The notes below the pieces were generated by a model. That model did no database searches and was not told the origin of the DNA. It saw only the letters and a program-made list of their open reading frames with translations. A stretch of DNA of 64,000 bases from contig CAZFTJ010000003.1 of assembly GCA_964521865.1 (NCBI GenBank), positions 183,745 through 247,744 of the forward strand, given 5' to 3'. This DNA is from an uncultured Spirochaetota bacterium. Its GTDB lineage: Bacteria; Spirochaetota; B62-G9; DRHN01. The translations under genes were made by a program, and so were the position numbers. Within the stretch, counting starts at the first letter, position 1. Each line of letters starts with the position of its first letter. Positions 1 through 64,000 of the stretch are shown piece by piece.

Positions 1-1065
1 GACTTTTTCCAGGGGTTCTTGATGATAGCCTTCACCCTCGCCGCGTTTATCATTATCGCCGAAAGAAGCGGAGGATTCGTTCATGTTCATAAAAAAATTC
101 TTTCCGAAACGCCGGCACTCTTTTCAAGGCCGGGAGTGAACGGCTCGATGGGGTTCGGAATCTGGATCGGCTATATGGTACTATGGTTTTTCGCCGACCC
201 TATGTTCCCCCAGCTTTTTCAGCGTTTTATGGTTGCAAAGGATCGCAAGACCCTGCACACGACCGTAATCTTATACCCCATTATCACCACATTTCTTTTT
301 TTCCTCACCGTGTCGATAGGCGTAATGGGAAGGGCCTCATTTCCGAGCCTTGAAGCAAACATGTCGGATACCATTTTCCCGCTCCTTCTCGGACAGTATA
401 CCAATGTGTTTCTTGGTACACTCCTGTTGACCGGAAGCATTGCAGCTCTCATGTCGACAATGGACTCGCAGCTTTTGACCCTGACCTCGATGATCACCAT
501 CGACTTTCTTAAAATTGAAAAGAATGAAATATTAAAGGAAAAAATCACAATTATCGTGATCGGGGCCGTAAGCTTTTTAATCGCATTGAAGCCGCCGAGC
601 ACCATCCTCGACTTCATAAGCAGATCGACCTTCAACGGTCTGAGTGTGCTTGGTCCCTGCGTATTGGGCGGCCTGTACTGGAAAAAGGCAAACAAGTTCG
701 GTGCAGTTGCCAGCATCTTTACCGGCGAAATCATGGTAATTGCCTATTATTTCGAAAAAATAAATGTGCCGGGACTGCACCCGATCATACCGATTCTCGG
801 TGTTGCAGGTTCTGTTTTTATTATTATAAGTGCGCTAACGAGCGATGAAAACGATAATAAGGATATCGTGTTTTCGATACATAGGAAATCTCTCCTCTTT
901 ATACCGATTTTTATTTTGATTTTTATTCTGGGCAACGACTTTTGGAACTGGGGAAAAACTCCCGTACTTTCGGCCGGTCTGCCTCTGTGGATATGGTACT
1001 TTATCGGACTGGGTGTGCTGCTGTCCGCAGTATACGGGATATTCTTGAGAAGAACAGAATCCTGA
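1..1065 (+). CDS. Membrane transporter, sodium:solute symporter (SSF)-like, C-terminal portion; 5' end lies outside the window
   Basis: Reading frame is open from the window edge (same frame as ORF 19..1065). Several hydrophobic helix-like segments (FLFFLTVSIGVMG, LGTLLLTGSIAALMS, IGAVSFLIAL). Family assignment is by general resemblance only. Confidence 0.5.
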   Translation, partial: DFFQGFLMIAFTLAAFIIIAERSGGFVHVHKKILSETPALFSRPGVNGSMGFGIWIGYMVLWFFADPMFPQLFQRFMVAKDRKTLHTTVILYPIITTFLFFLTVSIGVMGRASFPSLEANMSDTIFPLLLGQYTNVFLGTLLLTGSIAALMSTMDSQLLTLTSMITIDFLKIEKNEILKEKITIIVIGAVSFLIALKPPSTILDFISRSTFNGLSVLGPCVLGGLYWKKANKFGAVASIFTGEIMVIAYYFEKINVPGLHPIIPILGVAGSVFIIISALTSDENDNKDIVFSIHRKSLLFIPIFILIFILGNDFWNWGKTPVLSAGLPLWIWYFIGLGVLLSAVYGIFLRRTES

Positions 1066-1185
1066 TACGCGGCAACGGAATGCAGGAAGCTGCATCTATG
1101 TGAAAAACTGCAACCTTAGTACCGAACCTCGTTTTTTATTCTTTTTCCCTCTCATTCGATGTATCTTAACCCCAGACGTATATAA

Positions 1186-1704
1186 ATGCAAACGATATGG
1201 ATTTTTGAAAGGAAACCGGTTATGGCAGCAGGCAAACACACTCGGAATATACCGAACGTTGGGCGTGCAGGAAAAATCGTGATTTTCACGGTCCTCGTCG
1301 TATGGTCGTGTTTCCTCGTTCTTCTTCTCGACGGATGCGCCAACATTAAATCGACCAAACATTACGAGGAAGGCAAACGCTACGTAAAATCCGAACGGTA
1401 CGATAAAGCGATCGAGGAATTCGAAGCTGCCCTGCGATACAACCCCGATCACAACCAGGCGCTCGAAGCCCTGGGTCTCGTATACGGAAAACTCGGTATG
1501 TATGAAAAGGCCCTTCCATACTTCGAGAAGGCATATTCTCTCAAGCCGGAAGACAGGCTCTACGTAACGAACCTCGCCGTCACCTATGAAAAGGCCGGGC
1601 GTTTTCCGGAGGCGAAAAAGACCTATACGAAGCTCCTTACAATCGATAAGGACAACGCCCTCGCCAAAAGGCATTTCAAAGAGCTCGAAGAAAAGGGATA
1701 CTGA
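1186..1704 (+). CDS. TPR-repeat lipoprotein
   Basis: N-terminal hydrophobic stretch ending in a lipobox-like LLLDGC; TPR-like helical pairs follow (AIEEFEAALRYNPDH, ALEALGLVYGKLGMYEKALPYFEKA). True start may be the internal ATG at 1222. Confidence 0.6.
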   Translation: MQTIWIFERKPVMAAGKHTRNIPNVGRAGKIVIFTVLVVWSCFLVLLLDGCANIKSTKHYEEGKRYVKSERYDKAIEEFEAALRYNPDHNQALEALGLVYGKLGMYEKALPYFEKAYSLKPEDRLYVTNLAVTYEKAGRFPEAKKTYTKLLTIDKDNALAKRHFKELEEKGY

Positions 1705-1706
1705 TA

Positions 1707-2186
1707 ATGACCGTTTCCATCATCGCTGCGATGACGCAAACAGGTGTCATTGGAAAAAACGGGAAACTCCCCTGGCATATCCCTGCGGATCTTCAGTGGT
1801 TCAGGAGACACACACTCCATCATCCGGTCGTTATGGGGAGAAAGACATTTGAATCAATAGGGCGCACCCTTCCGCAGCGTGAAAATATCATCCTCACAAG
1901 GCAAAAAGGGTATAAAGCTGCCGGGGCGATTGTCCTGCATTCGTTTGAAGAGGTCCTTTCGCATGCAGAAGGGATGAGGATAAGCGAGATTTTTATAATC
2001 GGCGGCAGAGAAATCTTTGAAAAGGCAATACCCGTTGCCCACAGGCTCTATCTGACAGTTATCCGGCAGGATTTTGACGGAGATGTTTATTTTCCTTCGT
2101 ATCCGCATGAGCAATTCGAGATTATTTTCAGCGAAGAGCATGAGGGACTAATTCCTCTTACCTTTTTGATACTGACTCGAACATAG
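1707..2186 (+). CDS. folA: Dihydrofolate reductase
   Basis: 159 aa with DHFR-like motifs (IIAAMTQTGVIGKNGKLPWH, VVMGRKTFESIG, IIGGREIF); size typical for bacterial DHFR. Confidence 0.85.
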   Translation: MTVSIIAAMTQTGVIGKNGKLPWHIPADLQWFRRHTLHHPVVMGRKTFESIGRTLPQRENIILTRQKGYKAAGAIVLHSFEEVLSHAEGMRISEIFIIGGREIFEKAIPVAHRLYLTVIRQDFDGDVYFPSYPHEQFEIIFSEEHEGLIPLTFLILTRT

Positions 2187-2344
2187 TCTGCCATTATATA
2201 TAATTTTATCCGTATCCAATACCGGTTCGCTGCACATTAAATTATTCTCAACAGCAGTCTTTTATAATGCCGGTATAAAAGAAAAAGATATCGCTTCGCT
2301 GGACCGGGTTTTTAAATGGATAAAACCATGAGCACGATGTCCCC

Positions 2345-4555
2345 TTATCCTTTAAGAGCAAACCATGTGACTGCCGCTGCAGCAAGAAAACGAAAGCGAA
2401 CAAGCTTGGTGAGACCCGTATCTCTAACGGCAGTACGTAAAAGAGGAGAAATATCGACTCCGTCCTGCACCACGGGTATCCCGGCAAAAAGTTTTTCCGC
2501 AAGTCTGGAAAACCGAGACTGGCCTGTCACCGGAAGGTTTGCGTATAATTCTTCAAGCTGGTTTGCAATGTGCGCCCCGGCCTGGCGGCTTTTCAAAAAA
2601 TCGATTAGATGAGAAATCCCTGTTGTGCTGTTGTCAAGAAAAGAGATATAGATCGGATAAAACCATTTGTCGAATCCGAGAATGCCTGCGATGGAGAGTA
2701 TTATTTCATCCCGCATGTAGGGCTGGTTCTTTTCTTTTAATTTGGCAAGAAGGGTTTGCACCGACGCAGGGTCATGGAAAAGCGCCAGGGCCGAAGCACC
2801 GTGTACAATGAGACTCGGATTCCTTGTTTTTTTGATAATATCTTCAATAACAGGAAGGCTTTTCCTGTCATTCAGATGAGCCAGCGCAACCATGCATTTG
2901 CCGCTTAAAAAATAATCCTTCGAGTAAAGATGCTTTCTGAGTACGGTTTTACCTTCATGAATTTTCCTCTTTCCGATAATATCTGCAGCAAGATATGCAG
3001 TTGTGAAGGAGTGGTTCTTGACCTCAGTTATAAGAGCGCTGACAACCGTTTCATCAACAGGCAGAGTGCTGAGCGCTGCGAGAGCCTCTTTTCTGATTGT
3101 AAACAGCGGCGATTTGAGCTTGTTCAGGATCTCGTCAATAGAGAGCGCCGACCCCGATGAGGCAAGCGCCCTGATCGCACTTTTCTCTTCGGACACGGTG
3201 CGTGACCTGTCCAGCCTGCTCAGCAGGCTGACAGTACGTATTTCCCTTGGAGAGAAGATTATCGCCATGGCATTGCCGATGGGATAGGCGCCCAGGTTTT
3301 CCATCCTTGCAATGAGTATCATGATAAAAACGAATAACAGGGCAATGGACCCGAAGTATATTCTGAAGACGTCGGCATTGCCGATGTTTTGAAAGTGTTG
3401 GAGCCATTCGATTATTACACCCCCTGATAAGGCTCCGATCCCGCTTGCAAGACCTCGAATCAGAAAGAACACAACCCCCAGATTCAGTCTTTCGTCAGCC
3501 CTGATGGCAGCGAAAAAATATGTCTGGCCCGCATTATAAACGCCGAAGTTTCCCATGTTGTGAAAGAAAAACACCAATGAGGCAAATATCCATATGAATC
3601 CGGGTTGTATCGTTTCTGGCGATAGAATGGTGGGGATTACGGCAAGCAGAGTAACGCCTGAAAAGATAAAATAGAATGGTTTCGCACCGAGCCTGTCGAT
3701 CATAAATCCGCTGATAAGCGCCATAAGTACGGCGCCCAGGCTTCCGAAAACGGTGTAGACGAGAATAAAATTATCGGGCTGATTGAATATCATCTTCATA
3801 TACACGATCAGGAAGGGGAAGATCATGAAAGTTGCAAGCGATATAAGGAAGTGAATTATAGTAAATTTCCTGAATGGTGCCCGTGTGAACGCCTGAAAGA
3901 AGCTCGACCATAGATTTTCCGATATGTTTTCGCGTATATTATACGGTTCGGGGATTTTCATGAAGACGAAAGAGGCACATAAGCCGCAGATGATCCCTGT
4001 AATGATGAGGAGCAGGTACCGGTACAGAGGAGCCTGCTTGCCCAGAACGAGGGCCATAACGATGCCGACCGCGAGAGTAGCCGCATGCTGAATTTTCTGA
4101 AGCTGCGAAAGAAGGCCGCCTCGCTGTTTTTCTGTTGTAACCTCGCCGATTACCGGGTTGTAGCCTGTTATTGCAATGCCGCGGAAGACACTGAAGCCGA
4201 GCACGCTGAATATGATCACCGCATACACAGCGGTATAGTGTCCTCTATCGGCAAAGAGAGGTGCGCTGAGCATCGGCAGCATCATCAAATGCCGAATGAT
4301 CCAGAACCTTCCCATCAAACCGACGACGCCGAATTTCTTTACAAGAGACCGACCGATGAGCATGCAGATATAACTTGCATACGTAAAAAATGACAGCAGG
4401 CCGATTAAAAAACTGCCCGCTCCAAGCCGTAGAGAAAAAAGGGCAATTATGTTTCCACTGAGAAGGGTAAAGGCGATGATGTTTAAAAAGGTAAATCGGT
4501 ACAACTTCTTACGTGCATCCGACATCACGCCGGGTGTGAGTTTCGGTTTTTTCAT
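2345..4555 (-). CDS. MFS-type transporter with C-terminal HEAT/armadillo-like repeat domain
   Basis: 736 aa. N-terminal about 430 aa with around 12 hydrophobic helices; C-terminal 300 aa is soluble with repeated helical units (ALAALSTLPVDETVVSALITEV, ALAHLNDRKSLPVIEDIIKK, ASALALFHDPASVQTLLAKL). Confidence 0.65.
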   Translation of the reverse strand: MKKPKLTPGVMSDARKKLYRFTFLNIIAFTLLSGNIIALFSLRLGAGSFLIGLLSFFTYASYICMLIGRSLVKKFGVVGLMGRFWIIRHLMMLPMLSAPLFADRGHYTAVYAVIIFSVLGFSVFRGIAITGYNPVIGEVTTEKQRGGLLSQLQKIQHAATLAVGIVMALVLGKQAPLYRYLLLIITGIICGLCASFVFMKIPEPYNIRENISENLWSSFFQAFTRAPFRKFTIIHFLISLATFMIFPFLIVYMKMIFNQPDNFILVYTVFGSLGAVLMALISGFMIDRLGAKPFYFIFSGVTLLAVIPTILSPETIQPGFIWIFASLVFFFHNMGNFGVYNAGQTYFFAAIRADERLNLGVVFFLIRGLASGIGALSGGVIIEWLQHFQNIGNADVFRIYFGSIALLFVFIMILIARMENLGAYPIGNAMAIIFSPREIRTVSLLSRLDRSRTVSEEKSAIRALASSGSALSIDEILNKLKSPLFTIRKEALAALSTLPVDETVVSALITEVKNHSFTTAYLAADIIGKRKIHEGKTVLRKHLYSKDYFLSGKCMVALAHLNDRKSLPVIEDIIKKTRNPSLIVHGASALALFHDPASVQTLLAKLKEKNQPYMRDEIILSIAGILGFDKWFYPIYISFLDNSTTGISHLIDFLKSRQAGAHIANQLEELYANLPVTGQSRFSRLAEKLFAGIPVVQDGVDISPLLRTAVRDTGLTKLVRFRFLAAAAVTWFALKG

Positions 4556-4670
4556 TTTATTACGGCGTATTCTTTGAAGCTTCGCAACTATGTTCCGGAG
4601 AAATAGTGTTTCTGGTGCCAGCGTAAAGCGCCTGCTCTGCTTTTACCGGCGGGTGTACACATGCCGGCGA

Positions 4671-6227
4671 TCAACCGGGAATTTTATTCAAGGATGTAAT
4701 CCTGATAATACCTTCCACCGCCTCCTGTGTGTAATCGGAGTTCGGGCATTCCCGTAAAAGCATCCTGTAATATTCGAGGGCATCGGCATCCTTCCCCTCT
4801 CTGACGAGAATACGCGCACTGTCGATATACTTTATCGCCTTTGTATTCTCCTCACGTCTCCGCTTTTCCTCCTCGAGGGTAAGCCAAATGGAGTGGAGCT
4901 TGCCGAGTATCATTTCCCGGTCATAGCTGTGTATCCTGAATATAAGCAGGTTTTCATATATATCGAGGGCTTTTTTATATTCGCTCTTTTTCTCATACGA
5001 CTCCGCCTGCCGGACGAGTTGCTCGAGCTTTTCGCTCTGTCTGATTTCGGCGGCAGCCGCATCCCGGGCATTGCTGTTTGCGAACAGGCTCCCGTTAAGC
5101 CCGCTGAGAATCGGTTTTAAATACTCCTCTTTTTCGAGAACGCGAATCCTCGTTTCAGCAAAATTATAGTCTTCATTCAAAAAGGCAAGATTTATTTCCT
5201 CAAATGGCGAGCGTCTTTTTAACAGCTCGAGGCGCCGGTCGTACTCCTGTAACAGAAAAACAAGGCGGCCGACAAGACTCATCGCCCGTTCATTGTCCGT
5301 TGATGACAGTGATTCGATTGCCTTCCAGGCCGAAACAGCAGTCTCATAATCCCCGTGCTCAACAGAGTACAGGAAATTTTCGAGATATCCGGACCGCACT
5401 GTATCGATAAAAAAGGTACCGTTCCAGCCGGGAGCGGTACGGGGCTTCAGAGGCTCAACCGCCCTCTGATACTCGGTCAGGGCGTCGAGGTTGTGCTCAT
5501 ACTCTGCCTTCTGCGCAAGGAGAGACTTCTTTCTTCTGTTGTACAGAGTCAGATATATCTGTATGCGCCGTCTTTTCTCTCCTCTGAACTCCACATCCGA
5601 TTTGATCAGGTCGGCAATGGACCGTAGATTCTTCTCTCTTCCCGTCAGATTGAATATGGACCTGCTCTGTGAAAATATTTTCTCTTTCTTTTCCATCCCC
5701 GCAAGAAAGCTGTTTTTACCTTCTTCAAGGGTTTTCAGCTCATGCTGTACCGATACGAGCAGAGTACGGTTCTTTCTGAGAAGATTGAGTGTCTCTTTAT
5801 GCATATTCTGTTTCGCAGAATAGGAAAGATAGCTCGCTACATACTCAGAATCAGGCACGGAAGAATGGAGAGCAGGCAATGCGCTCAAATCGTCAATATG
5901 GACCATATAGTATATACACAGCACAAAGATCAAAATCGCGCATGAGAAAAAGATATACACCGGAATATGCCTGTTTTTGCCCTGTGCTTTGTTTTCTCTT
6001 TCAAGTGAGTCATCCGGATCTGTATTTCTATCCGAATGCTGCCCGTGCGGCCCGGCACACCCGGCGGATTCCGATGTTCCTTTTTTCACTTTTACCGGAT
6101 TGGACGCGCCTTTTAACGTCCCGGGTCCCGATTTCTCATGATCGGGCTCATCGTTAAACAATCCGGAGTACCAGTCTCCGGGATCAAAGAGCGGCTCTTT
6201 TTCTTTTTTATCCATCTTTCCCTGCAC
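4671..6227 (-). CDS. Hypothetical membrane-anchored protein with coiled-coil/TPR-like C-terminus
   Basis: 518 aa. Charged low-complexity N-terminus, one hydrophobic segment (IPVYIFFSCAILIFVLCIYYMV), then a long helical region. No recognisable catalytic motif. Confidence 0.45.
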   Translation of the reverse strand: MQGKMDKKEKEPLFDPGDWYSGLFNDEPDHEKSGPGTLKGASNPVKVKKGTSESAGCAGPHGQHSDRNTDPDDSLERENKAQGKNRHIPVYIFFSCAILIFVLCIYYMVHIDDLSALPALHSSVPDSEYVASYLSYSAKQNMHKETLNLLRKNRTLLVSVQHELKTLEEGKNSFLAGMEKKEKIFSQSRSIFNLTGREKNLRSIADLIKSDVEFRGEKRRRIQIYLTLYNRRKKSLLAQKAEYEHNLDALTEYQRAVEPLKPRTAPGWNGTFFIDTVRSGYLENFLYSVEHGDYETAVSAWKAIESLSSTDNERAMSLVGRLVFLLQEYDRRLELLKRRSPFEEINLAFLNEDYNFAETRIRVLEKEEYLKPILSGLNGSLFANSNARDAAAAEIRQSEKLEQLVRQAESYEKKSEYKKALDIYENLLIFRIHSYDREMILGKLHSIWLTLEEEKRRREENTKAIKYIDSARILVREGKDADALEYYRMLLRECPNSDYTQEAVEGIIRITSLNKIPG

Positions 6228-6349
6228 ATTCGGGCGCAGCTGTATCGCGCTGTGTTCTCTTAATTTATCGGAACAGACGGCATTCCTATAAGCCTTAAGT
6301 GACTCCCCGTAACCCCGCGCTCGTTACAGAACAGGCGGCAAATTATTTC

Positions 6350-6378
6350 TTGATAAAGGAGATGCCTGTCCGTATATT
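6350..6378 (+). promoter_or_regulatory. Candidate sigma70-type promoter for eno
   Basis: TTGATA (6350-6355), 17-nt spacer, TATATT (6373-6378); about 40 nt upstream of the eno ATG, which is preceded by AGGAGG. Confidence 0.4.
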
Positions 6379-6400
6379 TAACGGGATCGTCAATATTTGA

Positions 6401-7708
<1,308 letters not shown>

Positions 7709-7815
7709 ACAGCGGATTTTTAGAATCCGGAGTTTCGGGAGCACAGTGCGGCAAGTGTGTTATCCGGCGGCCCGGTCTGGTATATGCAGGGAAGACGGTT
7801 CGCAGGCCCGTGCGA

Positions 7816-8874
7816 TCAGCATATACGGGGAAGCTGGTTTCCCACCGGCATGGTAATAATTCTGCTCGTACCGTAGGGTGTTTTCATGGTGAGACGTCCC
7901 GCCCCCTCATGGATCTCACCGATTTTCACGCTGCCTCTTCCCTCTTCAACGCTTCTCATCGCCTCAAGACATATCCGTGCCTTGCTTCCCGGCACAATTA
8001 CGATCATCTTTCCTTCGTTCGCCATCTGCAGCGGATCGAGACCGAGAATATCACAGAGACCCTGCACATCCTCATCGACCGGCAGTGCCTCCTCATCGAG
8101 TGCTATGGCGCATTCTGCACTTTCTGCAAGCTCGCAGAGAACCGCTGCGACTCCTCCCCTCGTCGGGTCGCGCGCACATTTGACCTCCGGCACAGCTTCG
8201 ATCACGGCCTGCATGAGATCGGAGAGAGGAGCACAGTCCGATCGTATGTCCGCCCCAAGTGAAAGATCGTTTCGTACGCTCAATATCGACGCCTCATGGT
8301 TGCCGATCGCCCCGCTTATTATAACTGCATCTCCTTCCGCTATCCGTGACGGTGAAAGCTCGACACCGGGCCGTACAACTCCCACTCCTGCGGTCGATAT
8401 GTATATGCCGTCGCCCCTGCCCTTTTCGACAACCTTCGTATCACCCGTTATGAGAGGGACGGGCACGCTGTCTGCGGTCTTTTTTATCGATACAAGCACC
8501 CTTTCGAGATCCCGGACCGGAAAACCCTCCTCGATGATCAGCCCGACGGACAGGGCGACCGGCAAAGCGCCTACAGCGGCGAGGTCGTTCACTGTTCCGC
8601 ATACGGAGAGCCTGCCGATATCTCCACCCGGAAAAAAGAGCGGAGTCACGACGAAGCTGTCGGTCGTCATAACCATTCTCGGCTGTTCTTCTGCAGTGGA
8701 ACCTCTCGAAATTCTTTCCACGGTCCTTCCGGCCCCTGCCGGGATATCGATACGTGAAGCATCCTCCATCCGATCCAGGGCCGGGTTGTCGAATGTGGAG
8801 ACGATGCCCTCGACGAGGCTTCTTGCCATACGGCCGCCGCCCCCATGTGTAAGCAGAATTCTCTCTACGCTCAT
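7816..8874 (-). CDS. hypE: [NiFe]-hydrogenase maturation protein HypE
   Basis: Ends in the characteristic C-terminal PRIC; AIR-synthase-like fold. Start placed at the ATG (MSVERILLTHGGGG) that follows GGAGGAGG; the longer track ORF begins at a non-ATG codon. Confidence 0.9.
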   Translation of the reverse strand: MSVERILLTHGGGGRMARSLVEGIVSTFDNPALDRMEDASRIDIPAGAGRTVERISRGSTAEEQPRMVMTTDSFVVTPLFFPGGDIGRLSVCGTVNDLAAVGALPVALSVGLIIEEGFPVRDLERVLVSIKKTADSVPVPLITGDTKVVEKGRGDGIYISTAGVGVVRPGVELSPSRIAEGDAVIISGAIGNHEASILSVRNDLSLGADIRSDCAPLSDLMQAVIEAVPEVKCARDPTRGGVAAVLCELAESAECAIALDEEALPVDEDVQGLCDILGLDPLQMANEGKMIVIVPGSKARICLEAMRSVEEGRGSVKIGEIHEGAGRLTMKTPYGTSRIITMPVGNQLPRIC

Positions 8875-9018
8875 ACCCCTCCTCCATTCTCCCGAAATTT
8901 GATGTTTAAATATTCTAATGTGGCTGTGAAAAAAAGAGAGCGGCAGCATGCCTTACGCATGATTTTAGGAGGCTTTTCCCGGATTATGAGGCGAACCCCG
9001 GGGATACGCACTGCCCGT

Positions 9019-10104
9019 TTAATCGCTTCGTCCGTATTTGTAGTATGCGGCACAGGACCCCTCCGAAGAAACCATACACGGCCCGACGGGATTCTCGGAC
9101 GTGCACCTTTTACCGAACAGTGCGCATTCCGGCGGAATTATTACTCCCCTGAGCACATCCGAGCATCTGCACCCCTTCGGATCGGGGCTTTCGACAAGAC
9201 GCAGCCCGAAATGCGCCAGCGCCTCGAGGTGGGTAAACTCTTCACGAAGTCTGAGACCGCTTTTCGGTATTTTCCCGATGCCGCGCCATTCGGCGTCTGT
9301 CGGTTCGAATACCCGATCCATCACATCGAGAGCGCGCACGTTTCCCTTCTCGGAGACCGCCCTTTTGTAGGTATTGGCGACGCCCGCCTCTCCCCTTGAC
9401 ACCCGACGTACGATTTCAAAGACAGCCGTCAGAATATCTACAGGCTCAAACCCGCCGACAACGCACGGCACATGAAACCGGTCGGCAATCGGTCTGTACG
9501 CGTCCCAGCCGATAATAACGCTCACATGACCGGGACATAAAAACCCGTCTATCCGTGTGTCATCACTGAGACACAGCGCCTCGAGCGCCGGTATTACCAG
9601 GCGGTTTGCGGCTATAAAGAACAGATTTTTTATACCTCGCTTTTCAGCTTCCAGAATGGATAGTGCGATCCCGGGAGTAGTAGTCTCAAATCCGACACTG
9701 ACAAACACGAACTCCCTGTCCTTTTCGGACGAAGCCATGTCCAGCAGTTCGTACGTCGAGTAGACGACGCGAACATCGGCACCCTCGGCCTTTATCTGTT
9801 CGAGGCTTCTCCCCGAGCCGGGAACACGCATCATATCTCCGAATGTCGCAACAGCAACATTCGAAAGCGCGGCCAGATCGAGCGCTGCATTTATAATCGA
9901 CGAGGGTGTAACGCAGACCGGACACCCCGGTCCTGAAATAAGCAAAAGCCCGTCCGGAAAAAGACCTCTGAGACCGTAGCGGGCGATCGCCATCGTATGG
10001 GTGCCGCAGACCTCCATGATCCTGACCGTGCCGCCCGGATAGATATCGCGTATCTTGCGCTCCAGCGTCTTTACGAGCTCCCTGTCCCTGTACGGTTCGT
10101 TCAC
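9019..10104 (-). CDS. hypD: [NiFe]-hydrogenase maturation protein HypD
   Basis: 361 aa with the HypD motifs CGTH and GPGCPVC. GTG start overlaps the hypC stop (GTGA), suggesting translational coupling. Confidence 0.92.
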   Translation of the reverse strand: MNEPYRDRELVKTLERKIRDIYPGGTVRIMEVCGTHTMAIARYGLRGLFPDGLLLISGPGCPVCVTPSSIINAALDLAALSNVAVATFGDMMRVPGSGRSLEQIKAEGADVRVVYSTYELLDMASSEKDREFVFVSVGFETTTPGIALSILEAEKRGIKNLFFIAANRLVIPALEALCLSDDTRIDGFLCPGHVSVIIGWDAYRPIADRFHVPCVVGGFEPVDILTAVFEIVRRVSRGEAGVANTYKRAVSEKGNVRALDVMDRVFEPTDAEWRGIGKIPKSGLRLREEFTHLEALAHFGLRLVESPDPKGCRCSDVLRGVIIPPECALFGKRCTSENPVGPCMVSSEGSCAAYYKYGRSD

Positions 10105-10328
10105 CGGCCTTCCTCCGGACGAAGCAGTTCCTCGAGCAGAGCGCGCGTTTCGAGCGCCTCCTGCTCATCGACGATCTGTATGGCGAATCCGGCATGGAGC
10201 AGAACATAATCTCCCACTTTTGCTTCCGGAACCAGATGAAAACCGGTATTGACTTTGATCCCGCTCATATCCACAACACCGGTCAATCCCTCTTTGCGTA
10301 TTATCTTTCCCGTTACTGCAAGACACAT
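10101..10328 (-). CDS. hypC: [NiFe]-hydrogenase maturation chaperone HypC
   Basis: 75 aa beginning MCLA (the conserved Cys2 N-terminus). Overlaps the hypF stop by 1 nt and the hypD start by 4 nt. Confidence 0.88.
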   Translation of the reverse strand: MCLAVTGKIIRKEGLTGVVDMSGIKVNTGFHLVPEAKVGDYVLLHAGFAIQIVDEQEALETRALLEELLRPEEGR

Positions 10329-12634
10329 TATCCCCTACCCCTTCCGCATCGTGCACGAGCGACGATACCCTGTCCGAATGCAATACCGCCGTCGTTCGGC
10401 GGCAGTAATCTGTGAATGAGCACTGAAAACCCGTTTTCCGACAGCATGCGCCGTAATGACTTCAGAACCGTACGGTTCTGAAACACTCCGCCGCTCAGCG
10501 CTACGGTGCCGATGCCTGTTTTTTCCCGAAGGCGCCGGCATACATCGACACCAGATAATATAACAGCGGCATGAAACTTTTGTGATATTAAAATGGGAGA
10601 AAGTTGGGCCCGTATGTCGTCGACGATCCCCCTGATTGCCGGCTCAAAATGTACATTCATCTCCGCATCCATATAATAGGAGTATGCGTCCTCACGTGAT
10701 ACGGGTAGAGATTCAGAAGCCCCTCCGGCCTTTTCAAGAAGCACTGCCCCCTGCGCATCGTATGACGGTCTGGAACAGAGTAAAATCATCGCTGACACCG
10801 CATCAAACAGCCTTCCACAGGACGACGTGGTCGGGCAGTTGACCCCCGAGCGTATCATCTTCTCCAGCAGGAAAAGCCTGCTTTTGTCGTACCTTTCAAT
10901 AAACGGAAAATCCGGGATATTCGATACAGAACCGAAGGCCTGAAGCAGGTACGATACCGCCATGCGGTCGGTTTCAGTAATCGCCTTTTCCCCGCCCGGC
11001 ATGGGAACAGGGAAGTATCGTGCGGCCCTGCTGAAATCCGCCCGCGTTGCAATGAGAAACTCACCGCCCCATATCGTGTTATCCGTACCGAATCCCGTCC
11101 CATCGAGTGCTATACCGATCACGGCAGCATTAACACCTGCCTCGCCGAGCACACCTGCTATATGCGCATGATGGTGCTGAACGCGCTCAAGCGGTATGCC
11201 TCGATCCGAGGCCGCACTCTCCGCAAGACGGGTGCTGATATACTCGGGGTGCATGTCGCAGACGAGTATTTCAGGTTCCACCCGAAGCATGCTCAAAAAA
11301 TCCTGAATACCTGCTAAAAAGGCGTCGACACTCGTGGTGTTGTTGAGATCGCCTATATGGTGGCTGACATAGGCCATCCCCTCCCTGAAAACACAGAAGG
11401 TATTTTTCTCATTCGGGCCGAAAGCAAGCAAAGCCCTGTCAGGCGGGCCTGCCGGTATGGCTTTCGGCACATACCCGCGGGACCTCCGCACCGGCACGGG
11501 AACCTCATCGCTCACGAAAAATACAGAATCGTCGCAGGGGCGCTGTATCTCCCTGTTGTGAACGAGAAAAGCATCCGCAATGCCGTCAAGCTCCTTAAAT
11601 GCCTCTGCATCCCGGTAAACGAGCGGTTCCTCGGATATATTCGCACTCGTCATTATAAGTATTTCAGGCCCTTTCCTCAGAAGAATATGATGCAGGGGTG
11701 TGTAGGGCAGCATAATACCGACGTAGTCCGTATCTGGTGCAATCTCTTCGGGCAGGTTGTTTTTTCTTCCCCTGAGCAGGACTATTGGCCGTTCAAAACC
11801 CCCTAGCAGGGCCTCTTCCCGCTCCCCGACGACGCAGTACTTTTTTACCGTACGCATATCCCGGGCCATCAGCGCAAAGGGTTTGGCGGGCCTTCGCTTC
11901 TTCTTCCGAAGGCGTACCACCCATTCCGATTTTGCAGGTGAAACCGCCATATGGTATCCGCCGAGACCTTTGACCGCAATGATGCGCCCCTGTCTTAACA
12001 TCGAAACTGCAGCGCCTATCGGATCGCCTTCCACAACCGACCCCGCAGCTGTTTTCAGTACAAGGCCCGGTCCGCATACAGGACATGCATTCGGCTGTGC
12101 GTGATACCGACGGTCGAGGGGATTCTCGTATTCGGCCGTACAGTCGTGGCACATCGTGAAATTACTCATCGTCGTATTTTTTCTGTCGTACGGAATAGAC
12201 CGTACGATCGTGAAACGAGGTCCGCAGTCCGTACAGTTGGTAAAGGGGTAGAAATACCTTCTGTTTTTCGGATCGAATATCTCCTCGAGGCAGCTGTCGC
12301 AGGTAGCAATGTCCGGAGAGATCGGAGTAAAACCCCCTCCTTCCACGGCGCTCCCGACTATATTGAGGCTCCTGAATCCGTGCGGTTTTTTATACTCGAT
12401 AGAGCTTTCGTGTATGTGAGCACGTACAGGGGGATTTTTCAAAACGTCTCTGTAGAATTGTTCGATATTTCGTTTTGAACCGTCAAGCTCGATGCACACG
12501 CCTGTTTCTGTGTTTCTGATTATCCCCCTGAGACGGTAGTAACGGGCTTTTCTATACGTAAGCGGCCGAAATCCCACCCCCTGTACGATGCCCTTATACC
12601 AGATAACGGCACCGGTTGTCCCGGTATTTTCCAT
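10328..12634 (-). CDS. hypF: Carbamoyltransferase HypF
   Basis: 768 aa. N-terminal acylphosphatase-like region, two CxxC-x18-CxxC zinc-finger pairs (CDSC...CTDCGPR; CHDC...CPVCGP), then YrdC-like and Kae1-like regions. Confidence 0.92.
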   Translation of the reverse strand: MENTGTTGAVIWYKGIVQGVGFRPLTYRKARYYRLRGIIRNTETGVCIELDGSKRNIEQFYRDVLKNPPVRAHIHESSIEYKKPHGFRSLNIVGSAVEGGGFTPISPDIATCDSCLEEIFDPKNRRYFYPFTNCTDCGPRFTIVRSIPYDRKNTTMSNFTMCHDCTAEYENPLDRRYHAQPNACPVCGPGLVLKTAAGSVVEGDPIGAAVSMLRQGRIIAVKGLGGYHMAVSPAKSEWVVRLRKKKRRPAKPFALMARDMRTVKKYCVVGEREEALLGGFERPIVLLRGRKNNLPEEIAPDTDYVGIMLPYTPLHHILLRKGPEILIMTSANISEEPLVYRDAEAFKELDGIADAFLVHNREIQRPCDDSVFFVSDEVPVPVRRSRGYVPKAIPAGPPDRALLAFGPNEKNTFCVFREGMAYVSHHIGDLNNTTSVDAFLAGIQDFLSMLRVEPEILVCDMHPEYISTRLAESAASDRGIPLERVQHHHAHIAGVLGEAGVNAAVIGIALDGTGFGTDNTIWGGEFLIATRADFSRAARYFPVPMPGGEKAITETDRMAVSYLLQAFGSVSNIPDFPFIERYDKSRLFLLEKMIRSGVNCPTTSSCGRLFDAVSAMILLCSRPSYDAQGAVLLEKAGGASESLPVSREDAYSYYMDAEMNVHFEPAIRGIVDDIRAQLSPILISQKFHAAVILSGVDVCRRLREKTGIGTVALSGGVFQNRTVLKSLRRMLSENGFSVLIHRLLPPNDGGIAFGQGIVARARCGRGRG

Positions 12635-12637
12635 ACG

Positions 12638-13279
12638 TTACAGCCTGTCGATGATCCATCCAAGGAGTTTGTCGAAGCCCTCTCCGGTTGCTGAGGAAAC
12701 CGGGATACTGGCGGATGAAGGGTTGACTTTGTGGAGCCTCTTTTCGAAGTTTTCGAGCCTGAAATCGGTGTTCGACTGCATATCTATTTTATTCACTACA
12801 ACGAGGTCTGCGGTTCTGTACATCGTAGGATATTTCTCCGGCTTATCGTCTCCCTCAGTGATGCTCGCGACGATTATTCTTCCGCTCTCACCAAGATCGA
12901 AGCCCGACGGGCAGACCAGGTTTCCGACATTCTCGATAAACAGCAGCGCAATATTGTCGAGCTCGATCGTATCGAGAGCCGATCTCACCATGGCTGCATC
13001 CAGATGGCACGCCCCGTTTGTATTGATCTGCGCGGACTGCACACCTGTTTTCGAGATTCTCTCGGCGTCATGCGAGGTGGCAAGGTCGCCTTCGATCACG
13101 GCGGCCTTCATCCGGGGGGGCAGCATCGGGACAAGCCGTTCAAGCATTGCGGTCTTTCCTGCACCGGGCGACCCCATGACATTCCAGCATGTGATCTTCC
13201 TGTTATGCAACATATTCCTGATATCCCGCGCAAGAAGATCGTTTGCCTGCAGAATATCGCTCATGACATTTACCTTCAT
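12638..13279 (-). CDS. hypB: Hydrogenase nickel-incorporation GTPase HypB
   Basis: P-loop GSPGAGKT and a GTPase/metal-binding region (ENVGNLVCP). Start placed at the ATG (MKVNVMSD) preceded by AAAGGA; the track ORF extends to a TTG at 13360. No His-rich or CxxCGC N-terminal metal site. Confidence 0.82.
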   Translation of the reverse strand: MKVNVMSDILQANDLLARDIRNMLHNRKITCWNVMGSPGAGKTAMLERLVPMLPPRMKAAVIEGDLATSHDAERISKTGVQSAQINTNGACHLDAAMVRSALDTIELDNIALLFIENVGNLVCPSGFDLGESGRIIVASITEGDDKPEKYPTMYRTADLVVVNKIDMQSNTDFRLENFEKRLHKVNPSSASIPVSSATGEGFDKLLGWIIDRL

Positions 13280-13471
13280 GAATTCATCCTTTCTTGATGT
13301 AATGCCGCCGTCAGGCAGCTTGTTTTCCGCGATACATAAGCGGTGGTTATGTCTGCTCAACTGGATTTATTATACGGCTCGAAGAGACGCATAACAAATC
13401 AGGTGTTTACACCGGCGGTGTTATAATGAATACGACCATTGAAATATCCGGCGAACCGCGGATTGATCCCG

Positions 13472-13714
13472 TCAGTCGCCTTCGAACGAGAGAACCTGAA
13501 GCTCAGACCCCCCGGACTCCTCTATGCTGATGTGAGCCCCCTCGGAAATCGTGTCTTTGGAGAGCACATCGAATGCAAAGAGAAGCGCATCGGCTAACAC
13601 ACCGGAGTACTTTCCGATTTTCAGGTTGATTTTCGAAATCTTCTGCATGCCCTCCTCTTCAGCCCGCCGGTGTATCATCTTCAGCAGCTCTTCCGTAATT
13701 GAAAGCTCATGCAT
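13472..13714 (-). CDS. hypA: HypA-like nickel metallochaperone, short form lacking the zinc-finger region
   Basis: Starts MHELSI (HypA N-terminal Ni-site motif) and stays colinear with HypA for about 80 aa, then stops (…LQVLSFEGD). Contains no cysteine at all and no CxxC pairs. A GTG at 13738 is an alternative start. Confidence 0.6.
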   Translation of the reverse strand: MHELSITEELLKMIHRRAEEEGMQKISKINLKIGKYSGVLADALLFAFDVLSKDTISEGAHISIEESGGSELQVLSFEGD

Positions 13715-13800
13715 GAACTGTGCCCGTGGCTGCCCCACATGAAGGGTTTCCTGCCCCCCGCAACATGCGTTTATCGTTCTGAGGGCGAGGATTATCTTTT

Positions 13801-13821
13801 AAGTAACTTCAAAAGTTACTT
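13801..13821. promoter_or_regulatory. Perfect 9-3-9 palindrome AAGTAACTT-caa-AAGTTACTT in the hyp/hox divergent region
   Basis: Seen directly; lies about 90 bp upstream of the hypA ATG. Candidate operator for a dimeric regulator. Confidence 0.4.
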
Positions 13822-14483
13822 TGTGATATTCGGTCCCCGGGGACGTAGACCACTTCTAACTAATATCTACCAATTTTCCCTTGTTTTCAATATTTTATTA
13901 ATGCCGCCGGCTCGCGTACCTGGAGGTATCGACAAATCAAGTAGAGCGGATACAATCCCCGCGTGCATGCCGCTCGACAGCGGCATTGCCTGCCCTGAAT
14001 ATCTTCCCCGATGATTATCAACTTCCTAAAGGAAAATATGACTTGACATTTTCATAAAAGAACAATACTAATAAAAGGGTTTCGTATCTTTAAAAAAAAT
14101 AGTTAATTTTTTAACATAGTTCTGGCGCTATTTCGGCCGATGAAGCGACTGCTGTATATCACCCGCCGCTTTTTTCCGCGGCACTGAATTTAACAGCGGC
14201 GGGGGTTGAGGTCAAGTAAAACCAAGCCGGCAAATTCCTCATAGAAGAATAGGGCCGATACGTCGCTGTTGAGACCAGAATGTCAAACTGCTGAATGAGC
14301 ATACACCGGGGCGTATCAGCGGGATGCACCCATCCAATCAAAAAAAGTGAGCGCCATTCAATTAATGCGGGAGGTAATAATAGAGAACATGCTATATACG
14401 CAGTATAGGCGTAATTTCCCCGCTGCAAAATATTGTAAGATTCACCAATACATGTGACTGATTATTCAATCGGAGGTACAGTA

Positions 14484-16277
14484 ATGGCAAATGATCAAAG
14501 CAAAGCCGTCAAGGAAATAGTCGAGGAGTACTGCAGCGACCGTGGACACTTGATGGACATTGCACGAAAAGTGCAAAACCGATTCGGATACATATCCGAA
14601 GAAAACATGGAGCACATTGCGAGGGCGTTGGGTATTCATCTCGTTGAAGTGCGTGACATGGTCAGTTTTTATACCTTCTTTTCACGAGAACCGGCGGGTA
14701 AGAATGTAATCCGTCTCTGTAATGCCGTTGTTGAGAAAATGCACGGAGCAGACCTTGTCGCCGATGCCTTTGAAAAGGAAGTGGGCGTTCCGTTCGGCAG
14801 TACGAGCACGGACGGGTCGATTTCACTCGAGTACACGTCATGTATCGGAATGAGCGATCAGCCTCCGTCCGCCCTGATCAACGGCATCCCCGTTACGAAA
14901 ATCTGCCCGGAAGATGTACCGGGCATCGTCAAAGAGCTCAAAAGCGGTACGAAGTACAGTCCTGAAAAAGCGGAAACGGTTCTTGCCGCCACCCTGCTCG
15001 AGAGCAATCTCAATAAGACGGGTCAGGTGGTTTTTTCACCACAGGAACCGGGGAACGGGATCAGGGCTGCGCTGAACATGCCGCCGGAGGATGTCATCAA
15101 CAGTATCAACGAATCTCGACTGCGTGGGCGCGGCGGTGCAGGCTTTCCCACAGGAATGAAGTGGAATTTCTGCAGAAAATCGAAAGGTGAAAATCACTAC
15201 GTGATCTGCAATGCGGATGAAGGAGAACCCGGTACCTTCAAGGACAGAGTCATCCTGACCGAGGCAGCGGACCTTGTTTTTGAAGGCATGACCATTGCAG
15301 GATATGCTGTTGGGGCATCGCAGGGCTTCATGTACCTGAGAGGAGAATTTCAGTACCTTCTCAGCTCCCTGGAGCAGGTGCTCAGCCGGCGAAGGCACAT
15401 CGGCCTCCTCGGAAAAAACATTGCCGGGAAGCAGGGATTCGACTTCGATATACGGATCCAGGTCGGTGCAGGAGCCTATATATGCGGAGAAGAATCCGCA
15501 CTCATCGAATCGCTCGAAGGAAAACGGGGCGCTCCGCGCGATAGACCGCCGTTCCCGGTGACCCGCGGGTACATGAACCAGCCGAGCTCCGTCAACAATG
15601 TCGAAACATTCTGCTGTTCAGCCCGTATCATGGAAAAGGGCGCAGAGTGGTTTTCCAGGCTCGGCACCAAAGATTCGACCGGTACAAAATGCCTGAGCGT
15701 ATCCGGCGACTGTGCGCACCCCGGGGTGTACGAGGTCGAATATGGAATTACGATCGACAATCTGCTGGATCTTGTGGGCGCGAAAGAAGCCCAGGCTGTG
15801 CAGGTGGGCGGACCGTCCGGAAGGTGCGTCGCACCGAAAGATTTCGGGCGAAGCATCAGCTTTGAAGACCTTCCTACCGGCGGCTCCGTGATCGTTTTCG
15901 GCAAGGAGCGGGACCTTCTCGAGATCGTCAGACAATTCACCGAATTCTTTGTAGAGGAGTCATGCGGCTGGTGCGCACCGTGCAGGGTTGGAACGACTCT
16001 CCTTTTACAGAAGCTTGAAAGGGTGATTGAGGGTAAAGGTTCACGGCTGGACCTCGAGGAGCTCGAGAGTCTCGGCAATACGGTGGAGAAGATGAGCCGC
16101 TGCGGTCTCGGCCAGACTGCTGCAAACCCCATTCTGACGACATTGAAGAATTTTCATTCGCTGTACACGGCAAAAGCAACATCCGGTGAGTTTATTCCAC
16201 CGTTCGACTATGAAAAAGCGCTTGCGGCGGGAATCCAGATTGCAGGGAGAGAACCTGTGGTGGAAGAGGAGGAATGA
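14484..16277 (+). CDS. hoxF: NAD(P)-linked hydrogenase diaphorase subunit HoxF (NuoE-like plus NuoF-like domains)
   Basis: FMN/NADH-binding NuoF-type motifs (GRGGAGFPTGMKW, CNADEGEPGTFKDR) and a 4Fe-4S motif (ESCGWCAPCR); about 150-aa NuoE-like N-terminus. Start at ATG 14484 preceded by GGAGG; the track ORF starts 30 nt earlier. Confidence 0.85.
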   Translation: MANDQSKAVKEIVEEYCSDRGHLMDIARKVQNRFGYISEENMEHIARALGIHLVEVRDMVSFYTFFSREPAGKNVIRLCNAVVEKMHGADLVADAFEKEVGVPFGSTSTDGSISLEYTSCIGMSDQPPSALINGIPVTKICPEDVPGIVKELKSGTKYSPEKAETVLAATLLESNLNKTGQVVFSPQEPGNGIRAALNMPPEDVINSINESRLRGRGGAGFPTGMKWNFCRKSKGENHYVICNADEGEPGTFKDRVILTEAADLVFEGMTIAGYAVGASQGFMYLRGEFQYLLSSLEQVLSRRRHIGLLGKNIAGKQGFDFDIRIQVGAGAYICGEESALIESLEGKRGAPRDRPPFPVTRGYMNQPSSVNNVETFCCSARIMEKGAEWFSRLGTKDSTGTKCLSVSGDCAHPGVYEVEYGITIDNLLDLVGAKEAQAVQVGGPSGRCVAPKDFGRSISFEDLPTGGSVIVFGKERDLLEIVRQFTEFFVEESCGWCAPCRVGTTLLLQKLERVIEGKGSRLDLEELESLGNTVEKMSRCGLGQTAANPILTTLKNFHSLYTAKATSGEFIPPFDYEKALAAGIQIAGREPVVEEEE

Positions 16278-16987
16278 TGAAAGAACAAAAGATCACAATA
16301 ATCATCGACGGTAAAGAAATCGAGGCGGTTTTCGGCCAGTCTATCATGCAGGCGGCCGATGCAGCGGGAATCTATATCCCGCGCCTCTGCTATCACAAAG
16401 ACCTGATTCCGGCCGGACACTGTCGGGTATGCACGGTAAAAGTCAATGGAAAACCGACAAATGCCTGTTCAATGCCTGCTGCAGACGGCATGGTCATTGA
16501 AAATGAAACTCCCGAATTGAACGAGGAGCGTCGGCATATAATAGAGATGCTCTTTGTGGAAGGGAATCACTTCTGCCCGTTCTGCGAAAAGAGCGGAGAC
16601 TGCGAACTGCAGGCGCTTGCGTATCGATTGGGCATGCTCACCCCGAGATACACGTATCAGTACAAGCATGTCGAAGTCGATGCAACACATCCGGATGTCT
16701 ACATCGATCGTGAGCGCTGTGTTCTCTGCGGCAGATGCGTGCGGGCATCGCGTGATATCGACGGGAAGGACGTGTTCGGATTTGTCGGACGCGGTATAAA
16801 CAAGCGAATTGCCGTGAATTCAAAGGGTGACCGATTATCCGATACAGAGCTTGCGGCAGCCGACAAAGCGGCTTCAATCTGCCCGACCGGCTGTATCGTC
16901 ATCAAACGTGTCGGCTATGCCAAGCCGTTCGGCACACGGTTGTATGACACGCAACCCATCGGCTCGGATATTCAGAAGACTCCGTAA
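16274..16987 (+). CDS. hoxU: Hydrogenase diaphorase iron-sulfur subunit HoxU (NuoG N-terminal-like)
   Basis: 237 aa with a 2Fe-2S ferredoxin-type N-terminus (CYHKDL...GHCRVC...C) and 4Fe-4S cysteine clusters (CPFCEKSGDC; CVLCGRC). Start overlaps the hoxF stop. Confidence 0.85.
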   Translation: MMKEQKITIIIDGKEIEAVFGQSIMQAADAAGIYIPRLCYHKDLIPAGHCRVCTVKVNGKPTNACSMPAADGMVIENETPELNEERRHIIEMLFVEGNHFCPFCEKSGDCELQALAYRLGMLTPRYTYQYKHVEVDATHPDVYIDRERCVLCGRCVRASRDIDGKDVFGFVGRGINKRIAVNSKGDRLSDTELAAADKAASICPTGCIVIKRVGYAKPFGTRLYDTQPIGSDIQKTP

Positions 16988-17013
16988 AAAATCTTAATTC
17001 TGAGGAAGGAAAA

Positions 17014-17553
17014 ATGGCCAAACCAAAAGTAGCGACAACACATATGACGGGGTGCTTTGGCTGTCACATGTCTCTCCTCGATATCGATGAAAAGATACTC
17101 GATCTGATTGAGCTTGTGGATTTCGACAAATCACCCATAGACGATATAAAGCAGTTTACGGGCACTGTTGATATCGGCCTGATCGAGGGAGGATGCTCCA
17201 CTCAGGAAAATGTTGAAGTGCTTCGTTCTTTTCGCAAGCACTGCAAAATTCTTATAGCAGTCGGAGAATGCGCCAATACCGGAGGTGTTCCACACCTGCG
17301 CAACATGATTCCCCTCAAAGAGTGCATGGAGGAAGCGTATCTCAACGGTCCGTCCGTCGTCGACGGCGTCATACCGAACGATCCCGATATTCCGCTCATT
17401 CTGGACAAGGTCTATCCCGTCCACGAAGTGGTAAAGATCGACTACTGGCTGCCGGGCTGTCCTCCCAGAGCGGAAACTTTCTGGGCCGCATTAACGGCTC
17501 TGCTTAAAGGCGAAGAACCGAAGCTGCCGTACGAGCTCATCAAATACGATTAA
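17014..17553 (+). CDS. hoxY: [NiFe]-hydrogenase small subunit HoxY
   Basis: 179 aa with the proximal-cluster cysteine pattern (GCFGC...GEC...GCPP); position between hoxU and hoxH. Confidence 0.85.
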   Translation: MAKPKVATTHMTGCFGCHMSLLDIDEKILDLIELVDFDKSPIDDIKQFTGTVDIGLIEGGCSTQENVEVLRSFRKHCKILIAVGECANTGGVPHLRNMIPLKECMEEAYLNGPSVVDGVIPNDPDIPLILDKVYPVHEVVKIDYWLPGCPPRAETFWAALTALLKGEEPKLPYELIKYD

Positions 17554-17573
17554 TTTCATGGAGGCGTTTAAAT

Positions 17574-19016
17574 ATGGCTTCTGAGACAAAAGCACGAAAG
17601 ATCGTCATCAATCCGGTGACACGGATTGAAGGACATGCCAAGGTAACAATAAGGCTTGATGAAAACGGGAAAGTCGACAGGGCGAGGATGCATATTGTGG
17701 AGTTTCGCGGTTTTGAACGCTTTGTGCGCGGTCGTCTTTATTGGGAAGCACCGGTCATCGTACAGCGTCTGTGCGGGATATGTCCGGTCAGCCACCTGCT
17801 CTGCGCATCGAAGGCAATGGATGTCATCGTCGGAGCGGATAGACTGACACCGACCGCTGAGAAGATGAGGAGGCTTTTGCACATGGGGCAGGTGTACCAG
17901 TCCCATTCACTGCATTTCTTCCACCTCAGCGCACCCGATCTGCTCCTCGGGTACGATGCAGACCCTGTAATCAGGAACGTCATCGGACTTGCAAAGAAGA
18001 ACACAGATCTCGCCGTGCAGGCGGTTATGATGCGGAAGTACGGCCAGGAAGTGATCAAAGCAACCGCAGGCAAGAAGATACACGGCAACGGATCGATTCC
18101 CGGCGGCATGAATAAGAACCTGTCGATCGAAGAACGGGATGCCCTGCTCGAGGATGTCGACCGGATGATCGACTGGGCACAGGGTGGTCTTGATCTATAC
18201 AAGAAACTTTACCGCGACGACACCGCTCGTCTGAGCAAGCTCGGCTCATTTGAGTCGAATTTTGTCAGTATCGTCCGGGAGGATGGAGCGCTCGACATGT
18301 ATGACGGCAAGCTCAGGGCGAAAGATCCTGACGGCAACCTGATTTTCGATATGGTCGAGCCGAAAGACTATTTAAAGTACATACGGGAAGGGGTGAGAAA
18401 CTGGAGCTACATGAAATTCCCGTTCATTTACTCGCTCGGTCAGGAGAAGGGCTGGTACCGCGTCGGTCCGCTCGCACGGCTGAACAACTGCGATTTCATC
18501 ACGACCCCGAAGGCCGAGAAGGAGCGTCGGGAGTTTATGGAGCTCGGAGGCGGCAGGCCTGTCCATTCAACCATGGCCTATCACTGGGCACGGCTGATTG
18601 AAACCCTGTATGCGGCTGAAAGAATAAAGGAGCTTCTGAACGATCCGGACCTGCAGGGAGATGATCTCGTCGTGAGCGGCGAAAGGAGAAACGAGGGAAT
18701 AGCCATCATCGAGGCGCCGAGGGGCACCCTGTTCCATCACTATCGGGTGGATGACACGGATCAGATCACCATGGCGAATCTCATCGTTTCGACCACGAGC
18801 AACAATCAGCCGATGAATGAGGCGGTGCGCGTCGTTGCAGAGGATCATATTGCCGGTAGAGAGGTTACGGAACCGCTGTTGAACCTCGTTGAGGTTGCGA
18901 TACGGGCCTATGACCCCTGCCTGAGCTGTGCCACCCATGCAATCGGTCGGATGCCTCTTATCGTGACCCTGGAAGACGAAGGCGGCGCCGTGATCGATAG
19001 AAAAGTGCGGGATTGA
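17574..19016 (+). CDS. hoxH: [NiFe]-hydrogenase large subunit HoxH
   Basis: N-terminal RLCGICPVSH (RxCGxCxxxH) and C-terminal DPCLSCATHA (DPCxxCxxH) Ni-Fe ligand motifs; a 25-residue tail follows the His, as expected for a protease-processed precursor. Confidence 0.92.
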   Translation: MASETKARKIVINPVTRIEGHAKVTIRLDENGKVDRARMHIVEFRGFERFVRGRLYWEAPVIVQRLCGICPVSHLLCASKAMDVIVGADRLTPTAEKMRRLLHMGQVYQSHSLHFFHLSAPDLLLGYDADPVIRNVIGLAKKNTDLAVQAVMMRKYGQEVIKATAGKKIHGNGSIPGGMNKNLSIEERDALLEDVDRMIDWAQGGLDLYKKLYRDDTARLSKLGSFESNFVSIVREDGALDMYDGKLRAKDPDGNLIFDMVEPKDYLKYIREGVRNWSYMKFPFIYSLGQEKGWYRVGPLARLNNCDFITTPKAEKERREFMELGGGRPVHSTMAYHWARLIETLYAAERIKELLNDPDLQGDDLVVSGERRNEGIAIIEAPRGTLFHHYRVDDTDQITMANLIVSTTSNNQPMNEAVRVVAEDHIAGREVTEPLLNLVEVAIRAYDPCLSCATHAIGRMPLIVTLEDEGGAVIDRKVRD

Positions 19017-19020
19017 CCGG

Positions 19021-19863
19021 GTGGACTGTAAATCTGTGCTGATATACGGATACGGGAACCCGGGACGTCAGGACGACGGCCTGGGCCCGGCGATGGTAGA
19101 GCAGATAGAGCGTCTCGGCTTCGGCTTTGTGGAGACGGATGCGAACTATCAGCTGAGTATTGAGGATGCCGCTGAAATGGCGGCGCACGACTTTGTCGTT
19201 CTCATAGATACGACGGTTCAGGATGTCGACTGTTTTTCAATCCGTAAGGTGCTGCCTGCTTCCGCTATCACCTTCACCAGTCATCTTGTCGACCCTGAAT
19301 CCATCGTGGCCCTGTGCGATGATGCATTCGGCAGGGTGCCCGATGTATGGATTATTGGCATCAGGGGATACGAGTTCGAGTTCACAGAGGGCTTTACCGA
19401 AAGGGCACAGAAGAACTACCGGAAGGCGTTTGTTTTTATAACTCAACTATTACGTATATATGGGGAAAGAATTATGGCGACCACGAAAAACGAGGAAAAA
19501 ACAGTATTAATTATTGATGACGATGCCGATATCAGGGCCTCGATACGGATAGTGTTGGAGGCTGCCGGTTTTTCAGTCGGAGAGGCGGGGGACGGAGAAG
19601 AGGGCTTGAAAGTCGCCCAGAAGGTCAATCCGGAGGCAGTCATTGTCGATCTGATGATGGAAACGGTCGATGCGGGCAGCAGGGTATCGGCAAAGCTGAA
19701 AGAATCTGGGTTCAAGGGACCGATCTACCTGCTCAGCGCTGCCGGGGATACGGTCCGCTACAACATCGATGCCAAGGACCTCGGCCTCGACGGTATTTTC
19801 CAGAAGCCGATCAACCACGAGGTCCTCATCAGCACGCTGAAGACGAAGCTCAATATCAAATAA
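19021..19863 (+). CDS. hoxW: Hydrogenase maturation endopeptidase HoxW continuing in frame into a CheY-like receiver (REC) domain
   Basis: Residues 1-150 carry protease motifs (GYGNPGRQDDGLG; conserved Asp in VVLIDT; His in TSHLVD). With no stop codon, the frame continues into a complete REC domain from ATG 19474 (LIIDDDADIR, VIVDLMME, LLSA, FQKP). GGGGAAAGA lies just upstream of 19474, so independent initiation of the REC part is also possible. Confidence 0.7.
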   Translation: MDCKSVLIYGYGNPGRQDDGLGPAMVEQIERLGFGFVETDANYQLSIEDAAEMAAHDFVVLIDTTVQDVDCFSIRKVLPASAITFTSHLVDPESIVALCDDAFGRVPDVWIIGIRGYEFEFTEGFTERAQKNYRKAFVFITQLLRIYGERIMATTKNEEKTVLIIDDDADIRASIRIVLEAAGFSVGEAGDGEEGLKVAQKVNPEAVIVDLMMETVDAGSRVSAKLKESGFKGPIYLLSAAGDTVRYNIDAKDLGLDGIFQKPINHEVLISTLKTKLNIK

Positions 19864-20208
19864 TCCCGCCGCTTTGGGAAACCGGGGCTTTGAAAAAACA
19901 GGCAATCGATTTGACTCTGTGTATATCGTGGGCCCGGCTCCTTTTTTCACATCGGGTATGAAGGCCGGGTTCGGGTAATCGGTACGGACGTGTGGCGAAG
20001 GTTTTTCGAGCCCCGCAGCTCTTCCCATATCCCGCATCACTATTACGAAACAAAAGCAGAACCTGAAAACTTTCAATCGCAAATTTGTTTTTTCACGTAA
20101 AATCGTATGTCGATGCAACAATAAACCCAAATCATAAATTTATTTTCTTGTATTTATTTACCAGGTGCGTACAATTATGAGTAATCACTCTTTTCAAGGA
20201 GGTGTACC

Positions 20209-21945
20209 ATGAAGTTCAAAACATTCATCGTCATTTTTATCGCACTGGCAATGATTTTTTCAGTGCAGGCCGTCTTTGCCGGCGGCAAGAAGAAAGAGGA
20301 GGCTGCTCCCGCAGCAGCTCCTGCCGAGGAAAAGGCCGCACCGGCCGAAAAGGAGAAGGCTCCTGAAAAAAAGGAGGCTCCCGTACCAGCGCAGGTACTG
20401 GTATTCGGCAGCAGCGGCGATGCAGCCCGGTTGGATCCTGGAGATGTGACGGACGGAGAGTCCATCCAGAGAATGGACAACATTTTTGAAGGCCTGGTTG
20501 AATACAAGGAAGGCTCCACAGAAATACAACCGGCCCTGGCTACTTCATGGGAAACGTCTGCAGACGGCAAAGAAATTACCTTTCACCTGAGGAAGGGAGT
20601 AAAGTTCCACGACGGGACCGATTTCAATGCAGATGCCGTTGTATTCTCCTTTGCCAGACAGTACGATCCGCACCATCCCTACCATCAGTACGGAGAATGG
20701 GCATACTGGGGATATATGTTCTATGATGTGGACAGAATGGAGAAGATCGACGATTATACGGTAAAACTGGTGCTTAAGAATGTCAATGCTTCGATAATGA
20801 CAAGCCTCGCAATGTTCACAACGGCTATTGTAAGCCCGACCAATGCCGAGAAATACAAGGGCGATGCCTTCAAGCATCCCTGCGGGACAGGCCCCTTCAA
20901 ATTCGTCGAATGGGTAAAGGATGACCACATCACCCTCGAGGCGAACGACAACTATTGGCGGAAAAGGCCCAAACTCGACAAGTTGATCTTCAAGGTTATC
21001 CCCGATCCTTCCGCCAGGCTTCTGGCGCTGGAGGTCGGCGAAGTCCAGGGCATAGAATATCCGAATCCTGCCGATTTCGAACGAATAAAATCCAATAAAA
21101 ATCTCAAACTGCTTACAGCTCCGGGAATGAATATCGGATACATGGCCATGAATGCCGGGTACGGATATAACGACGCCAATGAAAACGGCATACGCGATGC
21201 GGATGAACCGCTTGTCAAGACTCCCGGATATTATGAGCCCCTTACCAAGAAAAAGGTGAGACAGGCTATCAACTACGCTATTGATAAAAAGTCAATCGTG
21301 GATAATATCTACATGGGAACCGCAATAGTGGCAAAGAACGGAATGCCGCCGTTTATGCTTGGATACAACAATGATATCAAGGATTATCCCTACGACCCCC
21401 AAAAGGCAAAACAGCTTCTTGCGGAAGCCGGGTATCCGAACGGATTTGAAGTTACCCTGTACGTCATGCCGGTATCACGACCCTATATGTTCGACCCACC
21501 GAAGATCGGAGAAGCGATTCAGAGTTATCTTGCTGCCGTCGGCATCAAGGTGAAATTCTACCAGGTGGACTGGGGGACCTATCTGCAGGAAACTGAGGCC
21601 GGAAAGCATCAGATGTGTCTTCTCGGATGGACAGGCGACAACGGCGACCCCGATAATTTTATGAACGTCCTGTACGGCGCAAACGCCTGTTCGATAGGGA
21701 AAGCCGGCAACTACGGCTTCTATACCGACGAAAAAACCCAGGAGCTTCTTACCGCGGCGCTGCAGACCTACGATGTGAAGAAAAGGGCAGAGTACTATAA
21801 GGAAGCGCAGGTACGAATACATGAAAGTGCGAACTGGGTATATATCGCTCATTCCAATCAGAATGTGGTGTTCAGGTCGAATGTGCAGGGATATGTGCTG
21901 CATCCCACATCGAGAAAGTTCTTCTACCCTGTGTGGATAAAGTAA
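20209..21945 (+). CDS. ABC transporter substrate-binding protein, Opp/Dpp/Nik family (cluster 5)
   Basis: 578 aa; signal peptide (MKFKTFIVIFIALAMIFSVQAVFA), a 45-aa Ala/Pro/Glu/Lys-rich linker, then the large bilobed binding-protein architecture. Followed by two permeases and two ATPases. Substrate (nickel vs peptide) cannot be read from sequence alone. Confidence 0.85.
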   Translation: MKFKTFIVIFIALAMIFSVQAVFAGGKKKEEAAPAAAPAEEKAAPAEKEKAPEKKEAPVPAQVLVFGSSGDAARLDPGDVTDGESIQRMDNIFEGLVEYKEGSTEIQPALATSWETSADGKEITFHLRKGVKFHDGTDFNADAVVFSFARQYDPHHPYHQYGEWAYWGYMFYDVDRMEKIDDYTVKLVLKNVNASIMTSLAMFTTAIVSPTNAEKYKGDAFKHPCGTGPFKFVEWVKDDHITLEANDNYWRKRPKLDKLIFKVIPDPSARLLALEVGEVQGIEYPNPADFERIKSNKNLKLLTAPGMNIGYMAMNAGYGYNDANENGIRDADEPLVKTPGYYEPLTKKKVRQAINYAIDKKSIVDNIYMGTAIVAKNGMPPFMLGYNNDIKDYPYDPQKAKQLLAEAGYPNGFEVTLYVMPVSRPYMFDPPKIGEAIQSYLAAVGIKVKFYQVDWGTYLQETEAGKHQMCLLGWTGDNGDPDNFMNVLYGANACSIGKAGNYGFYTDEKTQELLTAALQTYDVKKRAEYYKEAQVRIHESANWVYIAHSNQNVVFRSNVQGYVLHPTSRKFFYPVWIK

Positions 21946-21972
21946 GATAACCGTACTGTGCATAATCTATTC

Positions 21973-22003
21973 GCCGGCAAAGGGGACGCTGTCCTTTTGC
22001 CGG
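21973..22003 (+). terminator. Imperfect stem-loop between the binding-protein and permease genes (possible intra-operon attenuator)
   Basis: GCCGGCAAAGGGGAC-gct-GTCCTTTTGCCGG, about 12 bp stem with one bulge. No T-run directly after it, but a T8 run lies at about 22055. Confidence 0.3.
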
Positions 22004-22128
22004 TGAAATTATGAATGAGAGGCCTCATCCGAAGATAAAAAATGTGTCCGGGAGGGCACTTTTTTTTATTAAAAGTATTGATGAGAGACAGCTTTAAAAA
22101 ATGGACTGAATAAGACTGGTGTCGATAC

Positions 22129-23133
22129 ATGAAATGGTATATTACAAAGCGCCTGCTCATGCTTGTGCCCGTACTGCTGGGAGTTTCAATTCTTTCATTT
22201 TCCCTGATTCAACTCGCACCTGGAGACCCTGCAATAACGATGGCGGGCGAGCACGCATCACCACAAACAATCAATGCAATAAGAGAAAAATACGGACTGG
22301 ATAAACCGATTACAACCCAGTACTGGATCTGGCTGAAAAAAGTCCTGCACGGCGATATGGGACGCTCCATCGTTTCCAACGAATACGTTATGAAAGAAAT
22401 ACTTCATAGATTTCCCAATACCGTTGAGCTTACCTTCTGTGCAATGGCGATCGCCATACTTGTCGGTTCTTTGGCCGGAATCGTCTCAGCTTCCAGGCAG
22501 TACTCTGTTCTCGATTATTCAACAATGGGAGTCGCTCTCTTCGGGGTCTCAATGCCCGTTTTCTGGCTTGGAATTATGCTCATGATGATTTTCGGCGTGT
22601 TTCTACGGTGGCTCCCCATAGGCGGTCGCATCGATTCGCTTATTCCCTTCAAACGAATCACCGGTTTCTATCTGCTTGACAGCATCATTACATGGAACGG
22701 CCCTGCTTTTATAAGTACTATCCGATATTTAATCCTGCCCTCCGTCGCTCTCGGCACCATCCCCATGGCGACGATCGCCAGAGTGACCAGGTCGAGTATG
22801 CTGGAGGTATTGAGGCAGGATTTCATACGTACCGAGCGTGCAAAAGGATTATCCGAACGTCTGGTCATCTATAAACACGCGGCGAGAAATGCATTGCTTC
22901 CCGTCATTACGGTTATCGGATTGAATTTCGGTTTGCTTCTTGCCGGTGCTATTCTCACAGAAACAGTCTTCTCCTGGCCCGGAATAGGAAGATACGTGAT
23001 AAACGCAGTACGCATGCGTGATTATCCCGCTGTGCAGGGGTGCGTACTGTTCTTTGCTTTTATGTTCGTCATCGTTAATCTGATTACGGACATACTCTAT
23101 GTATTCATCGATCCGAGAATTAAATACAGGTAG
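22129..23133 (+). CDS. ABC transporter permease (DppB/NikB-like)
   Basis: 334 aa, six hydrophobic helices, permease signature region (IARVTRSSMLEVLRQDFIRTERAKGL). Confidence 0.88.
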   Translation: MKWYITKRLLMLVPVLLGVSILSFSLIQLAPGDPAITMAGEHASPQTINAIREKYGLDKPITTQYWIWLKKVLHGDMGRSIVSNEYVMKEILHRFPNTVELTFCAMAIAILVGSLAGIVSASRQYSVLDYSTMGVALFGVSMPVFWLGIMLMMIFGVFLRWLPIGGRIDSLIPFKRITGFYLLDSIITWNGPAFISTIRYLILPSVALGTIPMATIARVTRSSMLEVLRQDFIRTERAKGLSERLVIYKHAARNALLPVITVIGLNFGLLLAGAILTETVFSWPGIGRYVINAVRMRDYPAVQGCVLFFAFMFVIVNLITDILYVFIDPRIKYR

Positions 23134-23143
23134 ACCCAACGCC

Positions 23144-24025
23144 ATGGAAAAAAAGAAAGAAACCAGAACAGCAGAAGTAATTAGACGGCTGAGATACAAC
23201 AAGTCGGCGACGTTCGGTCTGGTCATCCTCATTATTCTGATCATGTGTGCTATCTTCGCAAACGTAATTGCTCCCAATAACCCGATCCCCTCACCGCCGG
23301 ATCTAGCCAATAAGTTAAAGCCCGGGTTCTGGAGCGCACAGGGCCTGAAGGGCAAACCGCTCGGAACCGATGCCCTCGGACGGTGCGTTCTCAGCAGAAT
23401 AATCTACGGAACCAGGGTCAGCTTGAGCGCCGGTTTTGTTGCCGTCGGAATCGCCATGATCCTCGGCATTACCTTTGGAACAATTGCGGGTTATTTCGGA
23501 GGATGGGTCGATGCAACGATAATGAGACTGGTGGATATTATGTTTGCATTCCCCGCGCTGCTTCTGGCAATCGTAATTGTCACCATTATAGGCCAGGGTC
23601 TGAGCAAAGCGATGATCGCCATCGGCATTGTGTACACCCCGCAGATGGCGCGAATTATCAGAAGCTCGGTACTCTATATCAAGGAAATGGAGTACATAGA
23701 AGTGCAGACAGCGCTGGGATCGCGAAGCCTGCGGATTATTTTTCGTCATGTTCTGCCGAACAGCGTTGCTCCGGTAATCGTATACGGAACCCTGATGCTG
23801 GCGACCGCAATTCTTGACTGTGCGGCTCTGGGTTTTTTAGGCCTGGGAGCCCAGCCTCCCACACCCGAATGGGGTGCGATGCTCTCAAAAAGCTACTCCT
23901 ATATAGTGAGCGGTGCATGGTGGGCGGCAACTTTTCCCGGAATCGCCATCCTCCTTTCAGTGCTCGGACTCAACCTGCTGGGAGACGGTTTGCGGGATAT
24001 TCTTGACCCGAGATTGAAAACATAG
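23144..24025 (+). CDS. ABC transporter permease (DppC/NikC-like)
   Basis: Hydrophobic multi-pass protein with a conserved permease loop ([17 protein letters not shown]). Start placed at ATG 23144 (MEKKKE) just after the upstream stop. Confidence 0.86.
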
Positions 24026-24033
24026 AACAGATC

Positions 24034-24996
24034 ATGAAAGAGCTACTGAACGTAAAAAACCTGAACACCTCCTTCTTTACACATGAGGGAACGGCAAAAG
24101 CTGTGGACAGGGTCAGTTTCACCATCAAACAGGGAGAAACGCTTGGACTTGTCGGAGAATCCGGATGCGGAAAAAGCGTTACCGCTCTCTCAATAATGAG
24201 GCTGGTTCAGCATCCTCCCGGTAAGATTCTGGGAGGAGAAATTATTTTTAAGGGGAAGAACCTCCTGGATCTGTCGGAGAAAGAAATGAGAAAGGTACGG
24301 GGAAAAAAAATTTCCATGATTTTCCAGGAGCCCATGACGTCGCTGGACCCCGTATTCACCATCGGTCATGAAATAATGGAATCCATCAGACTGCATCAGG
24401 GATTAAATAAGGCGCAGGCAAAAAAAGAGGCAATAAAAACTCTTTCAATTGTCGGGATACCGGATGCAGAAAAAAGGATAAACTGCTACCCGCATGAGCT
24501 TTCCGGCGGAATGCGGCAGAGAGCGATGATCGCAATGGCACTGGCGTGCAACCCGGCACTGCTCATTGCCGATGAACCCACAACTGCGCTTGATGTCACC
24601 ATTCAGGCGCAGATCCTGAGATTGATCAATGAAATGAAGGATAGGTTCAACGCTTCGGTACTGCTGATAACACATGATCTGGGGGTGATTGCCCAAATGT
24701 GTGATGATGTTGCAGTGATGTATGCGGGGAATATTGTTGAGTATACCGATGTGGACACGCTGTTCGGCAATCCGCTGCATCCCTACACCATGGGACTTAA
24801 TAAATCCATACCAAGGCTCGATGTAAATACGAAACGGCTCGAAACAATAAAAGGCCTGGTGCCGAATCTCCTTGCCATACCCTCAGGATGCTCGTTTCAT
24901 CCAAGGTGCAATTTCTGCTTTGAAAAATGTGTTACCGAACCTCCCGAATTAAAGAAGATCGATTCCAATCATCTTGTAAAATGCTATTTGTATTAA
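24034..24996 (+). CDS. ABC transporter ATP-binding protein (DppD/NikD-like)
   Basis: Walker A GESGCGKS, signature LSGGMRQR, Walker [14 protein letters not shown]-loop ITHD; C-terminal oligopeptide-type extension. Confidence 0.9.
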
Positions 24997-25009
24997 GGGG
25001 ACCGTCGGA

Positions 25010-25972
25010 TTGGAAAAATTGATTGAAGTAAAAAATCTGAAAAAATGGTTTTGGACGGGGAAAAAAGGACCGATGGGAAAAGAGGCTGTGAGGGCCGTCG
25101 ATGACGTCAGCTTCTCTATAGAAAGACGGGAAGTTCTCGGGCTCGTCGGCGAATCGGGCTGCGGGAAGACAACGTGCGGGAAAGTAATCCTGAAAATATT
25201 GGAACCGACCGACGGCAGCATTTTTTTTAACGGAAGAGAAATAACTCATTTGAAAAAAAGGGAGATGATGCCGATCAGGCGCAGGATGATGGTCATTTAT
25301 CAAGACCCCTTTGGCTCTCTCGATCCGAGAATGACGATCAAATCGACAATAGCCGAGCCAATGGCAGTACATAATTGTGTGCCGAAAAAAAAGCGGGAAG
25401 AAAAGGTAATAGAAATTATGGAAAAGGTCGGGCTCACACCCGATCAGAGGTTTCGATATCCCCATGAGTTCAGCGGGGGCCAGAGACAGCGAATCGGAAT
25501 TGCACGGGCTCTGGCAATAAACCCGGATTTTATTGTTGCAGATGAATCGGTCTCGGCCCTGGACGTTTCTATTCAGGCTCAGATCATAAATTTATTGCAC
25601 GATCTGCAGGAGGAATTCGGGATAACCCTTCTCTTTATAGCACACGATTTGAGTGTCATAAAACACATAAGCGACCGCATTGCTGTTATGTACCTGGGCA
25701 CGATCGTTGAAAAGGCTTCCAAAAAAGTCATCTTTGACGACCCGAAACACCCGTATACCAGAGCGCTCCTTTCGGCAATACCCGTCCCCAACCCGAGGCT
25801 CAAAAAAAAGGGTGAAATTTTAACGGGCGATGTTCCAAGCCCGGTCAACCCCCCTTCGGGATGCAGGTTTCATCCGAGATGCCCGTACAAGATGGATATA
25901 TGCGACAAAAAAGTACCGGAGTTGAAGGAAATAACTCCGAATCAGTTTGTGGCGTGTTTCCTGTATGCCTGA
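25010..25972 (+). CDS. ABC transporter ATP-binding protein (DppF/NikE-like)
   Basis: Walker [10 protein letters not shown], signature FSGGQRQR, Walker [13 protein letters not shown]-loop IAHD. Confidence 0.9.
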
Positions 25973-25993
25973 ACCAGGACCGGTAGCCCGCAT

Positions 25994-26548
25994 TTAAGGT
26001 TTGACAAGCATTGGGACGGCTAATTCCTCGGCCTTGTCTTTCCCGAAAAGAAGCTCCACCAGCGTGAGCGCGAATTCGATCGCCGTTCCCGGCCCGCGGC
26101 TCGTCACACAGTTTCCGTCGATAACGACCCGCGAATCGACCTCCTCCCTGTTCTCAAGGACATTACTGAAATCCGGATGACCCGTTGCCCTGCGTCCCTT
26201 CAAAAGCCCGTGGTGCCGGAGCACGACCACCGGAGCCGCGCAAATCGCCGCGAACAGCCTGCCCTCGTCCGCCTGGCGCTTCAATAGAATTAAAAGCTCT
26301 TTTGAATCTCTCAGATGCTCTGCTCCGGGCATCCCGCCCGGGAGGGCGATGCAGTCGTAGATTTCGCCCGTGCAGTCCGTTATACGAGCATCGGCAAAAA
26401 TCTTTACACCGCGCGATGCCGTGATCAGGAGGTCGCCCACCGATGCAACGGTGACCTCAGCCCCCGCCCTGCGAAGCACATCGATAATGCATACGGCCTC
26501 TATTTCCTCGCTGCCGTCTGCGATCGGCACGAGAATCTTTTTAGACAT
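25994..26548 (-). CDS. DJ-1/PfpI (ThiJ) family protein
   Basis: 184 aa; class-I glutamine-amidotransferase-like fold with the nucleophile-elbow cysteine in AAICAAP. Confidence 0.8.
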   Translation of the reverse strand: MSKKILVPIADGSEEIEAVCIIDVLRRAGAEVTVASVGDLLITASRGVKIFADARITDCTGEIYDCIALPGGMPGAEHLRDSKELLILLKRQADEGRLFAAICAAPVVVLRHHGLLKGRRATGHPDFSNVLENREEVDSRVVIDGNCVTSRGPGTAIEFALTLVELLFGKDKAEELAVPMLVKP

Positions 26549-26789
26549 CTGTTTCTCCTCCGACGATTATATTTTCAGGTAACGCGTTATTTTCTATGCA
26601 ATTACATTTTAAGCCTTTCGTGATGGAGTATCTTTCAGTACAAAGACAGTACGGCACAAACCTCCAGTGTGTGAGCACCCGTGCGGCACAGTTGCAATCA
26701 AAGAGGAACGAACGTACGGATTCGGCGACTCCGAGCTCTACAAAGCATGTGTCCACACCCCGAGACTCCGCAATGACGGACCGCATATA

Positions 26790-27851
26790 TTAACCCAATA
26801 CCGTCTCCTCAATTTCTTTCAGCTGGTCGCTGTACAGCAGGGCGATGTTGGCCCCGTAATCCGCGACGAGGCGGAGTATATTCCTCGGGCTTCCAGGTTC
26901 ATCATACCCGTTTATCCTGTCGCCTGCATCGCCGAGACCGGGTAAAATGTATGCGAGTCTGTTCAGCACAGGGTCCATCCAGATTGTATATACATGAACG
27001 TTCTCGACAGCCCGGATTATACGAAGCGCACCCTTCAACACCGAAATGACGTTGAAAAAATTGATCGAGCGCGGCTTTATACCCTGATCGAGAAGGTACT
27101 TGACGATAGTCACCAGGCTTCCACCCGTCGCATTCATGGGATCGGCGAAAAAAAGGTCTTTTCCGTCGAGCGCTGCAGTATCGAAGTACGATCGCTCCAG
27201 GTTGAGAATATACTCCATATTATGCTCCTCCTTCGAGTCGTCTCGCGCTATCTTGAAGAGTGCGAAGGGTGTAAGGTAGTTATGGGACGAATATTCCTGA
27301 ATTTCTTTCGACATGATCATCGAAGGAAGAAGCGCTCCCCTGAGCATAACGCACATTACACTCTGTTCAACACGGCTATCGATATCCGGAATTTTATGGA
27401 CCGCATAGTTTGCAACCGGCACTTCGACGGGAGTCTTCACCACGATATAGTTTTTTTTCTTGTGCTTCACGTTCCCGAATGCAAAGTTGAACAAGAGCTC
27501 GTATGCGCGTTGAATATAGTAGATGAATTCGGGGCGTTCGGTTTTCTCATCGCGAAGCTTTGCAATAAGGCGCGAAGCCTCACCGTGTATGGATTCATGC
27601 GTCTCAAATGAGTACACGTGTATACGATCCTCTCTGCTGATTATCTCCTGCATCATATCTCCCATTCTGTTATACAGATCGATGAGCTCGGTGATCGACT
27701 TCTCTCTCCTCTGCAGCACCCGCACGTTGGAGAGAACCTGAAAAACGGAGATCGCCTGCTCATACATCCCGTTGACCTGTTCTATATTTCCCCTGTCCTG
27801 CTCGGTGAGGTATCCGTCCAGATCTTTTGCTTTGAGAATCACATGGTCCAT
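26790..27851 (-). CDS. Uracil phosphoribosyltransferase-like protein with an N-terminal extension of about 100 aa
   Basis: C-terminal two-thirds is colinear with UPRT (PRPP-binding loop FFADPMNATGGSL; uracil-binding ILPGLGDAGDR). The N-terminal 100 aa has no recognisable domain. Confidence 0.65.
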   Translation of the reverse strand: MDHVILKAKDLDGYLTEQDRGNIEQVNGMYEQAISVFQVLSNVRVLQRREKSITELIDLYNRMGDMMQEIISREDRIHVYSFETHESIHGEASRLIAKLRDEKTERPEFIYYIQRAYELLFNFAFGNVKHKKKNYIVVKTPVEVPVANYAVHKIPDIDSRVEQSVMCVMLRGALLPSMIMSKEIQEYSSHNYLTPFALFKIARDDSKEEHNMEYILNLERSYFDTAALDGKDLFFADPMNATGGSLVTIVKYLLDQGIKPRSINFFNVISVLKGALRIIRAVENVHVYTIWMDPVLNRLAYILPGLGDAGDRINGYDEPGSPRNILRLVADYGANIALLYSDQLKEIEETVLG

Positions 27852-28066
27852 GTTTTTCTCCTCGTGTTTTCCAGATTGTACAGGAGAAACGAAGCACGGT
27901 CAATACGAAAGTACACATCCGCGGAAGACGGTATTGCATGCACATACGGAACACCGGATTTCAATAAAACAATGTCAATTGTACTTGCATAATTCATATA
28001 TTTGGTATACGGTGATACATCATAAGAGGTTGTACATTTAATTAATCCATGAGAGGAGGCTGGTAC

Positions 28067-29263
28067 ATGAATATCAAACAAAAGTCACTGATGTGCGCTG
28101 TTGTTGCAGTGCTCTTTGTCGCTGGTCTGTTTGCGGCGCCTGGAACGGCCCAGGCGAAGCTTAAAGGCAGTGTTGCCGTTGTGCTCGATGTCGGCGGACG
28201 CGGGGATTTGTCCTTTAACGACATGGGGTTCAAAGGCACAGACAAGGCGGCTGAGGATTTCGGCTTGAAGATGGTGGAGATTCAGAGCGCCTCGGCAGCC
28301 GATTATCTTCCCAATGTTCGAAATGCGGCCAGGTCGGGCAGATTCGATCTTGTCATTGCGGTCGGGTTTCTGCTGACCGACGCGGTCTCAACGGTTGCGA
28401 AGGAGTTTCCAGATCAGAAGTTTATGATAATCGATTCGGTGGTCGATTCACCGAATGTAATGTCCATCGTCTTCAAGGAAAACGAAGGCTCCGCCCTCGT
28501 CGGAGCGCTCGCAGCAATGACCGCGGCCCATTACGGCTACCCCTATGTCGGGTGTGTGCTCGGTATTGAAATTCCGGTACTGTACCATTTCGAAGCCGGT
28601 TTCAGGTACGGCATCGACTGGGGTAACAAGAGGTACGCACAGGTCAAGGGAAAAAATCCGAATATAGGGCTTCTGTACACCTATACGGGCACTTTTGACG
28701 ATATCGCAAAGGGAAAAGAGGCATCCAAGGCGATGCTCGCCCAGGGAGCCGGACTTATTTACAATGTAGCCGGACCGCTTGGCATAGGCGACCTGCAGGC
28801 CGTTACCGAAGCGATAGAGGCGAAGGGAAAAGAGGCGGGCCCGCCTTTTATGATCGGTGTGGATGCGAATCAGGACTGGATGGGAGACGGCCACCGGGTT
28901 CTTGCCAGCATGCTGAAGCGGGTCGACAACGGCTGCTACAGTGCTGTCAAGGCAGTTGTCGACGGCACTTTCAAAGGAGGGCTCGTTGTCATGGGCCTCG
29001 ATTCAAAAGGTGTTGCCATGAGCAAGTATGAAGACCTCGACACATTCATGGAGTTCGGTATTGAGTCGAAAAAGATCACCGAACAGGACAAGGGAAGAAT
29101 AACTTCCAACTGGAAGCGTATGCGAAACGATCTTCCGGAATTCATCTGGCGGGCGGTTGACGATCTGGAAAAGCAGATTATTTCCGGGCAGGTCAGCGTT
29201 CCGACGGCGAACACGCTCGAGGAGATGAAATCCGTCAGAACGAAGTATCCGCTAAAACGATAA
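28067..29263 (+). CDS. BMP-family (PnrA-like) nucleoside-binding ABC transporter lipoprotein or periplasmic binding protein
   Basis: Signal peptide, then a Bmp-type core (GSVAVVLDVGGRGDLSFNDMGFKG, DLVIAVGF, KFMIIDS). Start at ATG 28067 preceded by GGAGG. Confidence 0.8.
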   Translation: MNIKQKSLMCAVVAVLFVAGLFAAPGTAQAKLKGSVAVVLDVGGRGDLSFNDMGFKGTDKAAEDFGLKMVEIQSASAADYLPNVRNAARSGRFDLVIAVGFLLTDAVSTVAKEFPDQKFMIIDSVVDSPNVMSIVFKENEGSALVGALAAMTAAHYGYPYVGCVLGIEIPVLYHFEAGFRYGIDWGNKRYAQVKGKNPNIGLLYTYTGTFDDIAKGKEASKAMLAQGAGLIYNVAGPLGIGDLQAVTEAIEAKGKEAGPPFMIGVDANQDWMGDGHRVLASMLKRVDNGCYSAVKAVVDGTFKGGLVVMGLDSKGVAMSKYEDLDTFMEFGIESKKITEQDKGRITSNWKRMRNDLPEFIWRAVDDLEKQIISGQVSVPTANTLEEMKSVRTKYPLKR

Positions 29264-29277
29264 ACTCCGGAAACTAC

Positions 29278-29308
29278 GGGGGCAGCAATGCTGCCCCCTT
29301 TCCCTGTT
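29278..29308 (+). terminator. Rho-independent terminator/attenuator between the binding-protein gene and the permease genes
   Basis: Perfect 9-bp stem GGGGGCAGC-aat-GCTGCCCCC followed by TTTCCCTGTT, 15 nt after the stop codon. Confidence 0.55.
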
Positions 29309-29451
29309 CACCAAAACGTCCTGTGTAGAATCGGCCTCCCCACACCTCAAAGGAATAAATTGGACGTGAAAATCCTGCACCTCATCATGCAGGATACACA
29401 GCGCATAGAAGTATGAGGGGAAAATATAGGGCAAAGGACAAATAACCTCGA

Positions 29452-30519
29452 ATGAAGGATTGGAAGAGGGCTGCGCTCGAACGGACCGAAGAGCTGAGAA
29501 AATCGATCACTGCGGGAGTTATCGGTTTCTGCGTGGGCGCTCTCATCATACTGGCATACGGGTACAATCCCCTGAGCGCATATACTGCCCTTCTCAGCGG
29601 CGCCTTCGGCGACCTGTACGGGTTTTCGGAGTCCATCGCAAACGCCACTCCACTGATACTCACCGCCCTCACTTTTGCAGTTGGATTCAGAGGCGGCATG
29701 TTCAATATCGGGGCCGAAGGCCAGCTGTACCTGGGGGCGCTTGCTGCCGTTTCCGTAACCCTGCTGCGACTGCCGCCTGCAGTTGCCTTTGTGTCGAGTA
29801 TTTTTGCAGCAGCTCTTGCCGGTGTAATCTGGAGTATGCCTGTTGCGGTTTTGAAGGCGACCAGAGGGGTCCACGAAGTTATATCCACAATAATGCTCAA
29901 CTGGGTTGCCCATTTTTTTTCCTTCTACCTTATCTCCACAGTACTTGTCGACCCCCAGAGAGCCGAGAAAACCGTCAGCATTGCCGAAGGCGCACGTTTC
30001 GCCCTGCTCGTGCCGGGAACCAGTCTCAGCTTCGGCATCTTGGTCTCACTTGCTGCGGCAGCTCTTGTATGGCTGCTTCTCTGGCGGACGGTCATCGGCT
30101 TTGATATACGGGCTATGGGCTACAATCAGAATGCCGCCAGGTATGCGGGTATCGAAAAATGGAGGGTGATACTTTCAGTATTCGTGATGGGTGGAATAAC
30201 AGCCGGACTCGGAGGAGCTGTGCATGTGATGGGCCGTCCACCTACCTACGCGGTGTACAGCGGCATACCGGCAATTAGAAATCTCGGTTTCGACGGTCTC
30301 GCTGTAGCAATGATCGGAAGAAACCATCCGGCAGGCATCATCTTTGCCGCAATTTTTTTCGGCGGTTTGCTGGCCGGAGGGAGGATGATGCAGCTCTTCG
30401 CCCAGGTACCGCTCGAGATGGTTCGCGTACTGGAAGGAGTCGTCGTGCTCTTTCTCGCAATACCCGAGCTGTCACGAATATTCTCTTTTTTTAAAAGACT
30501 CAAAGCCCAAATCCCCTAA
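29452..30519 (+). CDS. ABC transporter permease (nucleoside/simple-sugar type)
   Basis: 355 aa, 8-10 hydrophobic helices; second gene of the Bmp-type cassette. Confidence 0.8.
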   Translation: MKDWKRAALERTEELRKSITAGVIGFCVGALIILAYGYNPLSAYTALLSGAFGDLYGFSESIANATPLILTALTFAVGFRGGMFNIGAEGQLYLGALAAVSVTLLRLPPAVAFVSSIFAAALAGVIWSMPVAVLKATRGVHEVISTIMLNWVAHFFSFYLISTVLVDPQRAEKTVSIAEGARFALLVPGTSLSFGILVSLAAAALVWLLLWRTVIGFDIRAMGYNQNAARYAGIEKWRVILSVFVMGGITAGLGGAVHVMGRPPTYAVYSGIPAIRNLGFDGLAVAMIGRNHPAGIIFAAIFFGGLLAGGRMMQLFAQVPLEMVRVLEGVVVLFLAIPELSRIFSFFKRLKAQIP

Positions 30520-30528
30520 GACGGATAC

Positions 30529-31443
30529 ATGGAGGAATGGATGAGCCCGGCCTCCCTTTTCATCGGAATATTCACGGGGTCGCTTTATGCAATGGTCCCG
30601 ATCACCCTCACTGCCACGGGAGAAACCGTCGGTGAATCGGCCGGATTATTCAATATCGGGCTCGAAGGCATAATCCTTCTCAGCGCTATGACGGGTGCTC
30701 TCGGCGCAGAGGCGTGGGGCGCTTTCATGGGCCTGGTAACCGGTCTTGCGACCGGATTCGCCATGGGCCTCATCTTCGGGCTGATCAACACCTACTTCAA
30801 AGGCGTACAGCTTATTACGGGAGTCGGAATCAATCTCGCCGCCATCGGCATGGTATCTTTCTGGCTCATACACCTCGGTGTTCCCGGGCACCATGCGGTA
30901 CCCAAGGAAAGTCAACTGGTTGCAATTTCCACCGGAATCGGCAACATAAGTCCCATGATTCTTGTGACCATTGCACTGCCGGTTATCGTCTGGATCCTGC
31001 TCTTCAGGACGAAACTCGGCCTGAAAATCAGGGCGGTGGGGGAGAATCCGCAGGCAGCGGATGTTGCGGGCATCAATGTGCACCTGCTCAGACTTTTTTC
31101 TACGGCTTCAGGGGCATCCCTCGCCGGACTTGCAGGCGCCTATATCAGCGTGGCGTGGATGGGCTCCGTAACAAAGGGAATTTCAGCCGGCAGAGGCTTT
31201 ATTGCGCTCGCAACCGTTGTTTTCAGCGGATTGAACCCGCTCCTGGTTCTTTTAGGCGGCTTTATTTTCGGATTTTTCGATAATCTTGCGGTGTGGATAT
31301 CCACTATGCCCGCGGTTCAGAGCGTTGTTCCATGGCAGCTCGTTTCCATGGCCCCCTATATAGTGACACTGCTCATTGTGGCCGGTGTCATCGGCAGGGT
31401 CAGGTTTCCCGCTGCAATGGGAGCTCCGTATATGCGTGAATGA
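30529..31443 (+). CDS. ABC transporter permease (nucleoside/simple-sugar type)
   Basis: 304 aa hydrophobic multi-pass protein; paired with the preceding permease. Confidence 0.8.
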   Translation: MEEWMSPASLFIGIFTGSLYAMVPITLTATGETVGESAGLFNIGLEGIILLSAMTGALGAEAWGAFMGLVTGLATGFAMGLIFGLINTYFKGVQLITGVGINLAAIGMVSFWLIHLGVPGHHAVPKESQLVAISTGIGNISPMILVTIALPVIVWILLFRTKLGLKIRAVGENPQAADVAGINVHLLRLFSTASGASLAGLAGAYISVAWMGSVTKGISAGRGFIALATVVFSGLNPLLVLLGGFIFGFFDNLAVWISTMPAVQSVVPWQLVSMAPYIVTLLIVAGVIGRVRFPAAMGAPYMRE

Positions 31444-31466
31444 GGTCGAAAAGGAGTGCCGGGTTT

Positions 31467-32999
31467 ATGGGTGATGACGCCATGCGTGACGATACCGATG
31501 TCATTTTACGGGGAGAGGGAATCTGCAAGGGATTTCCAGGTGTATGGGAGCATCTCATTCTCGATCACATCGACATCGATGTGCGGGTAGGTGAAATACA
31601 TACGCTGCTCGGAGAAAACGGAGCCGGAAAAACCGTTATCGCAAACTGCCTCTCCGGATTTTATAGCCTCACCGAGGGGCAGATATACGTAAAAGGGCAA
31701 CCGGTTCATCTGAAGTCTCCGAAAGACGGCCTCAAGCACCGCATAGGGATGGTACATCAGGAACTGGCTCTTGTCAAACCCTTTACCGTGGCCCAGAACA
31801 TTGCGATCGGCCTGCCGGGGTACGATCTCTCCTTCCCCCTCCGTGATGTGGAAAGCAGGGTTCGTGAATTGTCGAAGAGATTCAATCTGCGTATCGATCC
31901 AACAGCGCGGATCGAGGACCTTTCCGCCGGAGAACAGCAGCGAGCCGAAATCATCAAGGTCCTGTACCATGATCCGGAGATTCTCATTCTCGATGAGCCG
32001 ACATCGCTTATATCCGTGGATGCCCGGAACCTGTTTGAAGTACTCCGCAATATGGCGAAAATGGGATACGGCATACTGTTTATAACCCATAAGATCGAGG
32101 AAGCCCTCGAGATGGGCGACCGGGTTACCGTGCTCCGCCTCGGAAAGCTCATGGGAACCAGGGAATCTTCACGGACAGACAAAGAGGAGCTGGTAAGGCT
32201 CATGTTCGGAGAACACGAGCCGGCACAGCTCGAGCGAAAACCGGTGCGTTCGAAAAAGGTGGTGTTTGAAGTTCAGAACCTCGAAGCAGCCGGAATGGAT
32301 GAAGAGCCTGCGCTCCGTGGTGTGTCTTTTTCCATCGCAGAAGGGGAAATTTTCGGTATTGCGGGAGTTTCGGGAAACGGCCAGAGTGAGCTCGCCGAGG
32401 TGTTGACAGGGCTGCGAAGAGCTACAGGCGGGAGGATGTTGATCGATGGAAAAGATTTTACGAACAGCTCGCCGGGAAAAATAATCGAGGCCGGGATCGC
32501 TCATATTCCCGAAAAGAGACGTGAGGTCGGCGTGATTGAAGCAATGACCGTCGCAGAGAACGTCGTCTTGAAGGATGTCAGGATCCCACCGTTTTCGAAA
32601 CGCTCGTTTCTCAATGTTCCCTGTATTACAAACCATACGGAGGAAATCGTCGAGAGCTTCGGCGCCATTGTGTCGGACCTTTGGAAAACTCCGACCAGAA
32701 TCCTATCAGGAGGAAACATACAGCGTCTCATACTGGGGAGGGAAACCTGGCGCAAACCCCGCTTCATCGTCGCCGCATACCCGACGCAGGGACTCGACGC
32801 AAAGGCGATCGAGCACACCTGGGAACTGTTTATGGAGCTGAGAAAAACGGGCACATCCTTCCTGCTGATTTCCGAAGATCTCGATGAGATAATGGCGCTG
32901 AGCGACCGCATCGCAGTTATGTCGCAGGGAAACATTATCAAAATACTCGACCACGCGAAAAGAGAAGAGATCGGCATGCTGATAGCCATAGGCCATTGA
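31467..32999 (+). CDS. ABC transporter ATP-binding protein with duplicated ATPase domains
   Basis: First domain: Walker A GENGAGKT, signature LSAGEQQR, Walker B LILDEPTS. Second domain is degenerate (GVSGNGQSEL; LSGGNIQR). Start at ATG 31467 preceded by AAAAGGAG. Confidence 0.82.
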   Translation: MGDDAMRDDTDVILRGEGICKGFPGVWEHLILDHIDIDVRVGEIHTLLGENGAGKTVIANCLSGFYSLTEGQIYVKGQPVHLKSPKDGLKHRIGMVHQELALVKPFTVAQNIAIGLPGYDLSFPLRDVESRVRELSKRFNLRIDPTARIEDLSAGEQQRAEIIKVLYHDPEILILDEPTSLISVDARNLFEVLRNMAKMGYGILFITHKIEEALEMGDRVTVLRLGKLMGTRESSRTDKEELVRLMFGEHEPAQLERKPVRSKKVVFEVQNLEAAGMDEEPALRGVSFSIAEGEIFGIAGVSGNGQSELAEVLTGLRRATGGRMLIDGKDFTNSSPGKIIEAGIAHIPEKRREVGVIEAMTVAENVVLKDVRIPPFSKRSFLNVPCITNHTEEIVESFGAIVSDLWKTPTRILSGGNIQRLILGRETWRKPRFIVAAYPTQGLDAKAIEHTWELFMELRKTGTSFLLISEDLDEIMALSDRIAVMSQGNIIKILDHAKREEIGMLIAIGH

Positions 33000-33012
33000 T
33001 AGCACCGAGCAG

Positions 33013-35490
33013 TTATTCCCGCGCCGTTTGAAAAGGCCACATCTTGAGCCCGCCTTCAAGTATTCGAATATTCGTGAACCCCTGTGCCTTGAGAATAAGC
33101 GACGCCTGATAGGACCTGCTTCCAGTCTCGTCGATCAGTATAATACCACGGTCGCGGGGTATCTCATCTATTCTTCTCCTCAGGCTTTCGAGGGGAATGA
33201 GCTCGACTCCCGGAATTCGCTCCTCCTCGAATTCACGCGGAAGCCGCACGTCGATACAGGTGCAGGTCTTTTTTGCCTCTATAACTTCCCGTGCATCCAT
33301 TGCCATGATTCCCTCAAACACACCGTCGAGCTTATTCTGCATGACATGTGCTGCGACAATAATACTGTCGATGGCCCTGGAGTATGAAGGCGCATACCCG
33401 AGATCGAGAGATGCAATATCGTCTATTATACCGTCATTGGCGATAACGGTCGACGCAACGTCAATCCTCTTGGCCACATCACCTTTGCCGACTATCTGAA
33501 CCCCGAGCAGCTTCCTCGTTTTTTTATCACCAATCATCTTGACGTGTATCATCTGCGATTCAGGGATAAACTCATCCCTGTCGAAATCGGGAACATATAC
33601 CGTCACCGGATGGAATCCCGCTTTACTGGCCTCTTGCTCGTTCAACCCCGTCTTCGCGATATGGAATTCAAAAACCCTGATAATGATTGTACCGGTAACG
33701 GCGGGGAAAATCGCTTTCTTTCCCGCCGCATTCGTACCGGCCACCCTCCCCTGCTTGTTTGCAATCGAACCGAGAGGAATATAACAGGGTTTTTTAGATA
33801 CTGCATGAACCACCTCACAGCAGTCACCGGCTGCATAGATGGATGCATCGCTTGTCTGCAACCGCTCGTTAACGGCAATCGCACCCGTGGAGCCGATTTT
33901 CAGCCCGGCCTTTTTCGCAAGCGTAACACTCGGTACAAATCCTGTTGCAATAATAACGAGATCAGCCGGAAGGCGGAACCCGTCAAGCTGGACCGATTCA
34001 ACACCTTCTGTTCCAATAAATTCCTGGACTTCGGTATTCGTTATAATTCGTACACCGTTGAGCTCCAGATGGTTGCGCACGAGGGCTCCCATTTCACGGT
34101 CGAGAAAGGGCAGAATCTCATGATCTTTCTCAACAATTGTTACACGCGCTCCGGATGCGGTCAGCGCTTCTGCGGTTTCAATGCCAATATTACCGCCTCC
34201 AAGCACAACGATATCCTTTGCAAGATTGTTGGTAAGGAAACGTTTTATTCTTTCGGAATCGGTTACACCGTGCAGCACGAAGATATTCTGCAATCCAATA
34301 CCCCTGATATCGGGAAGAGACGGTCTGCTTCCAGTCGAGATAATAAGAATGTCGTAGGGTTCGGTAAAGACCCGTTCTGTGAGAATATCGCGGTAGTGTA
34401 TTACCTTCTCTTCCCTGTCTATCTTTATCACTTCAGAGAGGTTCTTTATCTCTATACCCTTCACACTCCTGAAAAACTCCGTCGCATTCTCAAATCCAGA
34501 GTAGAACCCGAACAGCTCACGCTGCTGCTTCAGCTTTCCGGCGATATAGTACGGAAGTGCACATCCCGCATATGCAAGAAAATGGTCCTTTTCAAAAACG
34601 GTGATCTTTGCCTCCGGGTCGAGCCTCCGCGCACGTGAAGCCGCTTTCGGCCCCGCGGCGACGCCGCCTATGACAACGATTCGCTTTTTAAACCGTTTTT
34701 TCGATTCATCGACCTTTTCCGTTTCTGCAACACGAACCAGCGGAAGCGTAAAGATGAACGCAGTTCCTTCGTTCAGCCTGCTCTCAACCCGTATCGAGCC
34801 GCCGCATATCTCTATGATCTTTTTAACGATTGTAAGGCCGAACCCGGTCCCTTTTTTGTCGAAGAGACGTGCATTTTCGGCTCTAAAAAATTCTTCGAAA
34901 ATTTTATCGCTCACTTCAGCGGGTATGCCGATACCGTTGTCTTCAACGCGTGTAACGATTTCACCCGTATCTTCGCTGTACTGTACAGTAAGTATGACGT
35001 GACCTTCGCGGGATGTATACTTTAGGGCATTCTCAAGGAGATTGTACACGGTATGTTTCAGTCCGACTCTGTTCCCCAGAACGATCAGGAGCTTGTTGGG
35101 AATATCACTGACAAAATGAATGCTCTTTTCCCTGATTTTTTCTCTCAACTCGTCCACCGCTTCGATACAAATTTCGGAAAAATCCACCTCCAGGAGCTCG
35201 ACCTCGCCGCTTCGAAAGCGTTCGAGCTCCAGGATGTCCATGATAAGATCCTGCAGGTCCCTGCTCCCTCTCTTTATCGACTCCACAACACGAAGCTGTT
35301 TGTTGTTCAGCTTTCCTGCATACTCGCCGAGCAGGGTTTCTACACTGAAAATTATGGTCGCAATGGGAGATTTCAACTGATGAGCGCTGATCCTGAGATA
35401 CTCCCTGCGGTCCCGAAGAAGCCGTTCGACCTCCTCCCTGTACCGCTGGACCTGCTTTTCAAGATCGTTTATTTTTTCTTCAGCAGACAT
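33013..35490 (-). CDS. Histidine kinase core (HisKA + HATPase_c) fused to a CoA-disulfide-reductase/NADH-oxidase-like flavoprotein and a C-terminal rhodanese-like domain
   Basis: 825 aa. Residues 1-245: coiled coil, H-box (SAHQLKSPIATI), N/G boxes (NLLENALKYT, DNGIGIP, GTGFGL). Residues 250-700: FAD/NAD Rossmann motifs (IVVIGGVAAGPKAASRARR; VVLGGGNIGIETAEAL) with the redox cysteine in AGCALPYY. Residues 730-825: rhodanese fold whose catalytic-Cys position reads Asp (ILIDETGSRS). No transmembrane segment. Confidence 0.75.
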   Translation of the reverse strand: MSAEEKINDLEKQVQRYREEVERLLRDRREYLRISAHQLKSPIATIIFSVETLLGEYAGKLNNKQLRVVESIKRGSRDLQDLIMDILELERFRSGEVELLEVDFSEICIEAVDELREKIREKSIHFVSDIPNKLLIVLGNRVGLKHTVYNLLENALKYTSREGHVILTVQYSEDTGEIVTRVEDNGIGIPAEVSDKIFEEFFRAENARLFDKKGTGFGLTIVKKIIEICGGSIRVESRLNEGTAFIFTLPLVRVAETEKVDESKKRFKKRIVVIGGVAAGPKAASRARRLDPEAKITVFEKDHFLAYAGCALPYYIAGKLKQQRELFGFYSGFENATEFFRSVKGIEIKNLSEVIKIDREEKVIHYRDILTERVFTEPYDILIISTGSRPSLPDIRGIGLQNIFVLHGVTDSERIKRFLTNNLAKDIVVLGGGNIGIETAEALTASGARVTIVEKDHEILPFLDREMGALVRNHLELNGVRIITNTEVQEFIGTEGVESVQLDGFRLPADLVIIATGFVPSVTLAKKAGLKIGSTGAIAVNERLQTSDASIYAAGDCCEVVHAVSKKPCYIPLGSIANKQGRVAGTNAAGKKAIFPAVTGTIIIRVFEFHIAKTGLNEQEASKAGFHPVTVYVPDFDRDEFIPESQMIHVKMIGDKKTRKLLGVQIVGKGDVAKRIDVASTVIANDGIIDDIASLDLGYAPSYSRAIDSIIVAAHVMQNKLDGVFEGIMAMDAREVIEAKKTCTCIDVRLPREFEEERIPGVELIPLESLRRRIDEIPRDRGIILIDETGSRSYQASLILKAQGFTNIRILEGGLKMWPFQTARE

Positions 35491-35558
35491 AACTTTTTTT
35501 CCCTGTTTTGATTATGGATTTGATAATTTCGCAGCGGCAATAGTGCGAAAAACTTGTG

Positions 35559-35580
35559 CATTCATTGGCCGCAGGTCGGC
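35559..35580. repeat. Copy of the short recurring motif CATTCA-N2-3-GGCCGCAGGTCG (nikR to kinase spacer)
   Basis: CATTCAttGGCCGCAGGTCGgc; compare 62383-62403 and 63935-63951. Confidence 0.3.
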
Positions 35581-35602
35581 TGAATTCACCATTTCACACA
35601 TA

Positions 35603-36013
35603 TCAGTCGAGGTCGAACGAAAAAAAGGAGGGAAGCGCCATGTGCACTCCCTTCTGCCCGCCTATTCTGTTCGTCAGGTCCCGCAATACCTTCTCTTCCC
35701 CCCGCACCACTATAACTTCCATGCAGTAATCATGCGTTATATGAACATGATTGGCAAAGTGTATAGACTGCTGATAGTGATGCTGAATTTCCGTGAGAGC
35801 CTCTGAAAGATTGTGCATATGATGATTATAAATTATGGTAATCGAGCCCATTACCTGCCCCGTTTTTTCGCTCTTTTCAAGAGATAGCTTTTCCCTTATG
35901 AGATCCCGAATAGCCTCACTGCGGTTGTGAAAACCGTGCGCAGCAATGAAGTCATCAAAGGATGAAAGCAGGTTTTTTTCCATGGATACACCAAACCGAA
36001 TAAGCTCAGACAT
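35603..36013 (-). CDS. nikR: Nickel-responsive transcriptional regulator NikR
   Basis: 136 aa. N-terminal ribbon-helix-helix (FHNRSEAIRDLIRE) and C-terminal metal-binding domain with the NikR His/Cys pattern (HHMH...HVHITHDYC). Confidence 0.82.
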   Translation of the reverse strand: MSELIRFGVSMEKNLLSSFDDFIAAHGFHNRSEAIRDLIREKLSLEKSEKTGQVMGSITIIYNHHMHNLSEALTEIQHHYQQSIHFANHVHITHDYCMEVIVVRGEEKVLRDLTNRIGGQKGVHMALPSFFSFDLD

Positions 36014-36044
36014 AAGACCGCTCCGCTGGTACTATGCTGTTGCA

Positions 36045-36100
36045 GCAATTGAATCGGCAGACGCCGGGCAGCTGCCGTACTCTCAATAATATTCAATTGC
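36045..36100. promoter_or_regulatory. Nested inverted repeat upstream of nikR: GCAATTGAAT-N36-ATTCAATTGC with central palindrome GGCAGCTGCC
   Basis: Outer 10-bp arms are perfect reverse complements (36045-36054 and 36091-36100); a 10-bp perfect palindrome sits at 36067-36076. Lies 32-87 nt upstream of the nikR start, in the divergent region shared with the 36336 gene. Confidence 0.4.
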
Positions 36101-36335
36101 CCGTTTTTGGCAAGACAAGATTGTGCAGACGGCTAAGATTTTATATTGAAGATTCGACACTGCCGGAACCGATAAAGATACTGGTGCAGTACTGTCCTGC
36201 GGGAGTACAACTCACTCACTATAGGGACTCCCGTACATGTTAGGTACTCTGTAAATCAACATTAAAATTTTGATATTTTCCGCCTTCTGATGTATAATAA
36301 TTACTGGTTTTATATATTAAAACAAGATAAAAATT

Positions 36336-38678
36336 ATGAAGTTATTTTTTGCCCTTATTTTAGCTTTTATTGTTATTTCGATAATTATCATGACAGGCTG
36401 TGGAAACAGGGAAGATCTTCTTGAAAGCGCCAGAGTAACTCAGTCTGAAATTCCGGTTGTACTTACCGCCGACCCTTCCACTGACTGCCCCTGTGTGCCA
36501 GCCAACCCGGTCGTGGGCGTACGATTCTCAAAATCCATGGATACTGCCTCCGTTGAAAACGCGTTCTCATTGACGGTTTCCGGAGAGGCGTACATTTCTG
36601 GCGGCAGTTTCGAATGGCTTGATGAAAACAGAATGTTTATATACTACCCCGCATCGGGAAGTATTCCCCCTGGATCTCTGATAACCGCCCGAATTGAAGT
36701 TTCAGCCCAGTCAATAGACGGCATTCATCTATCGACTCCCTTTGAATGGTCCTTTACAACCGGATATAATTTTTACTCCGGCACGCCACTGGTACTGAGC
36801 ATGCTGCCGCAGTCTTTTCAGGTTGTATTGCCGTCCGATTTCAAAATCGTCATCGAGTTTAATCGTCTCATGCTGCATACAACTGTTGAATCCTCCTTTC
36901 TCCTTGTTTCGGACAGTCCGGACGAAGGGTCCTGGTCCTCCGATAACGGCAGTTTCGCGTGGGAAAATACCGCTTCCGGTGAAAAGGTTACCTTTATTCC
37001 GGAACAGCTGCCGGGGAATAATCACGGGTATGCCGTGTATCTCAACAACCGCGGGATAGTATGCCGCGACCTGGCCGGCAACGCACTTTCCAACTTTGAA
37101 TGTACGTTTTACACCGCGGATACGGCGATATACGTTTCGTATAGCGGTGGAGACGATGCAAACGAGGGTTTTCATAGAACCGTCCCGGTGCAGACCATAG
37201 GCAAGTCGTGGGAGAAGGCTAAAAGTTACGGATTTTCTCTGATCAAGGTTGAAGGCTCAGGAGGACCTGGCCCTGATTACACCGGATCATTCAGCGTCCC
37301 GAGCGGCGTGTCTATCGAGGGCGGCTGGAATCAGAGTTTTGACGAAAAAAACAGATACACCTATTCTACCACCATCAATTCAGGTTCTTCACAGCATACA
37401 TTTATTTTATCGGGCGTTTCAGGATGTACTCTCGATAGCCTCAGTATCTGGGGAGGAGAGAGCACCGGAACAGAAGATACCGCCGTTTTTATCGAAAACA
37501 GCTCCAATATCTCAGTACAATACTCCAACATTCTGGGACCCAATCAAACCACCGCCACCCAGGGCTACGGAATCAAGATCGAAAACTCTTCGAACGTTAT
37601 CCTTGACAGTAACGATGGTATATCCGGCGGGAGCACTCCATACAATGCGGGTGTATATGTGCTCGGCAGCTCCAAGAACGTTACAATTAAAAACAACATG
37701 GATATCATGGGCATCCAAGGTGGGGCGACCGGAATATCATACGGCATATTGCTGGGAACCGGAACAGGCCCCATTACCATCGAAAACAACAGCCTAATAT
37801 CAGGAGGCTCTACATCGAACAAACCGACTTACGGAATATATATCGATTCCGGTGCCGATGTTGAAATAGCGGACAACGACTATATATCTGGCGGAACGAC
37901 CTCCAACAGCGATACGTACGGCTTGTTCGTCAACAGCGGTGCTGATGTAAGAATATTCAGAAACCATATAATAGGAGGCACATCCACTCCGGCAGCTTCA
38001 AACATGGATTATGGATTATATGTTAAACAGGCAAATGAATGCATAGTATTCAACAACTTTATACGCGGATCGACAGATTCTTCAGACCTGAACAACGAAT
38101 GCTACGGCGTGTATGCAAACGACACTGATATCGTATTGATAAATAATACCATCGGAAGCGGAGGCAGTCCATCGGGAATGACAAGTTCATATACCGTTTG
38201 TGTTTCCGATAACCCTTGGAATATCAACCCCTATATAGTGAACAATATTTTTCTCGAAGGTACGAACAATTTCAACGACGGACTACGTCTCATATATGGT
38301 ACACCGCCGATTGCTTGTCGAATATTAAACAACTCATTCAGAAATGATAATATTGATCGTTACATCGACGGAAGCGGATTCAACGACACCTCAATCTCTG
38401 CTGTAAATTCTGAAATAAACATCTCCCCTACTCCCTCATCCAATGAAGAGTTCTCCTCATCTGATATTTCTTTCGTCGATGAGTCGACGACAGATTTTCA
38501 TGTGAGCGGAATCTCCGCAGATACATCTTCAATTAAAGATAACGGCTATAAAACCCTCTCAACGCTACCGCTTTTTACAAGCAATCCGTCGCTGCTCGAC
38601 GAGCTTCTCATCGACATAGACGGAAACACGAGAAACCCCGCAACAATCGACCGCGGTGCTCATGAGTTCAATCCATGA
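36336..38678 (+). CDS. Lipoprotein with Ig-like domain and parallel beta-helix repeats
   Basis: 780 aa; signal peptide with lipobox IMTGC; repeated Ser/Asn/Gly-rich 22-25-aa units typical of right-handed beta-helix coils (NSSNISVQYSNI, NSSNVILDSNDGISGG, SSKNVTIKNN). Confidence 0.6.
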   Translation: MKLFFALILAFIVISIIIMTGCGNREDLLESARVTQSEIPVVLTADPSTDCPCVPANPVVGVRFSKSMDTASVENAFSLTVSGEAYISGGSFEWLDENRMFIYYPASGSIPPGSLITARIEVSAQSIDGIHLSTPFEWSFTTGYNFYSGTPLVLSMLPQSFQVVLPSDFKIVIEFNRLMLHTTVESSFLLVSDSPDEGSWSSDNGSFAWENTASGEKVTFIPEQLPGNNHGYAVYLNNRGIVCRDLAGNALSNFECTFYTADTAIYVSYSGGDDANEGFHRTVPVQTIGKSWEKAKSYGFSLIKVEGSGGPGPDYTGSFSVPSGVSIEGGWNQSFDEKNRYTYSTTINSGSSQHTFILSGVSGCTLDSLSIWGGESTGTEDTAVFIENSSNISVQYSNILGPNQTTATQGYGIKIENSSNVILDSNDGISGGSTPYNAGVYVLGSSKNVTIKNNMDIMGIQGGATGISYGILLGTGTGPITIENNSLISGGSTSNKPTYGIYIDSGADVEIADNDYISGGTTSNSDTYGLFVNSGADVRIFRNHIIGGTSTPAASNMDYGLYVKQANECIVFNNFIRGSTDSSDLNNECYGVYANDTDIVLINNTIGSGGSPSGMTSSYTVCVSDNPWNINPYIVNNIFLEGTNNFNDGLRLIYGTPPIACRILNNSFRNDNIDRYIDGSGFNDTSISAVNSEINISPTPSSNEEFSSSDISFVDESTTDFHVSGISADTSSIKDNGYKTLSTLPLFTSNPSLLDELLIDIDGNTRNPATIDRGAHEFNP

Positions 38679-38735
38679 CGGTGCAAAAGGCCGGTAGAAG
38701 CAATCGGAAACAGACGCACCGGACGGCTGGTAATT

Positions 38736-39269
38736 ATGAAAGAAATCGAGATTAAATTCCCGGTCAAAGGCTTTACGATATACAGGAAAAGGCTGAACGA
38801 TCAAAACGCCGTAAAAAAGGCCTCGTTTTTGGAAGACAACATCGTCTTTGACGATGAAACAGGTACATTGAAACGCGGAGGAAAGCTCCTTCGCCTCAGG
38901 AAAAGCGACCGTGTAACGCTCACCTTTAAGAACCCTGTGGAAAGATCTCGCTTCAAGGTAATGGACGAGCATGAAGTGGTGGTTTCCGACTTCGATGAAG
39001 CCGTCGCCATCCTCAATGCGCTCGGTTTTCACCGGGTTTTCCGCTACCAGAAAAAAAGGGATATATTCGAAACAGGCGGTGTGTACGTCCTTCTCGATGA
39101 AACGCCGATCGGCAATTTCATCGAAATCGAAGGCGAGAGGGAGCGCATCGCCGATACCGCACGCCTTCTCGGTTTGTCCATGGACGACGGCCTATCGGAC
39201 AATTACAGAGAGCTTTATCAAAGGCACTGTAAAAAAGAGGGGATCGAGCCTTCGGATATGATCTTTTAA
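38736..39269 (+). CDS. CYTH-domain protein (class IV adenylate cyclase / triphosphate tunnel metalloenzyme family)
   Basis: 177 aa; N-terminal EIEIKF signature and alternating acidic/basic beta-strand pattern of the CYTH fold. Confidence 0.7.
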   Translation: MKEIEIKFPVKGFTIYRKRLNDQNAVKKASFLEDNIVFDDETGTLKRGGKLLRLRKSDRVTLTFKNPVERSRFKVMDEHEVVVSDFDEAVAILNALGFHRVFRYQKKRDIFETGGVYVLLDETPIGNFIEIEGERERIADTARLLGLSMDDGLSDNYRELYQRHCKKEGIEPSDMIF

Positions 39270-39424
39270 TACCTTCCGATATTTTGCCGGATAAAACGAT
39301 TATTCTTGAATAAAGTAGAAATTTGCAGGTTGTATGCTGCTGTTTTAAAATGTTGTATCTTCAGGCGACGACGAAATCCCGAGACACCGAGACGCGATAG
39401 CCGGTCTGGCAGGGGAAATGAGTT

Positions 39425-39862
39425 TCAACTGAGACGCAGGAAATTCAAAACGCGGTCACGCGGTGCTGCACCGATAAGCCGGTCCACCTCTTTTCCATCC
39501 CTGAACAGGATGAGGGTCGGAATACCCTGAACGCCGTGTCGTGCGGCAAGATCCGGGTTGTCATCGGAGTTGACCTTCGCGATTTTTATTCTTCCCGCGT
39601 AATTTCCGGCGATCTCGTTAAGCAGCGGTCCCATCATACTGCACGGCCCGCACCATGGTGCCCAGAAATCAACGGCGGTGGGAATTGTCTCTTCGAGCAC
39701 CTCCCGTGCCAAATCCTGTTCCGATGTTATATCGACAGTCCGATCTGGAACAACGAGCTGAGCTTTACATTTACCGCAGCGCAGTATTGAAGACAGGAGG
39801 TCCAGCTGAACCCTGTTTTTCGCCCCGCAGCTTCTGCATTTTAAAAGAATTGTATTGCTCAT
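39425..39862 (-). CDS. trxC: Thioredoxin 2-type protein with N-terminal zinc-ribbon
   Basis: 145 aa; N-terminal CRSC...CGKC (two CxxC), then a thioredoxin fold with active site WAPWCGPC. Confidence 0.85.
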   Translation of the reverse strand: MSNTILLKCRSCGAKNRVQLDLLSSILRCGKCKAQLVVPDRTVDITSEQDLAREVLEETIPTAVDFWAPWCGPCSMMGPLLNEIAGNYAGRIKIAKVNSDDNPDLAARHGVQGIPTLILFRDGKEVDRLIGAAPRDRVLNFLRLS

Positions 39863-40118
39863 CTTTTTCCGTTCTCAAAACGACTCTCTGCTGAACATAA
39901 GGTATTATTAAAAAAATAAAACGAAAAGTACAAACTGAAGCGGCAAAACGCCGGTATGATACCCATCAGAATGCGGACAAATGAGATTTAATGCCGTTCA
40001 CCAGCGGCTTTATCCGGATGCAAATCGTCCGGATAACGTCCTGTTTCAGCCGTCCCGGATATAAATTGACATGAATAGTTGCGGGTTATATATTTGGTAA
40101 AAACTTCGGTATGTATAT

Positions 40119-42425
40119 ATGCTCAAAAAGTTTGCGCGTTTCGTCGTCCGATTGAGAGTACCCGTCATCATTTCCGTTATCGCGCTCACCGCTTTGCTTG
40201 GATTTTTTGCCACCAGAGTAAAGATGTCGTCAAATCTCATGGACCTCGCTCCGGAGAAAAGTCCCGAGCTTATCGCCCTGAAACAAAACCTACAGAAATT
40301 CGGTTCTTCAAGATTTGTCATGATAAGCGTAAAGTCGGATGACGCTTATTCGCTTTCCACTCTCACGAAGATAAAAAAAATATCGGATGAGATTGAAAAA
40401 CTTCCGGAAGTAGAAGAGGTCCTCAATCCCCTCAATGCCACGGTTTTTAAGTATCTATTCGGAATGCTCGTGGTCAAAAAGAGCTTTCCCGGGGGCCAGA
40501 TTCCCGAATCCAGAGAAAAAATACAGAAGCTCAAGCAGGAAATGCTTTCGGAGCCGATATTGAAAAATGTCGTGGTATCTGAAAACGGCGAATCTCTCGC
40601 TATCTATATCAAACTCAAAGACGATAAGGACCCGCAGTATTTCAGGGACGAGCTCATGAAAATTATCAATAAGTACAGCGGCCCTGAAAAATTTTATATG
40701 GCCGGAAGTCCGGTAATCGAAAGCTGGGTCAAAGACTATATGAAAAGAGATTTTGTCCGCCTCGCACTGCCGATTGTGCTTCTTGTCGTCGTTGTACTCT
40801 TTATCAACTTCAAATCGCTGCGGGGCGTCGTGCTTCCGATTTCCATCATGCTCGGCAGCATTATCTGGACCCTCGGCCTCATGGGAATATTCGGTAAATC
40901 GATTACCATGGTGGGGGTCATGCTGCCCACCCTCATCCTCGTCATATCGAGCTCATACAGTATTCATTTTCTCAACCAGTATTACAAGGATATCTTCGCT
41001 GATCAGCATAAGATACGTAATGTGGAAAGGGCAATTCTCCACATTGGGAAAACCATCTTTCTCGCCGCTCTTACCACTATTGCCGGTTTTGCGGCCCTTA
41101 CGATCAACAGGATAAAGCCGATGATGGACCTCGGCGTCTTTGTTCTTATCGGAGTCTTTATCGCCATGCTGCTGAGCCTCACCTTTCTTCCCGGCGTCCT
41201 GTGCATAGTAAAAAAACCGAGGGCAGTGACATACGCATCGAGTGAGGGAAGCGCCATGAACCGCTTTTTCTGCAGGCTCGGTGAAGTGGTTATACTGCGG
41301 TGGAAGATCATCCTTGTCATTGCCATCATGATTGGCATATGGTCTGCGCTGGGGATTCACAACATTAAAATCGACACGAGCTGGAAGCGGTATTTTAAAA
41401 AAAATTCACAAATCCTCGTGAGCCAGGGCTTCATCAAGTCCAATTTCGGCAGTGTTTCAACGATAAACGTCAGTCTGACCACGGACGAAGGTTCTAACAT
41501 AGATTTCAGAAACCTCAAAACCCTGCGGTACGCCGACAAAATAGAGCAGTGGATACGGAACCGACATCTCCTGGGGCCGACAAATTCGCTCGTTGGATAC
41601 ATAAAACGGGCGAACCAGCTTTTACACGATAACAATCCCGATGAATACCGGCTTCCCGACAATGATGCAGAGATGCTGAAGATCCTTCTCATGTTCAAGA
41701 TGTCTAAATTCACAAAAAGTCTCGGCAATGTGATTACTCCCGATTTCAAGAATGCGAATATTGTAGTCAGAACCTCCGCCGCAAACGAAAAGGAGGTGAC
41801 CATTCCCGATTTAAAGCGATTTGAAAAAAACTTCAGGGAGTTTATTAAAGAAAACCCTTTTGAGGGCATAACTGTTACTCTTTCCGGCGTCGACCTTATC
41901 TATGTATCGCTTATAGATTATCTCGTCCGGTCCCAGCTTACGAGTATTGCCATAAGCGTCGTCATCGTTTTTTTTATCATCGCATACACATTCAGGTCCT
42001 TTGTTTTCGGCCTCTTCGGGCTCATCCCGATTATCTTCGGCCTTCTTCTCAACTTCGGAGCAATGAGCTACTTCAACGTGCCGATGGATTTTATTACTTC
42101 GATGATCGCGAGTATCGCGGTGGGGCTCGGTGTCGACAACAGTATCCACTACCTGATACGATTTTCCAAGACAAAGCACACACTGCCGCTCAACGAGCGG
42201 ATCAAACGCGCCCTGGTCAATTCCGGCATTCCCATATTTTTTACCTCATTCACACTGGTAGCTGGGTTCTGCGTTTTACTCTTCTCGAGCTTCAAGCCGA
42301 TTCTGTACTTCGGCCTTTTGATTTCGGTTACCATGCTCGGCTGCCTTATCGGCGTTATTTTCATCCTGCCCGCTTTTATATACTTTATCAAACCGAAGGC
42401 GATAATAAAGGGGAGGATAAGCTAG
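40119..42425 (+). CDS. MMPL/RND-superfamily exporter
   Basis: 768 aa with two repeated halves, each a soluble loop followed by 5-6 hydrophobic helices; duplicated RND-type motif (GVDNSIHYL in the second half). Confidence 0.75.
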   Translation: MLKKFARFVVRLRVPVIISVIALTALLGFFATRVKMSSNLMDLAPEKSPELIALKQNLQKFGSSRFVMISVKSDDAYSLSTLTKIKKISDEIEKLPEVEEVLNPLNATVFKYLFGMLVVKKSFPGGQIPESREKIQKLKQEMLSEPILKNVVVSENGESLAIYIKLKDDKDPQYFRDELMKIINKYSGPEKFYMAGSPVIESWVKDYMKRDFVRLALPIVLLVVVVLFINFKSLRGVVLPISIMLGSIIWTLGLMGIFGKSITMVGVMLPTLILVISSSYSIHFLNQYYKDIFADQHKIRNVERAILHIGKTIFLAALTTIAGFAALTINRIKPMMDLGVFVLIGVFIAMLLSLTFLPGVLCIVKKPRAVTYASSEGSAMNRFFCRLGEVVILRWKIILVIAIMIGIWSALGIHNIKIDTSWKRYFKKNSQILVSQGFIKSNFGSVSTINVSLTTDEGSNIDFRNLKTLRYADKIEQWIRNRHLLGPTNSLVGYIKRANQLLHDNNPDEYRLPDNDAEMLKILLMFKMSKFTKSLGNVITPDFKNANIVVRTSAANEKEVTIPDLKRFEKNFREFIKENPFEGITVTLSGVDLIYVSLIDYLVRSQLTSIAISVVIVFFIIAYTFRSFVFGLFGLIPIIFGLLLNFGAMSYFNVPMDFITSMIASIAVGLGVDNSIHYLIRFSKTKHTLPLNERIKRALVNSGIPIFFTSFTLVAGFCVLLFSSFKPILYFGLLISVTMLGCLIGVIFILPAFIYFIKPKAIIKGRIS

Positions 42426-42426
42426 A

Positions 42427-43119
42427 CTACTTGCGGCTCTCTTTGTTGACAACATCGAGGTGGTGTCTGATTTCTTCGTTATGGGGCGCATATTTGAGGG
42501 CCTTTTTCAGATAACTTCTTGCCTGTGAGAGCGCACCAAGTTTATAGTGCACCCACCCGAGACTGTCCAGGTATGCCGGGTTTTCCCTGTCGAGTGAAAC
42601 GGCTTTTTTGCATTCTTTCAGCGCCTCATTGAGATTCAGGTTCGATTCCGCGAAGATGTACCCGAGCGAGTTATGGGCGTTTGCATTAGAAGGATCGATC
42701 TCAATCGCCCGGTACAGGTTCATAACCGCCTCTTTGAATTTACCGATCCGATCGAGAATATAGCCGATAGCAGCATACGCGGGGGCGCTTTCGATCCCGC
42801 TTTTCACGATATCCTTGAACTGCGACAGCGCGGAGTCATAGTCCTCGAGTATTGTATAGATGTATCCGAGTATCATCTGGGTCTGGACCTTATGGATGTA
42901 TGCGAGTTCTGAATTGATTACCTTTTGCAGGTAATCGATCGCCGCATCGTAGCGTTTGAGACGTGCGTAAGTAATGCCGAGAAAGTAATGTATCTCCGGA
43001 TTGTCCTTATCCAGTGCAAAGGCATCTAGAAAGTGCTGCAGCGCCTGGTCGTGATCGGAGACTTTTAAATCCGCCCTGCCTGCTGTAATAAGCTGTTCGA
43101 TATTTCCAGACTTTTTCAT
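42427..43119 (-). CDS. TPR-repeat protein
   Basis: 230 aa made of consecutive 34-aa TPR-like units (AIDYLQKVI, AYAAIGYILDRIGKFKEAVMNLYRAIEIDP, AHNSLGYIFAE). Confidence 0.65.
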   Translation of the reverse strand: MKKSGNIEQLITAGRADLKVSDHDQALQHFLDAFALDKDNPEIHYFLGITYARLKRYDAAIDYLQKVINSELAYIHKVQTQMILGYIYTILEDYDSALSQFKDIVKSGIESAPAYAAIGYILDRIGKFKEAVMNLYRAIEIDPSNANAHNSLGYIFAESNLNLNEALKECKKAVSLDRENPAYLDSLGWVHYKLGALSQARSYLKKALKYAPHNEEIRHHLDVVNKESRK

Positions 43120-43221
43120 TGTCAGATGGTGAAAGCCGCCTGTTTAATAGAATAAATATCGTCCCACAGCCCGAGTATGTCAGTCATTCCCCGCCACTCG
43201 TTACCGGATTGCAGTTTCCAC

Positions 43222-43986
43222 CTATTCCATGAGAGTAGTAATATTCCACCTCTTCAGCTTTTCCACAACATCAACCGCCGTTATATCCATGCGAAGCGGT
43301 GTTATCGACACGCTGTTGTCATGAACGGCCCGCACATCGGTACCGAGTTCATCGATTTCATGAACGAGCGAGCCTTCGATCCAGTAATACTTGTTCTTTT
43401 TCGGGTCTTCACGCTCAACGAGCGCATCGTCATAATCTCGCCGTCCCATGCGGGTTATCTCTATGCCCTTGACGTCCTCTATCTTAATGTTCGGAACATT
43501 CAGGTTTAAGATAATATTCCTGTCCAGGTTGCGCTCCACGATTCTGCCGAGCAGTTTCTTTGCGAAATGGGCAGCTGTTTTATAGTGCACCATTCGTCCG
43601 CTGTTGTCAATGGAAACTGCAATACCGGGGATATTGTGCGTGGTTGCCTGAAATGCCGCCGATACGGTGCCCGAATAAAACACATCTGTTCCCAAATTCA
43701 ACCCGTTGTTGATTCCGGTTACCACCATATCGATCCTCTGCTTAATAATGCCCAATAGAGCGAGATGCACGGCGTCAACAGGCGTTCCATCGATTGCATA
43801 AACCCTCCCCTCCTCGATTACCTTCACCCGTAACGGGTCGTGCAGTGACATGGAATGACCGGCAGCGCTTCTCTCTCTGTCCGGAGCCACCACAAATACT
43901 CGATAGTCCGGCTCCAGATGTTCCTTGAGCGCCCATATGCCTCTGCTGTTTATGCCGTCGTCATTTGATATGAGAACATTCTTCAT
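43222..43986 (-). CDS. surE: 5'/3'-nucleotidase SurE
   Basis: Start at the internal ATG (MKNVLISNDDGINSRGI); SurE motifs NDDGI and APDRERSAAGHS. Confidence 0.85.
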   Translation of the reverse strand: MKNVLISNDDGINSRGIWALKEHLEPDYRVFVVAPDRERSAAGHSMSLHDPLRVKVIEEGRVYAIDGTPVDAVHLALLGIIKQRIDMVVTGINNGLNLGTDVFYSGTVSAAFQATTHNIPGIAVSIDNSGRMVHYKTAAHFAKKLLGRIVERNLDRNIILNLNVPNIKIEDVKGIEITRMGRRDYDDALVEREDPKKNKYYWIEGSLVHEIDELGTDVRAVHDNSVSITPLRMDITAVDVVEKLKRWNITTLME

Positions 43987-44216
43987 AAAAAAACACCTCC
44001 GGTTATTCTTACATCGTTCCCGGTACCGAATGACTGTTCCAGTGGTCCCGGCATCCATTTTTTCTGGTAAAAGGTAAAAGACAAAGCTCTAAAGAAAAGG
44101 GCAAGAAAATTAAAAAAAATTAATTTCCTTTTAATGGAGATTTAATCCTGATGCTTTATATATAAGTACATTGAGCCTAAAGCTCAAATAAAAAATTTTT
44201 TCCAGGAGGTGTTGTT

Positions 44217-44723
44217 ATGACACTTAAAAAAAGATTCAAGATTGTTGCCGTGTCGATACTGGCGGGAAGTTTCGTTTTACTGAGTGTTGCAGGGTTGCAG
44301 GCTCAGGGCAGCAGGACAAAACAGACAGATACAAGCAACAAAGGATCGATTTATGCGGGCGAACACGAAAAAGGCACAGCGCAGGGAGATGCCGAGCTTG
44401 CCGGGCAGGCCAGGATAACCGCAGCTGATGCTGTAAAGGCAGCTTCAAATGCCTATCCCGGGTATACGACAGATAGGGTTGAAATCGAGAATGAGAATGG
44501 TTACCTTATCTACTCCGTAAAAATGCTCGATAAATCCGGAAAGGTTTTACATGTAAAGGTAGATGCGGGCGATGCAAAGATTTTAGCGGAAGATAAGTCT
44601 GCCGATAATGACGGCGAAACCAACGACTCAAGGAGAGAAAGTGAAAAGAACGGAAATGAGCATGAGAATGGACATGATACGGACAATAAACAAAACGAAC
44701 AGCAGGGGGAACACGAAGGATAA
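44217..44723 (+). CDS. Secreted PepSY-domain protein with acidic low-complexity tail
   Basis: Signal peptide, PepSY-like core (ITAADAVKAASNAYPGYTTDRVEIENENGYLIYSVKMLDKSGKVLHVKVDAGDAKIL), then an Asp/Glu/Asn/His-rich tail. Confidence 0.6.
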   Translation: MTLKKRFKIVAVSILAGSFVLLSVAGLQAQGSRTKQTDTSNKGSIYAGEHEKGTAQGDAELAGQARITAADAVKAASNAYPGYTTDRVEIENENGYLIYSVKMLDKSGKVLHVKVDAGDAKILAEDKSADNDGETNDSRRESEKNGNEHENGHDTDNKQNEQQGEHEG

Positions 44724-44754
44724 TTTGAAAGAATAAAAACCCCATGCTTTGTAA

Positions 44755-44790
44755 GCTTCCGCCCTGTTAAAAGGGCAGAAGCTTTTTTTT
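44755..44790 (+). terminator. Rho-independent terminator after the PepSY gene
   Basis: GCTTCCGCCCT-gttaaa-AGGGCAGAAGC (10 of 11 bp paired) followed by T8. Confidence 0.65.
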
Positions 44791-44999
44791 GATTTTTTTG
44801 CAGCCCAGAAAATAAAAGAATCGACCGTTTATGTCGTTTCATGAAAGTTGCTTCCTGATACTCGATTGACCTGACGTCCCTGCCTCGATAAACAATTCAA
44901 TACAAGATTAAAAAATTTTAATTTTTAACTCATCCCTGTTTAATGTTCTGTTCGTATATATGTCGAGAGGAAAAAGAAATTTATCAAGGGGGTGCAATC

Positions 45000-45629
45000 A
45001 TGAAGGGAATGCGATTGGTAGTAGTCGTTACTGTAATTTTGGTCGGTGCAGTCTTTACCGGATGCAGTAAAAAAAATACGTCTGCCGAAAACAGGGCCTC
45101 TTCCTCACAAAACATGCACGCAGATACTCAACGTGCAGAAAAACCGGTTGCTCCGGAAAAAAATCCGCCCGGAGATATTCCCGATAACCAGGCATTTGTT
45201 ACATATATTTCCGCTGCAGGCGGTTATGAGCTCGAGGTCCCTGAAGGCTGGGCGCGGAAAACAAACGGTATGAATGTCGTTTTCACAGAAAAATTGGATG
45301 GACTTTCCACCGTCCTTACAAATTCATCGCAAACACCCGGTGTAGAGAGTATTCGCGCCGATCAAGCTGAAAAACTGAAAAAAACAGGAAGGGCTGTAAC
45401 AATTAAGAAAATTAAGGATGTAAAACTTGCAAGCGGACCCGCTGTGCTCATGGTGTATGAATCCAACTCCGAGCCGGATCCTGTTACCGCTAAACAGATG
45501 CGTCTCGAAAATGATACATTTTTCTTTTTTAAAAAGGGCAGGATTGCCGAGCTCAGATTATGGGCGCCTCTCGGTGCCGATAATGTCGACCAGTGGAAGC
45601 GAATCTCAAATAGTTTCAGATGGAGGTAA
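45000..45629 (+). CDS. Lipoprotein of unknown function, first gene of the ABC cassette
   Basis: Start at ATG 45000 preceded by AAGGGGG; signal peptide with lipobox VFTGC; no recognisable catalytic motif. Confidence 0.55.
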   Translation: MKGMRLVVVVTVILVGAVFTGCSKKNTSAENRASSSQNMHADTQRAEKPVAPEKNPPGDIPDNQAFVTYISAAGGYELEVPEGWARKTNGMNVVFTEKLDGLSTVLTNSSQTPGVESIRADQAEKLKKTGRAVTIKKIKDVKLASGPAVLMVYESNSEPDPVTAKQMRLENDTFFFFKKGRIAELRLWAPLGADNVDQWKRISNSFRWR

Positions 45630-45630
45630 T

Positions 45631-46296
45631 ATGAGAGTACTGGAGGGATTCGACATATACCGTTTTTATCATGTAGAAGAGGAAGAAACGCTCGCCTTGC
45701 GAGGAGTGAGTATTCATGTCGATTCGGGAGAAATTGTTGCGGTGCAGGGCCCTTCCGGCAGCGGCAAATCCACACTCCTGGCATGCCTCGCAGGGCTCGA
45801 CGAGCCCGACGGCGGATGTGTAATGCTTTTGGGTAAACGGATCACAAGGCGTGCGGAGGTGGAACGCGCAAAAATACGCGCCCGGATGCTCGGCATAATG
45901 CTCCAGTCTGGAAATCTCCTTGATCATCTTTCTGTCGAGGACAATATAAGGCTCCAAATGCATATTGCGGAAAAGATCAATAAAAAACGGCTGGGAGAAT
46001 TAATTGAAATGACAGGATTAATACACCGCGGGCACGCGTATCCCTCACAAATCTCAGGAGGGGAAGCTGCGCGTGCCGGTCTTGCCGTTGCAATTGCCGC
46101 AGAGCCGATACTGCTGCTTGCAGACGAGCCGACCAGTGAAGTTGACGCCGAAACCGAGCGGCGTATTTTACAACTGCTTGACTGCTATAGAAAAAATGGG
46201 GGGGCGGTACTTGTTGTTACGCACAGCGATGCAGTGGCGCAATTTGCCGACCGTACCATCCATTTGTTTGATGGGAGGATTTTGGAAAATGTCTAA
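45631..46296 (+). CDS. ABC transporter ATP-binding protein with degenerate signature motif
   Basis: Walker A GPSGSGKST, Walker B LLLADEPTSEVD, H-loop VTHS; signature reads ISGGEAARAGLAVA rather than LSGGQQQR. Confidence 0.8.
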   Translation: MRVLEGFDIYRFYHVEEEETLALRGVSIHVDSGEIVAVQGPSGSGKSTLLACLAGLDEPDGGCVMLLGKRITRRAEVERAKIRARMLGIMLQSGNLLDHLSVEDNIRLQMHIAEKINKKRLGELIEMTGLIHRGHAYPSQISGGEAARAGLAVAIAAEPILLLADEPTSEVDAETERRILQLLDCYRKNGGAVLVVTHSDAVAQFADRTIHLFDGRILENV

Positions 46297-46951
46297 TACA
46301 TATGTCAATATGCAGGATATCTGGAGAATTTATGTACGGGGAAAGACTATTATTACTGCACTTGATTCGATCTATTGTAAAGTGCATACCGGTGATCGAA
46401 TTGCAGTGGTCGGACCATCGGGAAGCGGCAAATCAACGCTGCTGCATATCATGGGCGGGCTTGATACACCGACAAAAGGAACTATCGCCTGGCCCGCCTT
46501 CGGCAGGAAAGAGCACCTCCGCCCTGAAGAAGTCGGCTTTGTATTTCAATCAGTCAGCCTCTTCCCCTCGCTCACCATACTGGAAAACATCGAGCTCCCG
46601 CTTCTGCTCAGATATATAAAACCGTTGGAGGCGCTGGATTCCGCCATGACGGCTCTTAAATACATGGAGCTTGAGCCGATTGCGTATAAATTACCGGAGG
46701 AAGTTTCCGGAGGTCAAGCCCAACGTGTTGCAGTCGCCCGTGCACTGGCATCCAACCCGCGACTAATTCTTGCAGATGAACCGACCGGACAGCTCGATCA
46801 TCCCACTGCGGAGCATCTTTTTGATTTACTTCTTAAATCCCTGGAATCATCGGAAATGGCGCTGGTCGTCGCAACTCACGATTCTTTGATAGCGAGGCGG
46901 ATGGATAAAATCTGGCACATGAAGCACGGCAGGATGGAGGTGTTAAAATGA
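46289..46951 (+). CDS. ABC transporter ATP-binding protein with canonical motifs
   Basis: Walker A GPSGSGKST, signature VSGGQAQRVAVARA, Walker B LILADEPTGQLD, H-loop ATHD. ATG overlaps the upstream stop. Confidence 0.82.
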   Translation: MSNTYVNMQDIWRIYVRGKTIITALDSIYCKVHTGDRIAVVGPSGSGKSTLLHIMGGLDTPTKGTIAWPAFGRKEHLRPEEVGFVFQSVSLFPSLTILENIELPLLLRYIKPLEALDSAMTALKYMELEPIAYKLPEEVSGGQAQRVAVARALASNPRLILADEPTGQLDHPTAEHLFDLLLKSLESSEMALVVATHDSLIARRMDKIWHMKHGRMEVLK

Positions 46952-49602
46952 TTTTCCTGTTCCGATGGATCAAAGGGATATTTATCTCTCGTTCGGGCAG
47001 CCTCCTCGGAGCAATAGCCGGAACAGCTCTCACCATGACTTTTCTCGCATCCCTCGGAATATTTCTTGCTGCGAGCTCTGCAACATTGACTAAACGGGCG
47101 GTATCGGACGTTCCGGTGGACTGGCAGATACTGCTCACGTCCAGCGCGAAAGAGCATAAAATCACAGAAGCAATCGGGAAAACGACCAAATACACAGCAC
47201 TGGAAAAAGTCGGCTATGCAAATGTGAGCGGATTTTCGGCAGCAACAGGGGGAACGGTTCAGACTACCGGACCTGGAAAGGTACTTGGAATCGGCCCGGG
47301 TTACCTGGACAGTTTTCCAAGGGAAATACGCTCGCTTACGGGTTTGAAACAGGGGGTGCTTGTTTTTCAGCAAACCGCAGCAAACCTGCATGTGAAAGAG
47401 GGGAATATCGTTACCGTAATGAGAACAGGATTAGCGCCGGTTCAGGTAAAGGTTGAGGGTATAGTCGATCTTCCTTACGCGGATTCATTATTTCAGGCAG
47501 TAGGAGTCCCACCGGGCATGGCTCCAAAAGCACCCCCGGATAACGTACTTTTAATGCCGGAAAGCAGGTGGCACGCCATTTTCGATCCCCAGGCCCGGAT
47601 ACGACCCGATACGGTACATGTACAATATCACATCCGTCTTGCGCATAACCTGCCTGCCGATCCGACGTCAGCATATACGTATGTAAAACAACTGGCCAAT
47701 AACCTGGAAGCTCGAATTGCAGGCAGTGGAATCGTGGGAAACAACATCGCCGCACGCCTGCTGGCAGTGCGTGCAGATGCGCTTTACGCCCGGGTACTCT
47801 TCCTCTTCCTGGGCCTGCCGGGCGCAATTCTCGCAATTCTGTTAACAGTATCCATTACAGCCTCCGGAAAGAACCACAGGCTTCAGGAACAGGTCCTGCT
47901 CAGAACCAGGGGAGCCTCAATCGGACAGATCCTGAAGTTTGAATCTTTGGAAGCTTTTATAACAGGGATATGCGGTGTGATTGTGGGAACGGCCCTCGTC
48001 TATTTAACCGAAAAGTTCCTTGCACCGGGTGCCATGATGAACAGATCGGCCATATTCTGGATTTCAGGTTCAGGCGCAGCAGGTCTTATCCTCGCCGTAA
48101 CCGGTGTAATGTACCCTGCATGGAAGCACGCCCGTTTGTTTACGGTATCGTCGTCAAGATCCCTTGTAAGGACTTCTGGAAGGTCTCTATGGCAGAAACT
48201 CTATCTTGATTTTATTTTAATCGCTTCTTCATTACTCATATACTGGAGAATCAGTAGTCTGGGGTACCAGGTAGTGCTGGCTCCTGAAGGCGTACCCCAG
48301 GCAACTGTACACTACGATGCCTTTATTGCGCCTTTTTGCCTGTGGGTTGGCGGTGTTTTATTTACCGTTCGTTTCTGGGAAAACGGCCTTAACCGGCGCC
48401 GTATTATTTCAAAACTTTTACACCCGGTTGCAGGGAACCTGTCGGGGGTTGTTGCCGCATCTCTCGGCCGCCAGCGTACGAGCCTTACACGCGGTGTTAT
48501 TTTAGTCGCCCTTGCGATATCCTTTGCCGTCTCCACGGCAATCTTTAATACGACCTACAATGCTCAGTCGGTGGTGGACGCACAGCTTACCAACGGTTCC
48601 GATGTAACGATACGGGGTTTGACAACAGCACCGCCTGATAAAATAATATCTCAGTTGAATAATCTCGAGGGAGTCTCTGCAGTACAGCCGATGATGCACA
48701 GATTTGCCTATGTTGGGAACGATCTGCAGGATATCTACGGTATCGACCCAAAACATATCGGAAAGGCAACAAGTATATCAAACGCCTATTTTGCAAACGG
48801 CAATGCAAAAGAGGCGCTTTCCCTGCTCGTTCAACAACCGGATGGGGTTCTGGTTTCAGAGGAGACAAGGCGTGATTTCCAGCTTCATAAAGGAGATCGT
48901 TTAAATCTCCGACTGCAATTTGCAAACGATCATCAGTACCATATTGTACCTTTCAGGTATGTGGGAGTAGTGCGTGAGTTTCCCACCGCACCGACCGACT
49001 CCTTCCTTGTCGCAAATTCCAGTTATATTGCACAGAAAACAAAGATCAATGCAAAAGAAATAGTTTTAATAAAGGCAAGCGGCAATCCGACAAACCTTGG
49101 AGAGAAAGTAAAAAAGATTGTTGCTCCGCTTCCGGGTGCGAGAGTTACGGACATCGGCTCTACACAAAAAGTGATAAGTTCAAGTCTGACTTCAATAAAT
49201 CTACAAAGGCTCACCCGGTTGGAACTTGTTTTTGCAGTGTTGCTGGTAATGGGTGCAACCGGCTTGATACTTGGCCTCGGATTGAATGAGCGAAGGCGTA
49301 ATTTTGCAATTCTTGATGCACTCGGAGCGAAACGCAGTCAACTCGGTGCATTCATCTGGAGTGAAGGTATCCTGATGCTCATCGGGGGAATAATAATCGG
49401 CATGCTGCTTGGGTTTGGCATTGCTCATATACTTGTAAAGGTATTGAAAGGCGTTTTCGATCCCCCGCCGGAGCACCTCGTGATCCCGTGGGTGTACCTC
49501 GGATTGCTCGTCGCTGCTTCCGTTTCTTCTACAATTATTGCCGTGTTGGGAATGAAGTTCATTTCCCATCGACCGTTGACGGAAGAGCTCAGGAAATTGT
49601 AG
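46948..49602 (+). CDS. Large FtsX/MacB-type ABC permease
   Basis: 884 aa; two modules, each a large extracytoplasmic domain followed by a helical bundle with FtsX-type C-terminal helices. Start overlaps the preceding ATPase stop. Confidence 0.78.
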   Translation: MIFLFRWIKGIFISRSGSLLGAIAGTALTMTFLASLGIFLAASSATLTKRAVSDVPVDWQILLTSSAKEHKITEAIGKTTKYTALEKVGYANVSGFSAATGGTVQTTGPGKVLGIGPGYLDSFPREIRSLTGLKQGVLVFQQTAANLHVKEGNIVTVMRTGLAPVQVKVEGIVDLPYADSLFQAVGVPPGMAPKAPPDNVLLMPESRWHAIFDPQARIRPDTVHVQYHIRLAHNLPADPTSAYTYVKQLANNLEARIAGSGIVGNNIAARLLAVRADALYARVLFLFLGLPGAILAILLTVSITASGKNHRLQEQVLLRTRGASIGQILKFESLEAFITGICGVIVGTALVYLTEKFLAPGAMMNRSAIFWISGSGAAGLILAVTGVMYPAWKHARLFTVSSSRSLVRTSGRSLWQKLYLDFILIASSLLIYWRISSLGYQVVLAPEGVPQATVHYDAFIAPFCLWVGGVLFTVRFWENGLNRRRIISKLLHPVAGNLSGVVAASLGRQRTSLTRGVILVALAISFAVSTAIFNTTYNAQSVVDAQLTNGSDVTIRGLTTAPPDKIISQLNNLEGVSAVQPMMHRFAYVGNDLQDIYGIDPKHIGKATSISNAYFANGNAKEALSLLVQQPDGVLVSEETRRDFQLHKGDRLNLRLQFANDHQYHIVPFRYVGVVREFPTAPTDSFLVANSSYIAQKTKINAKEIVLIKASGNPTNLGEKVKKIVAPLPGARVTDIGSTQKVISSSLTSINLQRLTRLELVFAVLLVMGATGLILGLGLNERRRNFAILDALGAKRSQLGAFIWSEGILMLIGGIIIGMLLGFGIAHILVKVLKGVFDPPPEHLVIPWVYLGLLVAASVSSTIIAVLGMKFISHRPLTEELRKL

Positions 49603-52009
49603 ATGTATTGCGCCCAGGAAAACTGAAGTAGGCCGCCGAGTATAAACCCGCTGCAATTAAATAAATCATAGTAAAACCAAGCTGCATGGAAAGAATACTT
49701 GTTACAACGGTTGCAAAAACAGATACCGAACCGTTGATGGATAACGCCCACGGGAGAAATTTTTCCCTACGGTTGGAAATTATCTGCAATCCAAGTGGAA
49801 AAGGGAAGCCCATAAAAAACCCAAGAGGGGCGAGAGCAATAAGTGCAATAACAATGCGAATAATTACCGGAAACCCAATGAGCGTTCCAAAAAGAGGAGT
49901 AAATAAAAACACATTTAGCAAAAGTGATCCGATAACTCCGGATACTCCCACCGTAATTCCTCGTAACGGTCTATCCGTATATCTGCTCGAAAATTGCGAG
50001 CCGAGCCCGGAAAAAACAAGCAGTGCGGAAATTACAAATGCCACGCTGTAGAGTGGATTTGCAAGGAATAGGGTCAACTTCTGAATAACGGCAATCTCAA
50101 TAAACATAAAACCCATCCCCAAAACGGAAAAGTAAATGATTACCCGGCATTTTCCCTTTTCCTTCGAAAATCTCCTGTGGGAAAAAAGCAATGGAAACGA
50201 AATAATCAGAAAGCTAAAGATTATCCCCTGGAACAAAGTGGCCCAGAGGAGGAGGTAGCCCCATTCGGAATACGGTATAGTATCCATTCCGCCGTTCAAG
50301 CCAAAAAGGTTTAAAGAAGTCGAAAAACGTAGAAACTGGTTGAAATACGGTTTATTGTCGCTGGGTGGATTTATATTAAAAAAATAGGAATTGAGGAATG
50401 ACTTTTCCGAGTTTCCAAGATACGCCTCGGCAAGTTTATAGTATAATTCATTATTGATCTGATTATTAATATTGGTATCCTGAGATTTAATGCCTGGAAA
50501 GTATGAAAAATCGGCACTGAGATCACCAACCTTTTTTTTTGTTAACTCAATATCATGGTCGGCAAAAATACCGTTTTTTATCATTACCGAACCCCAATCG
50601 AGTCCGCGGATAAAAATCATCCTTCTTGAAAAATCGCCCGGATGCATCTTTTTTAAATATGAGAAAGATAACGATTCAAGCTTTAATAATGTACGGGGAG
50701 GAGATTTCATATTCATGGAAATGTACAGGATACCGTCTTTTTTTAACCTTGAAATGTATTCGGAGATAGCCTCGGTGGTAAATAGATAGTTTTCTCCGTG
50801 CCCCGTTCCTGATGAAAACGAAATACCGGATGAGACCATTGCAGGAATAAGAATAAGATCGTATTTTCCCTTTTCTCGCTTACAAAAAGACCGCCCGTTA
50901 CTTATCCGAATGCTGAGATTATTCTCATTCCAAAGCCCTGCTGTATATTGTTTAAAGTTTTTATGTATCAAAGAAACAAGCGGCTTGTTCGGCTCTACCG
51001 CGGTAATTCTACGGGCGCCAAGCCTTTCGGCAAACAGGATGGGGTTACCGCCATCTACTCCAAGAATCAATACTTCAGGTTTTTTTTTAATTGAGAAAGG
51101 TAAAGAAAACGGAAGATAGTTTATATATTCGGCATCCTTGTCCTTGAAATTTCTTAAAATGCCCGACGCAGATATTCCATCAATAAAAACACCGTCCTCA
51201 TTGGGTACATCTACTTTATAACTTGAAAGAGAAAGCCCCGGGGCAAAATGAAATTGTTCACTTCTCACTATCTGAATATACCCCAGAGGTGAAGAAACCG
51301 TTTTTATTATCCTGGAATCGGGCGCTTTCAGGGCGTATGAAATATCTTTATATTGAGAAATCTTCAGGCTTATACCAAGAAAATAAGGGACCAAAGCTGC
51401 AACTAATACGATACCAGCAAAAATAGTCTGTCTCATCCATTTATATTTTTTAATCTGAAAAAGCAAAGCCAGTGCACCAAAAAAAATTACAGGAAGCATC
51501 AAATACTGGGGGCTGAGAAAAAACATGATAATAAGGATGGAAATTGCTCCGATTCCGGAACCAAACATATTAAAAAAATAAAGCGTTCCGATTCTTTTCT
51601 TCATCTTTAAGAATGCAAGATTGATAAAAAGAGAGCCGGCAAAAAAGGGCATAAAGTAAATGGCATAGTAGAGACCGAGATAAATTAGCTGTTTTTTATC
51701 CTGATGCAGGCTTTGCGGAACAAAGGGGACCTGCTCACCCAAAATAAAGACATACGCTGAAATAACTATAAAAGCAGAGGCCGACCAGAAGAGCCACTCA
51801 TCCAGGACAGGCTCTATATTGTCCTTATATATCGTAAGTACTGTTGCGGAAAGTCCATAACCGAGAATTGCTATGCTTATAATCATTGCTGCGAAACCGG
51901 AGCTGTTAATAACACTCATAAATCGGATGCTTCCCATTTCCACGGCAAGTGTTGCGATAGATATAAAAAAAACAGAAACGAGGTATCTTTTTGCCATTTT
52001 TATGAACAC
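49589..52009 (-). CDS. Membrane-bound spermidine-synthase-like (aminopropyltransferase-fold) protein
   Basis: 806 aa; many hydrophobic helices at both ends; central soluble region colinear with the spermidine-synthase fold (VLILGVDGGNPILFAERLGARRITAVEPNKPLV; KYDLILI; LKKDGILY). Confidence 0.6.
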   Translation of the reverse strand: MFIKMAKRYLVSVFFISIATLAVEMGSIRFMSVINSSGFAAMIISIAILGYGLSATVLTIYKDNIEPVLDEWLFWSASAFIVISAYVFILGEQVPFVPQSLHQDKKQLIYLGLYYAIYFMPFFAGSLFINLAFLKMKKRIGTLYFFNMFGSGIGAISILIIMFFLSPQYLMLPVIFFGALALLFQIKKYKWMRQTIFAGIVLVAALVPYFLGISLKISQYKDISYALKAPDSRIIKTVSSPLGYIQIVRSEQFHFAPGLSLSSYKVDVPNEDGVFIDGISASGILRNFKDKDAEYINYLPFSLPFSIKKKPEVLILGVDGGNPILFAERLGARRITAVEPNKPLVSLIHKNFKQYTAGLWNENNLSIRISNGRSFCKREKGKYDLILIPAMVSSGISFSSGTGHGENYLFTTEAISEYISRLKKDGILYISMNMKSPPRTLLKLESLSFSYLKKMHPGDFSRRMIFIRGLDWGSVMIKNGIFADHDIELTKKKVGDLSADFSYFPGIKSQDTNINNQINNELYYKLAEAYLGNSEKSFLNSYFFNINPPSDNKPYFNQFLRFSTSLNLFGLNGGMDTIPYSEWGYLLLWATLFQGIIFSFLIISFPLLFSHRRFSKEKGKCRVIIYFSVLGMGFMFIEIAVIQKLTLFLANPLYSVAFVISALLVFSGLGSQFSSRYTDRPLRGITVGVSGVIGSLLLNVFLFTPLFGTLIGFPVIIRIVIALIALAPLGFFMGFPFPLGLQIISNRREKFLPWALSINGSVSVFATVVTSILSMQLGFTMIYLIAAGLYSAAYFSFPGRNTSTIS

Positions 52010-52012
52010 TTC

Positions 52013-52783
52013 TTACGATTTATTATACTTTTCAAGCATCTTGCCGGTGAAGGGGACAAATTTACAGGACCTCAATCGCTGTGTTGTAATTTTACCATCT
52101 TCTTTCTTGTTTATTAACAGCAAGGTCTGCCTGTCAAAGGGATTGCCCACCGGGATAACGATAATACCTCCCGGTTTTAACTGGCGAAGAAGATACACGG
52201 GAACATGGTCGGCAGCACAGGTTACGATAATCTTATCGTATGGAGCATATGAGTCCCAGCCGTAATAACCGTCCCCCGTTTTTCCTTTAATGTTTGAATA
52301 TCCAAGCTCTTTCCATCTTCTGGCGGCCTGTTCTGCAAGCTGTGGAACAATCTCAATGCTATACACCTTTGATGTAATCTGAGATAAAATCGAAGCCTGG
52401 TATCCTGAACCTGAACCGATCTCAAGCACAGAGTCCCCCGGTTTAAGTTCCAGCAGATTTGTCATGTATGCTACAAACCACATATTGGTAATTGTCTGTC
52501 CATATCCAATGGGAAGCGGATACTCTTTATACGTATCATTGCGCTTGCTTTTGGGAACAAAAAATTCACGTGGAACCGCAAGAACCGCTTTAAGAACACT
52601 CTCACTAAAATTAGTGGTTTCGCTGTAATGCGCCACTCTTTCCTTTCGCTGCTTCAGATAGTATTCAGGTGATACATAACTGTACCCCGATAACGGAACG
52701 ACCATACAATAAACGATAACAATTATTGCTAAGCACCTTAATGCCTTCATACCATCCTCCGGTTTACTCAATTTTATCATCAA
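52013..52783 (-). CDS. pcm: Protein-L-isoaspartate O-methyltransferase, with N-terminal signal/anchor
   Basis: SAM-binding motif VLEIGSGSGYQ plus the post-I and motif II/III regions of PIMT (KVYSIEIVPQLAEQA; GGIIVIPVG). Hydrophobic N-terminus suggests export; the start may be M1 or M12. Confidence 0.8.
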   Translation of the reverse strand: MMIKLSKPEDGMKALRCLAIIVIVYCMVVPLSGYSYVSPEYYLKQRKERVAHYSETTNFSESVLKAVLAVPREFFVPKSKRNDTYKEYPLPIGYGQTITNMWFVAYMTNLLELKPGDSVLEIGSGSGYQASILSQITSKVYSIEIVPQLAEQAARRWKELGYSNIKGKTGDGYYGWDSYAPYDKIIVTCAADHVPVYLLRQLKPGGIIVIPVGNPFDRQTLLLINKKEDGKITTQRLRSCKFVPFTGKMLEKYNKS

Positions 52784-52855
52784 TCATTCCAACCTTCTAA
52801 GATACTATTTGCTTTGACATTAAGAAAATAAGGATTAAAAATTAATTGGAGATTA

Positions 52856-52890
52856 AAGGAAGATTAAAACTCTTTAATTTTAATGGGGAG
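52856..52890. repeat. Palindrome-containing 33-nt element, copy 1 (overlaps the 3' end of the histidine kinase gene)
   Basis: AAGGAAGATTAAAACTCTTTAATTTTAATGGGG; about 30 of 33 identical to 56461-56493, with weaker similarity extending to 52811. Contains inverted 7-mers ATTAAAA/TTTTAAT. Confidence 0.6.
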
Positions 52891-54222
52891 AAGAACGGTA
52901 AAAATACTCCCTTTCCCAGGTGTACTTTGGACTTCAACACAGCCCTTATGCGCATCAACTATCCATTTTACGATGGAAAGGCCCAGTCCTGTCCCATCCC
53001 CGCTCCTCGCATCGTCTATCCTGTAGAACCTGTCGAAAATATGATCGAGATGCTCGAGCGGTATTCCTGCACCGCTGTCTTCCACCGTTATTTTCGCACA
53101 CTCGCCTTCTCTATGGAGCCCCACAGTAACCAGTCCATGCTCGCTGTTATACTTTATTCCATTGTCAATCAGATTAATGAACAGCCGTGTAATAAGTGTC
53201 TGATCGACTCGCATTTTAATACTCCTATCACCCTGAAAAACAAGTCTTACTCCGTTTTTCTCCGCTATGCTTCTCATTTCATCAACGACCTCTTCGGCGA
53301 TGATCCCGATATCTATATCTTCTATTTCCATTCTATACTTGTTTTCGTCCCCTCTTGTCAGGTTTAACAACTGAGCTACCATCACACCCATTTTCCTGCT
53401 CTCCTTCAGAATAATCTGCAAAGCTTCTCTGTATTCACTTACCGTTCTATTTCCTGCAAGCGCCTCTTCCGACTGAGCGGAAATAACTGCTATCGGAGTC
53501 CTCAGCTCATGAGATGCATCCGAGGTAAACTGCCTCTCCCTCTTAAATGAGGATTCCAATTTTTCAAGCATATCATCGAAAACTTTCACGAGCCTCCCCA
53601 CCTCGTCTTTAACCTCCGGCAGGTTGAGCCTCTGTGTTAAATCGCCACGCCCAATTGCCTCCGCAGTTCTCGTTATATGATCTATCGGAGCCAACGATTT
53701 TTTTGCGAGAAACAACGCTCCTACAACAGCAATAACTATGCCGGCAGGTACGGCGAACAGTATCATCATTTTCAGAATATCAAGCGTCTCTTTGACAGGA
53801 TTGAGTGAGCGAACCGCACGTACCCATGCAACTATTCTGTTTTCTTCATACACTGCCTGATCGTATACAAGAAAGTTCTCTTCATGTATTTCAAAATTTC
53901 TTATCTTGTTGAACTCCGGAGTAAGCTTGGAAATCTGTGGATAGGGCCTGCTTCCTGCAACTATCCTGTTTTTTACATCATACAGAGTAACGGATGTTCC
54001 GGTGGTTTTAAATTCCTGAAGCTCACTGTTGGTGATATTCCCATTTTCAACCTCTACTGACGATACAACCTGCGCAGCGTGTGCCTTTATAAGCTCTTTC
54101 GTCCCCTGATACATGATCTTTGACATCGAAACATAGATAAATGCACTGAAACCCCCGAGCAGCAGCAGAAGCATTGAGGTGAACCATAGAGTGATCTTTG
54201 CACTGATCGTTAATCTTCTCAC
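52864..54222 (-). CDS. Sensor histidine kinase (two transmembrane segments, HAMP, HisKA, HATPase_c)
   Basis: 452 aa; H-box SHELRTPIAVI, N box LIDNGIKYN, G boxes DSGAGIP and GTGLGLSIV; periplasmic loop between two hydrophobic segments. Confidence 0.88.
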   Translation of the reverse strand: MRRLTISAKITLWFTSMLLLLLGGFSAFIYVSMSKIMYQGTKELIKAHAAQVVSSVEVENGNITNSELQEFKTTGTSVTLYDVKNRIVAGSRPYPQISKLTPEFNKIRNFEIHEENFLVYDQAVYEENRIVAWVRAVRSLNPVKETLDILKMMILFAVPAGIVIAVVGALFLAKKSLAPIDHITRTAEAIGRGDLTQRLNLPEVKDEVGRLVKVFDDMLEKLESSFKRERQFTSDASHELRTPIAVISAQSEEALAGNRTVSEYREALQIILKESRKMGVMVAQLLNLTRGDENKYRMEIEDIDIGIIAEEVVDEMRSIAEKNGVRLVFQGDRSIKMRVDQTLITRLFINLIDNGIKYNSEHGLVTVGLHREGECAKITVEDSGAGIPLEHLDHIFDRFYRIDDARSGDGTGLGLSIVKWIVDAHKGCVEVQSTPGKGSIFTVLLPIKIKEF

Positions 54223-54896
54223 TACTTCTCCTTAAGAATATACCCGCTTCCTCTCAGAGTATGGATCAATTTTGTTTTAAAACCGTCATCGATCTTGCGC
54301 CTTAAATACCGTATGTATACCTCCACGACATTGGAGTTATAGTCAAAGTCGTAATTCCAGACATGTTCTATGATCTGAGACCTTGTCAGGAGTATTCCCT
54401 TGTTTCGCAAGAAATATTCGAGCATGGCGTATTCCTTTGCCGTCAGCTCAATAATTTTTTCACCTCTTTTGGCAATATGCGTTGTCGTATCAAGGGTTAG
54501 ATCCCCAACTCTTAATACCACTTCTCTTTCTTCCCCGCGCCTTCTCAACAGTGCCCTCACTCTTGCTAAAAGCTCGTCGAAAGAAAAAGGTTTGGTCAGA
54601 TAATCATCGGCGCCCATGTCAAGCCCCCTCACCCTGTCTTCAATCGCATCTTTTGCCGTTAAAATCAAAACTGGCGTCGGTTTTTTTCTTATCCTTAATT
54701 TTTGCAGCACCGTAAAACCGTCAATAACAGGAAGCATTAAATCAAGAATTATACAATCGTAATTCACAACTTCAGCGAAATCCAGCCCTTCCTGCCCGTC
54801 CTTAGCCGTATCAACAATATACCCCGCCTCCTTCAATCGCCTGGCTATTGTTTTGAGCAGGGAGGGCTCATCCTCCACAACCAGCATCCTCATCAT
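54222..54896 (-). CDS. OmpR-family response regulator
   Basis: 224 aa; receiver (MLVVEDEP...ILDLMLP...LTAKD) plus winged-helix output domain (VYIRYLRRKID...LRGSGY). Confidence 0.9.
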   Translation of the reverse strand: MMRMLVVEDEPSLLKTIARRLKEAGYIVDTAKDGQEGLDFAEVVNYDCIILDLMLPVIDGFTVLQKLRIRKKPTPVLILTAKDAIEDRVRGLDMGADDYLTKPFSFDELLARVRALLRRRGEEREVVLRVGDLTLDTTTHIAKRGEKIIELTAKEYAMLEYFLRNKGILLTRSQIIEHVWNYDFDYNSNVVEVYIRYLRRKIDDGFKTKLIHTLRGSGYILKEK

Positions 54897-54901
54897 TGGC
54901 C

Positions 54902-54974
54902 CCTTCCTTCATACCTACCCCGGTCATTTCCTGCACACCGATCCTTATTCCGTCAGGATTGGCGACGTTCCTGA
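54902..54974. repeat. Duplicated fragment of the glyA 3' region, immediately upstream of the response-regulator start
   Basis: About 72 nt at around 93% identity to 56722-56793 inside glyA; the fragment translates as NVANPDGIRIGVQEMTGVGMKE and ends at the regulator ATG. Confidence 0.7.
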
Positions 54975-54987
54975 ATAGATTTTTTTA

Positions 54988-55551
54988 TCAATCAATTATA
55001 GGGATTTTTAGCCCGATAGTCGAGGAAATGCCGCTAACATTAAGGTCTTCTATTGACGGTGGAATTAAAAACTTATATTTAATATCCAGGATGAATGATA
55101 ACCTGTTTTTCAAGGGAAACTCAAGGCCTGTATTAATAATGTACCCATACGTGGCTGAATAATACGGTCTTTCAAACCATGGATTCTTGTCGAATTTGAA
55201 AATTACACCGAAACCCGCACCAAAAAAAGGTCTGATCCTGGTATCCGGTTCTGTATTTGTGTATAAAGCAATCAGATTCATTGGAACTATAAGAAGCGTA
55301 TGCCTTTTTCCGTTGTATTTCACCGATGTAAATGTTGCACCTGAAGAAATATTAAAAGATAAGTGTGTCCTTTTATAAACATCGGTTGCAATAATTGCTG
55401 ATGGCGCGATTTTATAAAACTCTTTTGAAACTTCATCTGTAAAATCATAAATACCGAATTGTAGCACTAAATTGTCAGCCAATAACGGTAACGGCGAAAA
55501 AATAATTAAAAGAACAAAGAGCTTATAAATCGAAATCTTCGATAACTTCAT
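54988..55551 (-). CDS. Putative outer-membrane beta-barrel protein
   Basis: Signal peptide (KLFVLLIIFSPLPLLA), then alternating hydrophobic/aromatic strands; ends IPIID without a typical terminal aromatic residue. Start at ATG 55551. Confidence 0.45.
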   Translation of the reverse strand: MKLSKISIYKLFVLLIIFSPLPLLADNLVLQFGIYDFTDEVSKEFYKIAPSAIIATDVYKRTHLSFNISSGATFTSVKYNGKRHTLLIVPMNLIALYTNTEPDTRIRPFFGAGFGVIFKFDKNPWFERPYYSATYGYIINTGLEFPLKNRLSFILDIKYKFLIPPSIEDLNVSGISSTIGLKIPIID

Positions 55552-56365
55552 TAAAAATTCCAATCGTTTTAATATTTATTCTGTTCGTTTTTTCATAAAT
55601 AGAAACTTTAAGGAAATGATAAAAATCTTCACCATATCCATAATCCAAAGGCGCGCCCGCACCTCCAGTAGTGATATACGTAACATTATCCTTTACAAAT
55701 TTATTATATGAATGTTCGTGCGAAACAATAACGGCTTTTATTTTATCGTACAAAGTGAAAAGATGATGGACCTCGTCTGCATTTTTCATATTTGTGCCTT
55801 TATATACGCCTTGAGGATAAAGGGGGTGGTGAATAAAGATAAAAACATTTTTGATGTCAGGTTTAGAAGCTGCGGAATCCAATTGATTCTTTAACCAATT
55901 GAATTGTTTTAGACCAATGCTATTTTCTTCATTACGAATATAGGAATCAAGAATTATAAAATATGAATGTGAATAACCAAATGAAAAATAAAACGTATCC
56001 CTTGATATACCGGTTTGTTCTTTAAAAATTTCTTCTGATTTTTTATCATTCCCTTCATGATTTCCCCTTGCTATATAAAGCGGCATTTTATCTGTGAGGG
56101 GTTTAGAATAATGCCAGAAATCCGCCCATTCGACCTCATTGCCACTTTTTTTCATAATATCGCCATTGCATATAGCAAATTTAGGAGTAGGCTCAATGGT
56201 TCTCATATATTCTACAAGCTTACCGTATACTCCAAATCCCTGTCTCAAATCACCGAACACAACAAACGACCAATCCTCATCAGAAGGCTCAATTTGTACT
56301 ACAGAACAGGACGGAATAAGTATTATGATTGCTATAAATACTTTTTTTAAAATTTTTAAGACCAT
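55523..56365 (-). CDS. Calcineurin-like metallophosphoesterase, probable lipoprotein
   Basis: Metallophosphatase motifs GDLRQ, GDIM, GNHE and IHHP...HEH; N-terminal signal with LIPSC lipobox. Confidence 0.75.
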   Translation of the reverse strand: MVLKILKKVFIAIIILIPSCSVVQIEPSDEDWSFVVFGDLRQGFGVYGKLVEYMRTIEPTPKFAICNGDIMKKSGNEVEWADFWHYSKPLTDKMPLYIARGNHEGNDKKSEEIFKEQTGISRDTFYFSFGYSHSYFIILDSYIRNEENSIGLKQFNWLKNQLDSAASKPDIKNVFIFIHHPLYPQGVYKGTNMKNADEVHHLFTLYDKIKAVIVSHEHSYNKFVKDNVTYITTGGAGAPLDYGYGEDFYHFLKVSIYEKTNRINIKTIGIFNEVIEDFDL

Positions 56366-56460
56366 ACCGACCCGGCACTGTACATATAATCGAGGTATTT
56401 GTTTTAAGACATATACACATTATTTAAGGTAGCTTAAGGCTTGAACATTAAAGGAAAATT

Positions 56461-56496
56461 AAGGGAAGATTAAAACTTTTTAATTTTAACGGGTGG
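56461..56496. repeat. Palindrome-containing 33-nt element, copy 2 (upstream of the metallophosphoesterase gene)
   Basis: AAGGGAAGATTAAAACTTTTTAATTTTAACGGG; similarity to copy 1 extends to about 56439. No kinase gene is attached here. Confidence 0.6.
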
Positions 56497-56566
56497 CGCC
56501 TTTTATTTTTTTCTGCAAATGAGATTTTTCCAAACACGTCGATAAACAGATGCCCGGTTTTCGCGT

Positions 56567-57841
56567 TTACAGCCTGTTCGGCGATTCGAGCTCTGATAGA
56601 AGCTCGTCAAATGAATACTTCACCGTTTCGAAGTTTTCACGGAATTTATTGACCCTTTCCCTCACTTCCTTACCCTTCTGAATGCAGAAGGCAATGAAGT
56701 CGGCAATCTGCTCCATTTCTTCCTCCTTCATACCTACCCTGGTCATCTCCTGCACCCCGATTCTTATTCCGTCAGGATTGGCGACGTTCCTGAGCGGCTC
56801 ATGGGGAAGTATATTCATATTCAGGATAATATCGTTCTCCTTTAGAAGGTTCGCCACCATTTTCCCGCCTCCGTACTCTTTGACATCGGCCGCAATCTGA
56901 TGGGACTCGGTAAACCCGAACTCCTCGGCAACCACATTGAATTTTTTATGTTTCATCGCCCTTCCGAGTGCTTTCGCATTTTTAACTACCTGATTACTGT
57001 ACTCCTTCCCGAAACTGATGATCTCCTGGGTCGCGACTGCAAGTCCGACCAGGGTATCGAGGTGATGATTGCTCGATGAGCCCGGGAAGGCACCTTTGTC
57101 GACTTTCTGCCACTCCGTGCTGCCCATATTGCTCAGTATTATCCCCCGCTGGGTTCCGAAATAGGTCTTGTGAGTGCTGCCGGTAACGATGAATGCACCC
57201 TCGCCGATGGGATCCTGAAACATGCCGCCGGCAATAAGACCGAGCACATGGGCCGCGTCGTATACCATTTTTATTCGATATTCGGAACAGATGTCTCTGA
57301 GCTCCCTGAGGGGCTCGGGAAAGAGAAAGAGGCTCTTGCCGAAGATGAGCATCCGTGGCCTGCACACATGAATGAGCTCTTTCGTGCGTTCGATATCGAT
57401 ATGAAACCCATCTCTCGAAAGTGGAAAATCAATGACATTCTTTGTAAATTTACCGACCGATCCGGCAAGATGGTGGCTGATATGCCCGCCGCCCGGAGTT
57501 GAGTTAACCATAACGATATCGCCGTTTGCAATAAAACTGGAAAATACCGCTTCATTTGCGTTGGTTCCGCTTATCGGGCGGACATCTGCATGTGAGCATC
57601 GGAAAAGCGTCTTAATATCGTTTCTGAGATCGCTTTCGATTTTGTCGATGAACTCCGTACCCTGATAGTACCGTTCGCCCGGATGTCCCTCCGCATATCG
57701 GTGCGCAAAATCCGACCCTGCAAGCTGCCGGACGGTTTGAGACATAATGTTCTCGCTCGCAATGAGATTCACCGTCCTTCTTCTCCATTCATTCTGCTTC
57801 CTGACACTCTCATAGAGATTTCTCACATATTTCTCAAGCAT
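56567..57841 (-). CDS. glyA: Serine hydroxymethyltransferase
   Basis: SHMT motifs (NLIASENIMS; PLP-lysine region VTGSTHKTYFGTQRG). Start at ATG 57841 preceded by AAAGGAG; the track ORF begins 45 nt earlier. Confidence 0.8.
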   Translation of the reverse strand: MLEKYVRNLYESVRKQNEWRRRTVNLIASENIMSQTVRQLAGSDFAHRYAEGHPGERYYQGTEFIDKIESDLRNDIKTLFRCSHADVRPISGTNANEAVFSSFIANGDIVMVNSTPGGGHISHHLAGSVGKFTKNVIDFPLSRDGFHIDIERTKELIHVCRPRMLIFGKSLFLFPEPLRELRDICSEYRIKMVYDAAHVLGLIAGGMFQDPIGEGAFIVTGSTHKTYFGTQRGIILSNMGSTEWQKVDKGAFPGSSSNHHLDTLVGLAVATQEIISFGKEYSNQVVKNAKALGRAMKHKKFNVVAEEFGFTESHQIAADVKEYGGGKMVANLLKENDIILNMNILPHEPLRNVANPDGIRIGVQEMTRVGMKEEEMEQIADFIAFCIQKGKEVRERVNKFRENFETVKYSFDELLSELESPNRL

Positions 57842-57870
57842 GTTCTTTCCCCAGCTCCTTTCCGAAGAAG

Positions 57871-57906
57871 GGTATAATAAAAACACCCCCGCGAAGCAGA
57901 GGTGTT
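57871..57906 (-). terminator. Stem-loop plus U-run directly upstream of the glyA ribosome-binding site (terminator of the upstream gene, or an attenuator)
   Basis: Minus-strand reading: ACACCTCTGC-ttc-GCGGGGGTGT followed by TTTTTATTAT; sits 30-60 nt upstream of the glyA ATG. Confidence 0.4.
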
Positions 57907-58062
57907 AGAAAAGTACTACATTTATCCCCGTTTGAAAACTCCTCGTTTGTATAACCCTGTTTTGTTCAATAGAGATTTCACGCGAACGGGAGCCGTATGA
58001 CCTGCGCCTGTAAACCGTATCGCTTTGACCGCCCTATAGCCGTAATTTTGCCCTGCCTCAGG

Positions 58063-58965
58063 TCATTCGACCGAGGCACCCATCGAAGCTTTGGGCGGCG
58101 TTACGTCTGTGAAGAAACTCAGCTCCTGAGGATCTGATTCGTTTCCGAGGTTGTCGACCGCTTTCACCCTGAGGACATGGCGTCCCGGCTTCTGTACCAT
58201 GAAGGGGCTCGTATACGCAACGTACTCACTGCCGTCAAGGGAAACAAGAATATCCCGCACGCCGGACATGCCGTCGTTTGCACTGAGTGAATACTCGTTT
58301 GACCTGTTCGTGTAATTAATTCCGTCAACCACAACAAATTGGTCCTCTGGTGTAATGCGCACTACCGGAGGGGTGCTGTCAACATATCCTTCCACCGTGA
58401 ATTCGGCCGTTTTGTTTCCGACATTATCGACTGTATATGCGGTTGCGCTGTGGCGGCCTTCCTGAGTTATGACCATCGGTTCGGTATATGCGATATACCC
58501 GCTGTCGTCAAGGGATACGTAAATCGAATCGACGCCCGAGAGATTGTCCTCTGCCCAGAGCACAATCGCGCTTTTTGTCGATATGTATATTTTACCGTTG
58601 TTGACAAAGAGCGGACCGTCTACCGAGGCAATACCGTCGGGCGGAGTCCCGTCGACGATGACCGAATAAATCTGTTCACTGCTTATATTGTCCGTTTTAT
58701 CTATCGCCCTGTACACGATAATGTGTCTGCCCTCTGTCGAGAAACTGATCGGGCCGTTGTACACCTGAAGAGCGGATCCGTCCACACTGTACTGAATTTC
58801 CTTCAAACTCGATTCATTGTCATTTGCGGACAAAACAAAGCTCGCTGTCATGGGGACATAATCGATAATTCCGTCGTTATAGATCCTCATTTCCTGTCCG
58901 CTCAGAATCTGCAGGGAGCATACACCGAATATGAGAATAAATGATGTGACAAGCCATTTTTTCAT
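58063..58965 (-). CDS. Secreted protein with three tandem Ig-like repeats of about 75 aa
   Basis: Signal peptide (MKKWLVTSFILIFGVCSL); three internal repeats sharing the pattern SxxDxxSGV..I.VSLDxSxY.AYT.P......GRH. Confidence 0.55.
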   Translation of the reverse strand: MKKWLVTSFILIFGVCSLQILSGQEMRIYNDGIIDYVPMTASFVLSANDNESSLKEIQYSVDGSALQVYNGPISFSTEGRHIIVYRAIDKTDNISSEQIYSVIVDGTPPDGIASVDGPLFVNNGKIYISTKSAIVLWAEDNLSGVDSIYVSLDDSGYIAYTEPMVITQEGRHSATAYTVDNVGNKTAEFTVEGYVDSTPPVVRITPEDQFVVVDGINYTNRSNEYSLSANDGMSGVRDILVSLDGSEYVAYTSPFMVQKPGRHVLRVKAVDNLGNESDPQELSFFTDVTPPKASMGASVE

Positions 58966-59343
58966 TGCGAACCCCTCCTCGATTTTTTCTATGGTTTTGT
59001 CAATTAAACTCCGGTTATTCGGACGCTTCGCATCCGGATAGTACCAACGGTTAGCGGATATAACCCTCCTTGCATATCCTGGAGGACTTGCCGCTTGACG
59101 GCGGCATTATTTATACCAGAATTCTATGCTCAAGGACATCTATTACAATGTCCTGCAGTTGTATTCTGCAGGTAAAAAACCTGCGGCATGGGCCGGATAG
59201 CACCATGTAGAATTGAAAGTTCGCTTGCATACAGTGTACTTGAAGAACAGCAATTGTCAATGAAAATTGGATGCGAGGTCCCATCGATTATGAAAACGAG
59301 CAATCGAATCAGAGGGGAGCAGCGCCTGATGTTCGCAAACATC

Positions 59344-59372
59344 TTGTCAAAGAGCCTGGTGTTTGTTACTAT
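59344..59372 (+). promoter_or_regulatory. Candidate sigma70-type promoter for leuC
   Basis: TTGTCA (59344-59349), 17-nt spacer, TACTAT (59367-59372); about 40 nt upstream of the leuC ATG. Confidence 0.35.
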
Positions 59373-59414
59373 AGTTTTACCATACCGACCCACCCGAATC
59401 TGGAGGATGCTTCA

Positions 59415-60689
59415 ATGACGGTTACCGAGAAAATACTCGCTGTTCATGCCGGCCTCGAAGAGGTGAAACCGGGCCAGCTTGTGGAGGCTCGATGCGACAT
59501 GATGCTGGCAAACGATATCACGGCTCCGATTGCTATACAGCAGTTTTACAAGCTCGGCATCGACCGGGTCTATGACAGCGAGCGTATAGCTCTTGTACCC
59601 GATCATTTCACTCCGAACAGGGATATAAAATCTGCGCAGCAGGCACTGTACGTGCGGGAATTCGCCCGAAAGATGAATCTTTTAAATTACTTTGAAGTCG
59701 GCGAGATGGGTATCGAGCACGCCCTTTTGCCTGAAAAAGGGCTTGTTCTACCAGGCGATCTCGTTATCGGCGCTGATTCACATACATGTACCTACGGGGC
59801 GCTCGGCGCCTTTTCAACAGGCGTTGGGAGCACCGACCTTGCATGTGGAATGGCAACGGGCAGAGCATGGTTCAAAGTTCCCGAATCGCTGAAGTTTATC
59901 GTAAGAGGCAGACTCAGAAAATGGGTGAGCGGCAAGGATCTGATTTTGCGTATAATCGGCGATGTCGGTGTCGACGGGGCTCGATACATGGCAATGGAGT
60001 ATACCGGTGACGGGATAAAAAACCTGTCCATGGACAGCCGTTTCACCATTGCCAATATGGCGATAGAGGCCGGTGCGAAAAACGGGATATTCCCGGTTGA
60101 TGAGCTCACGCTCAGCTATGTCGAAAAGAGCATGAAAGAGGGAAGGAGAAAAGACTCCTATACGATATACAGCAGCGACCCCGATGCCCAATATAAACAG
60201 GTTTATGAATATACACTCGACGATCTCCAACCCCAGGTCGCATTCCCGCATCTTCCCGAAAACACAAAAAACATCTCGGAGGTCGGTGATATCCCTGTCG
60301 ACCAGGTCGTGATCGGGTCGTGTACGAACGGACGGCTGGAAGATCTAGAAATTGCTGCGAAAATACTCGGCGGGAAAAAGGTACATAAAGGTGTGCGGAC
60401 GCTGGTCTTTCCCGCAACCCAGAAAATCTACCTCGAAGCGCTGAAGAAGGGGTATATCGAAGTACTCGTCGAAGCCGGTGCCGCCGTATCGACCCCCACG
60501 TGCGGGCCGTGTCTCGGAGGGCACATGGGAATACTCGCACAGGGAGAGCGGGCAATATCGACGACGAACCGCAATTTCGTCGGCCGAATGGGACACACGA
60601 AAAGCGAGGTGTACCTTGCATCGCCGGCAGTTGCCGCTGCATCTGCCGTTGCGGGCAGGATAATATCTCCCGCAGAAGTTGCGGGCTAG
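59415..60689 (+). CDS. leuC: 3-isopropylmalate dehydratase large subunit (short archaeal/LeuC2-type)
   Basis: Start at ATG 59415 ([13 protein letters not shown]) preceded by GGAGG; aconitase-family cluster-ligand region (GSCTNGR...CGPCLG); followed by leuD and leuB. Confidence 0.88.
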
Positions 60690-60699
60690 GGAGACGTAT

Positions 60700-61218
60700 A
60701 TGGCAGGGAAAAAACCATTTGTGTTGAGGGGAAGAGCACTTACCTTAGGCGACAACATCGATACCGATGTCATAATTCCCGCGCGGTATCTGGATACTCT
60801 CGATCCCGATGAGCTCGCCTCCCACTGTATGGAAGACACCGACATCGGGTTTGCAAAGAGAGTAAAAAGCGGCGATATTCTGGTCGCTGGAGAAAACTTC
60901 GGCTGCGGTTCCTCCCGGGAGCATGCTCCTATTGCCATCAAAGCGAGCGGTATATCCTGCGTCATCGCCGCCTCTTTTGCCAGAATATTTTATAGAAATG
61001 CAATCAACATCGGTCTGCCGATCATGGAATCAAAAGAAGCGCCGGCCGGTATCAAAGACGGAGACGTTGTGGAGGCGGACCTTGAGAATGGAAAAATAGT
61101 TGACACTACAACCGGGAAGACGTACACATCCGAACCCTTTCCCCTGTTCATGCAGAACATAATCAACGCCGGAGGCCTCATTCAGAGCGTAAAAAGGAAG
61201 CTCGCAAAGGATACGTGA
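60700..61218 (+). CDS. leuD: 3-isopropylmalate dehydratase small subunit
   Basis: About 170 aa aconitase swivel domain ([28 protein letters not shown]). Start at ATG 60700. Confidence 0.87.
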
Positions 61219-61245
61219 AGTATAACTTCGGGAGGAAAAAGATTT

Positions 61246-62298
61246 ATGTACAGAATTGCTGTAATACCGGGTGATGGGACAGGTCCGGAAGTTGTGCGCG
61301 AGGGATTGAAGGTCCTCGAAAAAATCGGAAAGCTGTTTTCGATCGACTTCAATATCAGGGTGTTTGATTTCGGCGGAGAACGGTACCTGAAAACCGGACA
61401 CGTGCTCGACGATGAAGATGTTACTGAGCTTCGTGAATTTGATGCAATATATCTCGGTGCGATCGGGCATCAGGATGTAAAACCGGGAATACTAGAAAAG
61501 GGGATACTCCTGAAGCTGCGGTTCGACCTCGATCAATACATCAATCTGCGCCCCGTAAAGCTCTATCCAAATGTCGAAACCCCGCTTGCCGACAAGAAGC
61601 CCGAAGATATAGATTTTGTCGTCGTGCGGGAGAATACAGAAGGCCTGTACGCCGGTATCGGGGGATTTCTGAAAAAGGGCACAAAGGACGAAGTTGCCAT
61701 TCAGGAGATGATAAATACCAGAAAGGGCGTCGAACGGTGTGTGCGCTTCGCCTTTGAGTATACGAGAAAGAGAAACAGGGAAAAGAAACTGACGCTCTGC
61801 GCCAAAACGAACGTGCTCACCTATGCGCACGACCTCTGGGACAGGGTGTTTCGCGAGGTCGCAGAGGAATACCCGGATATACAGTCCGACTACGCGCATG
61901 TGGATGCAATTACCATGTGGATGGTAAAGAATCCGGAATGGTTCGACGTCATCGTCACCACGAACATGTTCGGCGACATCATCACCGACCTCGGCGCAAT
62001 GATTCAGGGCGGAATGGGAATTGCAGCGGGTGGGAACATCAATCCCGGGGGAGTCTCCATGTTCGAACCCATAGGCGGCTCGGCGCCCAAGTATACCGGA
62101 AAAAATATGATAAACCCCGTTGCCGCCATATCGGCTGTTCAGATGATGCTGGAGCTTTTCGGCGAACAGAAGGCGGCAGCCGCCCTGGAAACCGCGCTTG
62201 TTGCCATACTGGGAAGGATGAAAAGCATGGCGGCGGGAAAGATGGGATACACCACGTCTGAAATCGGCGATCTCATTACCGAAGGAATTATAAAATAG
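61246..62298 (+). CDS. leuB: 3-isopropylmalate dehydrogenase (isocitrate/isopropylmalate dehydrogenase family)
   Basis: 350 aa; N-terminal [13 protein letters not shown] and the metal/substrate region [12 protein letters not shown]; context with leuC and leuD. Confidence 0.85.
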
Positions 62299-62382
62299 GC
62301 ATGTCGATTTTCAATCGTAAAAGATTCAAACAAATAGGGCTCGCGGAAGGGCGATCGTCCGCTGCAGCCGCACGACGAGCCC

Positions 62383-62403
62383 CATTCAGCCGGCCGCAGG
62401 TCG
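62383..62403. repeat. Copy of the short recurring motif CATTCAgccGGCCGCAGGTCG (leuB downstream region)
   Basis: 17-nt exact match to 63935-63951; related to 35559-35580. Confidence 0.35.
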
Positions 62404-62409
62404 AAAGAA

Positions 62410-62436
62410 CCGGCTTTCTCCGGCATGGAAAGCCGG
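62410..62436 (+). other. Perfect 9-bp stem-loop CCGGCTTTC-tccggcatg-GAAAGCCGG without a following U-run
   Basis: Seen directly, between leuB and the next small gene. Confidence 0.35.
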
Positions 62437-62479
62437 TATTCCAATGGGTAAAACCATAGGCAGAGGAAGGAGAAAAACC

Positions 62480-62770
62480 ATGAAAGATATACTTCAAGGC
62501 CTTTATCGTGCCGGTAAGGGGCTGATAACACTCAAAAGGGAGGATGTCGAGAAAATCTTCAATGAGCTGAAGAAGCGGGGAGAACTGAGTGAGGAGGACA
62601 AGGAAGATTTCATCGAGAAAACACTCGAACGGCTCGAAGACACCGGCAAGAAGGTATCGGAAAAGATAAAAAAGACGCTGACGCCCGGTATGGAAAAGCT
62701 TGACCGGCTCAATGGAAAGATAGACCAGCTTATCAAAGAGGTCGAGCTTCTCAAAAAAAAGAAGCAGTAA
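62480..62770 (+). CDS. Small coiled-coil protein, phasin-like
   Basis: 96 aa from ATG 62480 (preceded by GGAAGGAG); amphipathic helical sequence with a pattern reminiscent of PHA-granule phasin-family proteins (GLYRAGKGLITLKREDVEKIFNELKKRGELS). Weak assignment. Confidence 0.4.
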   Translation: MKDILQGLYRAGKGLITLKREDVEKIFNELKKRGELSEEDKEDFIEKTLERLEDTGKKVSEKIKKTLTPGMEKLDRLNGKIDQLIKEVELLKKKKQ

Positions 62771-62850
62771 TCGGTTGGTATGAACCGGTCATCACTTATT
62801 GTCAACGATAGTCGAGCATCGGAAAAAAAGCGGCAGTAATCGGAATGCGC

Positions 62851-63819
62851 TCAATCCACCCGTTCCTGCCAGAGGATTTCTCTCTCCAGCCCGAGGCGTT
62901 TGAATGTTACCCTCTGATAGAAGATGGCAGCTGCCATCATACCGTTTGTGTACAGGATCAGTACCGGAAAAATAATCCCCAGCCTGCCCGCAAAGCCGCA
63001 CACAACAAAGATTGTGAGGTGAATGGTGTCGCCGATCATCGACCACAGCTTCACGGAAAATCGCATTTCCCTGTAGTAAAGCTCACGCGTCGCGTTATCG
63101 ATCCTGTCCGGATCCGGAAAGAGATTGTAGAAATTTCCCACCGATGACGGATAGCCGATCGAAACCACCACATTCTCAAGACGGTAAAAAAGATAGTAAA
63201 GGGCCGCAGGCAGCCTCTTCAGCCGGCCTATGTTTTCATCATCCAACTTCAGTCGTTTTCGCATCTGTTCGAGCGTCTCCACCCTGTCTACATACCCCGG
63301 TTTGGCGATGTTGATGAAAACATTCTTGAAATGATCGTACAGAATGATATGAAGGTACATCGAAAGCTGGGAAATCACCGCAAGGACAAAGGGAAAATAG
63401 CTTCCGGTATCCCTTAAAAGCGCAAATGCGACGCCGTAGAATATGGAAAAGTGCGTAGCCGTATCGGCCAGGGCGTCGAGTGTCTTGCCGAAGGGAGAGC
63501 TCTTTCCGGATATCCGGGCAAGCTGACCGTCTGCGCAGTCGAATACTATCATGAGCTCGAGTAAAACCGCGCCGTACAGCATGAACGGAAATCTGCCCCT
63601 GGAAAAAAAGTATCCGGCGACAACGCCGAACACCATCGAGAAAAGTGTCACGAAGTTCGGACTTCTGTTGGTTACGTGAAAAAATTTCGCAACCACAAAC
63701 GCTGCTGGCCTGTTGAGGAACTGATTGATAGGTTCCTCCGTCTCCTGCGGTTTGAGCGTCGATTTATACTCAGTAAAAAGATTCCGTAAGAACCGGCCCT
63801 CTTTTTTAATTGCAATCAA
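62851..63819 (-). CDS. CDP-alcohol phosphatidyltransferase family protein
   Basis: Contains the family motif D-x2-DG-x2-AR-x8-G-x3-D-x3-D (FDCADGQLARISGKSSPFGKTLDALADT) within a multi-pass membrane protein. Confidence 0.72.
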   Translation of the reverse strand: MIAIKKEGRFLRNLFTEYKSTLKPQETEEPINQFLNRPAAFVVAKFFHVTNRSPNFVTLFSMVFGVVAGYFFSRGRFPFMLYGAVLLELMIVFDCADGQLARISGKSSPFGKTLDALADTATHFSIFYGVAFALLRDTGSYFPFVLAVISQLSMYLHIILYDHFKNVFINIAKPGYVDRVETLEQMRKRLKLDDENIGRLKRLPAALYYLFYRLENVVVSIGYPSSVGNFYNLFPDPDRIDNATRELYYREMRFSVKLWSMIGDTIHLTIFVVCGFAGRLGIIFPVLILYTNGMMAAAIFYQRVTFKRLGLEREILWQERVD

Positions 63820-63934
63820 CCCTTTTCATACCAAAATACCAATGAATAATGGGACCCGCGAAACATCGAGCAAAAGACGCCCGTTGTAACGGCAAATCCC
63901 GCCGTCTTTAATCAGACACACAGGTCATACGCCT

Positions 63935-63951
63935 CATTCAGCCGGCCGCAG
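63935..63951. repeat. Copy of the short recurring motif CATTCAgccGGCCGCAG (upstream of the phosphatidyltransferase gene)
   Basis: 17-nt exact match to 62383-62399. Confidence 0.35.
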
Positions 63952-64000
63952 ACCGGCCGAATTACCTTATTAAAAGCTGTTTTGTCCGTTACAATATATA

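Follow-up and report, generated by a model that had tools for sequence, protein, structure and literature searches.

A conserved 80-residue HypA without the zinc domain heads the hyp operon beside a Hox-type [NiFe] hydrogenase in an uncultured Spirochaetota bacterium

The window, meaning the whole stretch of 64,000 nucleotides analyzed here, derives from an uncultured Spirochaetota bacterium. It contains the hyp genes in the order hypA-B-F-C-D-E on the minus strand, divergent from hoxFUYH and from a gene coding a maturation protease fused to a receiver domain. The genes are as follows:

7816 to 8949, minus strand: hypE, with Pfam AIRS and AIRS_C and with orthologues in related loci (coordinates of the longest ORF)
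9019 to 10104, minus strand: hypD; orthologues at the same position carry PF01924 (tblastn identity 60-86%)
10101 to 10328, minus strand: hypC, 75 residues, beginning MCLAV; related loci have PF01455 HupF_HypC genes, 56-94% identical to it, in this position
10328 to 12634, minus strand: hypF, with Pfam Acylphosphatase, zf-HYPF, Sua5, HypF_C and HypF_C_2
12638 to 13279, minus strand: hypB of the GTPase type, 213 residues from MKVNVMSDIL..., matching TIGR00073 and PDB 2HF8/4LPS
13472 to 13714, minus strand: hypA devoid of the zinc domain, 80 residues plus stop, starting at the ATG of the MHE motif
14454 to 16277, plus strand: hoxF-like diaphorase subunit (NuoE-NuoF fusion; NCBIfam NuoF and NuoE), a conserved neighbor divergent from hypA
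16274 to 16987, plus strand: hoxU-like Fe-S subunit, an ORF whose orthologues carry Fer2/NADH-G_4Fe-4S_3
17014 to 17553, plus strand: hoxY-like hydrogenase small subunit; orthologues carry PF01058 (82-96% identity in relatives)
17574 to 19016, plus strand: hoxH, the [NiFe] hydrogenase large subunit, with Pfam NiFeSe_Hases, and PF27537 HoxH on orthologues
19021 to 19863, plus strand: hydrogenase maturation endopeptidase (residues 7-142; TIGR00072, 50.2 bits, cutoff 47.45) fused to a response-regulator receiver (residues 162-273; PF00072)

The true hypE start may lie downstream of that of the longest ORF, the proteins of relatives being of about 339 residues. HoxH, the presumed client of HypA, has in translation the RLCGICP motif near its N-terminus and DPCLSCATH followed by a C-terminal extension of 25 residues.

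Read from 13714 to 13472 on the minus strand, hypA is an ORF of 80 codons, whose product runs MHELSITEE...SGGSELQVLSFEGD up to the stop; the full sequence is MHELSITEELLKMIHRRAEEEGMQKISKINLKIGKYSGVLADALLFAFDVLSKDTISEGAHISIEESGGSELQVLSFEGD, it contains no cysteines, and a database protein (P0001) matches it at 100%. A longer ORF is possible from an upstream GTG (13738); however, the ATG at 13714 was taken as the start because all homologues begin at MHE and because the free Met1 amine takes part in the nickel site (PMC5557546). Indeed, the nickel ligands of HypA are the Met1 amine, His2 and Glu3 (PMC5557546), and the ORF opens with MHE in codons 1-3, as the original prediction stated. The protein scores 64.5 bits against Pfam HypA PF01155 (E=1.1e-17; gathering 28.9), the match covering positions 1-67 of a profile with 112, and 62.8 bits against NCBIfam TIGR00100, under the equivalog cutoff of 88.1, with only positions 1-66 of 116 matched; existing annotation pipelines label these short proteins HypA. 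Three parts of the gene can be distinguished:

13706 to 13714, minus strand: codons M1-H2-E3, the N-terminal nickel-binding motif, invariant in 34 short homologues (alignment A2) and in all aligned full-length HypAs (alignment A1)
13505 to 13519, minus strand: codons 66-70 (E-S-G-G-S), the junction at the site of the missing ribbon of about 31 residues (A1, A3, comparison with L015), a predicted tight beta-hairpin turn
13472 to 13510, minus strand: codons 69-80 and stop, the retained C-terminal strand of the nickel domain, aligning to G-x-EL-x-I-x-S-(F/I)-E of full-length HypAs

Residues 1-68 are colinear with full-length HypAs, then a gap of about 31 residues covers the entire CxxC...CxxC zinc ribbon, and residues 69-80 (GSELQVLSFEGD) align to the HypA C-terminal strand, G-R-EL-x-I-x-S-I-E (A1, A3); phmmer pairs these C-terminal residues with H. 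pylori HypA 102-113. The strand is retained in frame, as G-x-ELQVLSFEGD, and its residues G69, E71, L72, F77, E78 and G79 do not vary within the short family. Translation, PF01155 match and alignment gap therefore agree with the original prediction of a HypA homolog without zinc finger and without cysteines. That prediction also held that colinearity extends for about 80 residues and that the protein stops where CxxC-x12-CxxC would begin: colinearity stands for residues 1-68, but the stop does not, since the ribbon gap is followed by the C-terminal strand. Judging from the alignments, the zinc domain is deleted internally and the protein is not truncated. A sister HypA of 111 residues from another Spirochaetota (L015) and the window HypA are exactly 31 residues apart (IEM[VSPSFSCQKCKRIINLDNDRCPHCGSEEIKV]SGGNELQ versus IEE-SGG-SELQ), thus one in-frame deletion of 93 nt would account for the short form.

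The absence of CxxC pairs downstream of hypA in the three frames, already reported in the first reading of this DNA, extends over the whole 195 nt between hypA and hypB, where no CxxC occurs in any frame; the wider hypA region has one lone CxxC (CIRC), read within the gene body in another frame, and no CxxC pair. A frameshift that would restore a CxxC-containing C-terminus was looked for in this region and none was found. The unusual length is the only point in favor of an artefact of sequencing or assembly, or of a frameshift, concealing such a C-terminus, and this explanation is hardly credible: besides the clean 195 nt, the canonical C-terminal strand already ends the protein, the same architecture recurs in independent assemblies from four sources, and an indel in the window would not explain the other 34 clusters of short homologues. 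A zinc domain supplied in trans by a small neighboring ORF was also considered and rejected; the hypA-hypB gap of the window has no CxxC ORF, and in several relatives it measures only about 20-40 nt.

The hypA-hypB spacer (13280 to 13471, minus strand) is about 190-207 nt long here and in L004/L005, and about 20-60 nt in most relatives. It contains a single promoter-like match, TTGTTA-17-TATAAT (13397 to 13369), with no Rfam hits and no terminator-like sites; over the hypA-hoxF and hypA-hypB intergenic regions together, promoter/terminator scanning and Rfam gave nothing above chance. A different kind of shortening is found in a Chloroflexia MAG (L066, 6001-6207), where a HypA-like ORF of 69 residues ends ...TFSTCAG just at the expected beginning of the zinc ribbon; in contrast to the window HypA, it looks like a genuine truncation, a frameshift or a pseudogene.

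The AlphaFold2 model of the window HypA, obtained with A1, has a pLDDT of 95.0 and a pTM of 0.83. The predicted elements are a helix (2-20), a strand (26-34), a helix (41-51) and a strand (61-67), followed by a 4-residue turn and a last strand (72-79). The strands flanking the zinc domain in canonical HypA are thus predicted to be joined as a simple hairpin, leaving the nickel domain complete. When the model was compared with the PDB by Foldseek, the top 14 hits were all HypA chains (5YY0, 5AUN, 3A43, 6G81, 2KDX; TMq 0.75-0.86), and no significant match besides HypA was obtained. With the HypA/HybF proteins of T. kodakarensis (3A43, 5AUN) and H. pylori (2KDX, 6G81), the window HypA shares MHE, the nickel-domain fold including the C-terminal strand, and the place of first hyp gene beside hypB; it differs from them in lacking the entire zinc domain of about 31 residues, with its two CxxC, and any conserved cysteine. 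The short form is not a standard, widespread variant with a known zinc-free structure, since all three PDB HypA sequences carry the zinc domain.

Among the features that define the family, MHE at the very N-terminus (invariant also in A1, A2 and A4), the alpha/beta nickel-domain fold (in the predicted structure) and coding together with hypB and other hyp genes beside a [NiFe] hydrogenase are all found in the window; the structural zinc site with its two CxxC motifs is absent. The protein descends from HypA and probably works like HypA, but it lacks one feature by which the family is defined. Reviews credit every HypA protein with both metal sites (PMC7055735; PMC13202556), and a 2026 paper describes the zinc site as stabilizing, essential for partner interaction and conserved in architecture (PMC13202556). 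A description of a zinc-less or truncated HypA was not found in the literature searched, although absence from the searched library is no proof. As far as its sequence goes, a conserved HypA of 80 residues contradicts the reviews that assign a zinc site to every HypA.

The window protein is not isolated. Database searching gave 35 zinc-domain-less clusters (at 90% identity), all but one of 80-81 residues, the exception reaching 93 residues via a longer called N-terminus. Their identity to the window protein ranges from 100% down to 59%, and they come from independent JGI, ENA, NCBI and Logan assemblies, of Spirochaetes/Spirochaetota where named; seven GTDB species-representative MAGs carry the short form. 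The short-form alignment (A2) has 24 invariant columns, among them M1, H2 and E3, and no conserved cysteine. dN/dS was 0.089 for the window versus L008 (dS 0.43), 0.055 versus L009, and 0.068 for L010 versus L012; these values are usable because the pairs are unsaturated, the farther ones being saturated at synonymous sites. Lengths and codon comparisons show the short hypA to be under purifying selection at constant length. A separate profile search of 11,505 HypA representatives returned only full-length proteins among its best 150, because the A1 profile had kept the zinc columns (113 positions).

These data refute the suggestion, made when the gene was first noticed, that hypA is decaying: at least 34 clusters keep 80-81 residues, dN/dS is 0.05-0.09, and the gene holds the first position in a complete hypABFCDE operon. 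A pseudogene remnant is therefore a very improbable explanation, in spite of the loss of a domain that reviews call universal (PMC7055735) and of a score below the NCBIfam equivalog cutoff. It would leave unexplained the 24 invariant residues, the in-frame C-terminal strand, the model with pLDDT 95 and the conservation of an independent zinc-less family, described below; moreover, identities of 59-91% exclude copies of one assembly.

The surroundings of the short gene are conserved as well. In 12 of 12 loci with a readable upstream flank (the window and 11 related ones) hoxFUYH is divergent from short hypA; the protease-receiver gene comes after hoxH in every locus that reaches that far, namely nine of the 12 (the window and eight others), and hypB-F-C-D-E lie behind every short hypA as far as the contig extends. 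The nearest full-length relatives of the window HypA are the 111-residue HypAs of other Spirochaetota (L015-L021). Together with P0036 and P0037, these sisters of 111-117 residues have in common with it the ...GGxELxIxSFEGD end, the hypABFCDE order and the N-terminal motif of HypB; they differ in keeping the 31-residue ribbon with two CxxC, and in having hyp operons that are not divergent from hoxFUYH-protease-receiver. Indeed, the hox operon is adjacent in none of nine sister loci with a HypA of 111-117 residues. Over the nickel domain, identity between window and sister HypAs is 39-58% by tblastn, and in the MAFFT alignment 64% with P0036 and 54% with P0037, while HypB, HypF, HypC, HypD and HypE of the sister loci are as similar to those of the window as are those of distant members of the short clade. 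A second HypA was found by six-frame HMM search neither in the 64-kb window nor in 16 related loci (5.5-20 kb each), nor did one from the seven short-form MAGs appear among the 80 best genome-contig matches; Pfam scans of the 49 large ORFs of the 64-kb window revealed no SlyD (FKBP) and no NikR.

HypB is the expected partner of HypA, and the window protein is an ordinary member of its family: it scores 253.6 bits against TIGR00073 (cutoff 121.2; G3E P-loop GTPase), and it matches the PDB entries 2HF8 of M. jannaschii (E=1.6e-52) and 4LPS of H. pylori (E=4e-43). The longest hypB ORF extends upstream to a TTG at 13360; the MKVNV start is the one common to all relatives. The resulting N-terminus, MKVNVMSDILQANDLLARDIRNMLHNRKITCWNVMGSPGAGKT, has neither CxxCGC nor a His-rich stretch before the G-domain, in accordance with the original prediction, and the window HypB shares the CHx30C metal site of the G-domain with all 16 readable related HypBs; GTPase-type HypB subgroups and the G-domain metal motif CH-X30-34-C have been described (PMC13202556). 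In these respects (P-loop, CHx30C, no CxxCGC or His stretch) the protein is like the short-N-terminus GTPase HypBs 4LPS and 2HF8, with no notable difference. Thus, of the reduced HypA/HypB module that had been envisaged, the HypA half stands, being cut to the nickel domain, but HypB is a normal short-N-terminus GTPase with an intact CHx30C site. A hydrophobic-x-hydrophobic motif at the N-terminus of HypB was mapped experimentally as the HypA-binding site in A. fulgidus and E. coli (PMC3287977); allowing for an alignment offset, V3-N4-V5 of the window HypB align with the region holding Y4/L6 in A. fulgidus and L78/V80 in E. coli, and the protein thus appears to carry this motif where the G-domain begins. 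These comparisons were also examined for co-evolution of HypB with the zinc-domain loss, and none was found; the N-terminal sequence of HypB (MKVNVMSDILKANDLLA) and its CHx30C do not differ between lineages with an 80-residue and those with a 111-residue HypA, hence HypB needed no change when the zinc domain was lost.

A second zinc-less family was found in Oscillospiraceae. One of the 80 genome hits, a MAG (L043), codes a HypA of 81 residues without CxxC, and a search with this protein gave at least 11 clusters (P0216-P0226), all of 81 residues and 67-99% identical. The genes located are (family L043, L088-L090):

L043, 6001 to 6243: zinc-less hypA of 81 residues
L088, 10001 to 10246: zinc-less hypA of 81 residues
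L090, 2736 to 2981: zinc-less hypA of 81 residues

The protein is 33% identical to the window HypA, and its predicted structure (pLDDT 93.2) has the same helix-strand-helix-strand-turn-strand topology. The two families share the restriction to the nickel domain, an invariant M1-H2-E3 (A2, A4) and the location beside a [NiFe] hydrogenase; they differ in junction, parent lineage and operon. The deletion boundaries are indeed others in Oscillospiraceae, where PDxFR(T/C/S) is kept, G-x-EL is lost and the sequence resumes at YVES (A3); the parent lineage is represented by a 114-residue sister, P0227; and the gene directly follows the large-subunit gene of a group-4 [NiFe] hydrogenase of the Mbh/Mrp type, in a cluster that has hypF-C-D-E upstream and lacks hypB. 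In a neighbor-joining tree built on 80 nickel-domain columns the two short families stand apart, each beside full-length relatives of its own lineage. Since the Oscillospiraceae family is unrelated, the zinc domain was lost at least twice; within Spirochaetota, the 111-residue HypA of L016 nests inside the short clade, and the resolution of the tree is too low to count the losses there as one.

The reading that best accounts for these observations, to which we assign a probability of roughly 0.7, is that the window protein is a functional, naturally minimized HypA, orthologous to the Spirochaetota hypA that heads hypABFCDE. A single in-frame deletion of about 93 nt would have removed the zinc ribbon, the flanking strands of the nickel domain being joined via the 4-residue turn. 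GTPase-type HypB would bind nickel at CHx30C and dock on HypA through the hydrophobic-x-hydrophobic motif in its N-terminal MKVNV; the metal would then be handed to the Met1-amine/His2/Glu3 site of the 80-residue HypA, which would dock on the N-terminal tail of apo-HoxH and insert it, after which the adjacent protease would cleave the 25-residue C-terminal extension. [quoted passage not shown] The contacts with HypB and HyhL are all made by the nickel domain, which is intact here, so that a HypA consisting of this domain only is mechanistically plausible; and, since every step proposed would use nickel-domain surfaces only, the zinc domain may be dispensable in this lineage.

Some observations count against a minimized, functional HypA. 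H. pylori mutants in the zinc-site cysteines have hydrogenase activity from about 60% down to near knockout (PMC5557546), with the caveat that they keep a misfolded zinc loop, unlike the clean hairpin predicted for the window HypA. In T. kodakarensis the fourth nickel ligand is His98, in the complex with an ATPase-type HypB (PMC7055735), and His98, located after the first 66 residues and before the C-terminal strand, falls within the segment missing from the window HypA; however, this is a different system, with a HypB of the ATPase type. Finally, the TIGR00100 score of 62.8 is under the cutoff of 88.1.

The importance of the zinc site in H. pylori (PMC5557546), and the view that it is needed for partner interactions (PMC13202556), would also fit another explanation, in which the 80-residue protein is conserved and is not the nickel inserter: it would be an adaptor or scaffold docking HypB on HoxH, or a regulator of nickel flux, and a canonical HypA/HybF or a SlyD-type protein coded elsewhere would transfer the metal. 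E. coli HypA is indeed thought to scaffold HypB onto the large subunit (PMC7055735), our view covers 64 kb of the source genome and 5.5-20 kb of each related one, and no hypB adjoins the Oscillospiraceae gene. Nevertheless, such a role is unlikely: a pure scaffold would not need the MHE that both zinc-less families keep invariant, the gene holds the orthologous first hyp position, with the other five Hyp proteins ordinary, and neither the window (no second HypA, SlyD or NikR in its 49 large ORFs) nor the related loci (no second HypA) provide a substitute; the lack of a second hit from the same MAGs among the best 80 genome matches weighs weakly in the same direction.

A functional minimal HypA is compatible with a broader proposal, which we hold at even odds: the cysteine-free nickel domain of 80 residues would be the sole and sufficient HypA for an NAD-linked Hox hydrogenase, the zinc domain being dispensable, and the same minimization would have occurred independently in Oscillospiraceae for an Mbh-type enzyme, apparently without an adjacent HypB. 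That each minimal HypA lies beside one specific hydrogenase suggests that the zinc domain may serve client selection, regulation or stability in systems with several clients, and not nickel delivery.

The HypA zinc domain has been regarded variously as structural, as a pH or nickel sensor, or as a surface for partner interaction, and the H. pylori zinc-site point mutants are hard to read because they also destabilize HypA. Two independently evolved, conserved HypAs made of the nickel domain only thus represent a natural test of its role; if the short HypAs mature hydrogenases, the nickel domain alone suffices to take up nickel from HypB and pass it to the large subunit. A protein of 80 residues, devoid of cysteines and metal-simple, also lends itself, as a minimal chaperone, to NMR, crystallography and the production of hydrogenases in heterologous hosts. 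For annotation, the short HypA falls under the NCBIfam cutoff, and a requirement for CxxC would misread it as a pseudogene.

The genes near the hox operon show further peculiarities. The product of the protease-receiver gene (19021 to 19863, plus strand), directly 3′ of hoxH, is of the HoxW/HycI type and contains the motifs GNPGRQDDGLG, LIDT and TSH. The fusion is conserved in relatives, and at least 120 clusters of full-length homologues (270-300 residues) come from phyla that include Spirochaetota, Hydrogenedentota and Nitrospiraceae, some labeled "response regulator" and others "hydrogenase maturation protease"; in the literature searched, the terms "HoxW" and "receiver domain" did not occur together in any paper. 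Its domain composition suggests a hydrogenase maturation controlled by phosphorylation. A candidate redox- or thiol-sensing kinase for the fused receiver is an 825-residue protein coded at 33013 to 35490 on the minus strand, which combines HisKA and HATPase_c with a flavoprotein resembling CoA-disulfide reductase (TIGR03385, E=8e-127) and with a rhodanese domain. In L004/L005 this kinase-flavoprotein-rhodanese fusion adjoins the protease-receiver gene and the hox operon, whereas in L006/L007 and L015 its neighbor is the hyp operon.

At 20209 to 25972 on the plus strand, downstream of the hox genes, lies an ABC transporter of the Opp/Dpp/Nik type, comprising an SBP_bac_5 protein, two permeases and two oligo_HPY ATPases. 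The SBP_bac_5 protein matches the nikA model TIGR02294 with E=7e-72, below the cutoff, and DppA scores better; a nickel importer is a possible assignment. In L006, a sister locus with full-length HypA, a similar transporter and a NikR_C gene lie close to the hyp operon.

Follow-up and report, generated by a model that had tools for sequence, protein, structure and literature searches.

Can a hydrogenase maturation protease carry a CheY-like receiver domain and, if so, what would the receiver do there? The question arises from a gene at 19021..19863 (plus strand) of the analyzed 64,000-nt stretch of DNA, referred to here as the window. The initial annotation had described a HoxW/HycI-type endopeptidase that runs without an intervening stop codon into a receiver. 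The gene, hoxW-REC, is indeed a single ORF with a GTG start and a TAA stop, encoding 280 aa. Both the ORF listing and the raw sequence of 19021..19863 were free of internal stops, and the same single frame was found in independent assemblies. Hence, the fusion is genuine and conserved. It may place hydrogenase maturation, or the use of the enzyme, under the control of a sensor kinase after translation. The reading that we prefer, with a probability of about 0.45, is that phosphorylation gates the processing of HoxH by HoxW-REC.

The hox operon and the two domains of its fused gene

The fused gene lies at the 3' end of a plus-strand hox operon, its GTG start following the hoxH stop codon after 4 nt. 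Upstream are a hoxE-F fusion (14454-16277; Pfam 2Fe-2S_thioredx, Complex1_51K and NADH_4Fe-4S), hoxU (16274-16987; Fer2_4 and NADH-G_4Fe-4S_3), the small subunit gene hoxY (17014-17553; Oxidored_q6) and hoxH (17574..19016; PF00374), encoding the [NiFe] large subunit of 480 aa. The hoxEF-U-Y-H order was repeated in related loci spanning that stretch. The best PDB match of HoxH was 5xf9_D of an NAD-reducing hydrogenase (E 2e-170), and Pfam placed diaphorase domains within 14454-16987; by this match and the diaphorase genes, the operon is predicted to encode a group 3d-type NAD-linked [NiFe] hydrogenase (HoxEFUYH). The maturation genes hypA-B-F-C-D-E (7816..13738, minus strand) are divergent from the hox operon, namely hypA (13472-13738; Pfam HypA), hypB (12638-13360; cobW/HypB), hypF (10328-12634; HypF domains), hypC (10101-10328; the ORF begins MCLAVTGK), hypD (9019-10104; HypD) and hypE (7816-8949; AIRS). 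An Rfam scan of the whole window gave no match, neither to the NiCo riboswitch nor to any other.

HoxH ends with DPCLSCATH and a tail of 25 residues, AIGRMPLIVTLEDEGGAVIDRKVRD (nt 18939-19013). Thus, the substrate expected in the initial annotation, i.e., a HoxH with a 25-residue tail after its DPCxxCxxH motif, is present. Of 40 relatives, 39 had a conserved tail of 24-25 aa in their full-length HoxH, while that of the remaining one (L040) aligned shorter.

A domain search of the 280-aa product, as the initial annotation had proposed, returned two models. The N-terminal part (aa 1-150; 19021..19470, plus strand; motif GYGNPGRQDDGLGP) matched NCBIfam TIGR00072 'hydrogenase maturation protease' over aa 7-142 with 50.2 bits (cut-off 47.45). 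Pfam HycI (PF01750) gave no match to the 280-aa product at E<0.01, and the domain is therefore regarded as divergent; its identity to Escherichia coli HybD and HycI and to Thermococcus kodakarensis HycI (1cfz, 2kml, 5zby) is only about 18-20%. The fold is nevertheless the same. In the AlphaFold2 (AF2) model, pLDDT was mostly above 90 across aa 11-150, which form a HybD-type alpha/beta fold, and Foldseek matched HycI 5zby, HybD 1cfz and peptidase 5ttx, all with a probability of 1.00 and a target-normalized TM of 0.69-0.72. Since a PDB search with the protease domain as a single sequence gave a marginal match only, a profile of 33 sequences was needed for the PDB alignment. In this alignment, the predicted Ni ligands D19, D63 and H88 fall on E16, D62 and H93 of HybD, its metal ligands, and the three residues did not vary among 119 fused and 15 stand-alone relatives. 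The domain is thus assigned to the MEROPS A31 / TIGR00072 family (HybD/HycI/HoxW) as a complete endopeptidase, as first described, and Ni-dependent cleavage is predicted for it. HybD and HycI, which lack a signalling domain, act on enzymes of groups 1 and 4. Closer in setting are HoxW of Cupriavidus necator H16 (PHG092) and of cyanobacteria, members of the TIGR00072 superfamily encoded 3' of hoxH in NAD-linked Hox operons and acting on a large subunit with a 24-25-aa tail after DPCxxCxxH; these HoxW proteins consist of the protease alone (about 150-190 aa), whereas here a receiver is fused or comes from an overlapping gene.

The C-terminal part (aa 161-275; 19501..19845, plus strand) is a CheY-like receiver, matching Pfam PF00072 Response_reg over aa 162-273 with 69.2 bits (cut-off 30.2). 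All motifs quoted in the initial annotation were recovered, i.e., the acidic pocket IIDDD (D166/D167/D168), the phospho-acceptor D210 in VIVDLMM, S239 in LLSA and K262-P263 in FQKP. AF2 predicted a (beta/alpha)5 fold with strands and helices alternating over aa 161-276, and Foldseek matched it to PhoP, RR468 and Spo0F (target-normalized TM 0.85-0.91). Both domains are complete and look competent, the protease for catalysis and the receiver for phosphorylation. Conservation within the protein peaks in the receiver, with a mean column identity of 0.81 compared to 0.65 for the protease, which implies a conserved partner surface.

Two features of the receiver could indicate a structural or pseudo-receiver that is never phosphorylated and may, e.g., dock pre-HoxH or Hyp proteins. 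The alpha4 helix is shorter than usual, with a family-specific conserved loop, GDxVRYNxDxxxLGLxG, in its place, and the residue three positions before Lys262, which we take to correspond in CheY numbering to the aromatic switch residue of CheY, is Ile259 and not aromatic. However, pseudo-receivers normally lose the residue set for phospho-chemistry, and here D166/D167, D210, S239 and K262 were invariant across 119 homologues. Together with the enrichment of kinases next to the operon described below, this makes a pseudo-receiver very improbable.

The single-chain AF2 model consisted of two confident domains whose mutual placement was not confident (pTM 0.58), with pLDDT below 50 at linker residues 155-157; it gave no confident autoinhibitory or other inter-domain interface.

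Fused, split and variant loci

The search of other genomes for such fusions, suggested in the initial annotation, was productive. More than 118 full-length homologues with 53-91% identity were obtained from independent assemblies, and each of the best 120 homologues had a length of 255-307 aa at a coverage of at least 93%. All family members come from metagenome-assembled genomes or metagenomes. In 33 genome loci, from Spirochaetota, Hydrogenedentota and Nitrospirales metagenome-assembled genomes, the fusion was present as one ORF directly 3' of hoxEF-U-Y-H. Since the window, too, derives from a metagenome-assembled contig, and split versions of the gene are one homopolymer base away, two genes could in principle have been merged in this contig by a lost stop codon or a frameshift. 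The closest relatives (L001, L002, P0002 and P0003; 88-91% identity), uncultured Spirochaetota among them, share the frame, as do more than 100 other sequences from different assemblers, and all of these retain the junction peptide in frame. A lost stop codon is rejected because of these many independent full-length homologues, and we consider an assembly or sequencing artefact extremely unlikely.

Sixteen related loci, about one third, contained hoxW and the receiver as separate, mostly overlapping genes. At most split junctions, the receiver gene overlapped the hoxW stop codon (ATGA or ATGGATAG), while in L020 a single in-frame stop separated the two. Fused and split states interleave in a HoxH tree, and frame changes at the boundary are small between relatives (GGGAAAAAC in L023 compared to GGGAAAAAAC in L045). 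Programmed frameshifting or readthrough joining the split and fused forms was considered and is at most speculative, the offset needed being +1 and not -1 in most split loci. A-runs and in-frame TGA/TAG junctions (L020, L065) had prompted this idea.

In three loci of one lineage (L058-L060), the receiver gene directly follows hoxH without hoxW in between, and HoxH still aligns through the tail region. In L067, hoxW and the receiver lie together on a contig without hoxH. The receivers of L049, L052 and L053 (39-42% identity, high-GC loci) were not accepted as members of the same orthologous family. One of these distant receivers is located upstream of hoxEF.

The domain boundary itself carries an internal translation start signal. 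A Shine-Dalgarno (SD)-like run, GGGGAAAG (19462-19469), precedes an in-frame ATG (Met152, 19474-19476; whole feature 19462..19476, plus strand), which corresponds to the start codon of the separate receiver gene in split loci. Met152 was kept in 118 of 119 fused proteins, while the rest of the linker was 42% conserved. The SD-like run was found 5' of the boundary ATG in all 34 fused loci inspected (34/34), with a median duplex energy of -8.1 kcal/mol compared to -3.3 kcal/mol at control positions. Thus, a free receiver of 129 aa is probably also translated. In L061, the NCBI gene call for the fused ORF covers the receiver product only.

Given the split loci, the internal SD and ATG, L058-L060 and L067, the receiver is, as judged from these gene arrangements, a conserved member of the Hox module that is often tethered to HoxW. 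The proposal that it was appended to the maturation step accordingly holds in part: the tether is frequent, and the receiver is separate in about one third of the loci and stands without hoxW in L058-L060. Given the internal start signal and the many split genes, the receiver is presumably functional as a polypeptide on its own, either instead of or in addition to the tethered form.

These findings bear on the question of which form is the functional unit. A free response regulator of one domain, translated from the internal start or encoded by a split gene, could act on a target other than HoxW, possibly on the assembled HoxEFUYH as a phospho-dependent regulatory subunit at the position of C. 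necator hoxI. In that case, the fusion to HoxW would be an almost neutral by-product, brought about by the overlap of stop and start codons where the operon ends. The conserved start signal, the repeated toggling between fused and split states among close relatives, the loci with hoxH and the receiver but no hoxW, gene calls for the receiver alone, a conservation of the receiver far above that of the protease and the lack of a fixed inter-domain interface in AF2 all fit this explanation. On the other hand, the fused state predominates and persists in deep clades, to identities as low as 53%, and hoxW and the receiver are still paired away from hoxH in L067. Moreover, among 3127 representatives of the HoxW family, the fusion partner was always this one receiver family (of the best 150 representatives, one had the fused length). 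The tether would also drag a catalytic protease along, which is awkward for stoichiometric binding to a holoenzyme. On balance, we regard this explanation as rather unlikely, albeit a serious competitor to phosphorylation-gated processing of HoxH by the tethered protein.

Histidine kinases near the hox loci

Gating by phosphorylation would require a kinase. In 13 of about 45 loci, the first gene beside the operon encodes a histidine kinase. In L066, all genes lie on one strand in the order hoxEF-U-Y-H-W-REC-HK-hypABFCDE. Neighbour clustering was based on stop-to-stop ORFs, by which antisense ORFs were chained, and only the clearest clusters were interpreted.

In the window, the candidate is encoded at 33013..35490 (minus strand). 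According to Pfam, HisKA and HATPase_c are combined in this protein with a CoA-disulfide/persulfide-reductase-like flavoprotein and a rhodanese domain; PDB matches were NoxA-3 (6pfz; E 2e-130) and CoADR-RHD (3icr), and the usual active-site Cys of the rhodanese domain was not evident by eye. Directly upstream on the same strand is nikR (35603..36013; Pfam NikR_C), and the nikR-kinase pair also occurs in L005. The kinase gene and hoxW-REC are 13 kb apart in the window. Its orthologues lie 2.5 kb from the fused gene in L005 and 0.7 kb from it in L016, and in L085 the orthologue is convergent with, and immediately adjacent to, the fused hoxW-REC. No receiver gene lies beside the kinase gene in the window, and no other partner gene adjoins either the kinase or the receiver. 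A second kinase is encoded in the window at about 52879-53739. A metagenome scan with the flavoprotein kinase yielded generic kinases only (24-40% identity) and no orthologues. This undescribed HisKA/HATPase-CoADR-rhodanese family is probably a redox sensor, and the protein encoded at 33013-35490 is the most likely candidate for the cognate kinase in this genome.

NtrB-like H-boxes were found in kinases of L038 and L062 and in the [FeFe]-hydrogenase-like ones of L014 and L018; these NtrB-like kinases may serve other regulators. Kinases of the [FeFe]-hydrogenase-like type in L014, L018 and L063, for which hydrogen would be the signal, were not taken as cognate kinases, their H-box being NtrB-like, unlike that of the in-operon and flavoprotein kinases.

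The receiver has no output domain of its own, so it could also serve as an intermediate in a phosphorelay or as a sink for phosphate, in the manner of Spo0F or CheY2, without a direct effect on HoxW or the enzyme. The output of the kinase would then be a DNA-binding regulator of hox/hyp transcription. Besides the NtrB-like kinases beside some operons, hybrid kinases with their own receivers are neighbours of the operon in L010, L011 and L063, and Rex-like regulators are encoded close by in L064 and L065, as such a relay might have it. However, no Hpt protein or DNA-binding regulator was conserved in the neighbourhoods of the loci, and neither the strict position at the 3' end of the operon nor the repeated fusion to HoxW would be expected of a generic sink. 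A relay or sink is therefore quite unlikely.

Proposed control of HoxH maturation

The reading that phosphorylation gates the processing of HoxH is supported by the conservation of the fusion, the intact protease and receiver, the Rosetta-stone linkage between them and the neighbouring kinases. In this scheme, a sensor histidine kinase, here most likely the soluble flavoprotein kinase encoded at 33013-35490, would phosphorylate Asp210. Its sensor part resembles NAD(P)H-dependent CoA-disulfide/persulfide reductases. The state of the receiver might then permit or block the removal of the 25-residue tail from Ni-loaded pre-HoxH by HoxW, by analogy with CheB. As a consequence, the final, irreversible step, by which the NAD-linked hydrogenase is committed to assembly, would be tied to a redox or other signal. 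The free 129-aa receiver, as the second product, may compete for or pair with the tethered receiver. We infer the control of the cleavage step by the receiver, its phosphorylation, the identity of the kinase and the signal alike. A tentative, more specific version, which we think less likely to be true than false, combines phosphorylation-gated HoxH maturation with redox input from the flavoprotein kinase and a tuning of the response by the ratio of tethered to free receiver.

Several observations stand against phosphorylation-gated processing: the loci L058-L060 without hoxW, the lack of a confident AF2 interface, the kinase distance of 13 kb and the NtrB-like neighbouring kinases. A gate acting purely in cis, moreover, would need neither the internal SD and ATG nor split genes.

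In the methylesterase CheB, a receiver and a hydrolase share one polypeptide, and phosphorylation relieves or imposes inhibition of the hydrolase. CheB thus provides a precedent for a receiver-gated hydrolase, as a functional analogy and not as homology, since the catalytic domains are unrelated. The CheB receiver is N-terminal and packed on the active site, whereas that of HoxW-REC is C-terminal, behind a long helix and without a predicted interface. Hydrogen-sensing two-component systems dedicated to [NiFe] hydrogenases are HoxBC-HoxJ-HoxA and HupUV-HupT-HupR, in which the output of HoxJ-HoxA and HupT-HupR is transcription via NtrC-type DNA-binding regulators. Unlike HoxA and HupR, the receiver in the window lacks a DNA-binding domain and is joined to a maturation enzyme; therefore, any control that it exerts would have to be post-translational.

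The initial annotation had also pointed to the position of hoxI. In C. necator, the gene order is hoxF-U-Y-H-W-I (PHG088-093), and HoxI serves as a regulatory subunit on the diaphorase, the site of NADPH activation (PMC3702609). The positional analogy stands, both being small accessory genes or gene parts 3' of hoxW at the end of a hox operon. It does not extend to the domain type: the C-terminal part of the window protein matched receiver models only, with no similarity to HoxI.

A search of the full-text literature yielded no description of a receiver-fused hydrogenase protease, in line with the initial annotation. To our knowledge, the characterized signalling control of [NiFe] hydrogenases is all transcriptional (HoxJ/HoxA, HupT/HupR, Rex, FNR), with the maturation endopeptidase seen as a final step that is constitutive and blind to signals. 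If true, phospho-gated maturation would be, as far as we know, the first post-translational signalling checkpoint on the assembly of a metallo-enzyme, and it would represent a new output class for two-component signalling. In this genome, its input would come from a histidine kinase not described before, with a CoA-disulfide/persulfide-reductase-like NAD(P)H flavoprotein sensor, and the NAD-linked hydrogenase would be matured according to the pyridine-nucleotide or thiol redox state. The coupling of receiver and protease, physical or translational, occurs in several phyla of anaerobic or micro-oxic uncultured bacteria with diverse flanking sensor kinases. This suggests that such bacteria may decide after translation whether a Ni-loaded precursor becomes active, or how the enzyme is used. 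The finding could also matter for the heterologous expression of Hox-type hydrogenases for cofactor regeneration, since the failure of a HoxW dependent on an activating signal would go unnoticed. Homologues of the fusion account for hundreds of database entries, annotated as a 'hydrogenase maturation protease' or as a 'response regulator' without further detail.

The hoxW-REC gene and its two domains

The hox operon of the window (hoxEF-hoxU-hoxY-hoxH-hoxW/REC; 14454-19863, + strand) lies divergent from hypA-B-F-C-D-E (7816-13738, - strand). Its first gene is a fusion of hoxE and hoxF (14454-16277, +; 607 aa) encoding a 2Fe-2S thioredoxin-like domain, a Nuo51 FMN domain and NADH_4Fe-4S; this fusion is common to all related loci covering that stretch. 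HoxH was most similar to 5xf9_D (E 2e-170), an NAD-reducing hydrogenase from Hydrogenophilus, and the enzyme is a group 3d-type soluble hydrogenase. The last gene, hoxW-REC (19021..19863, +), starts with GTG 4 nt past the hoxH stop. As the initial annotation had claimed, a HoxW-type protease is in frame with a receiver (REC) domain with no stop between them, in a single uninterrupted ORF of 280 aa. The sequence motifs quoted there were all found in the protein, and the tail ascribed to HoxH is exactly 25 residues long, counted past DPCLSCATH.

A domain search on the 280-aa product placed both domains above their cut-offs. TIGR00072 (NCBIfam, hydrogenase maturation protease) matched aa 7-142 with 50.2 bits, narrowly exceeding the curated cut-off of 47.45, and Response_reg (Pfam) matched aa 162-273 with 69.2 bits (cut-off 30.2). 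Since the Pfam HycI model gave no match to this protein, the protease domain is divergent. With 119 homologues as input, AlphaFold2 gave a model (mean pLDDT 87.4) that matched the solved maturation peptidases 5ttx, HycI (5zby) and HybD (1cfz) as well as many receivers (PhoP, RR468, Spo0F), all with a probability of 1.00. The relative placement of the two domains was not confident (pTM 0.58).

Conservation across 119 fused sequences was complete for the motif GxGNPGxxDDGxGP and for D19, D63 and H88. The three residues remained invariant once stand-alone relatives were added, and in a profile alignment they fall on the metal ligands E16, D62 and H93 of E. coli HybD. The receiver invariants were the acidic pair D166/D167, the phospho-acceptor D210, S239 and K262-P263. 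Mean column identity was highest for the receiver (0.81), followed by the protease (0.65) and the linker (0.42), and the receiver includes a family-specific stretch, GDxVRYNxDxxxLGLxGIFQKP, at the usual place of helix alpha4. Thus, judged by their conserved residues, both domains look functional.

Fused and split forms of the gene pair

Database searching with the full-length protein gave 829 clusters at E <= 1e-3, of which the top 120 were all 255-307 aa long, with a query coverage of at least 93% and identities of 53%-100%; the database names of the homologues were 'hydrogenase maturation protease' or 'response regulator' and nothing more. The best homologues came from JGI, ENA, NCBI and Logan assemblies, and such independent full-length proteins count against an artefact, which is very improbable. 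A HoxW-domain search of 1.84 billion representatives gave 3127 relatives, and only one of the 150 best had the fused length; therefore, the fusion represents one narrow protease clade. In a census with one genome per species, 49 loci encoded hoxW and REC parts, in every case directly 3' of hoxEF-U-Y-H wherever the upstream stretch was present. All are metagenome-assembled genomes, mostly of Spirochaetota but also of Hydrogenedentota, Nitrospirales, Phycisphaerae and Alphaproteobacteria; protease clade and operon are thus spread together over several phyla.

The two parts were fused in 33 of the 49 loci and split in 16. Thus, the proposal that a receiver was appended to the protease holds for the fused loci, which together with the database homologues extend it to other genomes, but not for the 16 in which the receiver is a separate gene. 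Most split loci have a hoxW stop that overlaps the SD-preceded ATG of a receiver gene of 123-133 aa, with junctions including ATGA and ATGGATAG; in L020 and in the additional locus L065, a single in-frame stop parts the genes. Split forms occurred in both short-read and long-read assemblies. The two states are intermingled in a neighbour-joining tree of HoxH: the split loci L045 and L046 lie within a fused clade, and L004/L036, L015/L020 and L010/L038 pair a fused with a split locus. The deep-branching Alphaproteobacteria and Phycisphaerae were split, as were several Hydrogenedentota and Nitrospirales loci. Fused and split junctions differ by small frame changes near the boundary (e.g., GGGAAAAAC in the fused L023 vs. 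GGGAAAAAAC in L045). By these comparisons, the fusion is one state of a conserved hoxW and REC gene pair. In one further locus (L057:1505-2265), the receiver was 95% identical and readable from the internal ATG only, while hoxW was truncated after residue 117, with the rest of the domain unaligned and the frame shifted; either hoxW is decaying here or the assembly is wrong.

The domain boundary itself carries a candidate start codon. Met152 (ATG 19474-19476) was kept in 118 of 119 fused proteins amid poorly conserved surroundings, and a purine-rich SD-like run preceded the boundary ATG in 34 of 34 fused DNA loci (GGGGAAAG in the window, 19462-19469, +). The median predicted anti-SD pairing energy was -8.1 kcal/mol at the junctions vs. 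-3.3 at control positions taken in frame elsewhere in these genes, and 82% of junctions vs. 19% of these controls reached -6 or below. For L061, whose ORF is fused in the DNA, the NCBI annotation has just the receiver, starting at this ATG. Most simply read, the fused genes would also yield a free receiver, a candidate second translation product.

Neighbouring histidine kinases

Of about 45 loci whose flanks were long enough, 13 had a histidine kinase as the first gene next to the operon; in L066 (Hydrogenedentes), one strand reads hoxEF-U-Y-H-W-REC-HK-hypA-B-F-C-D-E. Sensor architectures vary among these kinases. Membrane kinases with several N-terminal hydrophobic, apparently transmembrane segments (L040, L043, L048, L066), one matching the Pfam 6-TM PilS domain (L028), GAF-PAS hybrid kinases (L010, L011) and a HAMP kinase (L062) were found. 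Kinases fused to an [FeFe]-hydrogenase H-domain (Fe_hyd_lg_C, Fer4, HisKA, HATPase) are encoded at L018:1102-3156 and L014:743-2887 (both -), and adjacent gene fragments of a frameshifted assembly place such a domain beside a kinase at L063:9381-12850 (-). They immediately adjoin hoxEFUYHW-REC operons of Nitrospirales (L014 is labelled 'uncultured bacterium') and, for L063, of an unassigned metagenome contig; next to a [NiFe] hydrogenase, these kinases are putative sensors of H2.

The kinase of the window (33013-35490, -; 825 aa), beside nikR (35603-36013, -), is soluble. Its HisKA-HATPase part is followed by a CoA-disulfide/persulfide-reductase-like (or NADH-oxidase-like) flavoprotein and a rhodanese domain, which make up the C-terminal two thirds (best PDB match 6pfz, NoxA-3, E 2e-130). 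Read by eye, it has a reductase-type Cys motif (AGCALPYY), and no rhodanese active-site Cys was seen in the stretch IDETGSRS. This architecture occurred in more than 100 clusters of Spirochaetota and Planctomycetota, named 'FAD-dependent oxidoreductase' only, and a literature search found no description of such a kinase-flavoprotein fusion. In L085, whose fused protein is 66% identical to that of the window, a kinase of this type is convergent with the fused gene at 136 nt; the distance is 0.7 kb in L016 and 2.5 kb in L005, where nikR adjoins the kinase. Its H-box region (ISAHQLKSPIATI...LLGEYAGKLNNKQ) is similar to the one in the in-operon membrane kinases, so both classes are likely cognate to the receiver. 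The H-boxes of the [FeFe]-type and the L038 and L062 kinases are NtrB-like; their pairing with the receiver is therefore uncertain, and the [FeFe]-type kinases may serve a different regulator.

The hox operon is separated from nikR and the kinase by an Opp/Nik-type ABC transporter whose genes include an SBP_bac_5 binding protein (20209-25972, +) and which might import nickel, by single genes of the DJ-1/PfpI family (25994-26548, -) and of UPRTase-like type, and by a Bmp/PnrA-type ABC-transporter cluster (28049-32999, +). In L005 both transporter clusters are absent, and the UPRTase-like gene, kinase and nikR are close to the fusion; the two clusters were apparently inserted into a hox-kinase neighbourhood that is older than they are.

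Partners and possible action of the receiver

Two exceptions indicate that the receiver belongs to the Hox module, with hoxW its closest, though not its sole, partner. In L058 (1455-3304), L059 and L060, from a microbial-mat/stromatolite lineage, a receiver gene (80% identical) lies directly 3' of hoxH with no hoxW between; HoxH aligns through the tail region nonetheless, and the protease is presumably encoded elsewhere. The two-gene unit of L067:270-1226 consists of hoxW (50% identity) and the receiver (72% identity), with no hoxH ahead; the 124 nt between them contain a perfect 13-bp hairpin (GCCTTACCCCCTA...TAGGGGGTAAGGC), which resembles a terminator or repeat element that was inserted there.

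A competent-looking protease and receiver, their fusion or translational coupling, neighbouring kinases and a maintained internal start were observed. Because of this Rosetta-stone relation, and since protein contacts are the only means of action for a receiver that lacks an output domain, we tentatively propose (probability about 0.45) that its phosphorylation state controls the action of HoxW on pre-HoxH, after the pattern of receiver control in CheB. The free receiver would be a second, modulating species. Since the sensor of the window kinase is a flavoprotein, the signal in this genome might be NAD(P)H or thiol/persulfide redox, which fits an enzyme exchanging electrons between H2 and NAD(P). 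However, the internal start and the split genes show that the receiver need not be tethered, L058-L060 have no adjacent hoxW, and the modeled domains have no confident mutual placement. The main rival is a free receiver acting on another target, with the fusion a tolerated by-product of overlapping genes, a reading we hold to be somewhat less likely than the control of HoxW. The free receiver might act on the holoenzyme and would then correspond functionally to HoxI, whose gene comes after hoxW in C. necator (PMC3702609). A relay or phosphate sink, or a pseudo-receiver, is less probable than either the control of HoxW or a free receiver with another target.

Any function of hoxW-REC is inferred wholly from uncultured organisms. 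Neither the two domain families nor this type of operon is new; what appears undescribed is the coupling of protease and receiver, and full-text literature searches found no description of a maturation protease with a receiver, in agreement with the initial annotation. The coupling would imply post-translational two-component control in hydrogenase biogenesis, likewise apparently undescribed; it would surprise specialists in hydrogenases or two-component systems, and the hypothesis is readily testable.

Further genes were observed around related operons. A more distant receiver (42% identical, ending ...GITAILEKPLDPQRLL...) lies immediately 5' of a hoxEF homologue in L049:2416-4681, so that another Hox-type operon may carry a receiver at its 5' end. 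In one Spirochaetaceae clade (L022-L024, L026, L029, L032, L045, L050), a gene for a protein of about 490 aa (CdhD-like domain, 4Fe-4S dicluster) overlaps the 3' end of the fused gene and is followed in six loci by a large M16 peptidase, a conserved cluster (e.g., L026:8774-10252 and 10742-13624). A gene for a Rex-like, redox-sensing repressor (Put_DNA-bind_N and CoA_binding) adjoins the operon in two split-form loci (L064:9495-10151, L065:3181-3843), which suggests transcriptional control by NADH/NAD+ alongside the receiver there.

Follow-up and report, generated by a model that had tools for sequence, protein, structure and literature searches.

A flavoprotein-linked histidine kinase and a receiver-fused HoxW protease as a candidate two-component switch for [NiFe]-hydrogenase maturation in an uncultured Spirochaetota bacterium

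A hydrogenase and nickel gene neighbourhood was analyzed in a 64,000-nucleotide stretch of DNA (the window; positions are counted from its first letter) of an uncultured Spirochaetota bacterium (GCA_964521865.1 CAZFTJ010000003.1:183745-247744). The genes hoxF, hoxU, hoxY and hoxH (14454-19016, + strand) form a single operon and encode a NuoE/F-type diaphorase, HoxU, the small subunit and the large subunit, respectively (Table 1). The Hox enzyme is assigned from Pfam and NCBIfam matches to group 3d, the NAD(P)-linked bidirectional [NiFe]-hydrogenases, and the precomputed HoxH family PF27537 is present in homologous loci. The large subunit contains the DPCxxCxxH motif (DPCLSCATH), which is followed by a 24-residue C-terminal extension (nt 18942-19013). 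The hyp genes are divergent from the hox genes. The operon is closed by a gene encoding a HoxW-type maturation endopeptidase fused to a receiver domain (HoxW-REC). Facing it tail to tail, at a distance of 13.1 kb and with 11 unrelated-looking genes between, is a gene encoding a histidine kinase fused to a flavoprotein. The intervening stretch is missing between the orthologues of the two genes in loci L001, L019 and L100. It includes a Dpp/Nik-family ABC transporter that reached no NCBIfam equivalog cutoff, so that a role in nickel uptake is only putative. The nikR gene is located 112 bp upstream of the kinase gene on the same strand, an order that is kept in L003, L086 and L166. Both fusion genes were confirmed as real at the coordinates in Table 1.

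Table 1. Features of the hydrogenase and nickel region (positions in the 64,000-nucleotide window)
Feature	Position	Strand	Basis
hypE, hypD, hypC, hypF, hypB and short hypA ([NiFe] cofactor and nickel insertion)	7816-13738	-	Pfam; ORF reading; NCBIfam hypA
hoxF (NuoE-NuoF fusion), hoxU, hoxY (diaphorase module and small subunit)	14454-17553	+	Pfam; NCBIfam NuoF/NuoE/HoxE-like
hoxH ([NiFe] large subunit, presumed protease substrate)	17574-19016	+	NiFeSe_Hases Pfam
HoxW-REC gene ([NiFe]-hydrogenase maturation endopeptidase and receiver)	19021-19863	+	TIGR00072, Response_reg, fold
Protease part of HoxW-REC (aa 7-142)	19039-19446	+	TIGR00072
Receiver part of HoxW-REC (aa 162-273)	19504-19839	+	Response_reg
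Phospho-acceptor Asp210 of HoxW-REC	19648-19650	+	
Stretch between the convergent partner genes (13.1 kb)	19864-33012	.	Pfam
Dpp/Nik-family ABC transporter	20209-25972	+	Pfam
DJ-1/PfpI	25994-26548	-	Pfam
UPRTase-like gene	26790-27851	-	Pfam
Bmp/PnrA-type ABC transporter	28049-32999	+	Pfam
Soluble histidine kinase fused to CoADR-rhodanese flavoprotein (825 aa)	33013-35490	-	Pfam; TIGR03385; PDB relatives
Rhodanese part (aa 738-818)	33037-33279	-	Pfam
Asp787, at the rhodanese catalytic Cys position	33130-33132	-	
Flavoprotein part (aa 269-720)	33331-34686	-	Pfam
Redox Cys310	34561-34563	-	
Kinase core (aa 1-262)	34705-35490	-	Pfam
Phospho-donor candidate His37	35380-35382	-	
nikR (nickel-responsive ribbon-helix-helix regulator)	35603-36013	-	NikR_C 87 bits; NF003381 131 bits (cutoff 105)

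The HoxW-REC gene starts with GTG 4 nt past the hoxH stop codon and encodes 280 amino acids, in which a long linker helix joins the protease to the receiver. The NCBIfam model TIGR00072 (hydrogenase maturation protease) matches residues 7-142 with 50.2 bits (cutoff 47.45; profile positions 1-143 of 145), and Pfam Response_reg (PF00072) matches residues 162-273 with 69.2 bits (gathering cutoff 30.2). The Pfam protease model HycI gave no match at E <= 0.001, and the protease call therefore leans on the NCBIfam match, the fold match and the conserved metal residues. In the AF2 model (pLDDT 86.9), the N-terminal half resembles HycI (5zby), HybD (1cfz) and 5ttx by Foldseek, and the C-terminal half resembles RR468/Spo0F. 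No confident contact between receiver and protease is predicted (pTM 0.55), and the model thus gives no structural hint of mechanism. The protease residues D18/D19, D63 and H88, which we take, by position, to be the counterparts of HybD E16/D62/H93, are invariant across 94 HoxW-REC sequences, as are the receiver residues D166/D167, D210, S239 and K262. Conservation is higher in the receiver half than in the protease half. Receiver-fused HoxW proteins occur in group-3d operons and are spread over at least 10 phyla. Glu at the phospho-acceptor position together with a degenerate acidic pair occurs in Bradyrhizobium sp. dw_78 (L038) and in an alphaproteobacterial MAG (L050), and DAD instead of DDD is found in further alphaproteobacterial members. 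Such naturally occurring Asp-to-Glu changes hint that HoxW-REC functions in a phosphorylated-like state.

The kinase contains the Pfam domains HisKA (residues 28-95; 40.5 bits), HATPase_c (140-252; 97.9 bits), Pyr_redox_2 (270-560), Pyr_redox_dim (606-707) and Rhodanese (738-818). His37, Asn154 and Cys310 show no variation among the 110 homologues, and the G1 and G2 boxes are conserved. Cys310 is located in an SxxxC(G/A)LPY motif (AYAGCALPYY in the window protein). TIGR03385 scores 423.6 bits, below its equivalog cutoff of 578.8, and the flavoprotein part is, judged from this match, a relative of CoA-disulfide reductase and CoADR-RHD and not an equivalog. Its closest PDB relatives are 6pfz, 3icr, 8a56 and 3nta. 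Together with the rhodanese domain, this flavoprotein is the sole candidate sensor of the kinase. AF2 predicts no confident contact between kinase core and flavoprotein, and the linker (residues 258-266) is disordered. The rhodanese catalytic position is occupied by Cys in 71, Ser in 23, Asp in 15 and Gly in 1 of the 110 homologues; Asp is the residue in the window protein and in those most closely related to it. The first-pass annotation had proposed that the kinase reads cellular redox or sulfur state. The FAD domain and Cys310 are kept in the window protein; the sulfur part of the proposal is weakened for this organism because the catalytic Cys is replaced by Asp.

The complement of two-component genes was determined by phmmer searches of all six-frame ORFs of the window, with the receiver and the kinase core as queries, and by Pfam scans of essentially all window ORFs of at least 150 aa. 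One further kinase (52864-54222, HAMP-HisKA-HATPase_c) and one further receiver (54222-54896, OmpR/CopR type) were detected, and these two genes abut. The earlier count of one orphan kinase, one orphan receiver and one classical pair (52864-54896) thus holds within the 64 kb covered, which are part of a source contig of ~261 kb and have no bearing on the remaining genome; more orphan kinases or receivers may be encoded elsewhere. In the kinase, Pfam revealed neither Response_reg nor Hpt, and it reported no Hpt domain in window ORFs of at least 150 aa, where the only receivers are HoxW-REC and the OmpR-type regulator. A multi-step phosphorelay, as first suggested, is rejected because the kinase has neither a receiver nor an HPt domain, and the arrangement corresponds to a one-step His-to-Asp two-component system.

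The same annotation had paired the two orphans from a single window and had named a lack of co-occurrence in related genomes as grounds for rejection; the two genes do co-occur there, and the pairing survives this check. In L001/L002 the orthologues (55% identity for the kinase, 66% for HoxW-REC) are immediate convergent neighbours with a gap of 135 bp. Both fusion genes are likewise immediate convergent neighbours in L019, a Victivallales MAG, with a gap of 174 bp, and in L100, and close relatives retain the arrangement of the window. Direct adjacency was observed in 3 of ~30 kinase-family loci and 2 of 32 HoxW-REC loci. Since L019 and L100 share one lineage, the independent cases number two or three. 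A kinase gene lies within ~2.5 kb downstream of HoxW in 8 of 32 receiver-fused loci vs 0 of 25 protease-only loci (Fisher p = 0.006).

The receivers that directly flank the kinase family are fused to HoxW in L001, L019 and L100 and stand alone in L091, L095, L099, L107 and L173. In all of them the phospho-Asp is followed by a loop of the DxMM(E)..G type (DVML variant in L091), and the usual Pro at D+4 is missing. The HoxW-REC of the window carries this DxMM-type loop; the other regulator of the window is of the standard OmpR type. Hydrogenase, nickel and formate genes recur around the kinase family, in the orders nikR-kinase-hypABFCDE (L166), hypFDE-kinase (L118), nikR-kinase (L086) and nikR-hoxFUYHW followed by the convergent kinase (L019). 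In L173 a group-3b-like hydrogenase operon without a protease gene ends with a stand-alone receiver that is convergent to the kinase. The family also occurs with NAD-formate dehydrogenase and a NuoEF module (L095, L107, L175) and with mrp/mbh-like genes. The pairing therefore has real comparative-genomic support from the neighbouring genes in L001/L002, L019 and L100, from the arrangement kept in close relatives, and from the DxMM receivers and hydrogenase, hyp and nikR genes beside the kinase family. The partnership is, however, not exclusive. At many HoxW-REC loci, in other phyla, the neighbouring kinase is of another type; examples are GAF kinases (L020, L026), a TM kinase (L028), REC kinases (L027, L066) and a 405-aa kinase (L171). 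Many members of the flavoprotein kinase family adjoin stand-alone receivers or are found without any hydrogenase genes, as in L168, where an unrelated stand-alone receiver lies ~1 kb upstream. DHp-helix identity did not separate HoxW-REC-adjacent kinases from control kinases.

We give about an even chance to the reading that the kinase and HoxW-REC are cognate partners in a one-step two-component system through which [NiFe]-hydrogenase maturation is tied to redox state. Domain architectures, intact catalytic and phospho-acceptor residues, an extended HoxH substrate and recurrent adjacency of the two families are observed; we infer phosphoryl transfer from the kinase to HoxW-REC, the kind of signal, and both the sign and the target of the output. 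The kinase would be a soluble dimer with the C-terminal NAD(P)H-dependent CoA-disulfide/persulfide-reductase-like flavoprotein as its only sensory module. The redox or ligand state of the flavoprotein, with the NAD(P)H/NAD(P)+ ratio and/or the thiol/disulfide state of CoA as likely inputs, would set autophosphorylation of His37, and the phosphoryl group would pass to Asp210 of the HoxW-fused receiver. The receiver state would then gate the action of HoxW on HoxH, from which the 24-residue C-terminal extension is presumably cut off after nickel insertion. Redox poise would thereby set, post-translationally, how much mature NAD(P)-linked Hox hydrogenase a cell contains. The 13.1-kb separation, the few independent adjacencies, the other kinases at HoxW-REC loci, the kinase-family loci that lack hydrogenase genes, the protease-free operon of L173 and the null results from DHp identity and AF2 count against this reading.

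Several of these points would fit two unrelated orphans, in which the kinase serves a receiver elsewhere (for example a transcription factor or a free receiver of the DxMM 'type A' kind), HoxW-REC answers to another kinase, and the shared window reflects a hydrogenase/nickel-island coincidence. Unrelated transporters lie between the two genes, the kinase family often adjoins stand-alone receivers (five loci above), other kinase types often adjoin HoxW-REC, and the view is limited to part of the contig. This explanation is nevertheless rather unlikely, as genes of the two fusion families lie next to each other in L001/L002, L019 and L100, the receiver subtype is shared, and within the clade of the window nikR and hyp genes accompany the kinase.

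A real pair could also have an output other than proteolysis. The receiver may act in a CheY-like manner on assembly, activity or partner binding of the hydrogenase or diaphorase, and owe its fusion to HoxW solely to a shared binding partner, HoxH. L173 indicates that the target of the receiver need not be the protease, since a stand-alone receiver takes the position of HoxW-REC in an operon lacking a protease gene. In L095 and L107 the NAD-formate dehydrogenase, an enzyme that needs no such protease, is preceded by stand-alone receivers of both subtypes, and the AF2 model of HoxW-REC shows no packing between receiver and protease domain. The protease fusion is, however, kept across at least 10 phyla, and its metal-binding triad is intact; conservation this broad argues for functional coupling of protease and receiver, and the low pTM is compatible with regulated contacts. 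We consider a non-proteolytic output improbable. Still further down the scale, and quite improbable, is a phosphorylation-independent pseudo-receiver that serves as a structural or dimerisation module with no kinase involved. The Glu and DAD variants noted above in L038, L050 and other alphaproteobacterial members would fit such a module, but the acidic pair, phospho-Asp, Ser and Lys are invariant in the window protein and 93 homologues, and kinase genes are enriched beside fused HoxW only.

The proposed switch differs from known systems in both components. The N-terminal 145 residues of HoxW-REC share the fold and the Asp/Glu-Asp-His metal triad of HoxW, HybD and HycI (peptidase family A31; 1cfz, 5zby), and the gene likewise directly follows that of a large subunit with a C-terminal extension. 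The characterised enzymes of this group are single-domain proteins, and none is known to be regulated post-translationally; the window protein, unlike these, adds a phosphorylatable C-terminal receiver via the long helix. No literature on a REC-HoxW fusion was found. CheA-CheB and RssB are alike in that a receiver steers an enzyme or adaptor acting on a protein substrate, with post-translational output: CheB is a receiver-regulated protein-modifying hydrolase, and RssB is a receiver that controls RpoS proteolysis. The output domain of HoxW-REC is instead N-terminal and a predicted nickel-dependent endopeptidase. CheB is known to be autoinhibited by its unphosphorylated receiver, whereas no such autoinhibition is predicted for HoxW-REC. 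Two-component systems dedicated to hydrogenase levels include HoxJ-HoxA and HupT-HupR of Cupriavidus necator and Rhodobacter capsulatus, in which H2 is sensed via a regulatory hydrogenase (HoxBC/HupUV) and a PAS kinase and the output is transcriptional via an NtrC-type regulator. The window system has a flavoprotein as sensor and a maturation protease as output domain.

The C-terminal 560 residues of the kinase align end to end with CoADR-RHD, Npsr, CoA-persulfide reductase and NoxA-3 (3icr, 3nta, 8a56, 6pfz) with up to 440 bits, and the redox Cys is kept. Unlike these flavoproteins, the window kinase has an N-terminal HisKA-HATPase_c core, and the rhodanese Cys is Asp in its clade. Redox or sulfur status also controls redox enzymes through NifL, MmoS, RegB/PrrB, ArcB and the S0-responsive SurR of Thermococcales. 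SurR targets are hydrogenase vs sulfur-reduction gene sets, including the CoADR-like NSR and the Mbh/Mbs complexes. These systems either are transcription factors or sense through PAS-FAD, quinone-reactive or CxxC cysteines that precede the kinase, whereas the window kinase bears a whole pyridine-nucleotide-disulfide oxidoreductase C-terminal to its catalytic domain. No literature on such a kinase-flavoprotein fusion was found.

Maturation of [NiFe]-hydrogenases is usually viewed as a constitutive assembly line, and the known regulation of these enzymes is transcriptional (HoxJ/HoxA, LexA/AbrB, FNR, NikR and similar). If the proposed switch operates, cells would keep a pool of unprocessed HoxH and free active enzyme on a redox cue, and surplus NAD(P)H would have a rapid outlet controlled at the post-translational level. 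Peptidase A31 would be a new enzymatic output domain of two-component systems, and a whole pyridine-nucleotide-disulfide oxidoreductase C-terminal to the kinase would be a new sensor type. Both proteins are small and soluble, and the idea is therefore directly testable in vitro. More tentatively, and with somewhat less than even confidence, a wider, as yet undescribed layer of control may exist in which [NiFe] maturation and NAD(P)H-linked H2/formate 'electron valves' are gated post-translationally by a two-component system, with a CoA-persulfide/disulfide-reductase-type flavoenzyme behind the kinase core as sensor and DxMM receivers, free or HoxW-fused, as outputs. Success in producing Hox hydrogenases of these lineages heterologously may depend on a phosphorylated or phosphomimetic receiver; some Alphaproteobacteria appear to have made the phosphomimetic replacement (Asp to Glu) naturally.

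The genes hoxFUYH, encoding an NAD(P)-linked group 3d hydrogenase, are followed in the window by a gene encoding a hydrogenase maturation endopeptidase fused to a receiver domain (HoxW-REC). A second open reading frame (ORF) encodes a soluble histidine kinase fused to a CoADR-like flavoprotein and a rhodanese (HK-CoADR-RHD). These genes are listed in the table together with features of the homologous loci compared with them (MAGs, metagenome contigs and isolates, denoted by L numbers). Two-component genes were searched for by phmmer, using the receiver and kinase-core sequences as queries on all six-frame ORFs, and by Pfam scans of essentially all window ORFs of at least 150 aa. Only one further two-component pair (52864-54896) was detected by these two routes, and the first-pass annotation of region 19021-35490, which had counted one orphan kinase, one orphan receiver and one classical abutting pair, was correct on all three points.

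Coordinates of features in the window and in compared loci
Locus	Feature	Position	Strand	Remarks
window	MFS transporter protein	2345-4555	-	736 aa; MFS transporter domain, C-terminal HEAT repeats
window	hypEDCFBA	7816-13738	-	
window	hypA	13472-13738	-	88 residues; matches first 66 of 116 profile positions of TIGR00100
window	hoxFUYH	14454-19016	+	
window	HoxW-REC	19021-19863	+	280 residues; GTG start 4 nt past hoxH stop codon
window	Dpp/Nik-family ABC transporter	20209-25972	+	five genes, directly after hoxW-REC
window	DJ-1/PfpI, UPRTase-like gene, Bmp-type ABC transporter	up to 32999		between Dpp/Nik transporter and kinase
window	HK-CoADR-RHD kinase	33013-35490	-	825 residues; HisKA, HATPase_c, Pyr_redox_2, Pyr_redox_dim, Rhodanese (Pfam)
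window	Asp787 codon of kinase	33130-33132		rhodanese active site
window	nikR	35603-36013	-	directly upstream of kinase
window	ORF of 806 aa	49589-52009	-	no Pfam family; sole match sub-threshold, spermine-synthase-like (E = 0.007)
window	HAMP kinase	52864-54222		abuts OmpR/CopR-type regulator
window	OmpR/CopR-type regulator	54222-54896		abuts HAMP kinase
L001	mrp/mbh-like complex	1-9817		directly upstream of kinase
L095	formate dehydrogenase	405-8232		near kinase
L107	formate dehydrogenase	1-5938		near kinase
L175	formate dehydrogenase	10001-17480		near kinase
L173	[NiFe]-hydrogenase operon	12490-16966		group-3b-like
L038	HoxW-REC with Glu phospho-acceptor	10462-10830		Bradyrhizobium sp. dw_78
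L050	HoxW-REC with Glu phospho-acceptor	10462-10830		alphaproteobacterial MAG
L031	stand-alone receiver	1087-1530	-	DxMM/DxIM-like
L032	stand-alone receiver	975-1241		DxMM/DxIM-like
L033	stand-alone receiver	757-1185		DxMM/DxIM-like

Residues 7-142 of HoxW-REC match the whole NCBIfam profile TIGR00072 ("hydrogenase maturation protease") at 50.2 bits (cutoff 47.45), and the Pfam receiver domain scores 69.2 bits on residues 162-273 (cutoff 30.2). The Pfam HycI model gave no match to the protein at E ≤ 0.001, and for this reason the protease half was checked independently. In an AlphaFold2 model built from 94 homologues (pLDDT 86.9), the N-terminal half resembles HycI (5zby), the hydrogenase-2 peptidase (5ttx) and HybD (1cfz), and the C-terminal half resembles RR468 and Spo0F. 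The protease residues D18/D19, D63 and H88, which sit at the positions of the HybD metal triad, and the receiver residues D166/D167, D210, S239 and K262 are invariant in the 94 full-length homologues, the receiver half being visibly more conserved than the protease half. The N-terminal half thus belongs to the HoxW/HybD/HycI endopeptidase family by HMM score, fold, metal triad and genomic position, and the C-terminal half is a genuine receiver. HoxH ends in DPCLSCATH followed by 24 residues, and therefore a normal protease substrate is present. Between the two well-folded domains run a long helix (127-155) and a weak linker, and the mutual orientation of the domains is not predicted because the pTM is 0.55.

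The window kinase contains no transmembrane segment, PAS or GAF domain. A coiled coil continues directly into the DHp helix bearing His37, and the catalytic domain is followed by a disordered linker (258-266) and a 560-residue flavoprotein. The flavoprotein part aligns end to end with NoxA-3 (6pfz, 440 bits), CoADR-RHD (3icr), CoA-persulfide reductase (8a56) and Npsr (3nta). It scores below the CoADR equivalog cutoff (423.6 vs 578.8) and lacks the rhodanese catalytic Cys expected of CoADR-RHD members; on these two grounds it is named CoADR-like, a relative of the CoADR-RHD and persulfide reductases. The core of the kinase is of the standard HisKA kind. All 110 full-length kinase homologues share His37, Asn154 and the redox Cys310 of the flavoprotein, whereas the active site of the rhodanese holds Cys in 71 of them, Ser in 23, Asp in 15 and Gly in one, indicating that the catalytic Cys has been lost repeatedly and that the flavin/Cys310 site is the constrained part. 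The window kinase carries Asp787 at this position, as do its 15 closest relatives, and a persulfide-carrying rhodanese is thus not required in its lineage. The emphasis on sulfur sensing in the first-pass annotation therefore needs correction as regards the rhodanese, while the redox Cys310 is retained. The kinase model gives its domains with confidence but not their relative placement (pTM 0.67), and no inter-domain contacts were predicted in the models of either protein, so no mechanistic inference was drawn from them.

The decisive result for the pairing of the two proteins is the adjacency of their genes in other genomes; a lack of co-occurrence in related genomes had been named in advance as a refutation. 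In L001/L002 (kinase 55% and HoxW-REC 66% identical to those of the window), the two genes lie tail to tail with their ends 135 bp apart, and hoxHYUF and hypABFC are located beyond. A Victivallales MAG (L019) contains nikR-hoxFUYH-HoxW-REC followed after 174 bp by a convergent kinase with the full HK-CoADR-RHD architecture (Pfam), and a metagenome contig of the same lineage (L100) shows the same arrangement. In the window the two genes are likewise tail to tail, but 13.1 kb of transporter genes has been inserted between them, an arrangement common to its close relatives (88-90% identity). L166 (nikR-kinase-hyp) and L172 (hox-HoxW-REC) originate from one metagenome, but their GC contents (0.444 and 0.472) cannot show a common genome.

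Kinases near HoxW were counted with purpose-built kinase and receiver HMMs in loci whose downstream flank was 3 kb or longer. Of the REC-fused HoxW loci, 8 of 32 had a kinase gene no further than about 2.5 kb downstream; of the protease-only loci, none of 25 did (Fisher one-sided p = 0.006). The sensor type varies by lineage, comprising CoADR-RHD (L001, L019), 6TM/GAF (L020, L026), TM (L028) and REC (L027, L066) kinases and a 405-aa kinase 1.7 kb downstream (L171). This enrichment with varying sensors suggests that the HoxW receiver is a real two-component output, its input module having been exchanged in the course of evolution. The flavoprotein kinase is the candidate input in the lineage of the window. 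DHp-helix identity between the window kinase and HoxW-REC-adjacent or control kinases gave no separation, distant kinases all being about 20-35% identical.

The loop past the phospho-Asp of the window receiver reads DLMMETVDAGS, in place of the usual D-x-x-M-P-x-x-x-G. Two related kinds of receiver directly flank the kinase family in other loci. Type A is stand-alone with LDVMMxxxxEG (L095, L099, L107 and L173, and L091 with a DVML variant). Type B, with D(L/F)MMEExDSG, is stand-alone in L095 and L107 and HoxW-fused in L001, L019, L100 and the window. An unrelated stand-alone receiver lies about 1 kb upstream of the kinase in L168. Other receivers of the 175 loci mostly have the canonical M-P loop; the exceptions are a few stand-alone ones with DxMM-like or DxIM-like loops, adjacent to neither family (L031, L032 and L033). 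The shared subtype ties the window receiver to the kinase family independently of adjacency. The receivers of L031, L032 and L033 are 5-9 kb away from hox operons; those of L032 and L033 closely follow a kinase that lacks a CoADR domain, and the HoxW of these two loci is the protease alone.

Each of the two fusions forms a widespread family. The best 120 of 829 matches to HoxW-REC are all full length, and the kinase search yielded over 100 full-length clusters with identities of 41-90%. When one genome of each species was scanned, hoxH was directly followed by REC-fused HoxW in Spirochaetota, Hydrogenedentota, Nitrospirales, Kuenenia, Victivallales, Acidobacteriota, Polyangiaceae, Verrucomicrobiota, Phycisphaerae, Ktedonobacterales and several Alphaproteobacteria, among them the isolate Bradyrhizobium sp. 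dw_78; protease-only HoxW was found in Bacteroidales and others. Among 50%-identity representatives the close HoxW-REC clade is a single representative, which gives no usable family count, and stand-alone receivers are 47-64% identical to the HoxW receiver. Neither fusion was described in the literature covered by a full-text search, which left out most subscription-journal papers, so that absence is not proof.

The kinase genes were surveyed for neighbours within 10 kb. The gene nikR is directly upstream in the window, L003, L086 and L166; hypABFCDE is directly downstream in L166, and hypFDE is upstream in L118. The L173 hydrogenase operon (Fer4_22, HydG-like, small subunit and 439-aa large subunit) ends in a 130-aa stand-alone type-A receiver, 35% identical to the HoxW receiver, whose gene is 3 bp from a convergent HK-CoADR-RHD gene followed by hypFCDE; the locus contains no maturation protease gene. 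NAD-dependent formate dehydrogenase with a NuoE/F module (Fer2_4/NADH-G/molybdopterin alpha subunit and NuoE-F fusion) occurs in L095, L107 and L175, the order in L095 and L107 being kinase, type-A receiver, type-B receiver and dehydrogenase. NuoE/F-like genes occur in L119. An mrp/mbh-like membrane complex (two Proton_antipo_M, MbhD/E, MnhB, MNHE, MrpF, PhaG, NuoH-like, Fer4_11, HydG-like and Fer4_22) is directly upstream of the kinase in L001, L089, L090, L173, L174 and L175, six loci from the 51-60% identity clade, and recalls the Mbh/Mbs-NSR sulfur-response gene sets of Thermococcales. In about a dozen kinase loci, some short-flanked, none of these neighbours was seen within 10 kb (e.g., L168 of Phycisphaerae).

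Several other features of the window were recorded. The five-gene transporter was rejected as a proven nickel transporter, since it reaches no NCBIfam equivalog cutoff (DppA 418 vs 1005; NikA 242 vs 393); the same Dpp/Opp/Nik-family transporter follows hox in L170. NikR was rejected as kinase partner because it has no receiver domain. Scans for promoters and terminators in the surroundings of nikR, the kinase and the 3' end of hoxW-REC gave nothing above shuffled expectation that would settle operon structure. The zinc-finger half of HypA seems to be missing; HypA genes of comparable shortness (80 aa) are present in L001 and L170.

The pairing was earlier interpreted as a redox-to-maturation phosphorelay. 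That term is wrong, since the kinase has no receiver and the ORFs scanned with Pfam contain no Hpt; the proposed route is one-step phosphotransfer from kinase His37 to HoxW-REC Asp210. The status sensed by the flavoprotein half would be that of NAD(P)H/NAD(P)+ or of CoA thiol/disulfide (persulfide), and pyridine-nucleotide poise is an attractive candidate because the kinase family is associated with NuoEF-type NAD(H)-linked enzymes. The receiver state would then gate the action of HoxW on pre-HoxH. Substitution of Asp by Glu at the phospho-acceptor is a classical phosphomimetic change. HoxW-REC of L038 and L050 has Glu at this site (ILAELM and ILTELM) and a degenerate acidic pair (DED and DAD), and these alphaproteobacterial proteins look like naturally occurring phosphomimetics or pseudo-receivers. 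The natural Glu variants hint that the phosphorylated-like receiver state may be the working state.

The target of the receiver could instead be the hydrogenase, because L173 has a free receiver in a hydrogenase operon without a protease. Against the proposal also stand the 13-kb separation in the window, the few independent adjacent cases, the alternative kinases and alternative receivers of other lineages, the non-discriminating DHp identities and the models without inter-domain contacts. The pairing of the flavoprotein kinase with HoxW-REC has good backing from comparative genomics, and the earlier interpretation is partly supported. The proposed system resembles CheA-CheB and RssB, in which a receiver controls a protein-processing activity; it shares its purpose with HoxJ/HoxA-type hydrogenase regulation but differs in level and sensor. 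It would represent a two-component system in which both the sensor module and the output domain are new, and would imply that hydrogenase maturation is regulated.
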